In this document: one piece after another, positions 1 through 64,000 of the stretch
How positions within the stretch are numbered: the stretch's first letter is position 1
Layout: each line of letters begins with the position of its first letter
Translations under genes and position numbers: made by a program
NCBI GenBank assembly: GCA_030704615.1
Contig: CM060732.1
Location: 28,954,001 to 29,018,000 of the forward strand
Source of the DNA: Takakia lepidozioides
Taxonomy: Eukaryota > Plantae > Bryophyta
Reading direction: 5' to 3'
Length of the DNA stretch: 64,000 bases
The notes under the pieces: model-generated
What the model was told of the DNA's origin: nothing
Databases searched by the model: none
What the model saw: only the letters and a program-made list of their open reading frames with translations

Positions 1-3000
1 TCTTCCGTTGGTGTTGCTGTCACTACACCACAGCAGATACCTCTCAAACAACTTAGGCTTTCCAGCCGCATCTCTGCAACTTGCTCCCACTCTGGGTGTG
101 CAGCAAATAGGGTAGCTTCCTGCTCCTCATCCAGTCCTCCCCTCCAGTCATACTCTCTGACTCCTCGAGGTCTTCTTGTAGCAGGTAATCTACTAGATTT
201 CTTTGTGGTAATTTGTATCTCGTGCATCCCATTATGCACAGTTAGTAACTGAGAATTCCAGTCATGGAATACCCTGGCCTGTTTCAGCCACGGACGTCCC
301 AATAATAAGGAATAAGCCTCCATGACTTCATCCATTTTTAATACAGTTACTGTGATCAGAAAGATCATTTTCTGTATCTGTATCTTAACTCCTCTTATTA
401 ATCCCAATGGCTGTACACTTCTTTGATCTGCCATTGTTACTGTAAATGGGGCTGGTTTCATGTTACTTAGACCAAGCTTCTTCCTTAATTGGTCTGTCAT
501 GATATTTACTCCAGAACCACCATCTATCAGTACATCAGTTAGTTCTGTGCTTCCAATTCTCAATTGGATTACTGGCATAGAATCATCAAAGTCCATGACT
601 GGTTCTCGCCCTTCCGGCTTCACATTATAACTGGTCACCTTGCTGTTCAGGTCTGTGTTTCCTGTTTCTTGGGCAATTCGATTGATTGCCTGATACAGCC
701 TGTGCCTACAATAAGGTGCCACAGCTAATAGCTGTCCAATGGTAATTTCTGCTTTGGTCTGACATATTACTTCAGCCAAAGTCTCTTCATTACTTTGCAT
801 GTCTGCATCTTCTTTTCTCCTTTCTTCCTCACTCTCCTCTTTTTCTCATCCGAATCAGAGGAATCTGCCACAGGAATATCAGTACTCTTTTGCATTTCCC
901 TTATAGTATCTGCCACTTCCTTGTGCAGTTCCTTCTCATCCTTCCAAGTCTCTTCCTCTTCAGGCATATCATTGCCACTTCCAGTCTCATCTTCTTCCTC
1001 TTCTACTGGAGGTATTAGTTTAGCTTTACTTCTTGTTACTATCATTGTACTTACTTCTGGTACAACACATGGCCTAACCATGTGAGCTGCCACCACTGGG
1101 CCCTCATTCACAGGAGCTCTCATCTCATTCTGGTGTCTTATCCAGAATGAACAGGCTGCCTTGCGATGTCCTGGCTGATTACAATAGTAACATAGCTCTT
1201 CACCATTGGGTCCTCGCCCTTGGTCTGGTCTTGGATTATTTCTATAATCCTGATTCCCGGGCTGGTAATTCCCCCTCGGATTACCCTGATAGTTGCCTCT
1301 GGAATTTCCTTGGTAATTCCCTCTTGAATTACCTCTTCCTTCCATGCCATTGTTATAACCACCAGACCTACCATAGTGGTCCTGATCATTGCTTCTTCTT
1401 GGCTGGGGTTGCACCTGATGCACCCTCACTTGCCTAGGTTCTCTGGCAGCTGTCCTTCTGTTGTAGTAACAATTCTCAGTAGAATGGTTATCCATTTTAC
1501 AGATAGTACAGTGTTTCTCCTTCATGTGGCATTCTGTAGTGGTATGGCCTTCATTCTGGCACTTTGCACACCATACACCCTTCCTCCAATGTGTTGCAGC
1601 CTCTGTGGCATACTTCTTCAAGATTTCTTCCAATCTTTTCTCATAGTTATCCCTCTTCAACTTTTCCTTTCTCTTACTCTTTCTTTTTAGTTCTTGCTCT
1701 TCTTCTTCATCTGACTCATCTTCAGAGTCCTCATCTTCCTTTTTCTCTCTCCTGAGCATTCCCAATTGCTCAATTCTGTTCGCAGTTTCAAATGCCTCCT
1801 CCACTGTATTATGGGGTAACATATCCACTTTCTTCTGCAACTCTGGTCTTAGTCCACTCACAAACCAAGTCTTCTGTAAACCGGGTGCTGGTACTGCAGC
1901 CAGCTTTTTCATCATCAATTCCATCTTCTCCATATACTCTTCAACAGTTCATGCTTCTTCTGCTTCAGCTGTTGTAAACTTCCATACACTTCATCCTCAG
2001 TTTTACTTGTCCTGAACCTATTTCGAAATGCTGTATTCAAGCCATTCCAGGTTAGGAAATGATTATCAGGGATCTTGCATACCATTCACTTGCTTTCTTG
2101 ATAAGTGAACAAGGAAACAGTCTCATCTTGGCATCATCGCCATTCTCATTGTTCACTATACACATGTGCTCAAATTGGCTAATGTGTACATCGGGATCCC
2201 CTTTTCCTGAATATATTGGAAAGGGTGGTTTTGCCCGTGTTGGTTGTAACGCCATCTGTGGCCCTACCTTCTGCCCACTGACAGGTGCTGGCACCCTTGC
2301 TGGTGCTGGTCCTTCTGGACCTGTTGTTTTTGTGGTGGATCTTCCACCAAGTGGTGGCCCTTGAGCACTCCCTGCTTCTGGCCCCACGATATTCACAGTA
2401 TTCCCAGCTTCAGTTGCACTACTTCCCACACTCCCTGTCCCCCCAGAGCCAGATCCAGGCAGCCCGCCTGATCCCCCTGAGCCGACACCTTCGTTGGCCT
2501 GTGATCCAAGTGCTCCACTTGATCCAGGTCCAACGGGTTGGGATGTCCTGGTTGTAGTCTCAACCTCAGCTGTTGGGTCTACTTCTTCATATTCTTCCTC
2601 TTCCAATTTCTTCTCTCTGTTTTCATCATTCAAGTTCTGCCCTTGGGTTTCTTCTTCACTCATGTAACTCAACTGTAATGGTGTTGGAGAGTCTGAACTC
2701 TCCGTTGGCTCTGCCACATCCTCATCTCCTTCTTCATCTTCTGCTTCAGAAACTGGAGTTCCTGCTTTTGGTGTTCCATGCCAACTTTTATCAAAGATTT
2801 CTGTCAAATCTTTTATCCAAGGATGTACCTCAGATCTTTCACCTCTTGATTGATCTTCTTCCTGTACCAATTCCCTTAATCTTTCTTGCAAAGAAACAGA
2901 AGGAGTGGCATCCAACTCTAGTTCTTCCCCGGTATAGGTGATGCACTTTTTGATCTTGATGGTGTGAGAGGTCCAGATGATTCCCCTATGTCTATTCCTC

Positions 3001-3087
3001 TCTCCCAAAGATATGGATAATTAGCTTTCAGATAGCTTTCCTTTTTAATGAATATCTTTGTCGTCTAGCTTCTCTTTCATCACTCAT
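1..3087 (-). pseudogene. gag-pol: gag-pol (capsid, zinc knuckles, aspartic protease), frameshifted
   Basis: ORF pieces 2052-3008 and 767-1933 carry YSGKGDPDVHI...LFPCSL...ASEWY and CX2CX4HX4C knuckles (CAKCQNEGHTTTEC, CYYCNQPGHRKAAC). Nt 1-760 matches the protease region (LIDGGSGVNI) of copy 2. Several 1-bp indels. Confidence 0.88.
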
Positions 3088-3680
3088 GTCCCATGTCTTT
3101 CATTTCTTTTTAATGTGGCAATAACCAAAACTCTCTTCTGTAATATCTCTCGTATATGCCTGGATTTCTTTCAAGCTTCAATGCACCCTTGGCTATACTT
3201 GAAGTCTCCGTTACCATATAACCATATGGCAAACAAGTCTGAAAAGCTGTTCTTGGTGTGAGTTTGATCCACAAAATATCCTTTGGAATCCAATTCTTTA
3301 CCAGTACAAGCTCTTCATGCATATGAGTATAAACATTCACCTTTCTTTCTTCCCAGCCTTCAAACTCTACTCGTTTAATGGATAGCAATGCTATCACATA
3401 AACCAATGTTGGTAACCAACGTGCTCTTCCTCTACAGGCTACTTGATAAATCTTTATCACTCCTTTTCTCCAGACCCCATTCTGGATCAGCATCATGCAC
3501 TCGTTTAAGAATATTTTCTTTACATCCGTCTGGCAATTCCAAGAACCTTTGAAAGAACTGTTTGGACAATCTTTCTTCCTTCGTTTCACACAGGAATTTG
3601 ATTCACTTCAAATTCTTTAATGGTCCAACCACCATGATCCCACCAGATGCCTGTCACATCTGGTTGTTCATGTCCCAGTT

Positions 3681-3696
3681 CCCAGTATGGTCGCCA
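3681..3696 (-). promoter_or_regulatory. Primer-binding site, tRNA-Arg-like (TGGCGACCATACTGGG)
   Basis: Starts with TGG 2 nt after the LTR end ...CGACA on the minus strand. The same site is at 42323-42340. The tRNA assignment rests on resemblance to TGGCGAC-type PBSs. Confidence 0.65.
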
Positions 3697-3698
3697 AA

Positions 3699-4829
3699 TG
3701 TCGCGCGGCTTTTACTCACCCATCCCTTCGCTATCCGAGGCGGAAACTCCAAGATAGAAGAGTTGGAAATCTCTAAGTACTCAGCCCGCGCAGAACAATC
3801 AGTCATGACCTACAGCTAGTGTATCATGGGGGTGTTTCCTATTTGTTTCCCTTTTCGCATTCATCTTAGCTACCTTACCATTGATAATTACGTATTAGTT
3901 TCCTTCACTCCTCCATTCAATCCACAGCTTCACTCAGATCTCTCTACACAGTGTGATTGTATCGTATAAATATCAGATTATGATTTATCAGGTATCAGGC
4001 CGAAGCCATTGTATCTCTATTCTCCTCTACAATATCCCTACGGCTTTGCATCTAACAAGCATCTACTAATCCTCCTTCATCGTGCTCTCCGATCTCCGCT
4101 TCCGCCTGACTCCCAAGTCCTCCCCGAATAATGATCTCATCATAATCCCCGTTCTTCCCCTTTATCCTCCTATCCGCGGTTCTAACCGTTTCCCTCTCTA
4201 ACCGTCGTATGTGAACTAACATGTTCCCTTCTCTGGTGTTGTTCCCCACAGTCGTTCCCTGTCCTACTCTTCGTTCCCTATTATCGTGACAGCTGTGTCA
4301 AGCGGTGACTGGCTGTGTTTGGCTGTGTCGGGCTGTGACTGGCTGTGTGGCTATGCCGGGCTGTGACTGGCTGTGTGGGCTGTGTCTGCTGTGACGACTG
4401 TGACGGGCTGTGTGGGCTGTGTGGGCTGTGTCGGGCTGTGTGGGCTGTGTGGGCTGTGTGGGCTGTCGGGCTGTGTGGGCTGTGACGCTGTGACGGGCTG
4501 TGTGGGCTGTGACGGCTGTGACGGGCTGTGTTGGCTGTGACGGCTGTGACGGCTGTGTTGGCTGTGACGGGCTGTGTCGGCTGTGGTGGCTGTGTGGGCT
4601 GTGTCGGGCTGTGTCGGCTGTGACGGGCTGTGTTGGCTGTGACGGCTGTGTCGGGCTGTGTGGGCTGTGTGGGCTGTGACGGCTGTGTCGGGCTGTGTGG
4701 GTTGTGTAACCCCCTTCTACAGTGCTCTGCTGTCACCCCTAAGGTTCCTGTTTGTCTCAGTCTGTGCAAAAATTAAGGGTACCCTACAGATCCCGTATAA
4801 GTGTCTAAGTCCCCTACAGTCCTCTAACA
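3699..4829 (-). repeat. 5' LTR of Gypsy copy 1
   Basis: TG...CA termini (TGTTAG...CGACA on minus), adjacent PBS, homologous to 42343-43325. Confidence 0.82.
4291..4708. repeat. GGCTGT(GTG/GAC)-type minisatellite inside the LTR
   Basis: Visible degenerate 9-10 bp tandem repeat; a shorter version is at about 42963-43200. Confidence 0.9.
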
Positions 4830-5695
4830 AGTTGATGTGTAGCCAGGAAACCCCCGAGCTCCACTGTACTTGTGGTTGATTGCTTGGCAATCAATGAGAG
4901 CACCTGCTGACTTTGCCTTCCTTTCAAAATCAGCTTGCTTGTGCTGCAAACTTTCCAGCTTCTGTGCTAGGTCTGCCACCTGGGCAGTTTTTACTTCCTG
5001 CTGCTCAATCTGAGGTTGGTGTGTGACCAGCAGGCTGGTGATATTGCTGTAAGAACGGAGCCCAAGGTAGCGGAGTGGTGAGTTGATGCCGATGTGAATG
5101 ACCATTTGAGTGGAAGACGTGATGGAGTTTAAGACCTAGAACATAGAGTGTATCAGTACCTCCCTCCACGCAATCTTCGGGATGGGGGGCAGAGCTTTGC
5201 CACTTCACGATGCGGAAACTCCAGGAGGTAGGGTGGGAACTGGGTCTCCATGGTGCGACATCTGTACGGCTCCAAAAGAGGGTAGCGCCAAGCTCGTTGT
5301 AAGGCCCCCAAAACTTATATAGAACCACTTGCATGGAACAAGATTCTTCGGGCTGGGGCTCAGCATCCAACCACTATTGAGCAATAGTTTGCAATGCCCC
5401 ATCACAAAACTGAGGCCCGTTCTGTGAACCTCCCGCATTCTTATTCAATTCCAAATCTGTAGGTGAGGAAGAAATGACATCTTGGAGAGGTTGGCTGCGG
5501 GCTTCAAGATGTGCCGTGCCATACCAGAAACCCTTGACAGTGCATCTGTGACAGGAAATGATCAGAGGATAGAAACCAGCATAACTCAGACATAAACCAG
5601 CATGCAGGGTGCAATCAAATCTTTAGCCCTGTGCCTACTGAATACAAGTCACGTTGTCAATGGGACTTTGATTGCTCTCAGAACTAGCTCATGAG

Positions 5696-6420
5696 TCATG
5701 GGCTCCTCCAGGTAAAGTCGATTGCAGCCGTTGTACCGCCCCTAGTGATGTTCACCACAATGTCCTGCCCTTCAATCATACCACCATCGAATATGGAAAT
5801 CTTCACGTTTTCGTCGTCCACACCAATGCGAATGTCCCCATACAATGGAGAAGAGGAGCGCAGTCCTTTAGGAGAATAGGTCTCTCCGATGGAGTCCACC
5901 CACGTCCAGTGGCAGCAGTTCCACCGCAACAGCATAGCAGTGCGCCTTCTTCTGCATGGGTGACCGTCGTAGCTGGGAAAATCGGAATCGAGGATGCGCA
6001 GGAGCCACGGACTCCTCAGACCAAGATTGTCACCCCGCTCAAAGGCATAGTGGCCTAGGATATACTCAAAAGCCACCAATGTTTCCACAATCGAACCAGT
6101 ATCTTCTCTGTAATCTGTGTACCAGATAACAATGTCTCCCGATGTGGCCGAATACATTGCATAATCGATGCCTCCAAATGGGCAGTCGTCCCGGTTCCGG
6201 AAGCACGACATCCTTGCAAAGGAGGACCTGAGGACGACTTGGATACCGATGACAATGACCTTGCGGACAGCTACGAAGCCCTTAGATTTTGAAATGATGC
6301 GAAGCGGAAGAGCAGTCCGGCCTCCAATAATGGAGCATCTGGGTCCCACGTACCCACCGACGGGTGGAACGTGTTCATCACGCCAGCGGTGGATGAACCC
6401 ATACATCTTTCTCATCAACA
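5696..6420 (-). CDS. Unknown protein, paralog 1 of a divergent pair
   Basis: Aligns along its length with 6742-7351 (RMSC.RN..DCP..G.DYAM....SGDI..W; EY..G.Y.FERG; P.YGDIR; DGG.I.G.DIVV). Start codon uncertain. Confidence 0.55.
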
Positions 6421-6741
6421 AGTTATAGTTTGAGATCTGCCACCGAAGTCCTCCATCCCCCCGGATGGAAATTCGGCGCCGCATTTACATCGAAGAGGGG
6501 ATGGACTTCGTCGTGTCCAGTGGCTATCGGCCCACCTGGCAGTGACTGCCCTAGTTTGCATGGCAGGGTAGGAAACTGAAACGGCTACATTCATGCAGCA
6601 GCCAATCTTCATCGGTCCAGGATCCTGTAGGGGGGGAATTTAAATGTGCCCTGGAGTGTTTGTGAGGAATTGCAGCGTTAGCTTGAACTTTTTCCAGCCA
6701 CCGCGCGCTCCTGCTCCTCCTCCATCCGGGAGCTGCTGTCA

Positions 6742-7351
6742 TTGAGCGTACTCCGCTACTCTTTTTCAAGGATGTCGTGCCGCCGAAATCCAGCCGACTG
6801 CCCTTGTCATGGCCACGATTATGCTATGTTCAAACCAGAATCAGGAGACATCATTGTCTGGCTCTCTGTTTTCACAGACGCTGCTGGAATCAAGCAAGAG
6901 TCTTTGCGCGCAATGGAGTATCTGGAGGGCTATTACCGCTTTGAGCGAGGTGAGGGCGAGGGTCAATGCGGTCCGTGGGTCCTGAAAATTGTTGACCTTG
7001 AGATATACCAAGCTGGAAAGGGATGCCGGACAGATCACGCACGGCCTCGCTTTGGCGCTGGAACTGCTGCCAGTGGACCAGGGAGGACGACACGGGGAAA
7101 ACTATATACGTGCAGATCACTCCGCTCTTCCAGTGTATGGAGACATTCGGCTGAGTTGCGAAGACGATTCGCACGGGCACATGAGGCCCACAGTGACCTT
7201 GTCAATGTATGATGGTGGTATCATTGATGGACATGACATTGTTGTCAGCTCCAGCAAGGGCAGCAAAACGACCGAATTGCAGTTTACCTCGAGGTGCCGC
7301 AGCAGTAATGAGCTTGTTTTGAGGGGTATCGAAGTTCCGTCGACTTGGTGA
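6742..7351 (+). pseudogene. Unknown protein, paralog 2 (split over two frames)
   Basis: The N-half is in ORF 6742-7212 and the C-half in ORF 6989-7351; both are similar to 5696-6420. Confidence 0.55.
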
Positions 7352-7608
7352 AGCCCATGTAGAAGGAGGAAGGGCTTAGTTTTGTCTGCAGTTGGTAAAT
7401 GTGAGACATCGTGTCCGATCAATAAACCCATCGTACCTCACTTCTGTGTGATTGTGTTTCATTCTGTTTGAATAACTGTCGGAATTGGCCCACTGTTTAC
7501 AATTTGATGTCTCATTTCTACAATTTGTCTGTCCGGATGAATATACCAGAGTAACCGGTATGAGAGTCATGTGTCAAGAATATACCAGAGTAACGCCATG
7601 TCAGACAT

Positions 7609-8315
7609 TGGAATGCGGTGCCGCATTTCAATGCCGACATGGAAATGTATGAACCGCATTTCAGTGTCGGACAATGGAATGCGGTGCATCATTTCCGTCC
7701 AGGTACACGAAATACCAACACGGGTCTATAAATTGGACAGACAACGAGGTTGGCATTGCAAATGCGGCGACGCATTTCCAGCTTGGCAATGGAAACTTCT
7801 TTTTGGACAAGGGAATGCGGTGCCGCATTTCCGTCCAACACTTCGGAAAGTGTGACATTTCCGACCAGCGCGATGGAATGCGTTACCGCATTTCCGTGAG
7901 AGGGTCTGCAAATGGACAAATTGCGATGTCCGTTCTGGAAATGCGGCGCCGCATTTCCATGTCCGTCATCGACTTTTTTTTTACAATGGAATGCGGTGCC
8001 AATTTTTGCTGATGGGCCTGCAGTTCGAACAACGACCATCCCCAATATGGAAATGCGGCACCGCATTTCCAATTCCGCCATCTCGACCTCCTTGTTCGAC
8101 CTCTGTAAGCGTGGTGGCATCCATGAAATGAGCGGGAGAGGCCAAAACTAGCGTGTGGACAAAGGAAATTTTGGAAATGCGGCACCGCATTTCCAATTCA
8201 GATTACTTTTTACTATGCCAACATTGAACCCTCCCCTGTTTTGGAAATGCGGTGCCGCATTTCCAAAAGAGGTTTTTAGAGTTGCCAAAATTTTGGAAAT
8301 GCGGTGCCCCATTTC
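7609..8315. repeat. About 12 dispersed palindromes GGAAATGCGG(CA/TG/CG)CCGCATTTCC, possibly subterminal repeats of a DNA transposon
   Basis: Copies near 7610, 7641, 7676, 7759, 7812, 7875, 7937, 7988, 8049, 8173, 8242 and 8295, with an outlier near 6466. Confidence 0.75.
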
Positions 8316-9552
8316 TGATTTTGGGAGCGTCGTGGTTTGGGCAATTGTGTGGCTGGAATGCACACTGGAGAGGGGTCACGAATGTCGGGGGAGAATTTCC
8401 TTTATATACTCTGGAAGAGAATTTACATTTATAGAGACTTCATTAAAATTCTATTAATCTTGAAATCATCTGAATCCTCATCCTGTTCTAGACTGTCCTG
8501 CTCCGCCTCCACCCCCTCATGTCTTTCTCATCTCCAGCGGACTGCTCGTTGGCGAGGCTTTCGAAATCCTATCTTCCCCTTGCGGAACTGTCCATCTCAC
8601 CTCCGTTGGGTCGTCTTCCTCCCTGTCTGCGTCGCTCTCATCCGCTGAATCACATATGTACTTTCATACCCGTCTACCTGTCTGAGCTGCTGCCAACTCT
8701 TTCCTTATCCTTCTGTCCTCCCTAGCCCTCTCCAAATCTGCTCTACTTTACTGGGATTCTCACTTCTTCTAATCGTTGTATTTGCGAGTTTAGCTGCATA
8801 ACTAGGAAGGGAGTAGTCCCTCACCGGGCTCGTCATGAAGTCGGCCCTCGCAAAGAACGGGACATTCTTCCTGGCAGGAAGTGTAGGCCCTACATGTTTC
8901 GACCCGGACCCTGCAATCTTGCACATGACAATCATCAACGAGACTAATGAGAACCATAGTCCGGAAATTTGTTTGACAAAAATGACCCAGAAGGCTTTGC
9001 AAACTTACAATGTTTGTAGTGTGAAAAGAAGGGGCGTGAATCCCCTTTTGTATAATTCTAATTGTGCTCCCCTCCATTGATTGCGGAGCAAGAGGAAAGA
9101 AGCGTTCTTTCTAATCTGTCCAACTGTCGTCACTTGGCTGTGGGTTTCCCTCAGCTCCTCCGTGATCAGAGTTCAAGCAATCCTCATCCACGCCGTAGCG
9201 GAAGGGAAGACATGGATGGGGAGTCAATTTGTTGTTCACTCTTGGTTCTACCTTTTACACAACATCCCCTAGGCATCCAGTGCGGCCAGCCTTGAAGTCA
9301 TCCTCGGTCTCTCAAGACACAACCATCCCATCCACCAGTCTCTCTCTCTTTTCCTTTTTCCAATGACCCATCGCTCAAACAGCTCTCATCTCTTTTGTCA
9401 GACTTCAACCCAAATACCCCAACATCCCTCTTTTCCCTTCAACTGTGGAACGCAGTTGTTCAGATCCTGATCCCATAGTGAAATCACCTTATCCTTTCCG
9501 TGTTTTTTTGCAACTCCAGCTAACCATCATTGATCTCTCCAAACAAACAAGC

Positions 9553-10052
9553 NNNNNNNNNNNNNNNNNNNNNNNNNNNNNNNNNNNNNNNNNNNNNNNN
9601 NNNNNNNNNNNNNNNNNNNNNNNNNNNNNNNNNNNNNNNNNNNNNNNNNNNNNNNNNNNNNNNNNNNNNNNNNNNNNNNNNNNNNNNNNNNNNNNNNNNN
9701 NNNNNNNNNNNNNNNNNNNNNNNNNNNNNNNNNNNNNNNNNNNNNNNNNNNNNNNNNNNNNNNNNNNNNNNNNNNNNNNNNNNNNNNNNNNNNNNNNNNN
9801 NNNNNNNNNNNNNNNNNNNNNNNNNNNNNNNNNNNNNNNNNNNNNNNNNNNNNNNNNNNNNNNNNNNNNNNNNNNNNNNNNNNNNNNNNNNNNNNNNNNN
9901 NNNNNNNNNNNNNNNNNNNNNNNNNNNNNNNNNNNNNNNNNNNNNNNNNNNNNNNNNNNNNNNNNNNNNNNNNNNNNNNNNNNNNNNNNNNNNNNNNNNN
10001 NNNNNNNNNNNNNNNNNNNNNNNNNNNNNNNNNNNNNNNNNNNNNNNNNNNN
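9553..10052. other. Assembly gap (500 N)
   Basis: Run of N. Confidence 1.
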
Positions 10053-11697
10053 TCGAAGCTTGAGGTTGCGAACGTTCTCTCCGGCAAAGACAACGACGAG
10101 GTTCCTCTTTGGCGCGTTCCGAATCCATCATTCAACGCCAGTGGAATCTCAACCGCTCGAGCCATCATTCGAGAAGGTAATGATCTTTTGTCTAGCCGTT
10201 TGGATCGAATCGCCCGCAATGCACGACCTTGTCTGCCGAGACACTTGAGACTTGCTCTCAAAAGATTGAGGTCGGATCCGGACCTTGTCATCAGGCCGGC
10301 CGACAAAAATCTTGGTCTTGTGCTTATGGACAAGTCTTGGTACATGCAAGAGGCGATGCGGCAACTCTCAGACACCGAAGTTTATCGTCCGTGGATTCCG
10401 TACCGTGGGAAGAACTTTGGTCGAGGTTGGAGTGCTAGCTTGCCATCCAATCTACAGGTTTGCGATCTCCACCAAAGAATGGAATTACATCCGCCAACGC
10501 CCTCGGTCGTCCACGGACTTTCGAGCTTGTGCTTTGTACTTCATTCCGAAGGTGCACAAACCCGTGCTTGTGGAAGACCCATTTGTTCCTACAACAACTA
10601 CATCTTCGAGCATGCTTCAACTTGGCTCCATCACCAACTCCTTCCGGTACTTCTCAAGGAACCCACTCATTTGGTGATTGATTCTCTCACGCTTCTTCGA
10701 GAGGTTTCCCAACTCGAGGTCCCCTCGCATGCTCTTCTTTTTACGTTTGACGTGGAATCTCTATATCCCAGCATCATCACCGAGCTCGGCTTGTATGAGC
10801 TCGAATGTGCTATTGGAGGTAATTTCACCAAACACAAAAAAGACCTGATCATGACCCTCGCTGGATTAGTCTTGAAAAACCCATTACCTTGAGTTCAATG
10901 GTAGTTTTTGGCACCAAATTCGCGGGACGGCGATGGGGAGCAACTTTGCAGTTGTTTACGCTTGTTTGTTCCTCTGTCGGTTGGAGATGTACATGGAGTA
11001 CGTTGTGCCATCGGAGCAAGAGCTGCTTTATCTCTTAAGCGCTATATCGACGACGGCTTTGGCATCTGGGTAGGCTCCGAAAAGAGCCTCCGGTCCTGGT
11101 TACGGAACTACGGTTCCATGTTCGATGGCATCAAAATCACGACCGCCATAAGCCCGACGTCCGCCGACATCTTGGATATCACCTTCCTCAAAGGAGACGA
11201 CTTCATCCAACTCGACGGCTCTCTACTAGATGTCATCAAAAGGCCCAGAACAAGTATCAAACTTGCCTTGGTCCTCGTGGCATCCACATCACCAAAAGAA
11301 AGCTTTCGTCATCGGCGAGCTCCAACGGTACGTAATACGAGAAAGCACCATCCAAGGGTTCAACCATTTGCGACTTTTGTTTTACAAACGTCTTCGAGCC
11401 CGAGGTTATCCGGCGGCGTTCATCCGGAGTTGCTTCACCAAGATCTCCTACGACCTCAGATCCGCTCTACTCGACCAACAGACGCAACGCGCAGTTGAGG
11501 GTAAACGGGCCCCCCTTGTTCTTAAGCTCGACTACTCTTCGTACACTCGAGCCTTGAACTTGGGGGCCACCCTAAACCTGACTCCACGAGTTGCTTCAGC
11601 AAGTCCCGGAGCTTCGGTTCTTTCCTCGAGCGATGATTTGTGGAGGAATCCGCGAAAGCTGAGTTCATTCCTAGTTAAATCTAGAATGATAGGATGA
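10053..11697 (+). pseudogene. PLE reverse transcriptase, family A (frameshifted in this assembly)
   Basis: IRPADKNLGLV, YFIPKVHK, GRPICS, FDVESLYPSI, GTAMGSNFA, KRYIDDGFGIW, HP.HQKKAF and RLRARGYP. Stops at LVKSRMIG with no GIY-YIG domain. Confidence 0.88.
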
Positions 11698-11868
11698 TTT
11701 TGTAGTGCAAATCCCTAGCATTATTAATTTTGCCTCTTTGATAGCCCTAGTGTTGATGTTAAAGTCAAAGGGTTCCAACAATTTAATTTGGACCATTGAC
11801 TAATTAATGCAGTCTTGACTTGGAGGCTAAATTAGTGCTTTAGTGGCATTATTATTGCCTTGGGAATT

Positions 11869-11944
11869 ATCCCATATCGTTTGCACATAGTGAGGGTGCT
11901 TTTCTAGTATATAAGGATAGGCTTGGCTCTTAGGACTTCATCTC
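11869..11944 (+). promoter_or_regulatory. Putative family A promoter: USE-like ATCCCATATCG, TATATAAG and start at ATCTC (11940)
   Basis: Motif at 11869-11879, TATA at 11908-11915. The copy at 51211-52094 ends exactly at this ATCTC. Confidence 0.55.
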
Positions 11945-11946
11945 TT

Positions 11947-12003
11947 GGTGTTCCACTGATGAGCTTGAGCAATCAAGCGAAACTTGTTTGGAATAAAAAC
12001 ACC
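11947..12003 (+). ncRNA. Minimal type I hammerhead ribozyme, family A
   Basis: GTTCCA-CTGATGA-GCTTGA(GCAA)TCAAGC-GAAA-CTTGTT-TGGAAT: intact core, stem II with a GNRA loop, very short stem III, GUU cleavage triplet. Confidence 0.88.
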
Positions 12004-12814
12004 TTAACTCTTTTTGTGTCTCCACATTTAGAGAAGTCGAGAGTCTAGTCCTTGCCCGCCCGGGCAACTTGGATCGAAGGGGTGCTCGGCTCCGAGGGGA
12101 ATCCCAACCCTTGGATACTTCCGAGGCTTTTTTTTTCCGAAGCACGGGCGTATAGAGCCTTCCGTTTGACGCCATCTTAGCCACGCTTACAATGGGGAAG
12201 CGGCGTTGGGGGTATATGGTAATCGTGTCGGGCAAGCTAATTTAGCCCCGACTACACGGTTCCCCCTGTCGTACGCCCGATGGTCGGAGAGAAGGGATTT
12301 GGTTGATCCTCCCTCGAGTTCATCTCGAGCGATCAGAGGACTATGGGCATGCGCAAGCCTCTGCCGACCTAACCTTCTCGTCGATGACCTTATGCGGTAA
12401 TCCCTCCATTCTTCCTTAGAGGTACGAACCTCTTTTTGAAGGTGGGGCATATAAGTTTTCCAACTAGGGGTTGAGACTTGACCCTATGTTTGTGAGTGCC
12501 TTGAGCGCATGCTTGCCCATAGTGAGCAAGATTTTTGTCGCTAAACAAGGAGAAGCAAACATAAAAAAGCTTACGGTTGGAACGAAAGTGCCTCATTCTT
12601 CAATTAGAGAACCTTATCTCGTGAGGGCGGGAGTCCTTGCATAAGACATAATAGTCTTATTGCATCCCTTTAGGCACGATAGGCGCACTTTGTATGCATT
12701 TGTCTTGGTTTCCATTGCATTTGTATTTGGGTCCGAACCGGCCCCCCTTAATTTTTACTGTGTCTTTTTCCAGTATTTTTCTACTTTTTGTTACCTTTGC
12801 AAGCCTTTGCTACC

Positions 12815-12840
12815 AACCCTAAACCCTAAACCCTAAACCC
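12815..12840 (+). repeat. (CCCTAAA)n telomeric tract joining the family A 3' end to a broken family B RT
   Basis: AACCCTAAACCCTAAACCCTAAACCC followed by CTTGGGGC, which matches 16768 onward. Confidence 0.95.
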
Positions 12841-13722
12841 CTTGGGGCTTGAGCGCCAAAAAGTCCCTTGTCTGCCTGTCAATCAATCCAAACAAGAGAG
12901 CGGAAGCGAGCAATGCATCCAAACCATATGTGAGATTGTCAAATGGGATCTCTGCCACGGATTCGTAAACTTGTCCATCGTGGAGTTGGCGGTGAGCCTC
13001 ATCCACATACCAGTCCTTCCGCATGATCACCAACCCAAGATTTTTGTCTGCTGGCTTGATGACGATGGACTCATCTCTGCTCAGACAGCGTATCGCAGTC
13101 TTGAGGTGACCTCGAATAGAAGACCTGTAGGCAGAGCGAGCCACCTCCCTTAACCGAGTCTCTACAATGTTGCGACCCTCGATGATAATGCTTTCCAGAG
13201 CAGGAAGTCGCACACACTGATCCCAAGAAGGTTGAGGAACTCTGAAAGGAGGAATGGGTCTATCTCTAGCATCCTGAAGTGATATCGAAGACGTAAAGAT
13301 CGAGCCAAAGAGTCATAAGCATCAAGAATAGAAGAGGGAGAAGGAGGAGTAGGATGAGGAATAAAACTCAAACCTAGGCCTAAAAGCTTCTTTTCAAAAC
13401 AAGAGAGTGGACGATTGGCCATGTTGTGGATGGCCACGTTGGTTAACCTGTTCTCTGCCTGAGAGACTCTCTTGCAAGAAAAAAGATAAAGCTTATAGCC
13501 TTCTACATCCCTCAACGGCCACCAGAAGAGCTTGCGAGCTCTCTTCGGCTTGGATCTGCCCATGTGACCTTCTTCTTGAGCTTCTGTTGTTGGTTTTGCC
13601 CCAACTTTTGTTGTCCAGAACCAGAACGGGTCTGAGAACGTAGGGCGGATTTGCTCGGAGAAGATGAACGCGATGCAGCGAAACGGGTGCGAGCAGTCCC
13701 ATTCCGCTGTTGGCCATTTCCC
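12841..13722 (-). pseudogene. Family B RT, 3'-truncated copy
   Basis: Same sequence as 16768-17650 (IKPADKNLGLV); cut at the telomeric tract. Confidence 0.85.
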
Positions 13723-14707
13723 TGCTGCTTTGAAGAGTTTGCCTTGGAGGAAGTTACCTTGGCATTTGCTGAAGTGCCTCGGCCGGTAGGTTGAGTCTTG
13801 GAGACTCGTCGAGCAGGTGAGCGGCCACGCTGTTGTCGCCTCTTGTGGTTAGGAGAGGAAGAACGCGCTCGTTGATGTTGCTTAGGGCGAGTAGGAGAGA
13901 GAGAAGTTTCTTTCGTGAGTGGGAAAGTTGTTTCTGCACCTCTTTCCTTACTAGCTCGGCAATGGTAGGCTCAGTAGGAAGAACATCAGCATCTGCCATG
14001 GCCTGATCTCTAGCTTGGTTCCTTTCATGTAACGCCTTATCCCTCACTGCAGTACCGAGGTTGTGGTTGGCGCGAAAGCAAGAAATTCCGGCATACCAGG
14101 CTGTAGTGGCTTGAGTGCACACAAAGTCAAGCTCATCAAAGAGCCAAGAAGAATCCTGAATCTGGTCAGTGCAAGAAGATACATCCACATGCAAGTTGAT
14201 CTCCCTGAGTCGAGCAATGAAAACATCAGAGGATTTGCTCAAAACAGCTTCAGCTTCTTGTACCAGATCGGAATGAGCTTGAATAAAAGCTGTTTGCAAA
14301 GCTGAATGGTAAGCAACAGTGGCTGCTAGGACAGTAGCATCCAAAGACGTCTGGACAGAGGCAGAAGAGATGACCAACTTCGGACAAGCAACTCTACAAG
14401 CATGAGGAATTTCACCGGCAGCTTTTTGAGATCTGAGTTTGTCGGAAGTTGCCTTGAGACGTTGAAGTCTCTTGAAATCCTTCTTGTACTGCGCCAGAGA
14501 GTTGTCCAACAACTTGCGAATAGCATCCACAAAGTCTGGAGAATGATCATTCTGGTTGAAAAAGATCCCAACTTGCGGCCTTGGAGTAGGAGATAAATCC
14601 CTTGGAGGCGAATAAGACGGTAGATCTTCTGCAGGAGCACCATCACTATTCATCTCTATCCTAGGACGCTTGGAAGAAGAAGGTTCAGAAGTTGCAGCTA
14701 ACATCAT
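13512..14707 (-). CDS. Family B ORF1, coiled-coil protein with basic S/R/Q-rich tail (left copy; 1-bp indel)
   Basis: ORF 13754-14707. Comparison with the right copy shows reciprocal single-base indels, giving a consensus of about 398 aa. Confidence 0.7.
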
Positions 14708-15249
14708 AACAAATGTTTAGGGTCTACAAAAGAGTGGAAACAAATACATGTAGCAGTGCAACAGAGTTCGAACCGCGAATGCACCGGGTGCATTAGTAGC
14801 AAAGTGCAAACAAGTTTTTAGGGGGCCAGTTATGGACACCTTAGAAAGCTTGTAGAAATATCTAGCCTGTGAATCAAAACTAAAAGAATCGATCCTGAGA
14901 CACAAAACTAGAATAGAACAGAGTGGGAGTGATGTTGCAACGTTCTAAAGTGCAAATGCAAGTATATGCAAGAGGCAAGTATGTGTGATGAAACTAATTC
15001 ACTGTAAGGACAGGAGAATAGTAACCTATCTCTGAGAAAGAGAATAGACACACTAAAGAGCAGTCTTAGAAGGAGATCTAACATGTAACACTCGAAAAGG
15101 AGTTTAAAACATGCACTACAATAGACACAAAGCAAATGAATGCAATGAACTATGCAGAAGATCAAATCTAAAACTCAACAACAACAACAACGCCGCCAAT
15201 GAGACAAAGAGACAAGAACACAAGATGCAGCAAAGCGAATCTCTATAAT

Positions 15250-15291
15250 CCCCAAACTAGTTTCGCTCAGCGCGTGAGCTCATCAGTGGGA
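15250..15291 (-). ncRNA. Minimal type I hammerhead ribozyme, family B
   Basis: TCCCA-CTGATGA-GCTCA(CGCGC)TGAGC-GAAA-CTAGTT-TGGGG on minus; palindromic stem III ACTAGT. Confidence 0.88.
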
Positions 15292-15586
15292 AAGAGAAGG
15301 AAAAGAGATACAATGTGCACCCCTCACCCCGCTTATATACTGCGGAAAGTGAACTTGTCTCGGGGGGGAGAGAAAATACCTAATGGATGGAAAACATCCA
15401 AAATTGTCTTGGCTGGAGAGATCGTCCAACACATGAAAACTTAGATGAAAAACATCCAAAGTTTTCTCGGCAGGGGAGAAATATCCAACGCATGAAAATC
15501 TAGATGAAAAACATCCTAATGTTCTCTCCAAAATGGATAATCATCCAAACTAGAAGCTAACTGCATGTCTCAAATACAACTAGCCT

Positions 15587-17650
15587 CTAGGTTTGTAACA
15601 TAGCACGAACTAGATAGGAACGCAAGTTCCGTGCCCTCTTCCAACATACCATAGGTCTGTCAAAGACGCTAACTGCGGAACTTTCAAAAAGCCCTCATGA
15701 AGTTTAGGGTTTAGGACTCCCTCAAAGCTTAGAGCTTGAGTATAACGCGAATGCTCAAGTTTCAAAACCAAGGGGGCCCGCTTGCCCGTCAACTTACGAG
15801 TGGACTCTGAAGTCAACAGTGTAGCACGTTGTGCATAGTCACAAAGCACAAAACACTCCAAGATAAAAGACTTTGGATAGCCTCGAGCACGCATCGCTCA
15901 TAGAACAGTTGCCTGATCTCAGAAAAACCTGCCCGTGTGCTCTCCCTCAAAGTGTAACGTCGTAATTCGCCAATGATGAATGCTCGTTTTTGGTGTCGTG
16001 GATGACACGAGGTCCATGGCAAATACTGGTATCTGTTGAGTGCCTTTTGATGACATCTCGAAGATAAAATCCCATGGTTGACAAAATCAGCTCCCTTGAA
16101 GAACTTAATATCAAGAATGTCAACCGTAGACTCAGAGATTACCCTTTGAATCCGAATTGTGGGACTAAGAGAGTTGTATCCATCGAGCCAAGCCTCCAAA
16201 CTTGCCCGAGATCCTGCCCAAATTCCAAATCCATCATCGATGTATCTCTTGTAGTATAGAGGCCACATGCCTCCTCCAGCACCAGCCAACTCTCTTTCTA
16301 AGCTGCAAAGAAAGAGACAAGCATAAACAACAGCAAAGTTGCTACCCATTGCCGTGCCTCGGATCTGATGCCAATAGCTGGAGCCAAATTGAAGATAGTT
16401 ATTCTCCAACACCATGCGAGAAAGACTCAGGACGAATCTTTCAAACCGAGGTGACTTGAGCTTGCCGGCAATCATCTCCTTCAATCGTCGAAGCCCGTCC
16501 CAGTAGGAATGCTAGGATACAATGACTCCACATCAAAGGTGAACAAAAGCACGTCACCAGGAAGTTGCCTATCCGACAGATCTTTCAACAAAGATATAGA
16601 ATCTACCAAATGGTTATCTTCCTCGAGCAGAATGGGAAACAGATGGTGATGCAACCACTTGGATGCGTGCTCAAAAACATATCCGTTGTATGAACAAATC
16701 GGCCTCCCAACCACCACGGGCTTGTGCATTTTGGGCACGAGATAAAACATGCAGGGTCGGTAGCCCCCTTGGGGCTTGAGCGCCAAAAAGTCCCTTGTCT
16801 GCCTGTCAATCAATCCAAACAAGAGAGCGGAAGCGAGCAATGCATCCAAACCATATGTGAGATTGTCAAATGGGATCTCTGCCACGGATTCGTAAACTTG
16901 TCCATCGTGGAGTTGGCGGTGAGCCTCATCCACATACCAGTCCTTCCGCATGATCACCAACCCAAGATTTTTGTCTGCTGGCTTGATGACGATGGACTCA
17001 TCTCTGCTCAGACAGCGTATCGCAGTCTTGAGGTGACCTCGAATAGAAGACCTGTAGGCAGAGCGAGCCACCTCCCTTAACCGAGTCTCTACAATGTTGC
17101 GACCCTCGATGATAATGCTTTCCAGAGCAGGAAGTCGCACACACTGATCCCAAGAAGGTTGAGGAACTCTGAAAGGAGGAATGGGTCTATCTCTAGCATC
17201 CCTGAAGTGATATCGAAGACGTAAAGATCGAGCCAAAGAGTCATAAGCATCAAGAATAGAAGAGGGAGAAGGAGGAGTAGGATGAGGAATAAAACTCAAA
17301 CCTAGGCCTAAAAGCTTCTTTTCAAAACAAGAGAGTGGACGATTGGCCATGTTGTGGATGGCCACGTTGGTTAACCTGTTCTCTGCCTGAGAGACTCTCT
17401 TGCAAGAAAAAAGATAAAGCTTATAGCCTTCTACATCCCTCAACGGCCACCAGAAGAGCTTGCGAGCTCTCTTCGGCTTGGATCTGCCCATGTGACCTTC
17501 TTCTTGAGCTTCTGTTGTTGGTTTTGCCCCAACTTTTGTTGTCCAGAACCAGAACGGGTCTGAGAACGTAGGGCGGATTTGCTCGGAGAAGATGAACGCG
17601 ATGCAGCGAAACGGGTGCGAGCAGTCCCATTCCGCTGTTGGCCATTTCCC
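15587..17650 (-). CDS. Family B ORF2: PLE reverse transcriptase without endonuclease (three 1-bp frameshifts, likely sequence errors)
   Basis: IKPADKNLG, YLVPKMHK, FDVESLYPSI, QIRGTAMGSNFAVVYA, YKRYIDDGF, HPRHQKRAF. The intact C-terminus is seen at 19515-19864 (LVRAMLQT-stop). Confidence 0.88.
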
Positions 17651-18635
17651 TGCTGCTTTGAAGAGTTTGCCTTGGAGGAAGTTACCTTGGCATTTGCTGA
17701 AGTGCCTCGGCGGTAGGTTGAGTCTTGGAGACTCGTCGAGCAGGTGAGCGGCCACGCTGTTGTCGCCTCTTGTGGTTAGGAGAGGAAGAACGCGCTCGTT
17801 GATGTTGCTTAGGGCGAGTAGGAGAGAGAGAAGTTTTCTTTCGTGAGTGGGAAAGTTGTTTCTGCACCTCTTTCCTTACTAGCTCGGCAATGGTAGGCTC
17901 AGTAGGAAGAACATCAGCATCTGCCATGGCCTGATCTCTAGCTTGGTTCCTTTCATGTAACGCCTTATCCCTCACTGCAGTACCGAGGTTGTGGTTGGCG
18001 CGAAAGCAAGAAATTCCGGCATACCAGGCTGTAGTGGCTTGAGTGCACACAAAGTCAAGCTCATCAAAGAGCCAAGAAGAATCCTGAATCTGGTCAGTGC
18101 AAGAAGATACATCCACATGCAAGTTGATCTCCCTGAGTCGAGCAATGAAAACATCAGAGGATTTGCTCAAAACAGCTTCAGCTTCTTGTACCAGATCGGA
18201 ATGAGCTTGAATAAAAGCTGTTTGCAAAGCTGAATGGTAAGCAACAGTGGCTGCTAGGACAGTAGCATCCAAAGACGTCTGGACAGAGGCAGAAGAGATG
18301 ACCAACTTCGGACAAGCAACTCTACAAGCATGAGGAATTTCACCGGCAGCTTTTTGAGATCTGAGTTTGTCGGAAGTTGCCTTGAGACGTTGAAGTCTCT
18401 TGAAATCCTTCTTGTACTGCGCCAGAGAGTTGTCCAACAACTTGCGAATAGCATCCACAAAGTCTGGAGAATGATCATTCTGGTTGAAAAAGATCCCAAC
18501 TTGCGGCCTTGGAGTAGGAGATAAATCCCTTGGAGGCGAATAAGACGGTAGATCTTCTGCAGGAGCACCATCACTATTCATCTCTATCCTAGGACGCTTG
18601 GAAGAAGAAGGTTCAGAAGTTGCAGCTAACATCAT
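17440..18635 (-). CDS. Family B ORF1, coiled-coil protein (right copy; 1-bp indel)
   Basis: ORF 17682-18635 has heptad-like segments (DAIRKLLDNSLAQYKKDFKRLQRLK; IAELVRKEVQKQL). Restoring the C present in the left copy extends it to TGA at 17440. Confidence 0.75.
17580..17650 (-). promoter_or_regulatory. Predicted -1 ribosomal frameshift signal (slippery heptamer plus pseudoknot); second copy at 13652-13722
   Basis: G GGA AAT in ORF1 phase, 6-nt spacer, 12-bp stem CAGCGGAATGGG/CCCGTTTCGCTG, and loop TGCTCG complementary to downstream CGAGCA. Confidence 0.72.
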
Positions 18636-19177
18636 AACAAATGTTTAGGGTCTACAAAAGAGTGGAAACAAATACATGTAGCAGTGCAACAGAGTTCGAA
18701 CCGCGAATGCACCGGTGCATTAGTAGCAAAGTGCAAACAAGTTTTTAGGGGGGCCAGTTATGGACACCTTAGAAAGCTTGTAGAAATATCTAGCCTGTGA
18801 ATCAAAACTAAAAGAATCGATCCTGAGACACAAAACTAGAATAGAACAGAGTGGGAGTGATGTTGCAACGTTCTAAAGTGCAAATGCAAGTATATGCAAG
18901 AGGCAAGTATGTGTGATGAAACTAATTCACTGTAAGGACAGGAGAATAGTAACCTATCTCTGAGAAAGAGAATAGACACACTAAAGAGCAGTCTTAGAAG
19001 GAGATCTAACATGTAACACTCGAAAAGGAGTTTAAAACATGCACTACAATAGACACAAAGCAAATGAATGCAATGAACTATGCAGAAGATCAAATCTAAA
19101 ACTCAACAACAACAACAACGCCGCCAATGAGACAAAGAGACAAGAACACAAGATGCAGCAAAGCGAATCTCTATAAT

Positions 19178-19219
19178 CCCCAAACTAGTTTCGCTCAGCG
19201 CGTGAGCTCATCAGTGGGA
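19178..19219 (-). ncRNA. Minimal type I hammerhead ribozyme, family B
   Basis: Identical to 15250-15291. Confidence 0.88.
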
Positions 19220-19861
19220 AAGAGAAGGAAAAGAGATACAATGTGCACCCCTCACCCCGCTTATATACTGCGGAAAGTGAACTTGTCTCGGGGGGGAGAG
19301 AAAATACCTAATGGATGGAAAACATCCAAAATTGTCTTGGCTGGAGAGATCGTCCAACACATGAAAACTTAGATGAAAAACATCCAAAGTTTTCTCGGCA
19401 GGGGAGAAATATCCAACGCATGAAAATCTAGATGAAAAACATCCTAATGTTCTCTCCAAAATGGATAATCATCCAAACTAGAAGCTAACTGCATGTCTCA
19501 AATACAACTAGCCTCTAGGTTTGTAACATAGCACGAACTAGATAGGAACGCAAGTTCCGTGCCCTCTTCCAACATACCATAGGTCTGTCAAAAGACGCTA
19601 ACTGCGGAACTTTCAAAAAGCCCTCATGAAGTTTAGGGTTTAGGACTCCCTCAAAGCTTAGAGCTTGAGTATAACGCGAATGCTCAAGTTTCAAAACCAA
19701 GGGGGCCCGCTTGCCCGTCAACTTACGAGTGGACTCTGAAGTCAACAGTGTAGCACGTTGTGCATAGTCACAAAGCACAAAACACTCCAAGATAAAAGAC
19801 TTTGGATAGCCTCGAGCACGCAATCGCTCATAGAACAGTTGCCTGATCTCAGAAAAACCTG

Positions 19862-19909
19862 CCCTCACAAGTTTAGGGTTTAGGGTTTAGGGTTTAGGGT
19901 TTAGGGTTT
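19862..19909 (+). repeat. CCCTCACAAG linker plus (TTTAGGG)5 capping the 5'-truncated family B copy
   Basis: Read directly from the sequence. Confidence 0.95.
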
Positions 19910-20895
19910 GTATCCCCTGCTTTAGATCATTGCATTGTTATGTGCTCTGTGTCTATACGGCATGCCATAAACTCCCTCTCGAGTAGTGCATGGGAGATCT
20001 GCATCTAAGTTGTTCCTAGTGTGTCCATTCTCTTGCAAAACAGAGATAGGGTTCTTATTCTCCTGTGCATCCAGTGAAATAGTTCTCATACGCACATTTG
20101 CCTCTTGCATAGGTTTGCAGTTGCATTTCAGGACACCTCGCATACTTCTATTCTAGTTTCCTGTCTCTCAGGATCTCTCCTTTCAGGTTTGATTCACAGG
20201 ATCTGAAATTTTTCCAGGGGTGCATAACTGGCCCCCCTAAAACTTGTTTGCCCGGATCGTGTTTATCTTGCACCCGGTGCATCCGCGTTGTACTGCTACA
20301 CTTGTTTTGATGCTTTATGTGAACCCTAAACTTTCTTATAGTGTTAGCTGCAACACATCTTTAATCGCCTTCACGTAATGGAGGCAGATGTTGATCTTCA
20401 TTCTTTTGACCAAGCTGCTCATTCATGTGATGAGGCAACAATACGAAGACCGAGCCGTGTTTCTTCTTGGAGGTCGGAAGGTGGGGATCGTGGTTGGTCA
20501 CGTTCAGGACAACACAGCTGCAGGCTTTAGCAAGACGATGGTTGCGCGATGGTCTGCGTGTGCAAAGCTCTTACGAGTTGTGCGTTCCTTTCGAAGTGGT
20601 TTCAGCCCTTACGACTTTGCACAACATGCTCTAACTTCAGCATAATTGGTTGTTGCATAGTCATAACTCACGGAGTTAGTTGTATTTGAGAGATATGCAA
20701 TTGACTATTTGGATGATTTTTATTCTTTGGATCTAGTTCTCTCTTGTCGAGAACTTGTTTTCATCCACTGGATGACTTTCTCCCACCGAGACTTTTTGGA
20801 CTATTCTCTCCGTACGAGACGTCTGTTGGATGGTTTTTCTCCTCACGAGACATCCACTGGAAGATTGTCCACACGAGGCAGTTCACTCCTAGTAG

Positions 20896-20925
20896 TATAT
20901 AAGCGGGGGGTGGGGTTTGTATCTC
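20896..20925 (+). promoter_or_regulatory. TATATAAG and putative start ATCTC of unit C (repeated in each unit)
   Basis: Same arrangement as families A and B, directly upstream of the hammerhead. Confidence 0.55.
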
Positions 20926-20937
20926 ATTCCTTTTCTT

Positions 20938-20979
20938 TCCCACTGATGAGCTCACGCGCTGAGCGAAACTAGTCTGGGG
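20938..20979 (+). ncRNA. Minimal type I hammerhead ribozyme, family C (representative of 19 copies)
   Basis: TCCCA-CTGATGA-GCTCA(CGCGC)TGAGC-GAAA-CTAGTC-TGGGG; canonical GUC triplet, predicted cleavage after 20974. Confidence 0.92.
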
Positions 20980-23900
20980 TCTATAAAGATTTGGCTTCAC
21001 TACTTTGCATGATCTTGCCTCGTGGTCTCACCCTTTGAAGTTGTCGAGTTTTAGATGCGTTTGTATCCCCTGCTTTAGATCATTGCATTGTTATGTGCTC
21101 TGTGTCTATACGGCATGCCATAAACTCCCTCTCGAGTAGTGCATGGGAGATCTGCATCTAAGTTGTTCCTAGTGTGTCCATTCTCTTGCAAAACAGAGAT
21201 AGGGTTCTTATTCTCCTGTGCATCCAGTGAAATAGTTCTCATACGCACATTTGCCTCTTGCATAGGTTTGCAGTTGCATTTCAGGACACCTCGCATACTT
21301 CTATTCTAGTTTCCTGTCTCTCAGGATCTCTCCTTTCAGGTTTGATTCACAGGATCTGAAATTTTCCAGGGGTGCATAACTGGCCCCCCTAAAACTTGTT
21401 TGCCCGGATCGTGTTTATCTTGCACCCGGTGCATCCGCGTTGTACTGCTACACTTGTTTTGACGCTTTATGTGAACCCTAAACTTTCTTACAGTGTTAGC
21501 TGCAACACATCTTTAATCGCCTTCACGTAATGGAGGCAGATGTTGATCTTCATTCTTTTGACCAAGCTGCTCATTCATGTGATGAGGCAACAATACGAAG
21601 ACCGAGCCGTGTTTCGTCTTGGAGGTCGGAAGGTGGGGATCGTGGTTGGACACGTTCAGGACAAACACAGCTGCAGGCTTTAGCAAGACGATGGTTGCGC
21701 GATGGTCTGCGTGTGCAAAGCTCTTACGAGTTGTGCGTTCCTTTCGAAGTGGTTTCAGCCCTTACGACTTTGCACAACATGCTCTAACTTCAGCATAATT
21801 GGTTGTTGCATAGTCATAAACTCACGGAGTTAGTTGTATTTGAGAGATATGCAATTGACTATTTGGATGATTTTTATTCTTTGGATCTAGTTCTCTCTTG
21901 TCGAGAACTTGTTTTCATCCACTGGATGACTTTCTCCCACCGAGACTTTTGGACTATTCTCTCCGTACGAGACATCTGTTGGATGGTTTTTCTCCGCACG
22001 AGACCTCCACTGGAAGATTGTCCACACGAGGCAGTTCACTCCTAGTAGTATATAAGCGGGGGTGGGGTTTGTATCTCATTCCTTTTCTTTCCCACTGATG
22101 AGCTCACGCGCTGAGCGAAACTAGTCTGGGGTCTATAAAGATTTGGCTTCACTACTTTGCATGATCTTGCCTCGTAGTCTCACCCTTTGAAGTTGTCGAG
22201 TTTTAGATGCGTTTGTATCCCCTGCTTTAGATCATTGCATTGTTATGTGCTCTGTGTCTATACGGCATGCCATAAACTCCCTCTCGAGTAGTGCATGGGA
22301 GATCTGCATCTAAGTTGTTCCTAGTGTGTCCATTCTCTTGCAAAACAGAGATAGGGTTCTTATTCTCCTGTGCATCCAGTGAAATAGTTCTCATACGCAC
22401 ATTTGCCTCTTGCATAGGTTTGCAGTTGCATTTCAGGACACCTCGCATACTTCTATTCTAGTTTCCTGTCTCTCAGGATCTCTCCTTTCAGGTTTGATTC
22501 ACAGGATCTGAAATTTTTCCAGGGGTGCATAACTGGCCCCCCTAAAACTTGTTTGCCCGGATCGTGTTTATCTTGCACCCGGTGCATCCGCGTTGTACTG
22601 CTACACTTGTTTTGACGCTTTATGTGAACCCTAAACTTTCTTACAGTGTTAGCTGCAACACATCTTTAATCGCCTTCACGTAATGGAGGCAGATGTTGAT
22701 CTTCATTCTTTTGACCAAGCTGCTCATTCATGTGATGAGGCAACAATACGAAGACCGAGCCGTGTTTCGTCTTGGAGGTCGGAAGGTGGGGATCGTGGTT
22801 GGACACGTTCAGGACAAACACAGCTGCAGGCTTTAGCAAGACGATGGTTGCGCGATGGTCTGCGTGTGCAAAGCTCTTACGAGTTGTGCGTTCCTTTCGA
22901 AGTGGTTTCAGCCCTTACGACTTTGCACAACATGCTCTAACTTCAGCATAATTGGTTGTTGCATAGTCATAAACTCACGGAGTTAGTTGTATTTGAGAGA
23001 TATGCAATTGACTATTTGGATGATTTTTATTCTTTGGATCTAGTTCTCTCTTGTCGAGAACTTGTTTTCATCCACTGGATGACTTTCTCCCACCGAGACT
23101 TTTTGGACTATTCTCTCCGTACGAGACATCTGTTGGATGGTTTTTCTCCGCACGAGACCTCCACTGGAAGATTGTCCACACGAGGCAGTTCACTCCTAGT
23201 AGTATATAAGCGGGGGGTGGGGTTTGTATCTCATTCCTTTTCTTTCCCACTGATGAGCTCACGCGCTGAGCGAAACTAGTCTGGGGTCTATAAAGATTTG
23301 GCTTCACTACTTTGCATGATCTTGCCTCGTAGTCTCACCCTTTGAAGTTGTCGAGTTTTAGATGCGTTTGTATCCCCTGCTTTAGATCATTGCATTGTTA
23401 TGTGCTCTGTGTCTATACGGCATGCCATAAACTCCCTCTCGAGTAGTGCATGGGAGATCTGCATCTAAGTTGTTCCTAGTGTGTCCATTCTCTTGCAAAA
23501 CAGAGATAGGGTTCTTATTCTCCTGTGCATCCAGTGAAATAGTTCTCATACGCACATTTGCCTCTTGCATAGGTTTGCAGTTGCATTTCAGGACACCTCG
23601 CATACTTCTATTCTAGTTTCCTGTCTCTCAGGATCTCTCCTTTCAGGTTTGATTCACAGGATCTGAAATTTTTCCAGGGGTGCATAACTGGCCCCCCTAA
23701 AACTTGTTTGCCCGGATCGTGTTTATCTTGCACCCGGTGCATCCGCGTTGTACTGCTACACTTGTTTTGACGCTTTATGTGAACCCTAAACTTTCTTACA
23801 GTGTTAGCTGCAACACATCTTTAATCGCCTTCACGTAATGGAGGCAGATGTTGATCTTCATTCTTTTGACCAAGCTGCTCATTCATGTGATGAGGCAACA

Positions 23901-25073
23901 ATACGAAGACCGAGCCGTGTTTCGTCTTGGAGGTCGGAAGGTGGGGATCGTGGTTGGTCACGTTCAGGACAACACAGCTGCAGGCTTTAGCAAGACGATG
24001 GTTGCGCGATGGTCTGCGTGTGCAAAGCTCTTACGAGTTGTGCGTTCCTTTCGAAGTGGTTTCAGCCCTTACGACTTTGCACAACATGCTCTAACTTCAG
24101 CATAATTGGTTGTTGCATAGTCATAAACTCACGGAGTTAGTTGTATTTGAGAGATATGCAATCGACTATTTGGATGATTTTTATTCTTTGGATCTAGTTC
24201 TCTCTTGTCGAGAACTTGTTTTCATCCACTGGATGACTTTCTCCCACCGAGACTTTTGGACTATTCTCTCCGTACGAGACATCTCTTGGATGGTTTTTCT
24301 CCTCACGAGACATCCACTGGAAGATTGTCCACACGAGGCAGTTCACTCCTAGTAGTATATAAGCGGGGGGTGGGGTTTGTATCTCATTCCTTTTCTTTCC
24401 CACTGATGAGCTCACGCGCTGAGCGAAACTAGTCTGGGGTCTATAAAGATTTGGCTTCACTACTTTGCATGATCTTGCCTCGTGGTCTCACCCTTTGAAG
24501 TTGTCGAGTTTTAGATGCGTTTGTATCCCCTGCTTTAGATCATTGCATTGTTATGTGCTCTGTGTCTATACGGCATGCCATAAACTCCCTTTCGAGTAGT
24601 GCATGTGAGATCTGCATCTAAGTTGTTCCTAGTGTGTCCATTCTCTTGCAAAACAGAGATAGGGTTCTTATTCTCCTGTGCATCCAGTGAAATAGTTCTC
24701 ATACGCACATTTGCCTCTTGCATAAGTTTGCAGTTGCATTTCAGGACACCTCGCATACTTCTATTCTATGCCATAAACTCCCTTTCAAGTAGTGCATGTG
24801 AGATCTGCATCTAAGTTGTTCCTAGTGTGTCCATTCTCTTGCAAAACAGAGATAGGGTTCTTATTCTCCTGTGCATCCAGTGAAATAGTTCTCTTACGCA
24901 CATTTGCCTCTTGCATAGGTTTGCAGTTGCATTTCAGGACACCTCGCATATTTCTATTCTAGTTTCCAGGGGTGCATAACTGGCCCTCCTAAAACTTGTT
25001 TGCCCGGATCGTGTTTATCTTGCACCCGGTGCATCCGCGTTGTACTGCTACACTTGTTTTGACGCTTTATGTG

Positions 25074-25112
25074 AACCCTAAACCCTAAACCCTAAACCCT
25101 AAACTTGTGAGG
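25074..25112 (+). repeat. (CCCTAAA)4 plus CTTGTGAGG linker inside array 1 (duplicated at 30834-30872)
   Basis: Replaces the segment between AACCCTAAAC and AGGACAACAC of a normal unit. Confidence 0.93.
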
Positions 25113-28100
25113 ACAACACAGCTGCAGGCTTTAGCAAGACGATGGTTGCGCGATGGTCTGCGTGTGCAAAGCTCTTACGAGTTGTGCGTTCCTTTCGAAG
25201 TGGTTTCAGCCCTTACGACTTTGCACAACATGCTCTAACTTCAGCATAATTGGTTGTTGCATAGTCATAAACTCACGGAGTTAGTTGTATTTGAGAGATA
25301 TGCAATTGACTATTTGGATGATTTTTATTCTTTGGATCTAGTTCTCTCTTGTCGAGAACTTGTTTTCATCCACTGGATGACTTTCTCCCACCGAGACTTT
25401 TTGGACTATTCTCTCCGTACGAGACGTCTGTTGGATGGTTTTTCTCCTCACGAGACATCCACTGGAAGATTGTCCACACGAGGCAGTTCACTCCTAGTAG
25501 TATATAAGCGGGGGGTGGGGTTTGTATCTCATTCCTTTTCTTTCCCACTGATGAGCTCACGCGCTGAGCGAAACTAGTCTGGGGTCTATAAAGATTTGGC
25601 TTCACTACTTTGCATGATCTTGCCTCGTGGTCTCACCCTTTGAAGTTGTCGAGTTTTAGATGCGTTTGTATCCCCTGCTTTAGATCATTGCATTGTTATG
25701 TGCTCTGTGTCTATACGGCATGCCATAAACTCCCTTTCGAGTAGTGCATGTGAGATCTGCATCTAATTTGTTCCTAGTGTGTCCATTCTCTTGCAAAACA
25801 GAGATAGGGTTCTTATTCTCCTGTGCATCCAGTGAAATAATTCTCATACGCACATTTGCCTCTTGCATAGGTTTGCAGTTGCATTTCAAGACACCTCGCA
25901 TACTTCTATTCTAGTTTCCTGTCTCTCAGGATCTCTCCTTTCAGGTTTGATTCACAGGATCTGAAATTTTTCCAGGGGTGCATAACTGGCCCCCCTAAAA
26001 CTTGTTTGCCCGGATCGTGTTTATCTTGCACCCGGTGCATCCGCGTTGTACTGCTACACTTGTTTTGATGCTTTATGTGAACCCTAAACTTTCTTATAGT
26101 GTTAGCTGCAACACATCTTTAATCGCCTTCACGTAATGGAGGCAGATGTTGATCTTCATTCTTTTGACCAAGCTGCTCATTCATGTGATGAGGCAACAAT
26201 ACGAAGACCGAGCCGTGTTTCTTCTTGGAGATCGGAAGGTGGGGATCGTGGTTGGTCACGTTCAGGACAACACAGCTGCAGGCTTTAGCAAGACGATGGT
26301 TGCGCGATGGTCTGCGTGTGCAAAGCTCTTACGAGTTGTGTGTTCCTTTCGAAGTGGTTTCAGCCCTTACGACTCTGCACAACATGCTCTAACTTCAGCA
26401 TAATTGGTTGTTGCATAGTCATAAACTCACGGAGTTAGTTGTATTTGAGAGATATGCAATTGACTATTTGGATGATTTTTATTCTTTGGATCTAGTTCTC
26501 TCTTGTCGAGAACTTGTTTTCATCCACTGGATGACTTTCTCCCACCGAGACTTTTTGGACTATTCTCTCCGTACGAGACGTCTGTTGGATGGTTTTTCTC
26601 CTCACGAGACATCCACTGGAAGATTGTCCACACGAGGCAGTTCACTCCTAGTAGTATATAAGCGGGGGGTGGGGTTTGTATCTCATTCCTTTTCTTTCCC
26701 ACTGATGAGCTCACGCGCTGAGCGAAACTAGTCTGGGGTCTATAAAGATTTGGCTTCACTACTTTGCATGATCTTGCCTCGTGGTCTCACCCTTTGAAGT
26801 TGTCGAGTTTTAGATGCGTTTGTATCCCCTGCTTTAGATCATTGCATTGTTATGTGCTCTGTGTCTATACGGCATGCCATAAACTCCCTCTCGAGTAGTG
26901 CATGGGAGATCTGCATCTAAGTTGTTCCTAGTGTGTCCATTCTCTTGCAAAACAGAGATAGGGTTCTTATTCTCCTGTGCATCCAGTGAAATAGTTCTCA
27001 TACGCACATTTGCCTCTTGCATAGGTTTGCAGTTGCATTTCAGGACACCTCGCATACTTCTATTCTAGTTTCCTGTCTCTCAGGATCTCTCCTTTCAGGT
27101 TTGATTCACAGGATCTGAAATTTTCCAGGGGTGCATAACTGGCCCCCCTAAAACTTGTTTGCCCGGATCGTGTTTATCTTGCACCCGGTGCATCCGCGTT
27201 GTACTGCTACACTTGTTTTGATGCTTTATGTGAACCCTAAACTTTCTTATAGTGTTAGCTGCAACACATCTTTAATCGCCTTCACGTAATGGAGGCAGAT
27301 GTTGATCTTCATTCTTTTGACCAAGCTGCTCATTCATGTGATGAGGCAACAATACGAAGACCGAGCCGTGTTTCTTCTTGGAGGTCGGAAGGTGGGGATC
27401 GTGGTTGGTCACGTTCAGGACAACACAGCTGCAGGCTTTAGCAAGACGATGGTTGCGCGATGGTCTGCGTGTGCAAAGCTCTTACGAGTTGTGCGTTCCT
27501 TTCGAAGTGGTTTCAGCCCTTACGACTTTGCACAACATGCTCTAACTTCAGCATAATTGGTTGTTGCATAGTCATAAACTCACGGAGTTAGTTGTATTTG
27601 AGAGATATGCAATTGACTATTTGGATGATTTTTATTCTTTGGATCTAGTTCTCTCTTGTCGAGAACTTGTTTTCATCCACTGGATGACTTTCTCCCACCG
27701 AGACTTTTTGGACTATTCTCTCCGTACGAGACATCTGTTGGATGGTTTTTCTCTCACGAGACCTCCACTGGAAGATTGTCCACACGAGGCAGTTCACTCC
27801 TAGTAGTATATAAGCGGGGGGTGGGGTTTGTATCTCATTCCTTTTCTTTCCCACTGATGAGCTCACGCGCTGAGCGAAACTAGTCTGGGGTCTATAAAGA
27901 TTTGGCTTCACTACTTTGCATGATCTTGCCTCGTAGTCTCACCCTTTGAAGTTGTCGAGTTTTAGATGCGTTTGTATCCCCTGCTTTAGATCATTGCATT
28001 GTTATGTGCTCTGTGTCTATACGGCATGCCATAAACTCCCTCTCGAGTAGTGCATGGGAGATCTGCATCTAAGTTGTTCCTAGTGTGTCCATTCTCTTGC

Positions 28101-31100
28101 AAAACAGAGATAGGGTTCTTATTCTCCTGTGCATCCAGTGAAATAGTTCTCATACGCACATTTGCCTCTTGCATAGGTTTGCAGTTGCATTTCAGGACAC
28201 CTCGCATACTTCTATTCTAGTTTCCTGTCTCTCAGGATCTCTCCTTTCAGGTTTGATTCACAGGATCTGAAATTTTTCCAGGGGTGCATAACTGGCCCCC
28301 CTAAAACTTGTTTGCCCGGATCGTGTTTATCTTGCACCCGGTGCATCCGCGTTGTACTGCTACACTTGTTTTGACGCTTTATGTGAACCCTAAACTTTCT
28401 TACAGTGTTAGCTGCAACACATCTTTAATCGCCTTCACGTAATGGAGGCAGATGTTGATCTTCATTCTTTTGACCAAGCTGCTCATTCATGTGATGAGGC
28501 AACAATACGAAGACCGAGCCGTGTTTCGTCTTGGAGGTCGGAAGGTGGGGATCGTGGTTGGACACGTTCAGGACAAACACAGCTGCAGGCTTTAGCAAGA
28601 CGATGGTTGCGCGATGGTCTGCGTGTGCAAAGCTCTTACGAGTTGTGCGTTCCTTTCGAAGTGGTTTCAGCCCTTACGACTTTGCACAACATGCTCTAAC
28701 TTCAGCATAATTGGTTGTTGCATAGTCATAAACTCACGGAGTTAGTTGTATTTGAGAGATATGCAATTGACTATTTGGATGATTTTTATTCTTTGGATCT
28801 AGTTCTCTCTTGTCGAGAACTTGTTTTCATCCACTGGATGACTTTCTCCCACCGAGACTTTTTGGACTATTCTCTCCGTACGAGACATCTGTTGGATGGT
28901 TTTTCTCCGCACGAGACCTCCACTGGAAGATTGTCCACACGAGGCAGTTCACTCCTAGTAGTATATAAGCGGGGGGTGGGGTTTGTATCTCATTCCTTTT
29001 CTTTCCCACTGATGAGCTCACGCGCTGAGCGAAACTAGTCTGGGGTCTATAAAGATTTGGCTTCACTACTTTGCATGATCTTGCCTCGTAGTCTCACCCT
29101 TTGAAGTTGTCGAGTTTTAGATGCGTTTGTATCCCCTGCTTTAGATCATTGCATTGTTATGTGCTCTGTGTCTATACGGCATGCCATAAACTCCCTCTCG
29201 AGTAGTGCATGGGAGATCTGCATCTAAGTTGTTCCTAGTGTGTCCATTCTCTTGCAAAACAGAGATAGGGTTCTTATTCTCCTGTGCATCCAGTGAAATA
29301 GTTCTCATACGCACATTTGCCTCTTGCATAGGTTTGCAGTTGCATTTCAGGACACCTCGCATACTTCTATTCTAGTTTCCTGTCTCTCAGGATCTCTCCT
29401 TTCAGGTTTGATTCACAGGATCTGAAATTTTTCCAGGGGTGCATAACTGGCCCCCCTAAAACTTGTTTGCCCGGATCGTGTTTATCTTGCACCCGGTGCA
29501 TCCGCGTTGTACTGCTACACTTGTTTTGACGCTTTATGTGAACCCTAAACTTTCTTACAGTGTTAGCTGCAACACATCTTTAATCGCCTTCACGTAATGG
29601 AGGCAGATGTTGATCTTCATTCTTTTGACCAAGCTGCTCATTCATGTGATGAGGCAACAATACGAAGACCGAGCCGTGTTTCGTCTTGGAGGTCGGAAGG
29701 TGGGGATCGTGGTTGGTCACGTTCAGGACAACACAGCTGCAGGCTTTAGCAAGACGATGGTTGCGCGATGGTCTGCGTGTGCAAAGCTCTTACGAGTTGT
29801 GCGTTCCTTTCGAAGTGGTTTCAGCCCTTACGACTTTGCACAACATGCTCTAACTTCAGCATAATTGGTTGTTGCATAGTCATAAACTCACGGAGTTAGT
29901 TGTATTTGAGAGATATGCAATCGACTATTTGGATGATTTTTATTCTTTGGATCTAGTTCTCTCTTGTCGAGAACTTGTTTTCATCCACTGGATGACTTTC
30001 TCCCACCGAGACTTTTTGGACTATTCTCTCCGTACGAGACATCTCTTGGATGGTTTTTCTCCTCACGAGACATCCACTGGAAGATTGTCCACACGAGGCA
30101 GTTCACTCCTAGTAGTATATAAGCGGGGGGTGGGGTTTGTATCTCATTCCTTTTCTTTCCCACTGATGAGCTCACGCGCTGAGCGAAACTAGTCTGGGGT
30201 CTATAAAGATTTGGCTTCACTACTTTGCATGATCTTGCCTCGTGGTCTCACCCTTTGAAGTTGTCGAGTTTTAGATGCGTTTGTATCCCCTGCTTTAGAT
30301 CATTGCATTGTTATGTGCTCTGTGTCTATACGGCATGCCATAAACTCCCTTTCGAGTAGTGCATGTGAGATCTGCATCTAAGTTGTTCCTAGTGTGTCCA
30401 TTCTCTTGCAAAACAGAGATAGGGTTGTTATTCTCCTGTGCATCCAGTGAAATAGTTCTCATACGCACATTTGCCTCTTGCATAAGTTTGCAGTTGCATT
30501 TCAGGACACCTCGCATACTTCTATTCTATGCCATAAACTCCCTTTCAAGTAGTGCATGTGAGATCTGCATCTAAGTTGTTCCTAGTGTGTCCATTCTCTT
30601 GCAAAACAGAGATAGGGTTCTTATTCTCCTGTGCATCCAGTGAAATAGTTCTCTTACGCACATTTGCCTCTTGCATAGGTTTGCAGTTGCATTTCAGGAC
30701 ACCTCGCATATTTCTATTCTAGTTTCCAGGGGTGCATAACTGGCCCTCCTAAAACTTGTTTGCCCGGATCGTGTTTATCTTGCACCCGGTGCATCCGCGT
30801 TGTACTGCTACACTTGTTTTGACGCTTTATGTGAACCCTAAACCCTAAACCCTAAACCCTAAACTTGTGAGGACAACACAGCTGCAGGCTTTAGCAAGAC
30901 GATGGTTGCGCGATGGTCTGCGTGTGCAAAGCTCTTACGAGTTGTGCGTTCCTTTCGAAGTGGTTTCAGCCCTTACGACTTTGCACAACATGCTCTAACT
31001 TCAGCATAATTGGTTGTTGCATAGTCATAAACTCACGGAGTTAGTTGTATTTGAGAGATATGCAATTGACTATTTGGATGATTTTTATTCTTTGGATCTA

Positions 31101-34100
31101 GTTCTCTCTTGTCGAGAACTTGTTTTCATCCACTGGATGACTTTCTCCCACCGAGACTTTTTGGACTATTCTCTCCGTACGAGACGTCTGTTGGATGGTT
31201 TTTCTCCTCACGAGACATCCACTGGAAGATTGTCCACACGAGGCAGTTCACTCCTAGTAGTATATAAGCGGGGGGTGGGGTTTGTATCTCATTCCTTTTC
31301 TTTCCCACTGATGAGCTCACGCGCTGAGCGAAACTAGTCTGGGGTCTATAAAGATTTGGCTTCACTACTTTGCATGATCTTGCCTCGTGGTCTCACCCTT
31401 TGAAGTTGTCGAGTTTTAGATGCGTTTGTATCCCCTGCTTTAGATCATTGCATTGTTATGTGCTCTGTGTCTATACGGCATGCCATAAACTCCCTTTCGA
31501 GTAGTGCATGTGAGATCTGCATCTAAGTTGTTCCTAGTGTGTCCATTCTCTTGCAAAACAGAGATAGGGTTCTTATTCTCCTGTGCATCCAGTGAAATAA
31601 TTCTCATACGCACATTTGCCTCTTGCATAGGTTTGCAGTTGCATTTCAAGACACCTCGCATACTTCTATTCTAGTTTCCTGTCTCTCAGGATCTCTCCTT
31701 TCAGGTTTGATTCACAGGATCTGAAATTTTTCCAGGGGTGCATAACTGGCCCCCCTAAAACTTGTTTGCCCGGATCGTGTTTATCTTGCACCCGGTGCAT
31801 CCGCGTTGTACTGCTACACTTGTTTTGATGCTTTATGTGAACCCTAAACTTTCTTATAGTGTTAGCTGCAACACATCTTTAATCGCCTTCACGTAATGGA
31901 GGCAGATGTTGATCTTCATTCTTTTGACCAAGCTGCTCATTCATGTGATGAGGCAACAATACGAAGACCGAGCCGTGTTTCTTCTTGGAGATCGGAAGGT
32001 GGGGATCGTGGTTGGTCACGTTCAGGACAACACAGCTGCAGGCTTTAGCAAGACGATGGTTGCGCGATGGTCTGCGTGTGCAAAGCTCTTACGAGTTGTG
32101 TGTTCCTTTCGAAGTGGTTTCAGCCCTTACGACTCTGCACAACATGCTCTAACTTCAGCATAATTGGTTGTTGCATAGTCATAAACTCACGGAGTTAGTT
32201 GTATTTGAGAGATATGCAATTGACTATTTGGATGATTTTTATTCTTTGGATCTAGTTCTCTCTTGTCGAGAACTTGTTTTCATCCACTGGATGACTTTCT
32301 CCCACCGAGACTTTTTGGACTATTCTCTCCGTACGAGACGTCTGTTGGATGGTTTTTCTCCTCACGAGACATCCACTGGAAGATTGTCCACACGAGGCAG
32401 TTCACTCCTAGTAGTATATAAGCGGGGGGTGGGGTTTGTATCTCATTCCTTTTCTTTCCCACTGATGAGCTCACGCGCTGAGCGAAACTAGTCTGGGGTC
32501 TATAAAGATTTGGCTTCACTACTTTGCATGATCTTGCCTCGTGGTCTCACCCTTTGAAGTTGTCGAGTTTTAGATGCGTTTGTATCCCCTGCTTTAGATC
32601 ATTGCATTGTTATGTGCTCTGTGTCTATACGGCATGCCATAAACTCCCTCTCGAGTAGTGCATGGGAGATCTGCATCTAAGTTGTTCCTAGTGTGTCCAT
32701 TCTCTTGCAAAACAGAGATAGGGTTCTTATTCTCCTGTGCATCCAGTGAAATAGTTCTCATACGCACATTTGCCTCTTGCATAGGTTTGCAGTTGCATTT
32801 CAGGACACCTCGCATACTTCTATTCTAGTTTCCTGTCTCTCAGGATCTCTCCTTTCAGGTTTGATTCACAGGATCTGAAAATTTTCCAGGGGTGCATAAC
32901 TGGCCCCCCTAAAACTTGTTTGCCCGGATCGTGTTTATCTTGCACCCGGTGCATCCGCGTTGTACTGCTACACTTGTTTTGATGCTTTATGTGAACCCTA
33001 AACTTTCTTATAGTGTTAGCTGCAACACATCTTTAATCGCCTTCACGTAATGGAGGCAGATGTTGATCTTCATTCTTTTGACCAAGCTGCTCATTCATGT
33101 GATGAGGCAACAATACGAAGACCGAGCCGTGTTTCTTCTTGGAGGTCGGAAGGTGGGGATCGTGGTTGGTCACGTTCAGGACAACACAGCTGCAGGCTTT
33201 AGCAAGACGATGGTTGCGCGATGGTCTGCGTGTGCAAAGCTCTTACGAGTTGTGCGTTCCTTTCGAAGTGGTTTCAGCCCTTACGACTTTGCACAACATG
33301 CTCTAACTTCAGCATAATTGGTTGTTGCATAGTCATAAACTCACGGAGTTAGTTGTATTTGAGAGATATGCAATTGACTATTTGGATGATTTTTATTCTT
33401 TGGATCTAGTTCTCTCTTGTCGAGAACTTGTTTTCATCCACTGGATGACTTTCTCCCACCGAGACTTTTTGGACTATTCTCTCCGTACGAGACGTCTGTT
33501 GGATGGTTTTTCTCCTCACGAGACATCCACTGGAAGATTGTCCACACGAGGCAGTTCACTCCTAGTAGTATATAAGCGGGGGGTGGGGTTTGTATCTCAT
33601 TCCTTTTCTTTCCCACTGATGAGCTCACGCGCTGAGCGAAACTAGTCTGGGGTCTATAAAGATTTGGCTTCACTACTTTGCATGATCTTGCCTCGTGGTC
33701 TCACCCTTTGAAGTTGTCGAGTTTTAGATGCGTTTGTATCCCCTGCTTTAGATCATTGCATTGTTATGTGCTCTGTGTCTATACGGCATGCCATAAACTC
33801 CCTCTCGAGTAGTGCATGGGAGATCTGCATCTAAGTTGTTCCTAGTGTGTCCATTCTCTTGCAAAACAGAGATAGGGTTCTTATTCTCCTGTGCATCCAG
33901 TGAAATAGTTCTCATACGCACATTTGCCTCTTGCATAGGTTTGCAGTTGCATTTCAGGACACCTCGCATACTTCTATTCTAGTTTCCTGTCTCTCAGGAT
34001 CTCTCCTTTCAGGTTTGATTCACAGGATCTGAAATTTTTCCAGGGGTGCATAACTGGCCCCCCTAAAACTTGTTTGCCCGGATCGTGTTTATCTTGCACC

Positions 34101-34152
34101 CGGTGCATCCGCGTTGTACTGCTACACTTGTTTTGACGCTTTATGTGAACCC

Positions 34153-34733
34153 ATCTCTTTTCCTTCTCTTTCCCACTGATGAGCTCACGCGCTGAGCGAA
34201 ACTAGTTTGGGGATTATAGAGATTCGCTTTGCTGCATCTTGTGTTCTTGTCTCTTTGTCTCATTGGCGGCGTTGTTGTTGTTGTTGAGTTTTAGATTTGA
34301 TCTTCTGCATAGTTCATTGCATTCATTTGCTTTGTGTCTATTGTAGTGCATGTTTTAAACTCCTTTTCGAGTGTTACATGTTAGATCTCCTTCTAAGACT
34401 GCTCTTTAGTGTGTCTATTCTCTTTCTCAGAGATAGGTTACTATTCTCCTGTCCTTACAGTGAACTAGTTTCATCACACACACTTGCCTCTTGCATATAC
34501 TTGCATTTGCACTTTAGAACGTTGCAACATCACTCCCACTCTGTTCTATTCTAGTTTTGTGTCTCAGGATCGATTCTTTTAGTTTTGATTCACAGGCTAG
34601 ATATTTCTACAAGCTTTCTAAGGTGTCCATAACTGGCCCCCCTAAAAACTTGTTTGCACTTTGCTACTAATGCACCCGGTGCATTCGCGGTTCGAACTCT
34701 GTTGCACTGCTACATGTATTTGTTTCCACTCTT
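34153..34733 (+). mobile_element. Family B pseudo-LTR fragment (with hammerhead) embedded between C units
   Basis: Reverse complement of about 14728-15309. Begins exactly at ATCTC; hammerhead at about 34171-34212. Confidence 0.9.
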
Positions 34734-35303
34734 TCCCACTGATGAGCTCACGCGCTGAGCGAAACTAGTCTGGGGTCTATAAAGATTTGGCTTCACTACT
34801 TTGCATGATCTTGCCTCGTAGTCTCACCCTTTGAAGTTGTCGAGTTTTAGATGCGTTTGTATCCCCTGCTTTAGATCATTGCATTGTTATGTGCTCTGTG
34901 TCTATACGGCATGCCATAAACTCCCTCTCGAGTAGTGCATGGGAGATCTGCATCTAAGTTGTTCCTAGTGTGTCCATTCTCTTGCAAAACAGAGATAGGG
35001 TTCTTATTCTCCTGTGCATCCAGTGAAATAGTTCTCATACGCACATTTGCCTCTTGCATAGGTTTGCAGTTGCATTTCAGGACACCTCGCATACTTCTAT
35101 TCTAGTTTCCTGTCTCTCAGGATCTCTCCTTTCAGGTTTGATTCACAGGATCTGAAATTTTTCCAGGGGTGCATAACCGGCCCCCCTAAAACTTGTTTGC
35201 CCGGATCGTGTTTATCTTGCACCCGGTGCACCCGCGTTGTACTGCTACACTTGTTTTGACGCTTTATGTGAACCCTAAACCCTAAACCCTAAACTTGTGA
35301 GGG
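34730..35303 (+). mobile_element. Partial C unit (hammerhead to telomeric motif) plus (CCCTAAA)3 and CTTGTGAGGG linker
   Basis: Matches the C unit; telomeric tract at 35271-35294. Confidence 0.9.
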
Positions 35304-36389
35304 TTCCAACTATTTAATTTGGACCATTGACTAATTAATGCAGTCTTGACTTGGAGGCTAAATTAGTGCTTTAGTGGCATTATTATTGCCTTGGGAATTA
35401 TCCCATATCGTTTGCACATAGTGAGGGTGCTTTTCTAGTATATAAGGATAGGCTTGGCTCTTAGGACTTCATCTCTTGGTGTTCCACTGATGAGCTTGAG
35501 CAATCAAGCGAAACTTGTTTGGAATAAAACACCTTAACTTTTTTTGTGTCTCCACATTTAGAGAAGTCGAGAGTCTAGTCCTTGCCCGCCCGGGCAACTT
35601 GGATCGAAGGGGTGCTCGGCTCCGAGGGGAATCCCAACCCTTGGATACTTCCGAGGCCTTTTTTCTTTCCAAAGCACGGGCGTATAGAGCCTTCCGTTTG
35701 ACGCCATCTTAGCCACCGCTTACAATGGGGAAGGCGGCTGGGGGTATATGGTAATCGTGTCGGGCAAGCTAATTTAGCCCCGACTACACGGTTCCCCCTG
35801 TCGTACGCCCGATGGTCGGAGAGAAGGGATTTGGTTGATCCTCCCTCGAGTTCATCTCGAGCGATCAGAGGACTATGGGCATGCGCAAGCCTGCCGACCT
35901 AACCTTCTCGTCGATGACCTTATGCGGTAATCCCTCCCATTCTTCCTTAGAGGTACGAACCTCTTTTTGAAGGTGGGGCATATAAGTTTTCCAACTAGGG
36001 GTTGAGACTTGACCCTATGTTTGTGAGTGCCTTGAGCGCATGCTTGCCCATAGTGAGCAAGATTTTTGTCGCTAAACAAGGAGAAGCAAACATAAAAAAG
36101 CTTACAGTTGGAACGAAAGTGCCTCATTCTTCAATTAGAGAACCTTATCTCGTGAGGGCGGGAGTCCTTGCATAAGACATAATAGTCTTATTGCATCCCT
36201 TTAGGCACGATAGGCGCACTTTGTATGCATTTGTCTTGGTTTCCATTGCATTTGTATTTGGGTCCGAACCGGCCCCCCTTAATTTTTACTGTGTCTTTTT
36301 CCAGTATTTTTCTACTTTTTGTTACTTTTGCAAGCCTTTGCTAACCACCCTAAACCCTAAACCCTAAACCCCTAAACCCCTAAACCCTA
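35300..36389 (+). mobile_element. 5'-truncated family A copy (pseudo-LTR only; hammerhead 35478-35533) ending in telomeric tract 36347-36389
   Basis: Near-identical to 11769-12820. Confidence 0.92.
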
Positions 36390-39300
36390 GTGGTGACTTT
36401 ATATGAAGTCCTGTATGACCACAAAGCTGTCAGCAGCTTTGTATCCCAATCCGTTCTGTTTGCATTGACTATCTTAGCCAAGATAGTACATAGTATTTTG
36501 TTGGTAGCCTCTGCCTGTCCATTACCCTGTGGGTAATATGTTGTACTCTTTCTATGCACAATCATAAACTTTTTAGTCAATAACTCAATGGTCTCATTCA
36601 TGAAGTGACTTCGTTGATCACTGATAAATTCTAAGGGACATCCAAATCGTGTAAGTATGTTCTCGTACAGGAACCTTGCTGTGGACTTGGCTGTGTTGTC
36701 CCTCAAAGCTTTAGCTTCCACCCACTTTGTAGTATAATCAGTGGCTGTAATTATGTACCTGTTTTGTGTATTCTTGGATGGTGGATTAATTGGTCCAACA
36801 AAGTCTAGTCCCCATTTCTGAAATGGTTCCGTAGGCATTGTAGGATGCAAGGCCATTCTTCCAGATCTCTGCAAAGGTCCTAGCCTCTGACATTCATCAC
36901 ACTTCTGACAATACTCATGTACATCTTTGAACAAAGTAGGCCACCAGTATCCTGCGAGTAGTATCTTTCTACTGGTAGTCTCTTCTCCAAAATGACCTCC
37001 AGCCACTCCTTTATGAACTTCCTCCAAGACTTTATTTACTTCATGGTGGTACAAGCATCGTTTTAGTACCCCATCTGGTCCTAACTTATACATTCTGCTT
37101 CCTACCATAGTATAAGGTAAAGCTTTGATAGCGATTCTCTTCCTCTGCTCCTTACCATAACTAGGTGGGCACTGACCATGAGCAAGGTAGTATCTGATTG
37201 GCCACTGCCAATCTAACCATTCATCTGCACTTCCTTGCACCTCCATTACAAATAAACTCGCATCAGATAACTGATCGTCCACTCCTGTGGCGGCCTCTCC
37301 TGTTGTTAGTCGTGACAAATGATCTGCCACAAGATGCAAACGGCCAGGCTTGTAAATAACCTCGAACTCAAACTCATGCAAGATTATTAACCACCTCGCT
37401 ATCCTTCCACTTATCAAAGGTTTGTTCACCAGATATATCAGAGCCTGGTGATCCACATAAAACATAAACTTTCTTCCCAATAGGTAATGCCTGAATTTCT
37501 TCACTGCATAGATCATTGCCAATGCTTCTCTTTCCGTTGTGCTATAGTTCCTCTCAGCACTGTTCATCAACCGGCTAGCATAGTACACAGGTGAATCTAT
37601 ATTCCCTGTAACATTCTGGGCTAACACCGCTCCCAACGCTTCTCCTGATGCATCGCAGTGAACATGAAATACTACATGCCAGTGAGGGTTAATCAGCACA
37701 GGTGTAGTTGTTACTGACAGTGTAAGTTCCTCAAACGCCTGTTGACATTCAGCTGTCCATGCAAACACTGCATCTTTCTTCAGAAGCTTGCTCAATGGTG
37801 CTGCTATTTGTGCATACCTTTTGACAAATCTTCTGTAATAACTGGTTTGCCCAAGGAATCTCCTTAAACTCTTAACATTCACTGGTGGTGGAGAGACTTT
37901 AATGGACTCTGTCTTCCTGGGATCCACAAGAAGTCCCTTCTTACACACTATGTGTCCCAGAAGCACCCCTGAGTTCACACAGAAAGTACACTTCTCTGGA
38001 TTCAAGCCCAGACCTCTCATCCTGCATCTGGCCAGGCATAACTCCAATTTATGCAAGTGCTCATTCTTAGAGCTGTACACACTGAAATCATCCAAGAATA
38101 CCTGCATGAAATCATCCAGATACTCATGAAAAGATTCACTTATCACTCTCTGAAAGGTCGCTGGTGCATTACAAAGTCCAAAGGGCATGACTTTGTATGC
38201 ATAAGCCCCCCAGTCTGTGATGAAAGCTGTTTTCCCTTGGTCTTCTTCTGCCACTTGCACTTGATTATAACCACTGAAGCCATCCATGAATGAGTACATC
38301 TCATGGCCTGCCACAGTGTCTGATACTGCTTCTGTGAATGGCAAAGGGAAAGGATCTTTCTTCGTACAAGCATTCAGCTTCTTATAGTTCACACATACTC
38401 TTAGTTTGCCATTCTTCTTGGGAACTATAACAATGGGTGACAACCAAGTTGTATACTCTATTGGGTATATAAACTTAGCCTCAGCCAACTTCTTTATCTC
38501 TTCTCCAACCTTCTGTGCGTAGTTGGGATTCATTCTATACCTCGCCTGCTTGATTGGTACTGACCCTGGTTCCAGTTCAATTTTATGCTGACAGACTTCA
38601 GGTGGTATCCCTTTTAGATCCTCATAGCTCCAAGCAAATACATCTCTGTATTTGATGAATAAGCTTTTAGCTTCTTCGAAGAACTCCGGCTCCAAATCAG
38701 CTCCTACTTTCACCATTCTCGGTTCCTCCTGAGTTCCCACATTTACTTCTCTCACCTGCTCATCAGCTGTGATTGTCCAACCAGTCACCACTTCATCCTT
38801 TAAGCTCACAGTGGCTGGTTCTTCTAGGATTTCTATCTCTCCCTCCTTTTCTTCATAGAAATGTGGTGGGTAACAGTTGGTTTCCTCTTCAATTGGTGTT
38901 GCCGACACTACACCACAGCAGATACCTCTTAAACAACTTAGGCTTTCCAGCCGCATCTCCGCAACCTGCTCCCATTCTGGGTGTGCAGCAAATAGGGTAG
39001 CTTCCTGCTCCTCATCCAGTCCTCCCCTCCAGTCATACTCTCTGACTCCTCGAGGTCTTCTTGTAGCAGGTAATCTACTAGATTTCTTTGTGGTAATTTG
39101 TATCTCGTGCATCCCATTATGCACAGTTAGTAACTGAGAATTCCAGTCATGGAATACCCTGGCCTGTTTCAGCCACGGACGTCCCAATAATAAGGAGTAA
39201 GCCTCCATGACTTCATCCATTTTTAATACAGTTACTGTGATCATAAAGATCATTTTCTGTATCTGTATCTTAACTCCTCTTATTAATCCCAATGGCTGTA

Positions 39301-40708
39301 CACTTCTTTGATCTGCCATTGTTACTGTAAATGGGGCTGGTTTCATGTTACTTAGACCAAGCTTCTTCCTTAATTGGTCTGTCATGATATTTACTCCAGA
39401 ACCACCATCTATCAGTACATCAGTTAGTTCTGTGCTTCCAATTCTCAATTGGATTACTGGCATAGAATCATCAAAGTCCATGACTGGTTCTCGCCCTTCC
39501 GGCTTCACATTATAACTAGTCACCTTGCTGTTCAGGTCTGTGTTTCCTGTCTCTTGGGCAATTCGATTGATTGCCTGATACAGCCTGTGCCTACAATAAG
39601 GTGCCACAGCTAATAGCTGTCCAATGGTAATTTCTGCTTTGGTCTGACATATTACTGCAGCCAAAGTCTCTTCATTACTTTGCATGTCTGCATCCTCTTT
39701 TTTCCTTTCTTCCTCACTCCCCTCTTTTTCTCCATCCGAATCAGAGGAATCTGCCACAGGAATATCAGTACTCTTTTGCATTTCCCTTATAGTATCTGCC
39801 ACTTCCTTGTGCAGTTCCTTCTTATCCTTCCAAGTCTCTTCATCTTCAGGCATATCATTGCCACTTCCAGTCTCATCTTCTTCCTCTTCTACTGGAGGTA
39901 TTAGTTTGGCTTTACTTCTTGTTACTATCATTGTACTTACTTCTGGTACAACACATGGCCTAACCATGTGAGCTGCCACCACTGGGCCCTCATTCACAGG
40001 AGCTCTCATCTCATTCTGGTGTCTTATCCAGAATGAACAGGCTGCCTTGCGATGTCCTGGCTGATTACAATAGTAACATAGCTCTTCACCATTGGGTCCT
40101 CGCCCTTGGTCTGGTCTTGGATTATTTCTATAATCCTGATTCCCGGGCTGGTAATTCCCCCTTGGATTACCCTGATAGTTGCCTCTGGAATTTCCTTGGT
40201 AATTCCCTCTTGAATTACCTCTCCCTTCCATGCCATTGTTATAACCACCAGACCTACCATAGTGGTCCTGATCATTGCTTCTTCTTGGCTGGGGCTGCAC
40301 CTGATGCACCCTCACTTGCCTAGGTTCTCTTGCAGCTGTCCTTCTGTTGTAGTAACAATTCTCAGTAGAATGGTTATCCATTTTACAGATAGTACAGTGT
40401 TTCTCCTTCATGTGGCATTCTGCAGTGGTATGGCCTTCATTCTGGCACTTTGCACACCATACACCCTTCCTCCAATGTGTTGCAGCCTCTGTGGCATACT
40501 TCTTCAAGATTTCTTCCAATCTTTTCTCATAGTTATCCCTCTTCAACTTTTCCTTTCTCTTACTCTTTCTTTTTAGTTCTTGCTCTTCTTCTTCATCTGA
40601 CTCATCTTCAGAGTCCTCATCTTCCTTTTTCTCTCTCCTGAGCATTCCCAATTGCTCAATTCTGTTTATAGTTTCAAATGCCTCCTCCACTGTATTATGG
40701 GGTAACAT
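36390..40708 (-). pseudogene. pol: Gag C-terminus and Pol (protease, RT, RNase H, integrase), truncated at both ends
   Basis: 1442-aa frame with LIDGGSG, MPFGLCNAPATFQR, FLDD, DASGEALGAVL/TEREALA/DHQAL, H-H-C-C zinc finger, DFVGP, SDQ and QAE. Reads into telomeric repeats at YKVTT. Confidence 0.93.
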
Positions 40709-40710
40709 AT

Positions 40711-41733
40711 TAGGAAATGATTATCAGGGAATCTTGCATACCATTCACTTGCTTTCTTGATAAGTGAACAAGGAAACAGTCTCATCTTGGCATCATCGCC
40801 ATTCTCATTGTTCACTATACACATGTGCTCAAATTGGCTAATGTGTACATCGGGATCCCCTTTTCCTGAATATATTGGAAAGGGTGGTTTTGCCCGTGTT
40901 GGTTGTAACGCCATCTGTGGCCCTACCTTCTGCACACTGACAGGTGCTGGTGCTGGTCCTTCTGGACCTGTTGTTTTTGTGGTGGATCTTCCACCAAGTG
41001 GTGGCCCTTGAGCACTCCCTGCTTCTGGCCCCACGATATTCACAGTATTCCCAGCTTCAGTTGCACTACTTCCCACACTCCCTGTCCCCCCAGAGCCAGA
41101 TCCAGGCAGCCCGCCTGATCCCCCTGAGCCGACACCTTCGTTGGCCTGTGATCTAAGTGCTCCACTTGATCCAGGTCCAACGGGTTGGGATGTCCTGGTT
41201 GTAGTCTCAACCTCAGCTGTTGGGTCTACTTCTTCATATTCTTCCTCTTCCAATTTCTTCTCTCTGTTTTCATCCTCCAAGTTCTGCCCTTGGGTTTCTT
41301 CTTCACTCATGTAACTCAACTGTAATGGTGTTGGAGAGTCTGAACTCTCCGTTGGCTCTGCCACATCCTCATCTCCTTCTTCATCTTCTGCTTCAGAAAC
41401 TGGAGTTCCTGCTTTTGGTGTTCCATGCCAACTCTTATCAAAGATTTCTGTCAAGTCTTTTATCCAAGGATGTACCTCAGATCTTTCACCTCGTGATTGA
41501 TCTTCTTCCTGTACCAATTCCCTTAATCTTTCTTGCAAAGAAACAGAAGGAGTGGCATCCAACTCTAGTTCTTCCGGTATAGGTGATGCACTTTTTGATC
41601 TTGATGGTGTGAGAGGTCCAGATGATTCCCCTATGTCTATTCCTCTCTCCCAAAGATATGGATAATTAGCTTTCAGATAGCTTTCTCTTTTTGATGAATA
41701 TCTTTGTCGTCTAGCTTCTCTTTCATCACTCAT
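40711..41733 (-). pseudogene. gag: Gag N-terminal part
   Basis: ORF 40666-41733; lacks the segment equivalent to 1825-2052 of copy 1. Confidence 0.85.
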
Positions 41734-41754
41734 GTCCCATGTCTTTCATTTCTT

Positions 41755-42450
41755 TTAATGTGGCAATAACCAAAACTCTCTTCTGTAATATCTCTCGTAT
41801 ATGCCTGGATTTCTTTCAAGCTTCAATGCACCCTTGGCTATACTTGAAGTCTCCGTTACCATATAACCATATGGCAAACAAGTCTGAAAAGCTGTTCTTG
41901 GTGTGAGTTTGATCCACAAAATATCCTTTGGAATCCAATTCTTTACCAGTACAAGCTCTTCATGCATATGAGTATAAACATTCACCTTTCTTTCTTCCCA
42001 GCCTTCAAACTCTACTCGTTTAATGGATAGCAATGCTATCACATAAACCAATGTTGGTAACCAACGTGCTCTTCCTCTACAGGCTACCTGATAAATCTTT
42101 ATCACTCCTTTCTCCAGACCCCATTCTGGATCAGCATCATGCACTCGTTTAAGAATATTTTCTTTACATCCGTCTGGCAATTCCAAGAACCTTTGAAAGA
42201 ATTGTTTGGACAATCTTTCTTCCTTCGTTCCACAGGGAATTTGATTCACTTCAAATTCTTTAATGGTCCAACCACCATGATCCCACCAGATGCCTGTCAC
42301 ATCTGGTTGTTCATGTCCCAGGTCCCCAGTATGGTCGCCAAATGTCGCGCGGCTTTTACTCACCCATCCCTTCGCTATCCGAGGCGGAAACTCCAAGATA
42401 GAAGAGTTGGAAATCTCTAAGTACTCAGCCCGCGCAGAACAATCAGTCAT
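41755..42450 (-). CDS. Extra ORF upstream of gag, unknown function (frameshifted equivalent at 3110-3807)
   Basis: 231-aa frame on the gag strand ending about 20 nt before the gag ATG. Its C-terminal half is retained in copy 1. Confidence 0.5.
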   Translation of the reverse strand: MTDCSARAEYLEISNSSILEFPPRIAKGWVSKSRATFGDHTGDLGHEQPDVTGIWWDHGGWTIKEFEVNQIPCGTKEERLSKQFFQRFLELPDGCKENILKRVHDADPEWGLEKGVIKIYQVACRGRARWLPTLVYVIALLSIKRVEFEGWEERKVNVYTHMHEELVLVKNWIPKDILWIKLTPRTAFQTCLPYGYMVTETSSIAKGALKLERNPGIYERYYRREFWLLPH

Positions 42451-43325
42451 GACCTACAGCTAGTGTATCATGGGGGTGTTTCCTATTTGTTTCCCTTTCC
42501 GCATTCATCTTAGCTACCTTACCATTGATAATTAAGTATCAGTTTGCTTCATCGATCTATCGGTTCCCTCCACTAATCCATTCAATCCACAGCTTCATTC
42601 AGATCTCTCTACACAGTGTGATTGTATCGTATAAGTATCAGATTATGATTTATCAGGTATCAGGCCGAAGCCATTATGTCTCTAATTTGCTCTACAATAT
42701 CACTCTAGCTTTGCATATGACAAGCATCTACTAATCCTCTTTTCTCCTTCATCGTGCTCTCCGATCTCCGCTCCCGCCTGACTCCGAAGTCCTCCCCGAA
42801 TAATGATCCCCTCATCATTCCCCGTTCTTCCCTTTATCCTCCTATCCGCGGTTCTAACCGTTTCCCTCTCTAACCGTCGTATGTGAACTAACATGTTCCC
42901 TTCACAGGTGTTGTTCCCCACAGTCGTTCCCTGTCCTACTCTTCGTTCCCTATTATCGTGACAGCTGTGTCAAGCGGTGACTGGCTGTGTTTGGCTGTGT
43001 CGGGCTGTGACTGGCTGTGTGGCTGTGTCTGCTGTGACGACTGTGACGGGCTGTGTGGGCTGTGTGGGCTGTGACGACTGTGACGGGCTGTGTGGGCTGT
43101 GACGGCTGTGTGGGCTGTGTGGGCTGTGACGACTGTGACGGGCTGTGTGGGCTGTGACTGGCTGTGTGGGCTGTGTCTGCTGTGACGACTATGTGGGCTA
43201 TGTAACCCCCCTCTACAGTGCGCTGCTGTCACCCCTAAGGTTCTTGTTTGTCTCAGTCTGTGCAAAAATTAAGGGTACCCTACAGATCCCGTATAAGTGT
43301 CTAAGTCCCCTACAGTCCTCTAACA
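42343..43325 (-). repeat. 5' LTR of Gypsy copy 2
   Basis: TG...CA termini; homologous to 3699-4829; abuts a C unit. Confidence 0.85.
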
Positions 43326-46300
43326 GGAGTGAACTGCCTCGTGTGGACAATCTTCCAGTGGATGTCTCGTGAGGAGAAAAACCATCCAACAGACGTCTCG
43401 TACGGAGAGAATAGTCCAAAAAGTCTCGGTGGGAGAAAGTCATCCAGTGGATGAAAACAAGTTCTCGACAAGAGAGAACTAGATCCAAAGAATAAAAATC
43501 ATCCAAATAGTCAATTGCATATCTCTCAAATACAACTAACTCCGTGAGTTTATGACTATGCAACAACCAATTATGCTGAAGTTAGAGCATGTTGTGCAAA
43601 GTCGTAAGGGCTGAAACCACTTCGAAAGGAACGCACAACTCGTAAGAGCTTTGCACACGCAGACCATCGCGCAACCATCGTCTTGCTAAAGCCTGCAGCT
43701 GTGTTGTCCTGAACGTGACCAACCACGATCCCCACCTTCCGACCTCCAAGAAGAAACACGGCTCGGTCTTCGTATTGTTGCCTCATCACATGAATGAGCA
43801 GCTTGGTCAAAAGAATGAAGATCAACATCTGCCTCCATTACGTGAAGGCGATTAAAGATGTGTTGCAGCTAACACTATAAGAAAGTTTAGGGTTCACATA
43901 AAGCATCAAAACAAGTGTAGCAGTACAACGCGGATGCACCGGGTGCAAGATAAACACGATCCGGGCAAACAAGTTTTAGGGGGGCCAGTTATGCACCCCT
44001 GGAAAAATTTCAGATCCTGTGAATCAAACCTGAAAGGAGAGATCCTGAGAGACAGGAAACTAGAATAGAAGTATGCGAGGTGTCCTGAAATGCAACTGCA
44101 AACCTATGCAAGAGGCAAATGTGCGTATGAGAACTATTTCACTGGATGCACAGGAGAATAAGAACCCTATCTCTGTTTTGCAAGAGAATGGACACACTAG
44201 GAACAACTTAGATGCAGATCTCCCATGCACTACTCGAGAGGGAGTTTATGGCATGCCGTATAGACACAGAGCACATAACAATGCAATGATCTAAAGCAGG
44301 GGATACAAACGCATCTAAAACTCGACAACTTCAAAGGGTGAGACCACGAGGCAAGATCATGCAAAGTAGTGAAGCCAAATCTTTATAGACCCCAGACTAG
44401 TTTCGCTCAGCGCGTGAGCTCATCAGTGGGAAAGAAAAGGAATGAGATACAAACCCCACCCCCCGCTTATATACTACTAGGAGTGAACTGCCTCGTGTGG
44501 ACAATCTTCCAGTGGATGTCTCGTGAGGAGAAAAACCATCCAACAGACGTCTCGTACGGAGAGAATAGTCCAAAAAGTCTCGGTGGGAGAAAGTCATCCA
44601 GTGGATGAAAACAAGTTCTCGACAAGAGAGAACTAGATCCAAAGAATAAAAATCATCCAAATAGTCAATTGCATATCTCTCAAATACAACTAACTCCGTG
44701 AGTTTATGACTATGCAACAACCAATTATGCTGAAGTTAGAGCATGTTGTGCAAAGTCGTAAGGGCTGAAACCACTTCGAAAGGAACGCACAACTCGTAAG
44801 AGCTTTGCACACGCAGACCATCGCGCAACCATCGTCTTGCTAAAGCCTGCAGCTGTGTTGTCCTGAACGTGACCAACCACGATCCCCACCTTCCGACCTC
44901 CAAGAAGAAACACGGCTCGGTCTTCGTATTGTTGCCTCATCACATGAATGAGCAGCTTGGTCAAAAGAATGAAGATCAACATCTGCCTCCATTACGTGAA
45001 GGCGATTAAAGATGTGTTGCAGCTAACACTATAAGAAAGTTTAGGGTTCACATAAAGCATCAAAACAAGTGTAGCAGTACAACGCGGATGCACCGGGTGC
45101 AAGATAAACACGATCCGGGCAAACAAGTTTTAGGGGGGCCAGTTATGCACCCCTGGAAAAATTTCAGATCCTGTGAATCAAACCTGAAAGGAGAGATCCT
45201 GAGAGACAGGAAACTAGAATAGAAGTATGCGAGGTGTCCTGAAATGCAACTGCAAACCTATGCAAGAGGCAAATGTGCGTATGAGAACTATTTCACTGGA
45301 TGCACAGGAGAATAAGAACCCTATCTCTGTTTTGCAAGAGAATGGACACACTAGGAACAACTTAGATGCAGATCTCCCATGCACTACTCGAGAGGGAGTT
45401 TATGGCATGCCGTATAGACACAGAGCACATAACAATGCAATGATCTAAAGCAGGGGATACAAACGCATCTAAAACTCGACAACTTCAAAGGGTGAGACCA
45501 CGAGGCAAGATCATGCAAAGTAGTGAAGCCAAATCTTTATAGACCCCAGACTAGTTTCGCTCAGCGCGTGAGCTCATCAGTGGGAAAGAAAAGGAATGAG
45601 ATACAAACCCCACCCCCCGCTTATATACTACTAGGAGTGAACTGCCTCGTGTGGACAATCTTCCAGTGGATGTCTCGTGAGGAGAAAAACCATCCAACAG
45701 ACGTCTCGTACGGAGAGAATAGTCCAAAAAGTCTCGGTGGGAGAAAGTCATCCAGTGGATGAAAACAAGTTCTCGACAAGAGAGAACTAGATCCAAAGAA
45801 TAAAAATCATCCAAATAGTCAATTGCATATCTCTCAAATACAACTAACTCCGTGAGTTTATGACTATGCAACAACCAATTATGCTGAAGTTAGAGCATGT
45901 TGTGCAAAGTCGTAAGGGCTGAAACCACTTCGAAAGGAACGCACAACTCGTAAGAGCTTTGCACACGCAGACCATCGCGCAACCATCGTCTTGCTAAAGC
46001 CTGCAGCTGTGTTGTCCTGAACGTGACCAACCACGATCCCCACCTTCCGACCTCCAAGAAGAAACACGGCTCGGTCTTCGTATTGTTGCCTCATCACATG
46101 AATGAGCAGCTTGGTCAAAAGAATGAAGATCAACATCTGCCTCCATTACGTGAAGGCGATTAAAGATGTGTTGCAGCTAACACTATAAGAAAGTTTAGGG
46201 TTCACATAAAGCATCAAAACAAGTGTAGCAGTACAACGCGGATGCACCGGGTGCAAGATAAACACGATCCGGGCAAACAAGTTTTAGGGGGGCCAGTTAT

Positions 46301-47479
46301 GCACCCCTGGAAAAATTTCAGATCCTGTGAATCAAACCTGAAAGGAGAGATCCTGAGAGACAGGAAACTAGAATAGAAGTATGCGAGGTGTCCTGAAATG
46401 CAACTGCAAACCTATGCAAGAGGCAAATGTGCGTATGAGAACTATTTCACTGGATGCACAGGAGAATAAGAACCCTATCTCTGTTTTGCAAGAGAATGGA
46501 CACACTAGGAACAACTTAGATGCAGATCTCCCATGCACTACTCGAGAGGGAGTTTATGGCATGCCGTATAGACACAGAGCACATAACAATGCAATGATCT
46601 AAAGCAGGGGATACAAACGCATCTAAAACTCGACAACTTCAAAGGGTGAGACCACGAGGCAAGATCATGCAAAGTAGTGAAGCCAAATCTTTATAGACCC
46701 CAGACTAGTTTCGCTCAGCGCGTGAGCTCATCAGTGGGAAAGAAAAGGAATGAGATACAAACCCCACCCCCCGCTTATATACTACTAGGAGTGAACTGCC
46801 TCGTGTGGACAATCTTCCAGTGGATGTCTCGTGAGGAGAAAAACCATCCAACAGACGTCTCGTACGGAGAGAATAGTCCAAAAAGTCTCGGTGGGAGAAA
46901 GTCATCCAGTGGATGAAAACAAGTTCTCGACAAGAGAGAACTAGATCCAAAGAATAAAAATCATCCAAATAGTCAATTGCATATCTCTCAAATACAACTA
47001 ACTCCGTGAGTTTATGACTATGCAACAACCAATTATGCTGAAGTTAGAGCATGTTGTGCAAAGTCGTAAGGGCTGAAACCACTTCGAAAGGAACGCACAA
47101 CTCGTAAGAGCTTTGCACACGCAGACCATCGCGCAACCATCGTCTTGCTAAAGCCTGCAGCTGTGTTGTCCTGAACGTGACCAACCACGATCCTCACCTT
47201 CCGACCTCCAAGAAGAAACACGGCTCGGTCTTCGTATTGTTGCCTCATCACATGAATGAGCAGCTTGGTCAAAAGAATGAAGATCAACATCTGCCTCCAT
47301 TACGTGAAGGCGATTAAAGATGTGTTGCAGCTAACACTATAAGAAAGTTTAGGGTTCACATAAAGCATCAAAACAAGTGTAGCAGTACAACGCGGATGCA
47401 CCGGGTGCAAGATAAACACGATCCGGGCAAACAAGTTTTAGGGGGGCCAGTTATGCACCCCTGGAAAAATTTCAGATCC
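43326..47479 (-). mobile_element. Tandem array 2 of derivative C, inverted (about 3.6 units, period 1154)
   Basis: ORF-track offsets 44073/45227/46381; hammerheads near 44400, 45555 and 46710 on minus. Confidence 0.93.
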
Positions 47480-50400
47480 GAGACTTTTTGGACTATTCTC
47501 TCCGTACGAGACATCTGTTGGATGGTTTTTCTCCTCACGAGACATCCACTGGAAGATTGTCCACATGAGGCAGTTCACTCCTAGTAGTATATAAGCGGGG
47601 GGTGGGGTTTGTATCTCATTCCTTTTCTTTCCCACTGATGAGCTCACGCGCTGAGCGAAACTAGTCTGGGGTCTATAAAGATTTGGCTTCACTACTTTGC
47701 ATGATCTTGCCTCGTGGTCTCACCCTTTGAAGTTGTCGAGTTTTAGATGCGTTTGTATCCCCTGCTTTAGATCATTGCATTGTTATGTGCTCTGTGTCTA
47801 TACGGCATGCCATAAACTCCCTTTCGAGTAGTGCATGTGAGATCTGCATCTAAGTTGTTCCTAGTGTGTCCATTCTCTTGCAAAACAGAGATAGGGTTCT
47901 TATTCTCCTGTGCATCCAGTGAAATAGTTCTCATACGCACATTTGTCTCTTGCATAGGTTTGCAGTTGCATTTCAGGACACCTCGCATACTTCTATTCTA
48001 TGCCATAAACTCCCTTTCGAGTAGTGCATGTGAGATCTGCATCTAAGTTGTTCCTAGTGTGTCCATTCTCTTGCAAAACAGAGATAGGGTTCTTATTCTC
48101 CTGTGCATCCAGTGAAATAATTCTCATACGCACATTTGCCTCTTGCATAGGTTTGCAGTTGCATTTCAGGACACCTCGCATACTTCTATTCTAGTTTCCT
48201 GTCTCTCAGGATCTCTCCTTTCAGGTTTGATTCACAGGATCTGAAATTTTTCCAGGGGTGCATAACTCGCCCCCCTAAAACTCGTTTGCCCGGATCGTGT
48301 TTATCTTGCACCCGGTGCATCCGCGTTGTACTGCTACACTTGTTTTGACGCTTTATGTGAACCCTAAACTTTCTTATAGTGTTAGCTGCAACACATCTTT
48401 AATCGCCTTCACGTAATGGAGGCAGATGTTGATCTTCATTCTTTTGACCAAGCTGCTCATTCATGTGATGAGGCAACAATACGAAGACCGAGCCGTGTTT
48501 CGTCTTGGAGGTCGGAAGGTGGGGATCGTGGTTGGACACGTTCAGGACAACACAGCTGCAGGCTTTAGCAAGACGATGGTTGCGCGATGGTCTGCGTGTG
48601 CAAAGCTCTTACGAGTTGTGCGTTCCTTTCGAAGTGGTTTCAGCCCTTACAACTTTGCACAACATGCTCTAACTTCAGCATAATTGGTTGTTGCATAGTC
48701 ATAAACTCACAGAGTTAGTTGTATTTGAGAGATATGCAATTGACTATTTGGATGATTTTTATTCTTTGGATCTAGTTCTCTCTTGTCGAGAACTTGTTTT
48801 CATCCACTGGATGACTTTCTCCCACCGAGACTTTTTGGACTATTCTCTCCGTACGAGACATCTGTTGGATGGTTTTTCTCCTCACGAGACATCCACTGGA
48901 AGATTGTCCACACGAGGCAGTTCACTCCTAGTAGTATATAAGCGGGGGGTGGGTTTGTATCTCATTCCTTTTCTTTCCCACTGATGAGCTCACGCGCTGA
49001 GCGAAACTAGTCTGGGGTCTATAAAGATTTGGCTTCACTACTTTGCATGATCTTGCCTCGTGGTCTCACCCTTTGAAGTTGTCGAGTTTTAGATGCGTTT
49101 GTATCCCCTGCTTTAGATCATTGCATTGTTATGTGCTCTGTGTCTATACGGCATGCCATAAACTCCCTTTCGAGTAGTGCATGTGAGATCTGCATCTAAG
49201 TTGTTCCTAGTGTGTCCATTCTCTTGCAAAACAGAGATAGGGTTCTTATTCTCCTGTGCATCCAGTGAAATAGTTCTCATACGCACATTTGTCTCTTGCA
49301 TAGGTTTGCAGTTGCATTTCAGGACACCTCGCATACTTCTATTCTATGCCATAAACTCCCTTTCGAGTAGTGCATGTGAGATCTGCATCTAAGTTGTTCC
49401 TAGTGTGTCCATTCTCTTGCAAAACAGAGATAGGGTTCTTATTCTCCTGTGCATCCAGTGAAATAATTCTCATACGCACATTTGCCTCTTGCATAGGTTT
49501 GCAGTTGCATTTCAGGACACCTCGCATACTTCTATTCTAGTTTCCTGTCTCTCAGGATCTCTCCTTTCAGGTTTGATTCACAGGATCTGAAATTTTTCCA
49601 GGGGTGCATAACTCGCCCCCCTAAAACTCGTTTGCCCGGATCGTGTTTATCTTGCACCCGGTGCATCCGCGTTGTACTGCTACACTTGTTTTGACGCTTT
49701 ATGTGAACCCTAAACTTTCTTATAGTGTTAGCTGCAACACATCTTTAATCGCCTTCACGTAATGGAGGCAGATGTTGATCTTCATTCTTTTGACCAAGCT
49801 GCTCATTCATGTGATGAGGCAACAATACGAAGACCGAGCCGTGTTTCGTCTTGGAGGTCGGAAGGTGGGGATCGTGGTTGGACACGTTCAGGACAACACA
49901 GCTGCAGGCTTTAGCAAGACGATGGTTGCGCGATGGTCTGCGTGTGCAAAGCTCTTACGAGTTGTGCGTTCCTTTCGAAGTGGTTTCAGCCCTTACAACT
50001 TTGCACAACATGCTCTAACTTCAGCATAATTGGTTGTTGCATAGTCATAAACTCACAGAGTTAGTTGTATTTGAGAGATATGCAATTGACTATTTGGATG
50101 ATTTTTATTCTTTGGATCTAGTTCTCTCTTGTCGAGAACTTGTTTTCATCCACTGGATGACTTTCTCCCACCGAGACTTTTTGGACTATTCTCTCCGTAC
50201 GAGACATCTGTTGGATGGTTTTTCTCCTCACGAGACATCCACTGGAAGATTGTCCACACGAGGCAGTTCACTCCTAGTAGTATATAAGCGGGGGGTGGGG
50301 TTTGTATCTCATTCCTTTTCTTTCCCACTGATGAGCTCACGCGCTGAGCGAAACTAGTCTGGGGTCTATAAAGATTTGGCTTCACTACTTTGCATGATCT

Positions 50401-51076
50401 TGCCTCGTGGTCTCACCCTTTGAAGTTGTCGAGTTTTAGATGCGTTTGTATCCCCTGCTTTAGATCATTGCATTGTTATGTGCTCTGTGTCTATACGGCA
50501 TGCCATAAACTCCCTTTCGAGTAGTGCATGTGAGATCTGCATCTAAGTTGTTCCTAGTGTGTCCATTCTCTTGCAAAACAGAGATAGGGTTCTTATTCTC
50601 CTGTGCATCCAGTGAAATAGTTCTCATACGCACATTTGTCTCTTGCATAGGTTTGCAGTTGCATTTCAGGACACCTCGCATACTTCTATTCTATGCCATA
50701 AACTCCCTTTCGAGTAGTGCATGTGAGATCTGCATCTAAGTTGTTCCTAGTGTGTCCATTCTCTTGCAAAACAGAGATAGGGTTCTTATTCTCCTGTGCA
50801 TCCAGTGAAATAATTCTCATACGCACATTTGCCTCTTGCATAGGTTTGCAGTTGCATTTCAGGACACCTCGCATACTTCTATTCTAGTTTCCTGTCTCTC
50901 AGGATCTCTCCTTTCAGGTTTGATTCACAGGATCTGAAATTTTTCCAAGGGTGCATAACTCGCCCCCCTAAAACTCGTTTGCCCGGATCGTGTTTATCTT
51001 GCACCCGGTGCATCCGCGTTGTACTGCTACACTTGTTTTGACGCTTTATGTGAACCCTAAACCCTAAACCCTAAAC
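47478..51076 (+). mobile_element. Tandem array 3 of derivative C (1346-1347-bp units with a 193-bp internal duplication), ending in (CCCTAAA)3
   Basis: Offsets 47767/49113/50460; hammerheads near 47634, 48981 and 50328. Confidence 0.93.
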
Positions 51077-51113
51077 TTGGATGGTGCTTTCTCGTATTAC
51101 GTACCGTTGGAGC

Positions 51114-51216
51114 GTTAGGGTTTAGAGTTAGGGTTTAGGGTTTATGGTTTTTTAGGGTTTTTTAGGGTTTTTTAGGGTTTAGGGTTTAGGGTGTTTTAGG
51201 GTTTAGGGTTTAGGGT
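51114..51216 (+). repeat. Degenerate (TTTAGGG)n tract
   Basis: TTTAGGG mixed with TTTAGAG, TTTATGG, TTTTTTAGGG and TGTTTTAGGG. Confidence 0.93.
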
Positions 51217-52266
51217 GGTTAGCAAAGGCTTGCAAAGGGAACAAAAAGTAGAAAAATACTGGAAAAAGACACAGTAAAAATTAAGGGGGGCCGGTTCGGA
51301 CCCAATTACAAATGCAATGGAAACCAAGACAAATGCATACAAAGTGCGCCTATCGTGCCTAAAGGGATGCAATAAGACTATTATGTCTTATGCAAGGACT
51401 CCCGCCCTCACGAGATAAGGTTCTCTAATTGAAGAATGAGGCACTTTCGTTCCAACCGTAAGTTTTTTTATGTTTGCTTCTCCTTGTTTAGCGACAAAAA
51501 TCTTGCTCACTATGGGCAAGCATGCGCTCAAGGCACTCACAAACATAGGGTCAAGTCTCAACCCCTAGTTGGAAAACTTATATGCCCCACCTTCAAAAAG
51601 AGGTTCGTACCTCTAAGGAAGAATGGGAGGGATTACCGCATAAGGTCATCGACGAGAAGGTTAGGTCGGCAGAGGCTTGCGCATGCCCATAGTCCTCTGA
51701 TCGCTCGAGATGAACTCGAGGGAGGATCAACCAAATCCCTTCTCTCCGACCATCGGGCGTACGACAGGGGGAACCGTGTAGTCGGGGCTAAATTAGCTTG
51801 CCCGACACGATTACCATATACCCCCAGCCGCCTTCCCCATTGTAAGCGGTGGCTAAGATGGCGTCAAACGGAAGGCTCTATACGCCCGTGCTTTGGAAAG
51901 AAAAAAGGCCTCGGAAGTATCCAAGGGTTGGGATTCCCCTCGGAGCCGAGCACCCCTTCGATCCAAGTTGCCCGGGCGGGCAAGGACTAGACTCTCGACT
52001 TCTCTAAATGTGGAGACACAAAAAGAGTTAAGGTGTTTTATTCCAAACAAGTTTCGCTTGATTGCTCAAGCTCATCAGTGGAACACCAAGAGATTAGGGT
52101 GGTTAGCAAAGGCTTGCAAAGGTAACAAAAAGTAGAAAAATACTGGAAAAAGACACAGTAAAAATTAAGGGGGGCCGGTTCGGACCCAAATACAAATGCA
52201 ATGGAAACCAAGACAAATGCATACAAAGTGCGCCTATCGTGCCTAAAGGGATGCAATAAGACTATT
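51211..52266 (-). mobile_element. Two family A pieces: start-to-telomere copy 51211-52094 (hammerhead 52032-52087) and 3' fragment 52095-52266
   Basis: Reverse complement of 11940-12820 and of about 12650-12820. Confidence 0.92.
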
Positions 52267-53251
52267 TGTTCGCAACCCCTGTGTATTAATGCAGAACCAT
52301 TTTTTGAGGAGGACCGGGGTGACACTTTTCGGTGTCCACCTTGCCACAGCATTCTCTGTGGTCTTCCCTCTTGTGGCAAGGACTACCATACATCCACCGT
52401 CATCCAGGAGCATCCCTGCCAGCCCAAACCTGGCTCTCCAGTAGTCCTCAGTAAACCTGTTCCAGGTGGGCACACCGTCCAGGCCCTCCAGCAGCTCCCC
52501 ATCTGGAATATCGAGGAGAATCATATCGCAGGCTCTCTCCACCCCCCCCCCCCTCCCTCCCGAGTGCTCTTGCAATCCGTGCTCACAGCTGTGAAGAATT
52601 CCATCATGGCTTCCAAACCAGGGGTGTCTTTAGGCTCTGTACCGGCAGCCCTCTTCTTGGCTTTCCCCTTCGGCTCCTCCAGAGACTTGCTGTGTGCCAC
52701 CTTCTTCGCCCTGGCAGCCAGAGCGTCAAGGAAGCTCTCATTGACGCATTGGGTGATGGTTGGGGGTTCTAGATTTGGCCTCTGCGGAAACGTCACCGCC
52801 GAATACCGCCGTGTAAATGGGCACCATTCACTTAGAGCCGTGACAACAAAAGCACATACGACTCAATCATAGGCTTCCAATTAACATAAGTAACCAAACG
52901 AGACATATCTCTCTTGGTGTCAAGAAAATGCTCAGTCATGTCCTGATTATCTCAAACTCGTGTCCTGACAAAACCCTGATGGGTGTCCTCTGGAGTATTG
53001 GCTGTATGTATGGCCTGTAACTTCATTTTTGGATGACCTTCAGAGTGCAATTCAGAGTTGGCCGTGGAGATGTTGGCCATCAGATTGTCCTGATCGGATG
53101 GATGAGAACTCCTGTAATTAGGGGTTATTTTTTTTTTTTTTTGGGGGGGGGGGGGGTATGACTACCTCCTCGCGCGCTCATTGTCGCTCATTGTCGCTCA
53201 TTCTTCTCTCTGCTCTCACTTTGCTCTCACTTGGTCTCTCTCATTTTGCTC

Positions 53252-54159
53252 CATTCAAGTGGGGGTGCTTAAGGAGTGTATGTCAGCATGCTCCAAAACA
53301 GCCAATGTGGCTGTTCGGGATGAGTTTGGCATTCCGTCCTTAAGCTCCCGACGAGATGAATTCAAGGTCAGATGGTGGGGTCAGCTGCAACATATGCCCA
53401 ACACCAGATATCCTAAGTTAATCGACTCTAACAGGACCGCCTTGTCAAACAGGCTAAGTCCTGGCAGAAGAGAGTAGAAGAGATCCTCAAGGACCTGGAC
53501 CTAGATCCGCAAGTCTTGACCCTGCTGGATAAATCTGACTTAGAGGCTGTAGTGTCCTCAGCCATGTCTGTTGCCATGAGATTGTCTAATGAAAATAAGG
53601 TTAGGCAGAAAACTTCCCTGAACTTGTTTCCAGTCTGTGACATGGGGGAGGACATCTTGGATGACCTCAAGGGTCTACCCACTCTCGGCACTAGACTGAA
53701 ATTTAAACTCAGGGCAGGAAGCCTACCTTTGAACAGCAAACAGAAGCAGAGAGGAAAGGGAGAGTGCAATTGCCCGTTGTGTGGGCAATCTGAAGACAAT
53801 ATTCATTTTCTGATACACTGTCCGGGGTTCTCTCACCAAAGAGATGCTCTCTTCAAATCTATTAAGGGAATTGTGCCTGTACCCCTGTTTACCAACATTG
53901 AAAGTCTCGAGGCTGAGCCAAAAGCCCAGGCCCTCCTGAGGCCTAATTTTCGGGCAAATCACACACAACAGATTGATGCTTGTGTGAAGGGATTTCTAGA
54001 GGATATCTGGAAAACCCGGATTAATTCTATATATGGAGGTAAGTCTTACTACCAACGTCAGCCCCTGACAGAGGTAGGTTCTGTCCCTTTTGTTCCCGCT
54101 CAAACTGGGCGCGGGGTCAATGGCCACAAGGCTACGGCAAACAACGTCTTATGAGTAAA
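53252..54159 (+). mobile_element. 5'-truncated non-LTR retrotransposon (ORF2 C-terminus with CCHC zinc finger, RTEX/I-like)
   Basis: KLRAGSLPL...CPLCGQSEDNIHFLIHCP..R. A 15-bp target-site duplication TCTCTCATTTTGCTC flanks it at 53237-53251 and 54160-54174. Confidence 0.8.
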
Positions 54160-54913
54160 TCTCTCATTTTGCTCTGCTCTCTTGCATTTTGCTCATACCA
54201 CCGTTTATCATATCTGCCGTCTCTTTTTGGCTCGCTTACTCACTTCTGCACTTTTCTGCTGCAGTTTAATAATCATTGGAGCGGGAGGTTGTGGCGCGTG
54301 GTGTGGAGTGACTACAGAGTTTACAGGAAGCGGGAACAATTTCAAGTATTCTAGATTCTAGTTTGTGTTAGGTGGCGAATTGCGCTTGTAGTTGCTTATA
54401 TGCTATCTGCGTAGTAAGGGGCAAGTTGCGGGAGCGATGTTTGGAGGGAGGCGCGTTTGTTTTTGGACGATGTTTAGGGTTTCGAGTAGACGGGATCTCG
54501 TGGATTTTGCTGTGAGAGTGTTTTTGACGAGTAGGTAGTGTGCTAGGGTTTTGTTTGAAAAATAACCGGTTGAAGTTCAAGACTGCAGGAAAATTACCGA
54601 TCATTTTAGATGAATCTAGGAAAGATGTCAACATATAACCGGTTGGACTTGGAAACATCAGGATCTCAACCGGTTATGCCCAAAAATCTCCCCGGGGCCC
54701 GCCCCCCACGCTAAATGGTCTTAATTGTGTAGTCCTTTATGCGACATTATGGTGAGTGCACGTCCTCTTGACATTGAGTTATTCGGCTCCCCACTCTAGG
54801 TCCTCACGCAAATTTCTCCCCTCCTGAGCGCTCGATCTGTGCCCGTCTTTCTTTCTTTACACCTTGCGTTCGCGGAGTTCCTTCCCGCTGCAGTGCTAGT
54901 CTGTTAGCAACTC

Positions 54914-55140
54914 ATGGGCACAAGGCGGGATCTCATTTTCATTCAAGAAGGCGGCTCTGAGATCGCCAAGCTCCGCGCTCCTAAGACAGCTACGGATGTT
55001 TTGAATGCTCTACGGCGTAATGGGGATTTGTTTGATCAAGAGGGAGTTCTGCTGCTTGGGAGCGATTCCTTGGACCCAAGAGACTATACCTTTAAGCAGG
55101 TTGATGCTCCTTCAACAACAGACACAAGTAAAGGCAGTGG
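54914..55140 (+). CDS. Possible first exon of an unknown gene
   Basis: Protein-like ATG-initiated frame after a CT-rich leader, with candidate GT donors near 55127 and 55140. No recognisable domain. Confidence 0.2.
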
Positions 55141-56518
55141 TAAACCCTTCTCCCTGTCATCGGGGTTTTGTCATTGGGATAATTTAGGTTTTCCTGTGGC
55201 GGTCTGAGTTTCTTAGGGCTCTGCGGCCTGAGTTTGCTGATAGTGAGGTTTAAGTACTTAGGGTTTGTTGTCACCAGATCGTTTCAAGGTTATTGAAAGC
55301 TTTGCAAACTTTGTGAAGGTAGGCAGAAGCTCCACTTGCCTTCACTCCATAAATGTGAAAAGGGACAATTCTTCATGATTAGTTTGTTTCTTAGCTATGA
55401 CTAGTGTTAGGGTAGTGACGTGCGGTTAACGATCTCCCTTTGAAGGTGGGGTTACTTCATTTTCATACTTGCCCTCTAGACACCCGATGACAATACAAAT
55501 CAATAATTCTATTGTCGTCGCAAGTGTGCACCGCAACACTATAGTTCATTACTGTATGTTAGCCACACCTTACTGTGGGCCCAGGTTATGTAGATTCTTG
55601 GCACCTTGACTTCAGAATCTTTGCTTGATTATGACATGTTGTTCTACGAGCCCACATACTCATGAAGGTATGCAATTGTGATTGTGGGCAGGCACATTTG
55701 AATTCTTGCAAGACAATTGCAATTTTTGTGGTTTCTTGGCTGCGTTGTGCACTCAGGGTTTCAACAGCTTCTCCCTATCCCGTGTGTGATCCTGTGTACG
55801 GTTGATACACGTAGTTTATTCATTCGATAGATCCATGTTAACAAGTAAAATATGAGGAGGGTCCTTTGAAAGACACGGTTGTTTGTTATTTATATGTGGA
55901 ATTCTGGTTGTGCACTACATGATAGATGCAACTCAACAACATGGGATGATGGTTAGAGTGTGAGATCGCGTTGCCTAGGGCAGTCTGAGCTTGTCTTTTT
56001 TTATGTCATAAAGTTTGATGATGAGGAGGTTCATTTGGTTGTCATTTCAGATGAACCATCACGAATCTTATGTGTCTTATATGTTGATTAATTACTTCAT
56101 CAATATGATAATTACCAAGAAAAAGCCACACCTTGCGATTGCGGTTGTCCCACCATCGTGAAGGATCTTTTAGAAACTCATGCCAGCTCTGCTCCGTGCT
56201 GTAAAATCAGGGCCGAGCGGATAGAGATTGAAACACGGCCTGCTAAGACGAAGCTGACTCTCCCAAGAACGGCGGGCTCCCAGCCGAAACCTCCTTGCAC
56301 ACATACCCTAGCGTTTCTAGGGTTGCTTGCTCCAAATGTGAAGGTTGATCCAACTGCGGGCCTCCCATGCATGTTTGCCCTCTCTCCCGCTCGCTCGCTC
56401 TAAGTCCCAACCCTCTCTCTCTCTCCCTCCCGCTCGCTCTAAGTCTGTTCACGCTACCGTGATGGGCAACTTTTTAAGTTTTTTAACCTTTTTGTAAACC
56501 CTAAAAGTCCCTCTTTGA

Positions 56519-56727
56519 TTTTTTTTCTTTTTTTTCTTTTCTTAAAGGAAACCACAGGCCCTTGAGGAGGAGGGAAAATTCACCCGCCTTCATTTATGGG
56601 CCATAAGACGTACAGGCCGATCAACGCCCATACATACCGTCACGAACAATCCCACACACGGGATAAGGCAGCGGGTTTGAACCCCAAACCACCAGGGCGA
56701 CACACTGTGCACTTACTAGCCGATGTG
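56519..56727 (-). mobile_element. Probable tRNA-derived SINE
   Basis: B-box GGTTCAAACCC at 56673-56683 on minus, weak A-box near 56715, A-rich tail at 56519-56540, about 200 bp long. Confidence 0.45.
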
Positions 56728-57099
56728 TTTTTTTTTTTTAAAATTGCATTTTGTTTTTTTTTAAATTGATTCTAGTGGTCAGAGTCTCCATTTTTTCAAA
56801 ATATAAATACTCATATATTATATATATAACCATAAAAGCATGTGTCGACATGTGCAGTCATGTAGTGATTCATCCATGTGATGATCTGGCAGAATGCATT
56901 AGAGTGAGAGTCATGAAGTCATATGTCTTTCTAGCAATATACACACGTCATTCCAGTGTAGCCATGACCGTGACTGGTAGTCATATCTGCCAGGCCAATA
57001 TTCGTGGTCAAACATGTTTGACCTGTGTTGCGCAGAGTCTGGAGCCATGCATTCGCATATACGCCTTCCCCAGACCTGCATTATGACTTCAAAAGCATT

Positions 57100-58973
57100 T
57101 TACGACTGCAAATGGCATTTCTGCCACAAATCTGTCATGACTGCGCACCCATGGGAGTCATAAAAGCCGCAATCTGTTGTTGTGATTGCAGGGCTGGTCT
57201 TCTGTTTTGCTTCCTCCATGTGCAGGTTTTCCTGGTTCAACACCCTTCCTTCCACCACCAAAGAAGCTACGTCTACCCTCACTGTCCCACTCCCTTTTCT
57301 CTCCTCAATTCCAGGGTGCCATGTAAATCTGACCTGTTTTCCTTTGTTGCCAACGACAGGTGGTTGTTCAACTTCATGCTTTAATTTCGCTGGTTTCTTG
57401 GCCAGATTTTCAGCGGGCATCTGATGTTGTTCCTCATTCTGAACCTTCGTATCATCATCTTCTGTTTCGCACCTTCCTTTCCATAGGCTGGTTGAGTTAC
57501 CTCCCTGGTGCCATTCCAACTCAGCCCGCTTTCTTTTGGCACCAGTAGCAGGTGGGTGCTCACCTTCTACATGTCCCTCAATTGGATGTGTCACATCAGC
57601 CACTCTCTCTTGCTTGTCCGCCACTTGTTTGACTCCTTGGCTGATCTTTCTTAGCTTCTTTTCCAAGTCACTTAATTTTTTTTTCCCAAAGTTCGCAATC
57701 CACATACCAACCTGCTTTCTTCAGCCTTACTTTGTTTGCTCCTTAGAGGGAACAAGTTAGTTGTCATCAAACCTGGTTTCTCCAGATGTTGAGCCTGCAT
57801 CTCATGAACTTCTTTTATGTGACCGTCTTCTGCTGCAGCCCTCATTTGTGTTCCTTTAGATGTCATTCCATGTACCTTGTTCAACAATAATGCCATAGGC
57901 TCACTCACGGGCATTGTCTTCACAAATGCCTTTGTTTCTGACTTTGTTTTCTTGCCATCCACAATAGGTATTTGAGTAAGAGGTGGCAGGTTTTTCTTAC
58001 CACTGTGGTCTTGATTCTCTGAGAGTACAAACAAGTTGTTTTCCTTCAGCTCATCCCTTCCTTTGTTTTGCTGAAGGCCTGATTGGTCCTTGATTTTTAT
58101 TATTGTTCTGGTTGGACTGACTTCCCTTTCTGTTGGAATTGCAGAGACTTGTACTGAATGGTATCCTTCATGTGACCACTTCTCTTCTCTCATCGTCTCC
58201 GCCTTGACCTGTACAGTATCATCTTCCTCCTCCTCTCTGGTAGAATGTTGTGCAATCCACTCTTCAAACTCAGCTATTATTGTTTCTTCATCATCTACCC
58301 CATAAGAGTTCGCAGAGGTCACTGATTCACCCTGTTGCTCCTGTTTGATTTCGCATTCCAACTCAAAATGTCCATGCATCTTGCAAGAGGGACACATAAT
58401 ACCACACTTTTCTATCCCGTGCCCTTCCTGGTGATCTTTCTCACATTCAAAAATGGTTCTTGTTGTGGGACAGACGGCAGCCATGTGTTCTTCTTGGCAG
58501 TGATTGCGTCTGGTTTCAAGTAGCAATGTCGTGTTTGCAGGATTTCCAGGTATCTCAGCTCTTCTTGCGACGTACTTCTCATGGACCTTGATGTCTGATG
58601 TGTCAATATAACAGTCAGAGTTGAAGATGTTTTGACTGTCTTTCTCCTCCCATAGGGTAGTTTCCAAATGTTTCAGTAATCTTCTTCCTTCATGTGACTT
58701 CTGTAATTTCAGGTCATGCTCGGTGAAGTCCATTCGATCAAACTTTCCAATGATTGCAGCTCGAAAATCGATCCAGTTTGAAGGTCTCGGTTCTTGTCTC
58801 AGGTACCAGTTCTCCGCTGTCCCATGTAGGTTCAGCCTAGCAACCTTGAACAATTTATCCTTGCTTAGGTCCTTGATATCTCCAATCATCTGTAGCCTTT
58901 CGATCCAATTTCTTACATCTTCCCTCTCCCATCCGTGAAATGGTGCATCGGCAACTCCAGGGAGCATTGTCAT
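57100..58973 (-). pseudogene. gag: Retrotransposon gag-like relic (second family)
   Basis: FHGWEREDVRNWIERL...ARLNLHGTAENWY...WIDFRAAIIGKF and a CPSCKMHGHFELEC knuckle; frameshift near 57690. An iMet-like PBS TGGAATCAGAGC lies at 59228-59239 on minus. Confidence 0.7.
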
Positions 58974-60366
58974 CCTGATGTTCTTGTTAAATCAGTGATT
59001 CAGTTTCCATTGAACCCTTCCTTCCATCATTCTTGTAATCTTCTAGCACCTGTATCGATTTGTTATGCTCGCCATCAACCCTTTTTTCATTTTGATGTGA
59101 ATAGTAGATGCAGTCCTTCGACACCATCGCCCTTGCAAGCTTGACCATCTTGCGTTCCATCTCTTTGAACTCAAAAGTTGACGATGAAACGCCCGCTTTA
59201 CTGTTTAGTTAGTCCACTGTCGACCAAGCTCTGATTCCAAAAAGAAAGTCCTAATTCGATACCTGTACAACCCATTAGTACTCCATCTATACCAGACTGC
59301 AGCGGAAGAGAAAACCTGGTCTAAATGGATTATTTGACTTCTTGTTTTGAAGTAGCATGCTAACTGTCTTTCTTAACTATCGTCCCAGGTAGGTGGTCGC
59401 CTTCCTTTGATCCTCCTCTTCATCTTCTTCTGCCTTTGTATTTGGTATCATGCACCGCTCGCATATGACACTGCAGAGCTGCTTACTTCATACTTCAGGT
59501 GCTATCCTGCTTTGCTTCCATGCTAACAAGTCGATCTTACATGGGTATGCAGACAATCTGGTGGACGGACTGCCCTCTACTACCTGTGATCAACCTCTAC
59601 TTCTAATCTTCCCGGCATGTTAGTGGAATCGCTCAAGTTTCATTCTACGTGGATACAACTTGCACGCTGGATCCTATGCTCAATGATCCTTATCACCCCT
59701 TATGATGCTAGCTAAACATGACCATTCCCTCAACGTTAGTTGCTACATTCCTACTTCAAATGTCACATGATTCACATGCCCCATACTTTATCACAGTCAA
59801 CGCAGTCTTTACTTCAGAGCCGAAAACTAGAACAAAAAGAGAGAGATCCAGTCTCCACTACTCTTATACTTGGGCTGATCCCTAACTCCACCTTATCCCG
59901 CCGTCTCCTTCACGTGATTATTAAATAGCAAGTCAACAATATTTAAGATCCTACAGCTTTTGGACATCAAGTATGGCGGCCACCGGGTCTTATCCCCCTC
60001 TGTGCCACAGGCCCATCAACTTCTAAAAACATACGATTCCCACGTGTTTTGTTTCTCAACCACTCTTTTAGCTGCATGCCACTTGCTAATATTTAATATG
60101 GCCACCTTGTTCCTAAATTACTGCTGCATCTCCTTTATTTCCGTGATTTCATCCCATCAATGATAACTTGATCTCACATTTCATCCCTCTGTCAACCCGT
60201 CATTCATCTGGTACTCAATCCATGTTTGAATGAAAAATTGGCGATTTCATCCGCTTCTCCTTAATGAAAAATCGCGACTTCATTGCATCCTTGAGCCCCA
60301 CAAACCCTACGTGCTTTGTCTGTTTCTTGCATGCCTTCCGTGTTTTGCTCATCACCTCCCTTCGAC

Positions 60367-61781
60367 CTACACTTCATCTTCTCTTTTAGAATCAGAGGAA
60401 TCTGCCATAGGGATATCAGTACTCTTCTGCATTTCCCTTATGGTATCAGCCACTTCCTTGTGCAGTTCCTTCTCATCTCTCCAAACCTCATCATCTTCAG
60501 ACACATCACCGCCATCTTCATTATCATCATCTTCCTCATCTACTGGAGGTATTAGTTTAGCTTTGCTTCTGGTTACTATCATTGTACTTACTTCTAGTAC
60601 AAAACAGGGCCTAACCATGTGAGCTGCCACCACTGGGCCCTCATTCACAGGAGCTCTCATCTCATTCTAGTGTCTGATCCAGAATGGACAGGCTGCCTTG
60701 CGATGTCCCGCCTGATTACAATAGTAACACAGTTCTTCACCATTGGGTCGTCGCCCTTGGTCTGCTCTGGGATTATTTCTATAATCCTGATTCCCTGGCT
60801 GGTAATTCCCCCTTGGATTACCCTGATAGTTGCCTCTGGGATTGCCTTGGTAATTCCCTCTTGGATTACCTCTCCCTGCCATACCATTGTTATAACCACT
60901 AGGCCTACCATAGTGGTCCTGATCATTGTTTCTTCTTGGCTGGGGTTGCACTTGATGCACCCTCACTTGCCTAGGTTCTCTTGCAGCTGTCCTTCTGTTG
61001 TAATAACAATTCTCAGTAGAATGGTTATCCATTTTACAGATAGTACAGTGTTCTCTTTCATGTGGCATTCAGTTGTGGTATGGCCTTCATTCTGGCATTT
61101 TACACACCAAACACCCTTCCTCCAATGTGTTGCAGCCTCTGTGGCATACTTCTTCAAGATTTCTTCCAATCTTTTCTCATAGTTATCCCTCTTCAACTTT
61201 TCCTTTTTCTTACTCTTCCTCTTGAGCTCTTGCTCTTCTTCCTCATCTGACTCATCCTTAGAGTCCTCATCATCCCTTTTCTCTCTCCTGAGCATTCCCA
61301 ACTGCTCAATTCTGTTGGCTGTTTCAAATGCCTCCTCCACTGTATTATGGGGTAGCATATCCACTTTCTTTTGCAATTTTGGTCTTAGTCCACTCACAAA
61401 CCAGGTCTTCTGTAACCCTGGCGCTGGTACAGCAGCCAACTTTTTCATCATTAACTCCATCTTTTCCATGTACTCTTCAACAGTTTCATGCTTCTTTTGC
61501 CTTAACTGTTGTAAACTCCCATACACTTCATCCTCAGTTTTGCTTGTCCTGAACCTATTTCGGAATGTCGTACTAAGGCCATTCCAGGTTAGAAAATGAT
61601 TATCAGAAAATCTTGCATACCATTCACTTGCTTTCTTGATAAGTGAACAAGAAAACAGTCTCATCTTGGCATCATCGCCATTCTCATTGTTCACAATATA
61701 CATGTGCTCAAATTGGCTGATATGTACATCAGGATCCCCTTTTCCTGCATATATTGGAAAAGGTGGCTTTGCCCGTGTTGG
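60367..61781 (-). pseudogene. gag: Third, more diverged gag fragment of the copy 1/2 Gypsy family
   Basis: Colinear with about 850-2243, with substitutions, a frameshift and a stop. Confidence 0.9.
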
Positions 61782-64000
61782 AGGTATGCACTCCATTCTG
61801 GAGGTGAAGCGACGATGTGGATATGACTACATTCATGGAAGTAGGTTTCATGGACAAGGGACTGAGGCAGATCGTTGTTTCGTATTCAAAATGTCAACGA
61901 CTGGGCCTGGCAGCGGCGTCGAATTGGTCGACCGGATGACGAGTGGGGACTTGTCAAACAGTTGGGTCATGTTCGACCATATCAAGCGAATTATAAATCA
62001 CCAGTGGGTGACAATGGTTGCACATGTCTACGAAACCCACTACAGGATGCTAATGACAATTGTTATTTGTGAGATGAAAGAAGAGGACACACAATCGGAG
62101 ATGCTTCTTTGGCAGAGAATAAACGAACAGATGGCCAGGGCGGGATTGCCCCCTCCCAATTTCCGTGGTTTCATGGCGGACAACGCACAAGCAAATTGGG
62201 CTACCATCCGAAGGGTGTACAGGGAAGACCCCAATGTTCCGATGGAAGGCAATGAGAGATCTTGTGGGTTCCATTTTCTGCAGAGCTTGTCGCAGTACAC
62301 AACCCGGCCCGTGGCGCCAGATTTCAGAGAGGAGCACCGCTCTATGTGTCTTGCGTGGAAGCGTGCTCCCACCTTGGATGATGCAAGACACAGTTTGCAT
62401 GTATACGGGCTTGGTGGACAACGTTAGGTGCTGTAAATAAATCAGACGAGGGAGCAATGGTCAGTTGGCTAGCATGGTGACATTATCGTTTCCTCCAGTT
62501 CGGCGACTATATGCGGGAGGTGAGTTGGACGAATTCGCGTCCCGTTGAATATTATGCTACTCATTATTTGCAACTTGCTTATAACCTCAACATGTGCATG
62601 TGCAGGAAAGGTATCTCGACTCCGACACCGACATGCCGACAACAAACATGGCCGAATCAGTGCATTCTTCCTGGCGTGCCTTCTCTGCGGCACATCTGGT
62701 GGACATCCTCACTGCCACAACGGAGGACATTGTGAGGTCAACTATGCAGCAATGCAAGTACAACGAGTTCTTGAAAGGGAAACAGTGGGGCTTGGGGCCG
62801 GACAGGCAGGAAATGCTGATGCGGACTGCCTCCAAATCGAAGAATCCTCGCAAGTGGGCGGCAGCCTTGCGAGAAGGCCTTCAGGACACGCCATTGCTTC
62901 GAAGAGGCCAACACTTGGAAGGAGATGTTCACACCTGTCCAGTGAAACAAAGACTTGACGAGGCACCTGACGGAGAAGAGGATTCATGGCGAGCTGACAA
63001 GAATATTCGCACGCTCCCTCGTGGTCCCGTGATGTTGCCCGAGGAGGTCTCGTCGAGCACCGCAAGTCCTGCACGTTCAAGATCGCCATCTCCTTTGAGC
63101 ACAGGGCACGTGCCCGAGGAACAAAATGAGCCATCTGTAGTAACGCAGTACAACATACCAATTGTGGAGACAAGAGTGTCGGAGTCACAGTGGAGAATTG
63201 CAAAGACATTGTCGGCATTTCGAGGGAAGTGCTGCGCCATCCGGGTGGATACCAGAGCACGGTGTGGTGAGATGATTCGGAGGAACCCACACGGAGCTGT
63301 ACCTGTACCTTGTTTCAGCGGCAAATTTTTGACTCCCACATTCTCTCACGCCACAACGCAGACGTTTTGGTTATGTAGGCATGACATAATGACCTGTGTA
63401 TTTGGCAAGCCCAAGTACGGGATTCAGGGAATGCCGGAGCCTCCGGGCGTCTGGCCTGTTGCACCGGGTTGCAACCTCTCTCAGAATGAGGCGGATGCTC
63501 TTTCTGCAGCAGGATTTCAAATGGTGCAACGCACAGACGTCCCGGCCCACTCGTTTCCAGTTCCTCAGACCCAACCATTGCAGACTGTTCAGTCCAGTAG
63601 AGACGGATTGGACAATTCTGCACATCCCACAATGCGATTCGGAAGAGTGAAGAGACGACACCCTCCCAACAAGTTGAATGAGACTCGGATTGCCAATGCT
63701 CTTGGGATGACTTGCACTATTCAGAGCTCCGTGGACGTACCCCCACCCGGCCTTGGGCGTGTTTATCGGATGGCAATGGCCGGCTCAGCTGTACGCGACG
63801 ACGTATACACAATTACGATTGGAGTGGAGCCGACTTGCAATTGTACGGACTTCTCGTTGATGGAAGCAAATAAGGGGTCAAAGTATTATCCGTGCAAGCA
63901 TCTGTATTACATTTACCTGAAGAGGTTGAGGATGAACTTGACTATTGATGACTTTATTCATGCACTAGCGTTGAGCGTGAACGAGCTGCACAAACTCCTC
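61782..64000 (+). pseudogene. Mutator-like (MULE) transposase relic with C-terminal SWIM zinc finger
   Basis: WVMFDHIKR, FRGFMADNAQAN and SCGFHFLQS resemble the MULE DDE and CxxH motifs. YTITIGVEPTCNCTDF...YPCKHLYYI at about 63805-63920 fits SWIM (CxC-xn-CxH). Confidence 0.7.

What the first reader, a model, noticed from the sequence alone, without database searches (positions are those of the whole stretch)
10053..52266. Telomere-coupled retroelement system: two endonuclease-less Penelope-like RT families, hammerhead pseudo-LTRs and an amplified non-coding partner
Seen: two PLE RTs with no GIY-YIG domain; a shared cassette (TATA, ATCTC, hammerhead, leader, GGCCCCCC, ACCCTAA) in families A, B and C; and most element 3' ends running into (CCCTAAA)n, with the two exceptions joined directly to the next copy. 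Known: endonuclease-deficient PLEs (Athena, Coprina, Terminon types) attach to chromosome ends through reverse-complement telomeric repeats, carry hammerheads, and have RTs related to telomerase. Inference: this is a plant version with autonomous and non-autonomous members that extend or heal chromosome ends. I cannot verify whether these families are already described.
Basis: partly seen in the sequence, partly recalled or inferred. Interest (0 to 1): 0.92.

Follow-up and report, generated by a model that had tools for sequence, protein, structure and literature searches.

The report
Telomere-primed Penelope-like retroelement chain, plant
This stretch of a plant genome is a fossil stack of endonuclease-less Penelope-like retroelements, plus a protein-free ribozyme-bearing derivative, each attached through short telomere repeats; the kind has been known from the spike moss Selaginella since 2007, so this is a well-preserved new example with a few new details.

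Summary
Window 10053-52266 holds two Penelope-like (PLE) reverse-transcriptase families (A and B, 44% identical) with no endonuclease. It also holds a 1152-bp non-coding tandem unit (C) cut down from a B-like element. All three share one cassette: TATATAAG, ATCTC, type I hammerhead, leader, GGCCCCC(C), ACCCTAAA. A covariance model finds exactly 25 hammerheads, all in these elements, and helices I and II covary across eight plant lineages. Every A and C 3' end runs into (CCCTAAA)3-6, or joins directly to a next copy that starts exactly at ATCTC.

This is the telomere-associated EN-minus PLE type already described in Selaginella, so it is a new member or variant, not a new system. The locus is a rearranged fossil, not shown to be a current chromosome end. 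C arrays 1-3 are largely a 5.76-kb DNA-level duplication.

New details:
- Sequencing contigs carry extra bases at every B frame break, so B is probably intact.
- ATCTC marks the RNA 5' end.
- The hammerhead lies 0.5-0.8 kb upstream of the repeats, unlike in Terminons.
- A conserved hairpin plus telomere-like site sits inside the RT coding region.

The scan had already reported the same system on other DNA of this genome.

The parts
10053..12840 (+). Family A element. Its 5' part is lost in the N gap. RT lies at 10053-11697 with several frame breaks. TATATAAG is at 11908-11915, ATCTC at 11940-11944, the hammerhead at 11950-11994 and GGCCCCCC at about 12740. The 3' end ACCCTAAA runs into (CCCTAAA)3.7 at 12815-12840.
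12838..19864 (-). Family B partial tandem (period about 3927 bp; 12838-15934 equals 16765-19864 at 99.8%). ORF1 runs 18635-17682 in the window and extends to about 17442 with the base present in reads. RT runs 17491-15610. Cassettes lie at 19267-18642 and 15339-14714, with hammerheads at 19177-19220 and 15249-15292. The left end is broken in the RT N-terminal region at 12838 and healed by TTTAGGG repeats.
19871..19909 (+). (TTTAGGG)5.6 capping the 5'-truncated end of B (- strand reads (CCCTAAA)5-CTTGTG-AGGGCAGG). It is fused through a TTT microhomology to the middle of a sense C unit.
19906..25104 (+). C array 1. It starts at unit position 728, has 1152-bp units each with one hammerhead and a single internal ACCCTAAAC, and a last unit with a 193-bp duplication. 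It ends in (CCCTAAA)4.4.
25110..30864 (+). C array 2. It starts at unit position 175, preceded by CTTGTG, and ends in (CCCTAAA)4.4. It is the same 5.76-kb higher-order unit as array 1.
30870..35294 (+). C array 3. C units run to 34152 (GTGAACCC), followed by a B cassette at 34153-34729 that starts exactly at ATCTC, then the C cassette at 34730-35280 and (CCCTAAA)3.4.
35300..36389 (+). 5'-truncated family A 3' fragment (equals 11769-12842, 98.4%), preceded by CTTGTGAGG. Hammerhead at 35481-35525. It ends in (CCCTAAA)5.9 laid on a broken Ty3/Gypsy integrase.
36380..43325 (-). Ty3/Gypsy LTR retrotransposon (gag-PR-RT-RNaseH-INT ORF, 40708-36380), truncated in the integrase by a healed break. It is not part of the PLE system but is the substrate on which the chain was built.
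43325..47479 (-). C array in the opposite orientation (3.6 units). It is cut at unit position 559 by the 5' end of the Gypsy element.
47478..51076 (+). C array of 1346-bp variant units (193-bp duplication), joined head-to-head to the previous array at 47478/47479. It ends in (CCCTAAA)3.4.
51115..52266 (-). Degenerate (TTTAGGG)n at 51115-51216. Next comes a family A solo cassette (52094-51216 on the - strand, from ATCTC to ACCCTAAA repeats, hammerhead at 52040-52084). It is joined CCACCCTA|ATCTC to a further partial A cassette at 52266-52095.
15702..15781 (-). Internal coding twin of the cassette's 3' module in the B RT C-terminus. GGGCCCCC (codons R-A-P-L) is followed 60 nt later by TCCTAAACCCTAAAC (V-L-N-P-K-L), and the region is predicted to form a hairpin ending at the telomere-like site. 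A second copy lies at 19631-19710. The family A equivalent is at 11505-11585 (+).

Best explanation
The region is a fossil, later rearranged chain of endonuclease-less Penelope-like retroelements of the telomere-associated type.

Shown by sequence. Each element ends in a cassette that carries a TATA box, an RNA start at ATCTC, a type I hammerhead just downstream of that start, a leader, and a terminal ACCCTAAA that is complementary to the plant telomeric G strand. Family B encodes ORF1 plus an RT without nuclease. Family A is a second, diverged RT family. C and the solo cassettes carry no protein.

Inferred mechanism. The cassette promoter of an upstream copy, or of a tandem unit, drives transcription. 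The ACCCUAAA site of the RNA anneals to a TTTAGGG 3' overhang, either a telomere or a break just healed by telomerase. The RT extends the chromosome end by copying the RNA toward its 5' end. The new end is then recapped with telomere repeats or primes the next element. This gives head-to-tail chains of 5'-truncated copies separated by 3-6 repeats.

C is an internally deleted B-like element. It is copied as multimers, either from tandem transcripts or from hammerhead-cut circles. In this locus it was further amplified by DNA-level duplication and inversion. The locus then became internal, or at least shows no evidence of being a live end.
For: Identity:
- RT motifs match the PLE diagnostics.
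- Homologues carry DUF8422 + HTH_animal, in tandem two-ORF units, in Selaginella, Cryptomeria and Ginkgo.
- The protein atlas places the N-terminal domain with DUF8422 clusters of chordates, arthropods and rotifers.
- No nuclease domain is found.

Ribozyme:
- The core is complete. 92.7% of cells are paired against 74% in shuffles, eight pairs change on both sides, and slid controls give 24-46%.
- There are 25 model hits and all lie in elements.

Priming site:
- All A and C ends run into CCCTAAA repeats, while internal tandem junctions keep a single ACCCTAAAC.
- Relatives show the same contrast: a single ACCCTAAAC about 35 nt before ORF1 inside tandems, and (CCCTAAA)5-7 at contig ends.

Healed breaks. 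B is cut at ..CCCCAAGGGG|TTTAGGG (12838) and the Gypsy integrase at 36380-36389. Each is followed by an A 3' end.

RNA start. Two independent direct junctions begin the next copy exactly at ATCTC, 25-32 nt after TATATAAG.

B probably intact. In two DNA runs (X1, X3) all the read depth carries one extra base at 16498, 15893, 15661 and 17711, exactly where the frames break.

C derived from B. It has 75% cassette identity, a remnant of the ORF1 start and a collinear RT 3' remnant.

Literature for the class: PMC8557442, PMC6431247, PMC4209133.
Against: - No RNA evidence of known kind. The only candidate RNA runs are guesses, kept as contigs, and cover part of B and C at 95-99% identity.
- No enzymology.
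- The locus is not shown to be terminal.
- Orientations are mixed, and two joints (19906 and 47478) are DNA-level fusions, not additions.
- Arrays 1-3 are one higher-order duplication, so there are only about six to eight independent telomere-primed events.
- The hammerhead is retained uncleaved in copies that start at ATCTC, so its role is open.
- Placement within named PLE clades and relative to TERT was not tested. A profile search of solved structures gives only generic RT hits, with TERT at E = 0.03.
Confidence: 0.78

Rival explanations
1. The C arrays and their telomere tracts are an ordinary satellite. It was seeded once from a PLE terminal repeat and then amplified purely at the DNA level, by unequal crossing-over, segmental duplication or breakage-fusion, without ongoing telomere-primed reverse transcription or any ribozyme or circle stage.
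For: Arrays 1-3 share a 5758-5760-bp period, the same start (unit position 175 preceded by CTTGTG), the same 4.4-repeat tract and the same 193-bp duplication in the last unit. Units are 98-100% identical. An inverted joint lies at 47478/47479 and a microhomology fusion at 19906. A preprint on animal retrozymes proposes local tandem amplification after seeding from a PLE end (10.64898/2026.07.22.740005).
Against: At least three structurally different C ends (25083 type, 35280, 51062) all stop at the same ACCCTAAA and expand into repeats there. Array 3 holds a B cassette that starts at the RNA 5' end and is joined to a C 3' end, which is an RNA-level junction. The hammerhead and cassette landmarks are kept intact in all 19 units.
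Confidence: 0.15
2. A and B are not of the Athena/Coprina grade. [quoted passage not shown]
For: The DKG motif is DKN here. Chlamys has DK without a conserved third residue, and PLE-X families keep canonical hammerheads and lack EN (PMC8557442).
Against: No CxC motif lies upstream of the GxKF/Y motif in B or in the 30-sequence consensus. There is no N-terminal GIY-YIG or CxCX1-8C extension. PLE-X of spike mosses target 28S rDNA, not telomere repeats. The Selaginella relative fetched here is flanked by CCCTAAA tracts.
Confidence: 0.07

Closest known systems
Telomere-associated EN-deficient PLEs of Selaginella moellendorffii (Gladyshev and Arkhipova 2007; hammerheads in Cervera and De la Pena 2014, PMC4209133)
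   Same: Both are plant elements with an RT-only protein of about 600 aa (P0012 is 45-61% identical to B pieces). Both have CCCTAAA tracts at and near the 3' end and a type I hammerhead with a short palindromic helix III. Both carry the same GGCCCCC ... ACCCTAAACCCTAAAC module in the RT C-terminal coding region.
   Different: The host is different. No protein above about 50-60% identity is found in the databases, and the Gypsy element's best named hits are liverworts at 49-53%. Here two RT families sit together with a highly amplified non-coding derivative. I could not read the 2007 paper, so I cannot say how much of the cassette anatomy it already describes.
Athena elements / Terminons of bdelloid rotifers
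   Same: Both lack an endonuclease, form head-to-tail chains of 5'-truncated copies separated by short telomeric repeats, have reverse-complement telomeric repeats at the 3' end, carry hammerheads, and have a coiled-coil-type ORF1 upstream of the RT that can be in another frame (PMC6431247, PMC8557442).
   Different: In Terminons the repeats lie immediately downstream of the 3'-terminal hammerhead fold. Here the hammerhead is 0.52-0.83 kb upstream of the repeats, next to the RNA start. These elements are small (about 3.9 kb) and carry no accessory genes.
Non-LTR retrozymes (tandem type I hammerhead repeats of animals; PMC7229834, PMC7761336; preprint 10.64898/2026.07.22.740005)
   Same: Family C is a protein-free tandem unit with one type I hammerhead per unit, derived from the terminal part of a PLE, and found as multimers.
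   Different: C is in a plant, where the retrozymes described so far are LTR-type with type III hammerheads. Its unit is 1152 bp against 150-300 bp. It derives from an EN-minus PLE and has a defined telomere-complementary 3' end. Circular RNA was not tested. The predicted circular fold is only modestly stable (z = -2.35).
HeT-A / TART telomeric retrotransposons of Drosophila
   Same: Both form chains at chromosome ends and have a promoter in the 3' part of an element that can drive the downstream neighbour.
   Different: HeT-A and TART are non-LTR elements. They prime through poly(A) rather than telomere complementarity, work without telomerase and have no ribozyme. This comparison rests on general knowledge and was not tested here.

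Membership tests
Penelope-like elements (RT) | PLE-specific N-terminal motifs (GxKF/Y, DKG) plus RT motifs 1-7 and thumb, as listed in PMC8557442 | tested here: met
   B has GLGLSFIP, ADKNLG (DKN variant), PKMHKP, GRPICS, FDVESLYPSI, GTAMGS and YIDDG. These are invariant in 30 relatives. Precomputed Pfam gives DUF8422 + HTH_animal. Atlas neighbours are DUF8422 clusters of animals.
Penelope-like elements (RT) | RT groups with PLEs as sister to TERT in a phylogeny | tested here: inconclusive
   No named PLE or TERT reference sequences were obtainable. The profile search against PDB gives generic RT hits, with TERT at E about 0.03.
Penelope-like elements (structure) | Hammerhead ribozyme in the terminal repeat; partial tandems (pLTR); frequent 5' truncation | tested here: met
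EN-minus telomere-associated PLEs (Athena/Coprina grade) | No GIY-YIG endonuclease at either end of the protein | tested here: met
   Pfam finds none in any A or B ORF. In the nearest 150 clusters the RT match ends at the C-terminus in nearly all, and the N-terminal extensions have no nuclease domain.
EN-minus telomere-associated PLEs (Athena/Coprina grade) | Reverse-complement telomeric repeats at the 3' end; 5'-truncated ends capped by telomeric repeats | tested here: met
   3' ends at 12815, 25083, 30843, 35280, 36347, 51062 and 51216. Capped 5' ends at 19864, 25110, 30870 and 35300.
EN-minus telomere-associated PLEs (Athena/Coprina grade) | Location at present-day chromosome ends | not testable with these tools
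   Only one window is readable. Scan notes place more sequence on both sides. Tracts are short and lie in both orientations.
EN-minus telomere-associated PLEs (Athena/Coprina grade) | RT falls in the Athena or Coprina clade | not tested
Terminon/Athena 3' end | [quoted passage not shown] | tested here: not met
   From the hammerhead to ACCCTAAA is about 820 nt in A, about 525 nt in B and about 500 nt in C.
Naiad/Chlamys (including PLE-X) | CxC motif upstream of GxKF/Y; N-terminal GIY-YIG or CxCX1-8C extension | tested here: not met
Non-LTR retrozymes | Tandem non-coding units, each with a type I hammerhead | tested here: met
   19 C units each carry one hammerhead. There is no ORF of 200 aa or more in the arrays.
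Non-LTR retrozymes | Self-cleaved, circular RNA monomers in vivo | not testable with these tools
   Only contigs of runs of uncertain kind were available.

The most novel reading that the evidence does not exclude
The RT gene of this plant PLE lineage carries, about 45 codons before its stop, a conserved GC-rich RNA hairpin that ends in a single-stranded CCUAAACCCUAAAC. The proposal is that this works like a telomerase-RNA template with a boundary helix. Reverse transcription that pauses there, or cDNA ends that switch onto it, acquire a TTTAGGG seed, so a 5'-truncated copy is born already cappable and still carries the promoter-ribozyme cassette. This would explain three things: why C arrays begin at that site, why the same CTTGTG-AGG joint precedes A, B and C pieces, and how non-coding partners such as C arise. 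It would also be a concrete intermediate between a retroelement RNA and a dedicated telomerase template.
Probability: 0.2. Interest if true: 0.8.

Novelty: new variant of a known kind. Interest (0 to 1): 0.55.

Why it matters
EN-minus PLEs are regarded as the closest retroelement relatives of telomerase, yet they have been studied almost only in rotifers and fungi, and no in vitro system exists. This plant offers a compact set for testing telomere-primed reverse transcription and the still unknown role of PLE hammerheads:

- a probably intact two-ORF element
- a second RT family
- a very abundant non-coding passenger
- a mapped RNA start
- clear healed-break junctions

The conserved hairpin plus telomere-like site inside the RT gene, if functional, bears on how a template RNA could have become dedicated to telomere synthesis. 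The basic phenomenon, however, is already published for a plant.

Tried and rejected
- **Rfam.** Gathering thresholds gave no hit. The permissive scan gave only weak hammerhead hits, so I built my own model.
- **Local Pfam copy.** It lacks DUF8422 and HTH_animal, so A and B pieces gave no family. I relied on precomputed annotations of homologues.
- **Profile against solved structures.** It returned only generic RT similarity and cannot place the family next to TERT.
- **Exhaustive representative search.** It returned only EN-less relatives among the best 150, so no EN+ or TERT sequences were obtained for a rooted tree.
- **Identifying the organism.** A search with the Gypsy polyprotein gave at best 57% identity to unnamed proteins and 49-53% to liverworts. 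Run names are coded.
- **Expression.** The two possible RNA runs are guesses kept as contigs. One covers 15266-16818 and a C unit at 95-99% identity, the other nothing. This is no proof either way.
- **Homology between the cassette's 3' module and the coding module.** Local alignment recovers only the two anchor motifs. The cassette modules show no significant fold (z about 0), so 'duplicate of the coding module' remains a suggestion.
- **ORF1.** Similarity to relatives' ORF1 is one 28-aa stretch (E = 6e-4). Coiled-coil character was not tested.
- **Splice-junction reading of CTTGTGAG|G.** I considered it, but no donor with GT is present in the window, so it is left open.
- **Repaired or consensus ORFs.** I built none. 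Frames were only compared by arithmetic and by pieces.
Full report
**What is in the window.** A self-comparison, the telomere-repeat searches and a unit map of family C give the following order on the + strand:

- An N gap up to 10052.
- Family A (10053-12815), ending in (CCCTAAA)3.7.
- Family B in the opposite orientation as a partial tandem (12838-19864; 12838-15934 equals 16765-19864 at 99.8%).
- (TTTAGGG)5.6 at 19871-19909.
- Three arrays of the 1152-bp unit C (19906-25083, 25110-30843, 30870-35280), each ending in (CCCTAAA)3.4-4.4.
- A 1.07-kb 3' fragment of A (35300-36373), ending in (CCCTAAA)5.9.
- A Ty3/Gypsy element truncated in its integrase (36380-43325, - strand; Pfam).
- A C array in antisense (43325-47479), joined head-to-head to a sense array of a 1346-bp variant (47478-51062), which ends in (CCCTAAA)3.4.
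- 38 unassigned bases, then degenerate (TTTAGGG)n (51115-51216).
- An antisense solo cassette of A (52094-51216), joined directly to another partial A cassette (52266-52095).

**The proteins.**

- B and A carry the motifs that the PLE literature uses as diagnostics (GxKF/Y, DKG as DKN here, and RT1-7: PKMHKP, GRPICS, FDVESLYPSI, GTAMGS, YIDDG) (definitions in PMC8557442).
- The N-terminal half of the B RT finds 252 relatives. The best is only 50% identical. Named relatives come from Cryptomeria japonica, Selaginella moellendorffii, Ginkgo and Closterium. They are RT-only proteins of about 600-626 aa with precomputed Pfam DUF8422 + HTH_animal, sometimes RVT_1.
- The protein atlas puts the same region with DUF8422 clusters of chordates, arthropods and rotifers, taxa that are rich in PLEs.
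- A and B are 44% identical, and each is about as close to other plants' elements as to the other. They are two old families.
- No GIY-YIG domain is found in any ORF.
- An exhaustive profile search finds 78,621 clusters at E of 1e-3 or better. In nearly all of the best 150 the RT match ends at the protein's C-terminus. Nine long members with N-terminal extensions show no nuclease domain.
- A profile against solved structures gives only generic RT hits, with TERT at E about 0.03. The relation to telomerase was therefore not tested here.

**B is probably intact.** Contigs of two DNA runs of the same organism were laid on 15200-19100. In both runs all of the depth carries one extra base behind 15361, 15661, 15893, 16498, 17711 and 18713. 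Several of these sites are homopolymers.

- By frame arithmetic, the bases at 16498, 15893 and 15661 rejoin the three RT pieces.
- The base at 17711 extends ORF1 by 89 codons to a stop near 17442. That overlaps the RT start codon (17491) in the -1 frame.
- B is therefore a two-ORF element (ORF1 of about 400 aa, RT of about 627 aa), like its relatives, which have ORF1 of 427-535 aa followed by RT of 606-623 aa in tandem units.
- The same contigs close a 1174-nt C unit on itself and join 19100 to 15200, which confirms both tandems.

**The cassette.** In A, B and C the order is the same:

1. TATATAAG
2. ATCTC, 25-32 nt later
3. hammerhead
4. leader
5. AAC(C/T)GGCCCCC(C)
6. ACCCTAAA, 75-105 nt further on

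In tandem B the ACCCTAAAC lies 14 nt before the ORF1 start codon, so the cassette is both the 3' end of one unit and the promoter and leader of the next. Both 'direct' junctions begin the downstream copy exactly at ATCTC: GTGAACCC|ATCTC for a C end joined to a B cassette (34152/34153), and CCACCCTA|ATCTC for A to A (52095/52094). A cDNA that ends at the same base in two families, at TATA-box distance, marks the RNA 5' end. It also shows that these templates still carried the hammerhead uncleaved.

**The hammerhead.**

- Rfam's curated thresholds find nothing.
- The full core (CUGAUGA ... GAAA ... GUH) is nevertheless present in A, B and C, in the Selaginella and Cryptomeria loci, and in three contigs from sequencing runs.
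- On an eight-lineage alignment, 92.7% of cells pair against 74% in shuffles. Eight of 12 pairs change on both sides (3 of 500 shuffles reach this). Slid controls give 24-46%.
- A covariance model finds exactly 25 sites in the window (3 A, 3 B, 19 C; E about 1e-13) and none elsewhere. It also finds weak recurrent hits at the equivalent place in a more distant relative.
- Helix III is only two base pairs with a two-base loop. It is palindromic (CUAG, CCGG, CAUG) except in A. This is the type thought to act as a dimer (PMC4209133, PMC7761336).
- Unlike in Terminons, where the repeats lie immediately downstream of the ribozyme (PMC6431247), here it lies 0.5-0.8 kb upstream of them, next to the RNA start.

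**Junctions and what they imply.**

- Inside tandems there is a single ACCCTAAAC. At array and element ends the same site expands to 3-6 repeats.
- Relatives show the same contrast: a single copy before ORF1 inside tandems, and (CCCTAAA)5-7 at contig ends.
- Two breaks in unrelated DNA were healed at G-rich microhomology. B is cut at ...CCCCAAGGGG|TTTAGGG (12838) and the Gypsy integrase at 36380-36389. Each is followed by the 3' end of an A element.
- This is what priming by a telomeric 3' overhang on the ACCCUAAA site predicts, and it matches the published description of EN-minus PLEs (PMC8557442, PMC6431247).
- The locus is not a simple chain, however. Arrays 1-3 share a 5.76-kb period, the same start and the same last-unit duplication, so they are essentially one event copied as DNA.
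- Position 19906 is a TTT-microhomology fusion of a G-strand tract to the middle of a C unit. Position 47478/47479 is a fold-back joint.
- Scan notes place more sequence at least 54 kb before and 2.4 Mb beyond the window.

I therefore read the locus as a fossil of repeated end additions that was later rearranged. It does not demonstrate present telomere maintenance.

**Family C.** The unit consists of about 170 nt homologous to the start of ORF1, a degenerate remnant collinear with the end of the RT gene and its 3' UTR (alignment score 64 against a maximum of 53 in 1000 shuffles), and the cassette (75% identical to B).

- Array 3 contains a B cassette between C sequences, so B and C RNAs were copied together.
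- C fits the definition of a non-LTR retrozyme: tandem, non-coding, one type I hammerhead per unit.
- It differs by being in a plant, being 1152 bp long, deriving from an EN-minus PLE and having a telomere-complementary end.
- The predicted circular fold of a monomer is only modestly more stable than shuffles (z = -2.35). Circles were not testable.

**An internal twin of the 3' module.** About 45 codons before the RT stop codon, B reads GGGCCCCC (R-A-P-L) and, exactly 60 nt later, TCCTAAACCCTAAAC (V-L-N-P-K-L). A reads AACGGGCCCCCCTT ... ACCCTAAACC.

- The same two motifs, with the same spacing and the same codons (Leu always CTA, Asn AAC, the upstream Pro always CCC), occur in Selaginella, Cryptomeria and four contigs from other runs, at 42-60% protein identity.
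- Among aligned identical residues, the share of identical codons is 0.58 in this 30-column window against 0.39 in the rest of the gene. That is the highest of 215 sliding windows.
- The stretch folds into a hairpin whose base meets the telomere-like site: A -30.9 kcal/mol (z = -5.6); L007 -29.9 (z = -3.6); B -23.3 (z = -1.8).
- On eight sequences, 87.5% of cells pair. Only 1 of 500 shuffles reaches this, and slid controls give 28-69%. The structure was derived from these same sequences, so this is suggestive only.
- C arrays 2 and 3 begin with (CCCTAAA)4-CTTGTGAGGACAAC... This aligns in position with B's CCTAAACCCTAAA-CTTCATGAGGGC..., so they appear truncated at this internal site.

**An unexplained joint.** The same CTTGTG followed by AGG also precedes an A 3' UTR fragment (35295) and B at its RAGFSE codons (19864), where it is not the native upstream sequence. 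Three different partners share one 6-nt filler and an AGG overlap, which points to a site-specific event. Possibilities are a template switch onto the flank of the internal module or a defined RNA end, but I could not decide which.

**Comparison and novelty.** Telomere-associated EN-minus PLEs in a plant were reported for Selaginella in 2007, and their hammerheads in 2014. A 2025 review still cites that as the plant example (PMC12477314). The core finding is therefore a new member of a known kind, in a host that is not Selaginella moellendorffii. The following were not found in the papers I could read, but the 2007 and 2017 primary papers are not held in the library:

- the telomere-primed, PLE-derived, type I hammerhead tandem passenger in a plant
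- the mapped RNA start
- the distance between ribozyme and repeats
- the conserved coding hairpin and telomere-like module

The scan has already reported the same system at other loci of this genome, including a followed-up one (s1-476134). Those notes were used as leads only.

Noticed in passing
window 15702-15781 and 19631-19710 (-), 11505-11585 (+); L001:7543-7644, L002:3491-3592, L006:2098-2199, L007:3413-3514, L008:2040-2141, L010:3360-3461: The RT C-terminal coding region holds GGCCCCC and, exactly 60 nt later, a telomere-like CCTAAACCCTAAAC (codons LNPK). Codon choice is conserved across eight plant lineages. The stretch folds as a hairpin that ends at the telomere-like site. Synonymous conservation is the highest of 215 windows in the gene.
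   Followed up: partly
window 19864-19874 (-), 25101-25111, 30861-30871, 35291-35301 (+): The same joint, (CCCTAAA)n-CTTGTG-AGG, precedes three different sequences: the C RT remnant, an A 3' UTR fragment and the B RT at its RAGFSE codons. AAACTTGTGAG occurs nowhere else in the window. The origin of the six bases is unexplained.
   Followed up: partly
window 15361, 15661, 15893, 16498, 17711, 18713: Contigs of two DNA runs carry one extra base at each of these places, in all of their depth. The window assembly, or this particular copy, has single-base losses that break the B reading frames. Frame-based readings elsewhere in this assembly deserve the same caution.
   Followed up: yes
window 17442-17491 (-): With the base present in reads at 17711, ORF1 of B ends at about 17442 and overlaps the RT start codon (17491) by about 50 nt, with the RT in the -1 frame. 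No classical slippery heptamer is seen in the overlap.
   Followed up: partly
window 1-4829, 36380-43325, 60389-61781: Three copies or fragments of one Ty3/Gypsy family are present (95-98% and 92% identical). A GGCTGTGTG-type minisatellite lies in the terminal region (4310-4707 and 42964-43203).
   Followed up: no
window 47478-47479 and 19906: There is a fold-back joint between antisense and sense C arrays (unit position 1021 against 455). A G-strand telomere tract is fused to the middle of a C unit through TTT. Both look like DNA-level break repair, not retrotransposition.
   Followed up: partly
window 51077-51216: 38 unassigned bases are followed by a degenerate G-strand tract with T-rich variants (TTTTTTAGGG, TTTATGG, TTAGAG). 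It lies between a C 3' end and an A 3' end that face each other.
   Followed up: no
L007:214-255: In one relative the loop of hammerhead helix II itself reads CCCUAAA.
   Followed up: no
window about 9550-10052: An assembly gap (run of N) directly precedes family A, so the 5' part of that copy is not available.
   Followed up: no

What the first reader, a model, noticed from the sequence alone, without database searches (positions are those of the whole stretch)
19862..51080. Recurrent non-telomeric linker CCCTAAAC-TTGTGAGGG at healed ends: footprint of the templating RNA
Four independent junctions with unrelated targets fit the same string on the C-rich strand: 19862-19871 (minus; overlap GGG with B RT), 25104-25112 (overlap AGG with C; duplicated at 30864), 35294-35303 (overlap AGGG with A) and 51076-51079 (overlap CTTG with A RT). 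The native targets lack TTGTG, and B and C continue differently after their own ACCCTAAAC. Inference: broken 3' ends annealed by 3-4 nt to an RNA reading CCCUAAACUUGUGAGGG, copied the spacer, and then added repeats. That RNA may be the host telomerase RNA (sequence 3' of its template) or an unseen PLE RNA end, including the part of family A not visible here.
Basis: partly seen in the sequence, partly recalled or inferred. Interest (0 to 1): 0.85.

Follow-up and report, generated by a model that had tools for sequence, protein, structure and literature searches.

The report
RNA-copied scar at healed DNA ends
In a plant's stack of telomere-seeking retroelements, newly added telomere repeats repeatedly begin with the same few foreign letters, most likely copied from the telomerase RNA just beyond its normal template; a similar trace is known in mouse, but I could not confirm the source RNA here.

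Summary
Three independent junctions, each on a different target (B reverse transcriptase, C unit, A 3'UTR), carry the same non-native TTGTG between telomere repeats and a 5'-truncated Penelope-like element (PLE), followed by a 3-4 nt overlap in the same register. Chance is about 2e-6 for the core. The fourth junction (51076) has no inserted base, only a 4-nt overlap, so it is weak support. Three other caps lack the linker.

Best reading (0.68): telomerase anneals a CCC/CCT 3' end to a G-run just 3' of its RNA template, copies the spacer, then adds repeats. C, B and A RNAs fit poorly as the source, but an unseen element is not excluded, and B has an unexplained near-match. I could not reach the telomerase RNA gene, so the decisive test is undone. 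Precedent: mouse interstitial telomeres (PMC2246262). I found no plant report. This scan noted the same linker, and a candidate telomerase RNA gene, on other pieces of this genome (unchecked notes).

The parts
19862..19871 (-). Junction J1: 6 inserted nt plus GGG overlap with 5'-truncated B reverse transcriptase
19872..19906 (-). Five telomere repeats capping J1, fused head-to-head to a truncated C unit
25076..25103 (+). Four telomere repeats capping J2; a C variant (193-nt duplication, 54-nt deletion) is attached to them
25104..25112 (+). Junction J2: TTGTG inserted plus AGG overlap with 5'-truncated C
30836..30872 (+). Duplicate of the J2 cap and junction (5760-nt tandem duplication); not an independent event
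35273..35293 (+). Three telomere repeats capping J3
35294..35303 (+). Junction J3: TTGTG inserted plus AGGG overlap with 5'-truncated A 3'UTR (native copy at 11769)
51055..51079 (+). Three repeats plus junction J4: no inserted base, CTTG overlap with a 40-nt A fragment
12817..12841 (+). Cap without linker on a break in B; ordinary overlap with the repeat itself
36348..36389 (+). Cap without linker on a break in the Gypsy pol gene; contains two 8-nt repeat units
51115..51215 (-). Degenerate telomere tract without linker on the other end of the 40-nt A fragment
10053..12816 (+). Family A PLE: frameshifted reverse transcriptase, no endonuclease, 3'UTR with hammerhead core near 11950; 5' part lost in the N gap
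12838..19864 (-). Family B PLE tandem: truncated RT end and 3'UTR, full ORF1 and RT, 3'UTR, second ORF1 broken at 12838
15691..15709 (-). Internal near-match of the junction string in B coding sequence (codons LNPKLHEG); second copy ending at 19638
19906..35272 (+). Family C non-coding 1.15-kb units with TATA, hammerhead core (20925-20998) and a single terminal telomeric stretch; one B 3'UTR piece at 34153-34734
35300..36347 (+). A 3'UTR piece, the target of J3
43325..51054 (.). Further C units, minus strand to 47478 and then plus strand up to the J4 cap
51216..52266 (-). A 3'UTR pieces; their 3' ends carry no linker

Best explanation
The scar is a telomerase footprint. A PLE reverse transcriptase stops early, or DNA breaks, leaving a G-strand 3' end that ends in CCC or CCT and so cannot pair with the template. 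It pairs instead with a G-run lying 5-6 nt 3' of the template in the host telomerase RNA. Telomerase copies the spacer, runs into the template and adds 3-5 ordinary repeats, and the next PLE primes on those repeats. Ends that already finish in GGG use the normal template and leave no linker. SHOWN: shared inserted bases, in-register overlaps, unrelated targets, variable repeat numbers, absence of the string from the visible A, B and C elements. INFERRED: that the template was RNA, that it was the telomerase RNA, and that TERT was the enzyme.
For: Three unrelated targets share the core and register. The spacer runs without a gap into the repeat phase and is followed by 3-5 repeats, as processive telomerase would give. 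C stretches continue natively with one other sequence and B with another. The four A 3' ends lack the linker. The C variants above J2, J3 and J4 differ. J4 fits the same RNA with a shorter offset, and the 8-nt units at 36362-36385 fit copying of the last template base (inference). Mouse precedent: 8 of 14 TERC-ITS loci carry bases complementary to the RNA just 3' of the template (PMC2246262). In bryophyte telomerase RNA the pseudoknot lies 3' of the template and has a short G/C-rich P2 stem (PMC8287931), so a G-run there is plausible. EN-minus PLEs are known to attach to telomere overhangs (PMC8557442).
Against: The telomerase RNA gene of this organism was not seen. No published bryophyte telomerase RNA sequence could be read. 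The metagenome scan gave only 13 chance-like hits. Only three strong events are available. The PLE enzyme itself switches template on 4-5 nt overlaps in this array (34730). B carries a two-edit near-match (about 0.02 by chance over five native stretches).
Confidence: 0.68

Rival explanations
1. The source is the telomerase RNA, but the PLE reverse transcriptase copies it: on leaving its own RNA it jumps to the G-run of the telomerase RNA, copies the spacer and one repeat, and telomerase or slippage adds the rest.
For: J1-J3 all lie at PLE 5'-truncation points. Template switches on short overlaps occur here (34730, 52094). PLE and telomerase enzymes are sister groups.
Against: It needs the free RNA to be available to a foreign enzyme. 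Several repeats follow every linker. J4 lies at a sense-strand break, not a cDNA end.
Confidence: 0.12
2. The source is an unseen PLE or passenger RNA whose telomeric stretch is followed by these bases, such as the missing part of family A or a B variant.
For: A's native continuation is hidden by the N gap. B's internal stretch differs by only two edits. Related PLEs carry telomere-like codons at this place.
Against: The donor's upstream sequence never follows the linker: C ends or a fusion follow instead. All four A 3' ends lack it. Read in frame, the string would replace the His that usually follows LNP(K/T)L in homologs; none shows Val. Three identical copying errors from B are implausible.
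Confidence: 0.13
3. One ancestral junction was spread by read-through transcripts or recombination, landing on new targets by its terminal AGGG.
For: J2 was duplicated once.
Against: The three C copies are different variants, repeat numbers differ, and J1 has no C 3' end above it. The first event would still need a source.
Confidence: 0.05
4. Chance untemplated additions or assembly error.
For: The number of events is small, the assembly shows frameshifts in A and B, and no reads were laid.
Against: About 2e-6 for the core alone. Homopolymer-type errors do not create the same 5-mer at three unrelated sites.
Confidence: 0.02

Closest known systems
Mouse TERC-ITS loci (Nergadze et al. 2007, PMC2246262)
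   Same: Telomere repeats at a repaired break are preceded by a few bases complementary to the telomerase RNA immediately 3' of the template (8 of 14 loci); breaks show microhomology.
   Different: The mouse loci also contain a 31-118 nt inverted piece of the RNA's 3' domain, and the flank bases sit in the middle of the insert. Here the linker joins the break directly, the register is fixed at a G-run, the targets are retroelement ends, and 3 of 7 caps have it.
Ordinary chromosome healing by telomerase
   Same: Repeats are added to a non-telomeric end using 1-5 nt of overlap; seen here at 12838 and probably 36385.
   Different: In ordinary healing the overlap is with the repeat itself and no foreign bases are added.
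Endonuclease-deficient PLEs (Athena and Coprina clades; PMC8557442 citing Gladyshev and Arkhipova 2007)
   Same: Reverse transcriptase without GIY-YIG, telomeric stretch plus hammerhead motif, head-to-tail truncated copies capped by repeats.
   Different: This stack is interstitial with alternating polarity. I found no description of a recurring non-telomeric linker under the caps, but the two primary papers were not held.
Plant telomerase RNA genes (Fajkus et al. 2019, 2021; PMC6765143, PMC8287931)
   Same: The inferred RNA has one repeat plus at least one extra base, followed by a short spacer and a G-run.
   Different: No gene is in this window; only a 9-nt inferred flank is.

Membership tests
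Telomerase healing with copying of RNA 3' of the template (TERC-ITS-like) | Telomere repeats joined to a non-telomeric end | tested here: met
Telomerase healing with copying of RNA 3' of the template (TERC-ITS-like) | Non-native bases between end and repeats, recurring at independent sites | tested here: met
   three sites, about 2e-6
Telomerase healing with copying of RNA 3' of the template (TERC-ITS-like) | Microhomology of the broken end to the copied RNA | tested here: met
   3-4 nt in one register, relative to the inferred string
Telomerase healing with copying of RNA 3' of the template (TERC-ITS-like) | The extra bases equal the organism's telomerase RNA 3' of its template | not testable with these tools
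   Gene not in the window; no published sequence readable; metagenome scan blank
Mouse TERC-ITS in the strict sense | Inverted 31-118 nt piece of the RNA's 3' domain beside the repeats | tested here: not met
   Only 5-6 foreign bases lie between target and repeats
Endonuclease-deficient PLE (host array) | PLE-type reverse transcriptase with no GIY-YIG domain | tested here: met
   YIDD motif; frame ends about 27 residues after LNPKL; closest homologs carry PF28514 and PF26215 without GIY-YIG. Assignment to PLEs rests on architecture, not on a named profile hit.
Endonuclease-deficient PLE (host array) | Short reverse-complement telomeric stretch with nearby hammerhead motif | tested here: met
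   Stretch in B and C; hammerhead cores in C and A, below Rfam gathering score
Endonuclease-deficient PLE (host array) | Location at or near a chromosome end | tested here: not met
   The same piece extends at least 1.49 Mb before and 8.39 Mb after the window (distances printed)
Endonuclease-deficient PLE (host array) | Placement in the Athena or Coprina clade by a tree | not tested
   No named reference sequences were on hand

The most novel reading that the evidence does not exclude
A retroelement reverse transcriptase, not TERT, jumps onto the host telomerase RNA at a fixed G-run and so starts the capping of its own cDNA end, preparing the landing site for the next copy.
Probability: 0.12. 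Interest if true: 0.85.

Novelty: new variant of a known kind. Interest (0 to 1): 0.5.

Why it matters
If the source is the telomerase RNA, the scars show in vivo that a plant telomerase often grips non-telomeric ends through a second pairing site outside its template, which widens the set of breaks it can heal. They would record telomerase and a retroelement enzyme taking turns on the same DNA end. They would also give a way to read the template flank of a telomerase RNA straight from an assembly, which helps to find these poorly conserved genes. The basic phenomenon is already known from mouse.

Tried and rejected

Metagenome scan: 13 hits, 11 inside long reading frames, none followed up as a promoter-bearing RNA gene. 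Rfam at gathering score: nothing. Viral contigs: no PLE relative. Full-text search for the string: one unrelated hit. Telomerase RNA tables were illegible or not held. Song 2019, Bozdechova 2024, Gladyshev 2007 and Arkhipova 2017 were not held. PDB gave no relative of the enzyme. Top named PLE hits are Cryptomeria, Selaginella and Ginkgo-style gene ids, and the closest named Gypsy hits by identity are Riccia. Rejected as sources: C, B terminal stretches and A 3' ends. The duplicate at 30864 was rejected as independent evidence.
Full report
SETTING. Between about 10050 and 52270 the window holds a stack of three retroelement families separated by short tracts of the plant-type 7-nt telomere repeat. 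Family B has an ORF1 and a reverse transcriptase with a YIDD motif and no endonuclease; its closest named relatives are from Cryptomeria and Selaginella, at about 45% identity. Family A is a second such enzyme, 44% identical to B over 207 residues, and its 5' part is lost in an N gap. Family C is a non-coding 1.15-kb unit whose 3' region is about 72% identical to that of B. Hammerhead cores are present in A and C, below Rfam's gathering score. This is the architecture described for endonuclease-deficient Penelope-like elements, which attach to telomere overhangs through a short complementary stretch (PMC8557442). The site is interstitial: the same piece runs at least 1.49 Mb before and 8.39 Mb after the window. 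The host is a plant, possibly a bryophyte (Gypsy relatives from Riccia; unchecked notes say moss); it was not named.

THE OBSERVATION. I compared each cap with an uncapped copy of its target (for J3 the copy at 11769). J1 (19862-19871, minus) has six bases foreign to B and then GGG shared with B. J2 (25104-25112) has five foreign bases and then AGG shared with C. J3 (35294-35303) has the same five foreign bases and then AGGG shared with A. All three read as the last repeat base, TTGTG, then AGG(G). The copy at 30864 lies in a 5760-nt duplication and is not independent. The chance that two further junctions repeat the 5-nt core is 2e-6. The chance that three truncation points begin with a fitting 3-mer is 1.7e-5, or about 2e-4 on a stricter count of J2 and J3 only. 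Three other caps have no linker. At 12838 the end overlaps the repeat itself. At 36385 a broken Gypsy pol probably does the same, but no native copy is in the window. At 51115 the tract is degenerate. The score is 3 of 7 caps with the full linker and 1 with a fitting overlap.

INDEPENDENCE. The targets are unrelated and the repeat numbers are 5, 4, 3 and 3. The C copies above J2, J3 and J4 are three different variants: duplication plus deletion, plain, and duplication with private substitutions. J1 has no element 3' end above it at all. One read-through transcript cannot explain them.

WHICH RNA. Uncapped C stretches all continue with one other sequence, and B's terminal stretch continues into its ORF1. 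A's continuation is unseen. However, copying from A RNA would put the A 3'UTR directly above the linker, which never happens, and the four A 3' ends (12816, 36347, 51216, 52094) lack the linker. Its first half is explained by the conserved LNP(K/T)LH motif. Read in that frame the linker would put Val where homologs mostly have His. The second half stays unexplained and keeps the 'unseen element' rival alive. Telomerase RNA needs no extra assumption: the spacer is continuous with the repeat phase, several repeats follow, and mouse shows the same trace. There, 8 of 14 TERC-ITS loci carry bases complementary to the RNA just 3' of the template (PMC2246262). Bryophyte telomerase RNAs have a short G/C-rich pseudoknot stem 3' of the template (PMC8287931), which makes a G-run plausible but does not prove it. 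The inferred 17-mer can also fold into a 4-bp hairpin of -2.8 kcal/mol that closes the template. A closed template state is reported for Physcomitrium RNA (PMC12133305), but I could not read which bases pair there.

MECHANISM. Shown: foreign bases, register, independence, and absence from the visible elements. Inferred: a 3' end finishing in CCC or CCT pairs with the G-run, the enzyme copies the spacer into the template and adds repeats, and the next element primes on them. Ends finishing in GGG use the template directly. Sequence alone cannot say whether TERT or the element's own enzyme does the copying. Template switches on 4-5 nt overlaps do occur in this array, but multi-repeat caps and the fit of J4 at a sense-strand break favour TERT.

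ELSEWHERE. Related elements from other organisms share the layout. In one metagenome-derived family, one cap is ordinary (L025, overlap with the repeat) and one has a few non-native bases before a native GG (L020). This is a single case and only suggestive. Unchecked notes of this scan report the same linker on another piece (s1-481617), footprints at five of nine patches (s1-472841) and a candidate telomerase RNA gene (s1-472962). I could not read those sequences and do not count them as support; they show where the decisive test can be made.

LIMITS. The metagenome scan gave only chance-like hits, and no bryophyte telomerase RNA sequence was readable in the papers held.

VERDICT. The feature is real and templated, most likely a telomerase RNA footprint (0.68 with TERT, 0.80 including the PLE-enzyme rival). 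It is a new variant of a known kind: known in mouse, not found reported in plants or at PLE ends in the papers I could search. Interest 0.5.

Noticed in passing
window 12838-19864, 36390-47478, 51076-51114: Three pieces are extended outward from both ends, and growing stacks are fused head-to-head at 19906 and 47478. This suggests repeated breakage, healing and joining rather than one fossil chromosome end.
   Followed up: partly
window 15691-15709 and 19620-19638 (minus): The B coding region has a telomere-like stretch two edits from the junction string. Homologs from Selaginella and others also encode this motif with telomere-like codons.
   Followed up: partly
window 36362-36385 and 51115-51215: Variant telomere units: 8-nt units with an extra G, and units with six T. 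These may be misaligned priming, or assembly error.
   Followed up: partly
window 34153, 34730, 52094: Element-to-element joins without a telomere cap, on 0-5 nt overlaps; probable template switches.
   Followed up: partly
window 36380-43325 and 1-4829: Two copies of a Gypsy LTR element. One inserted into a C unit at 43325 and was later broken in its integrase region and capped.
   Followed up: partly
window 20897-20998: A TATA-like box lies directly upstream of a minimal hammerhead core in each C unit; a similar layout is seen in B.
   Followed up: partly
window 5656-7344: Two divergent, inverted frames about 63% identical at DNA level (5696-6484 minus; 6742-7351 plus); function not examined.
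   Followed up: no
window 7598-8310: Dispersed repeats of a short palindromic motif, as at the end of a DNA transposon.
   Followed up: no
window 53516-54154: A frame resembling the C-terminal zinc-binding end of a LINE (by eye, not tested).
   Followed up: no
L020 1-70; L025 1-70: In another organism's PLE family one cap has a few non-native bases before a native GG, and another cap is ordinary.
   Followed up: partly
L014 6464-6715 and 13913-14070 (Selaginella moellendorffii): PLE ends and one telomere tract contain recurring CG and CGCG variant units; these could be native element sequence or an analogous footprint.
   Followed up: partly
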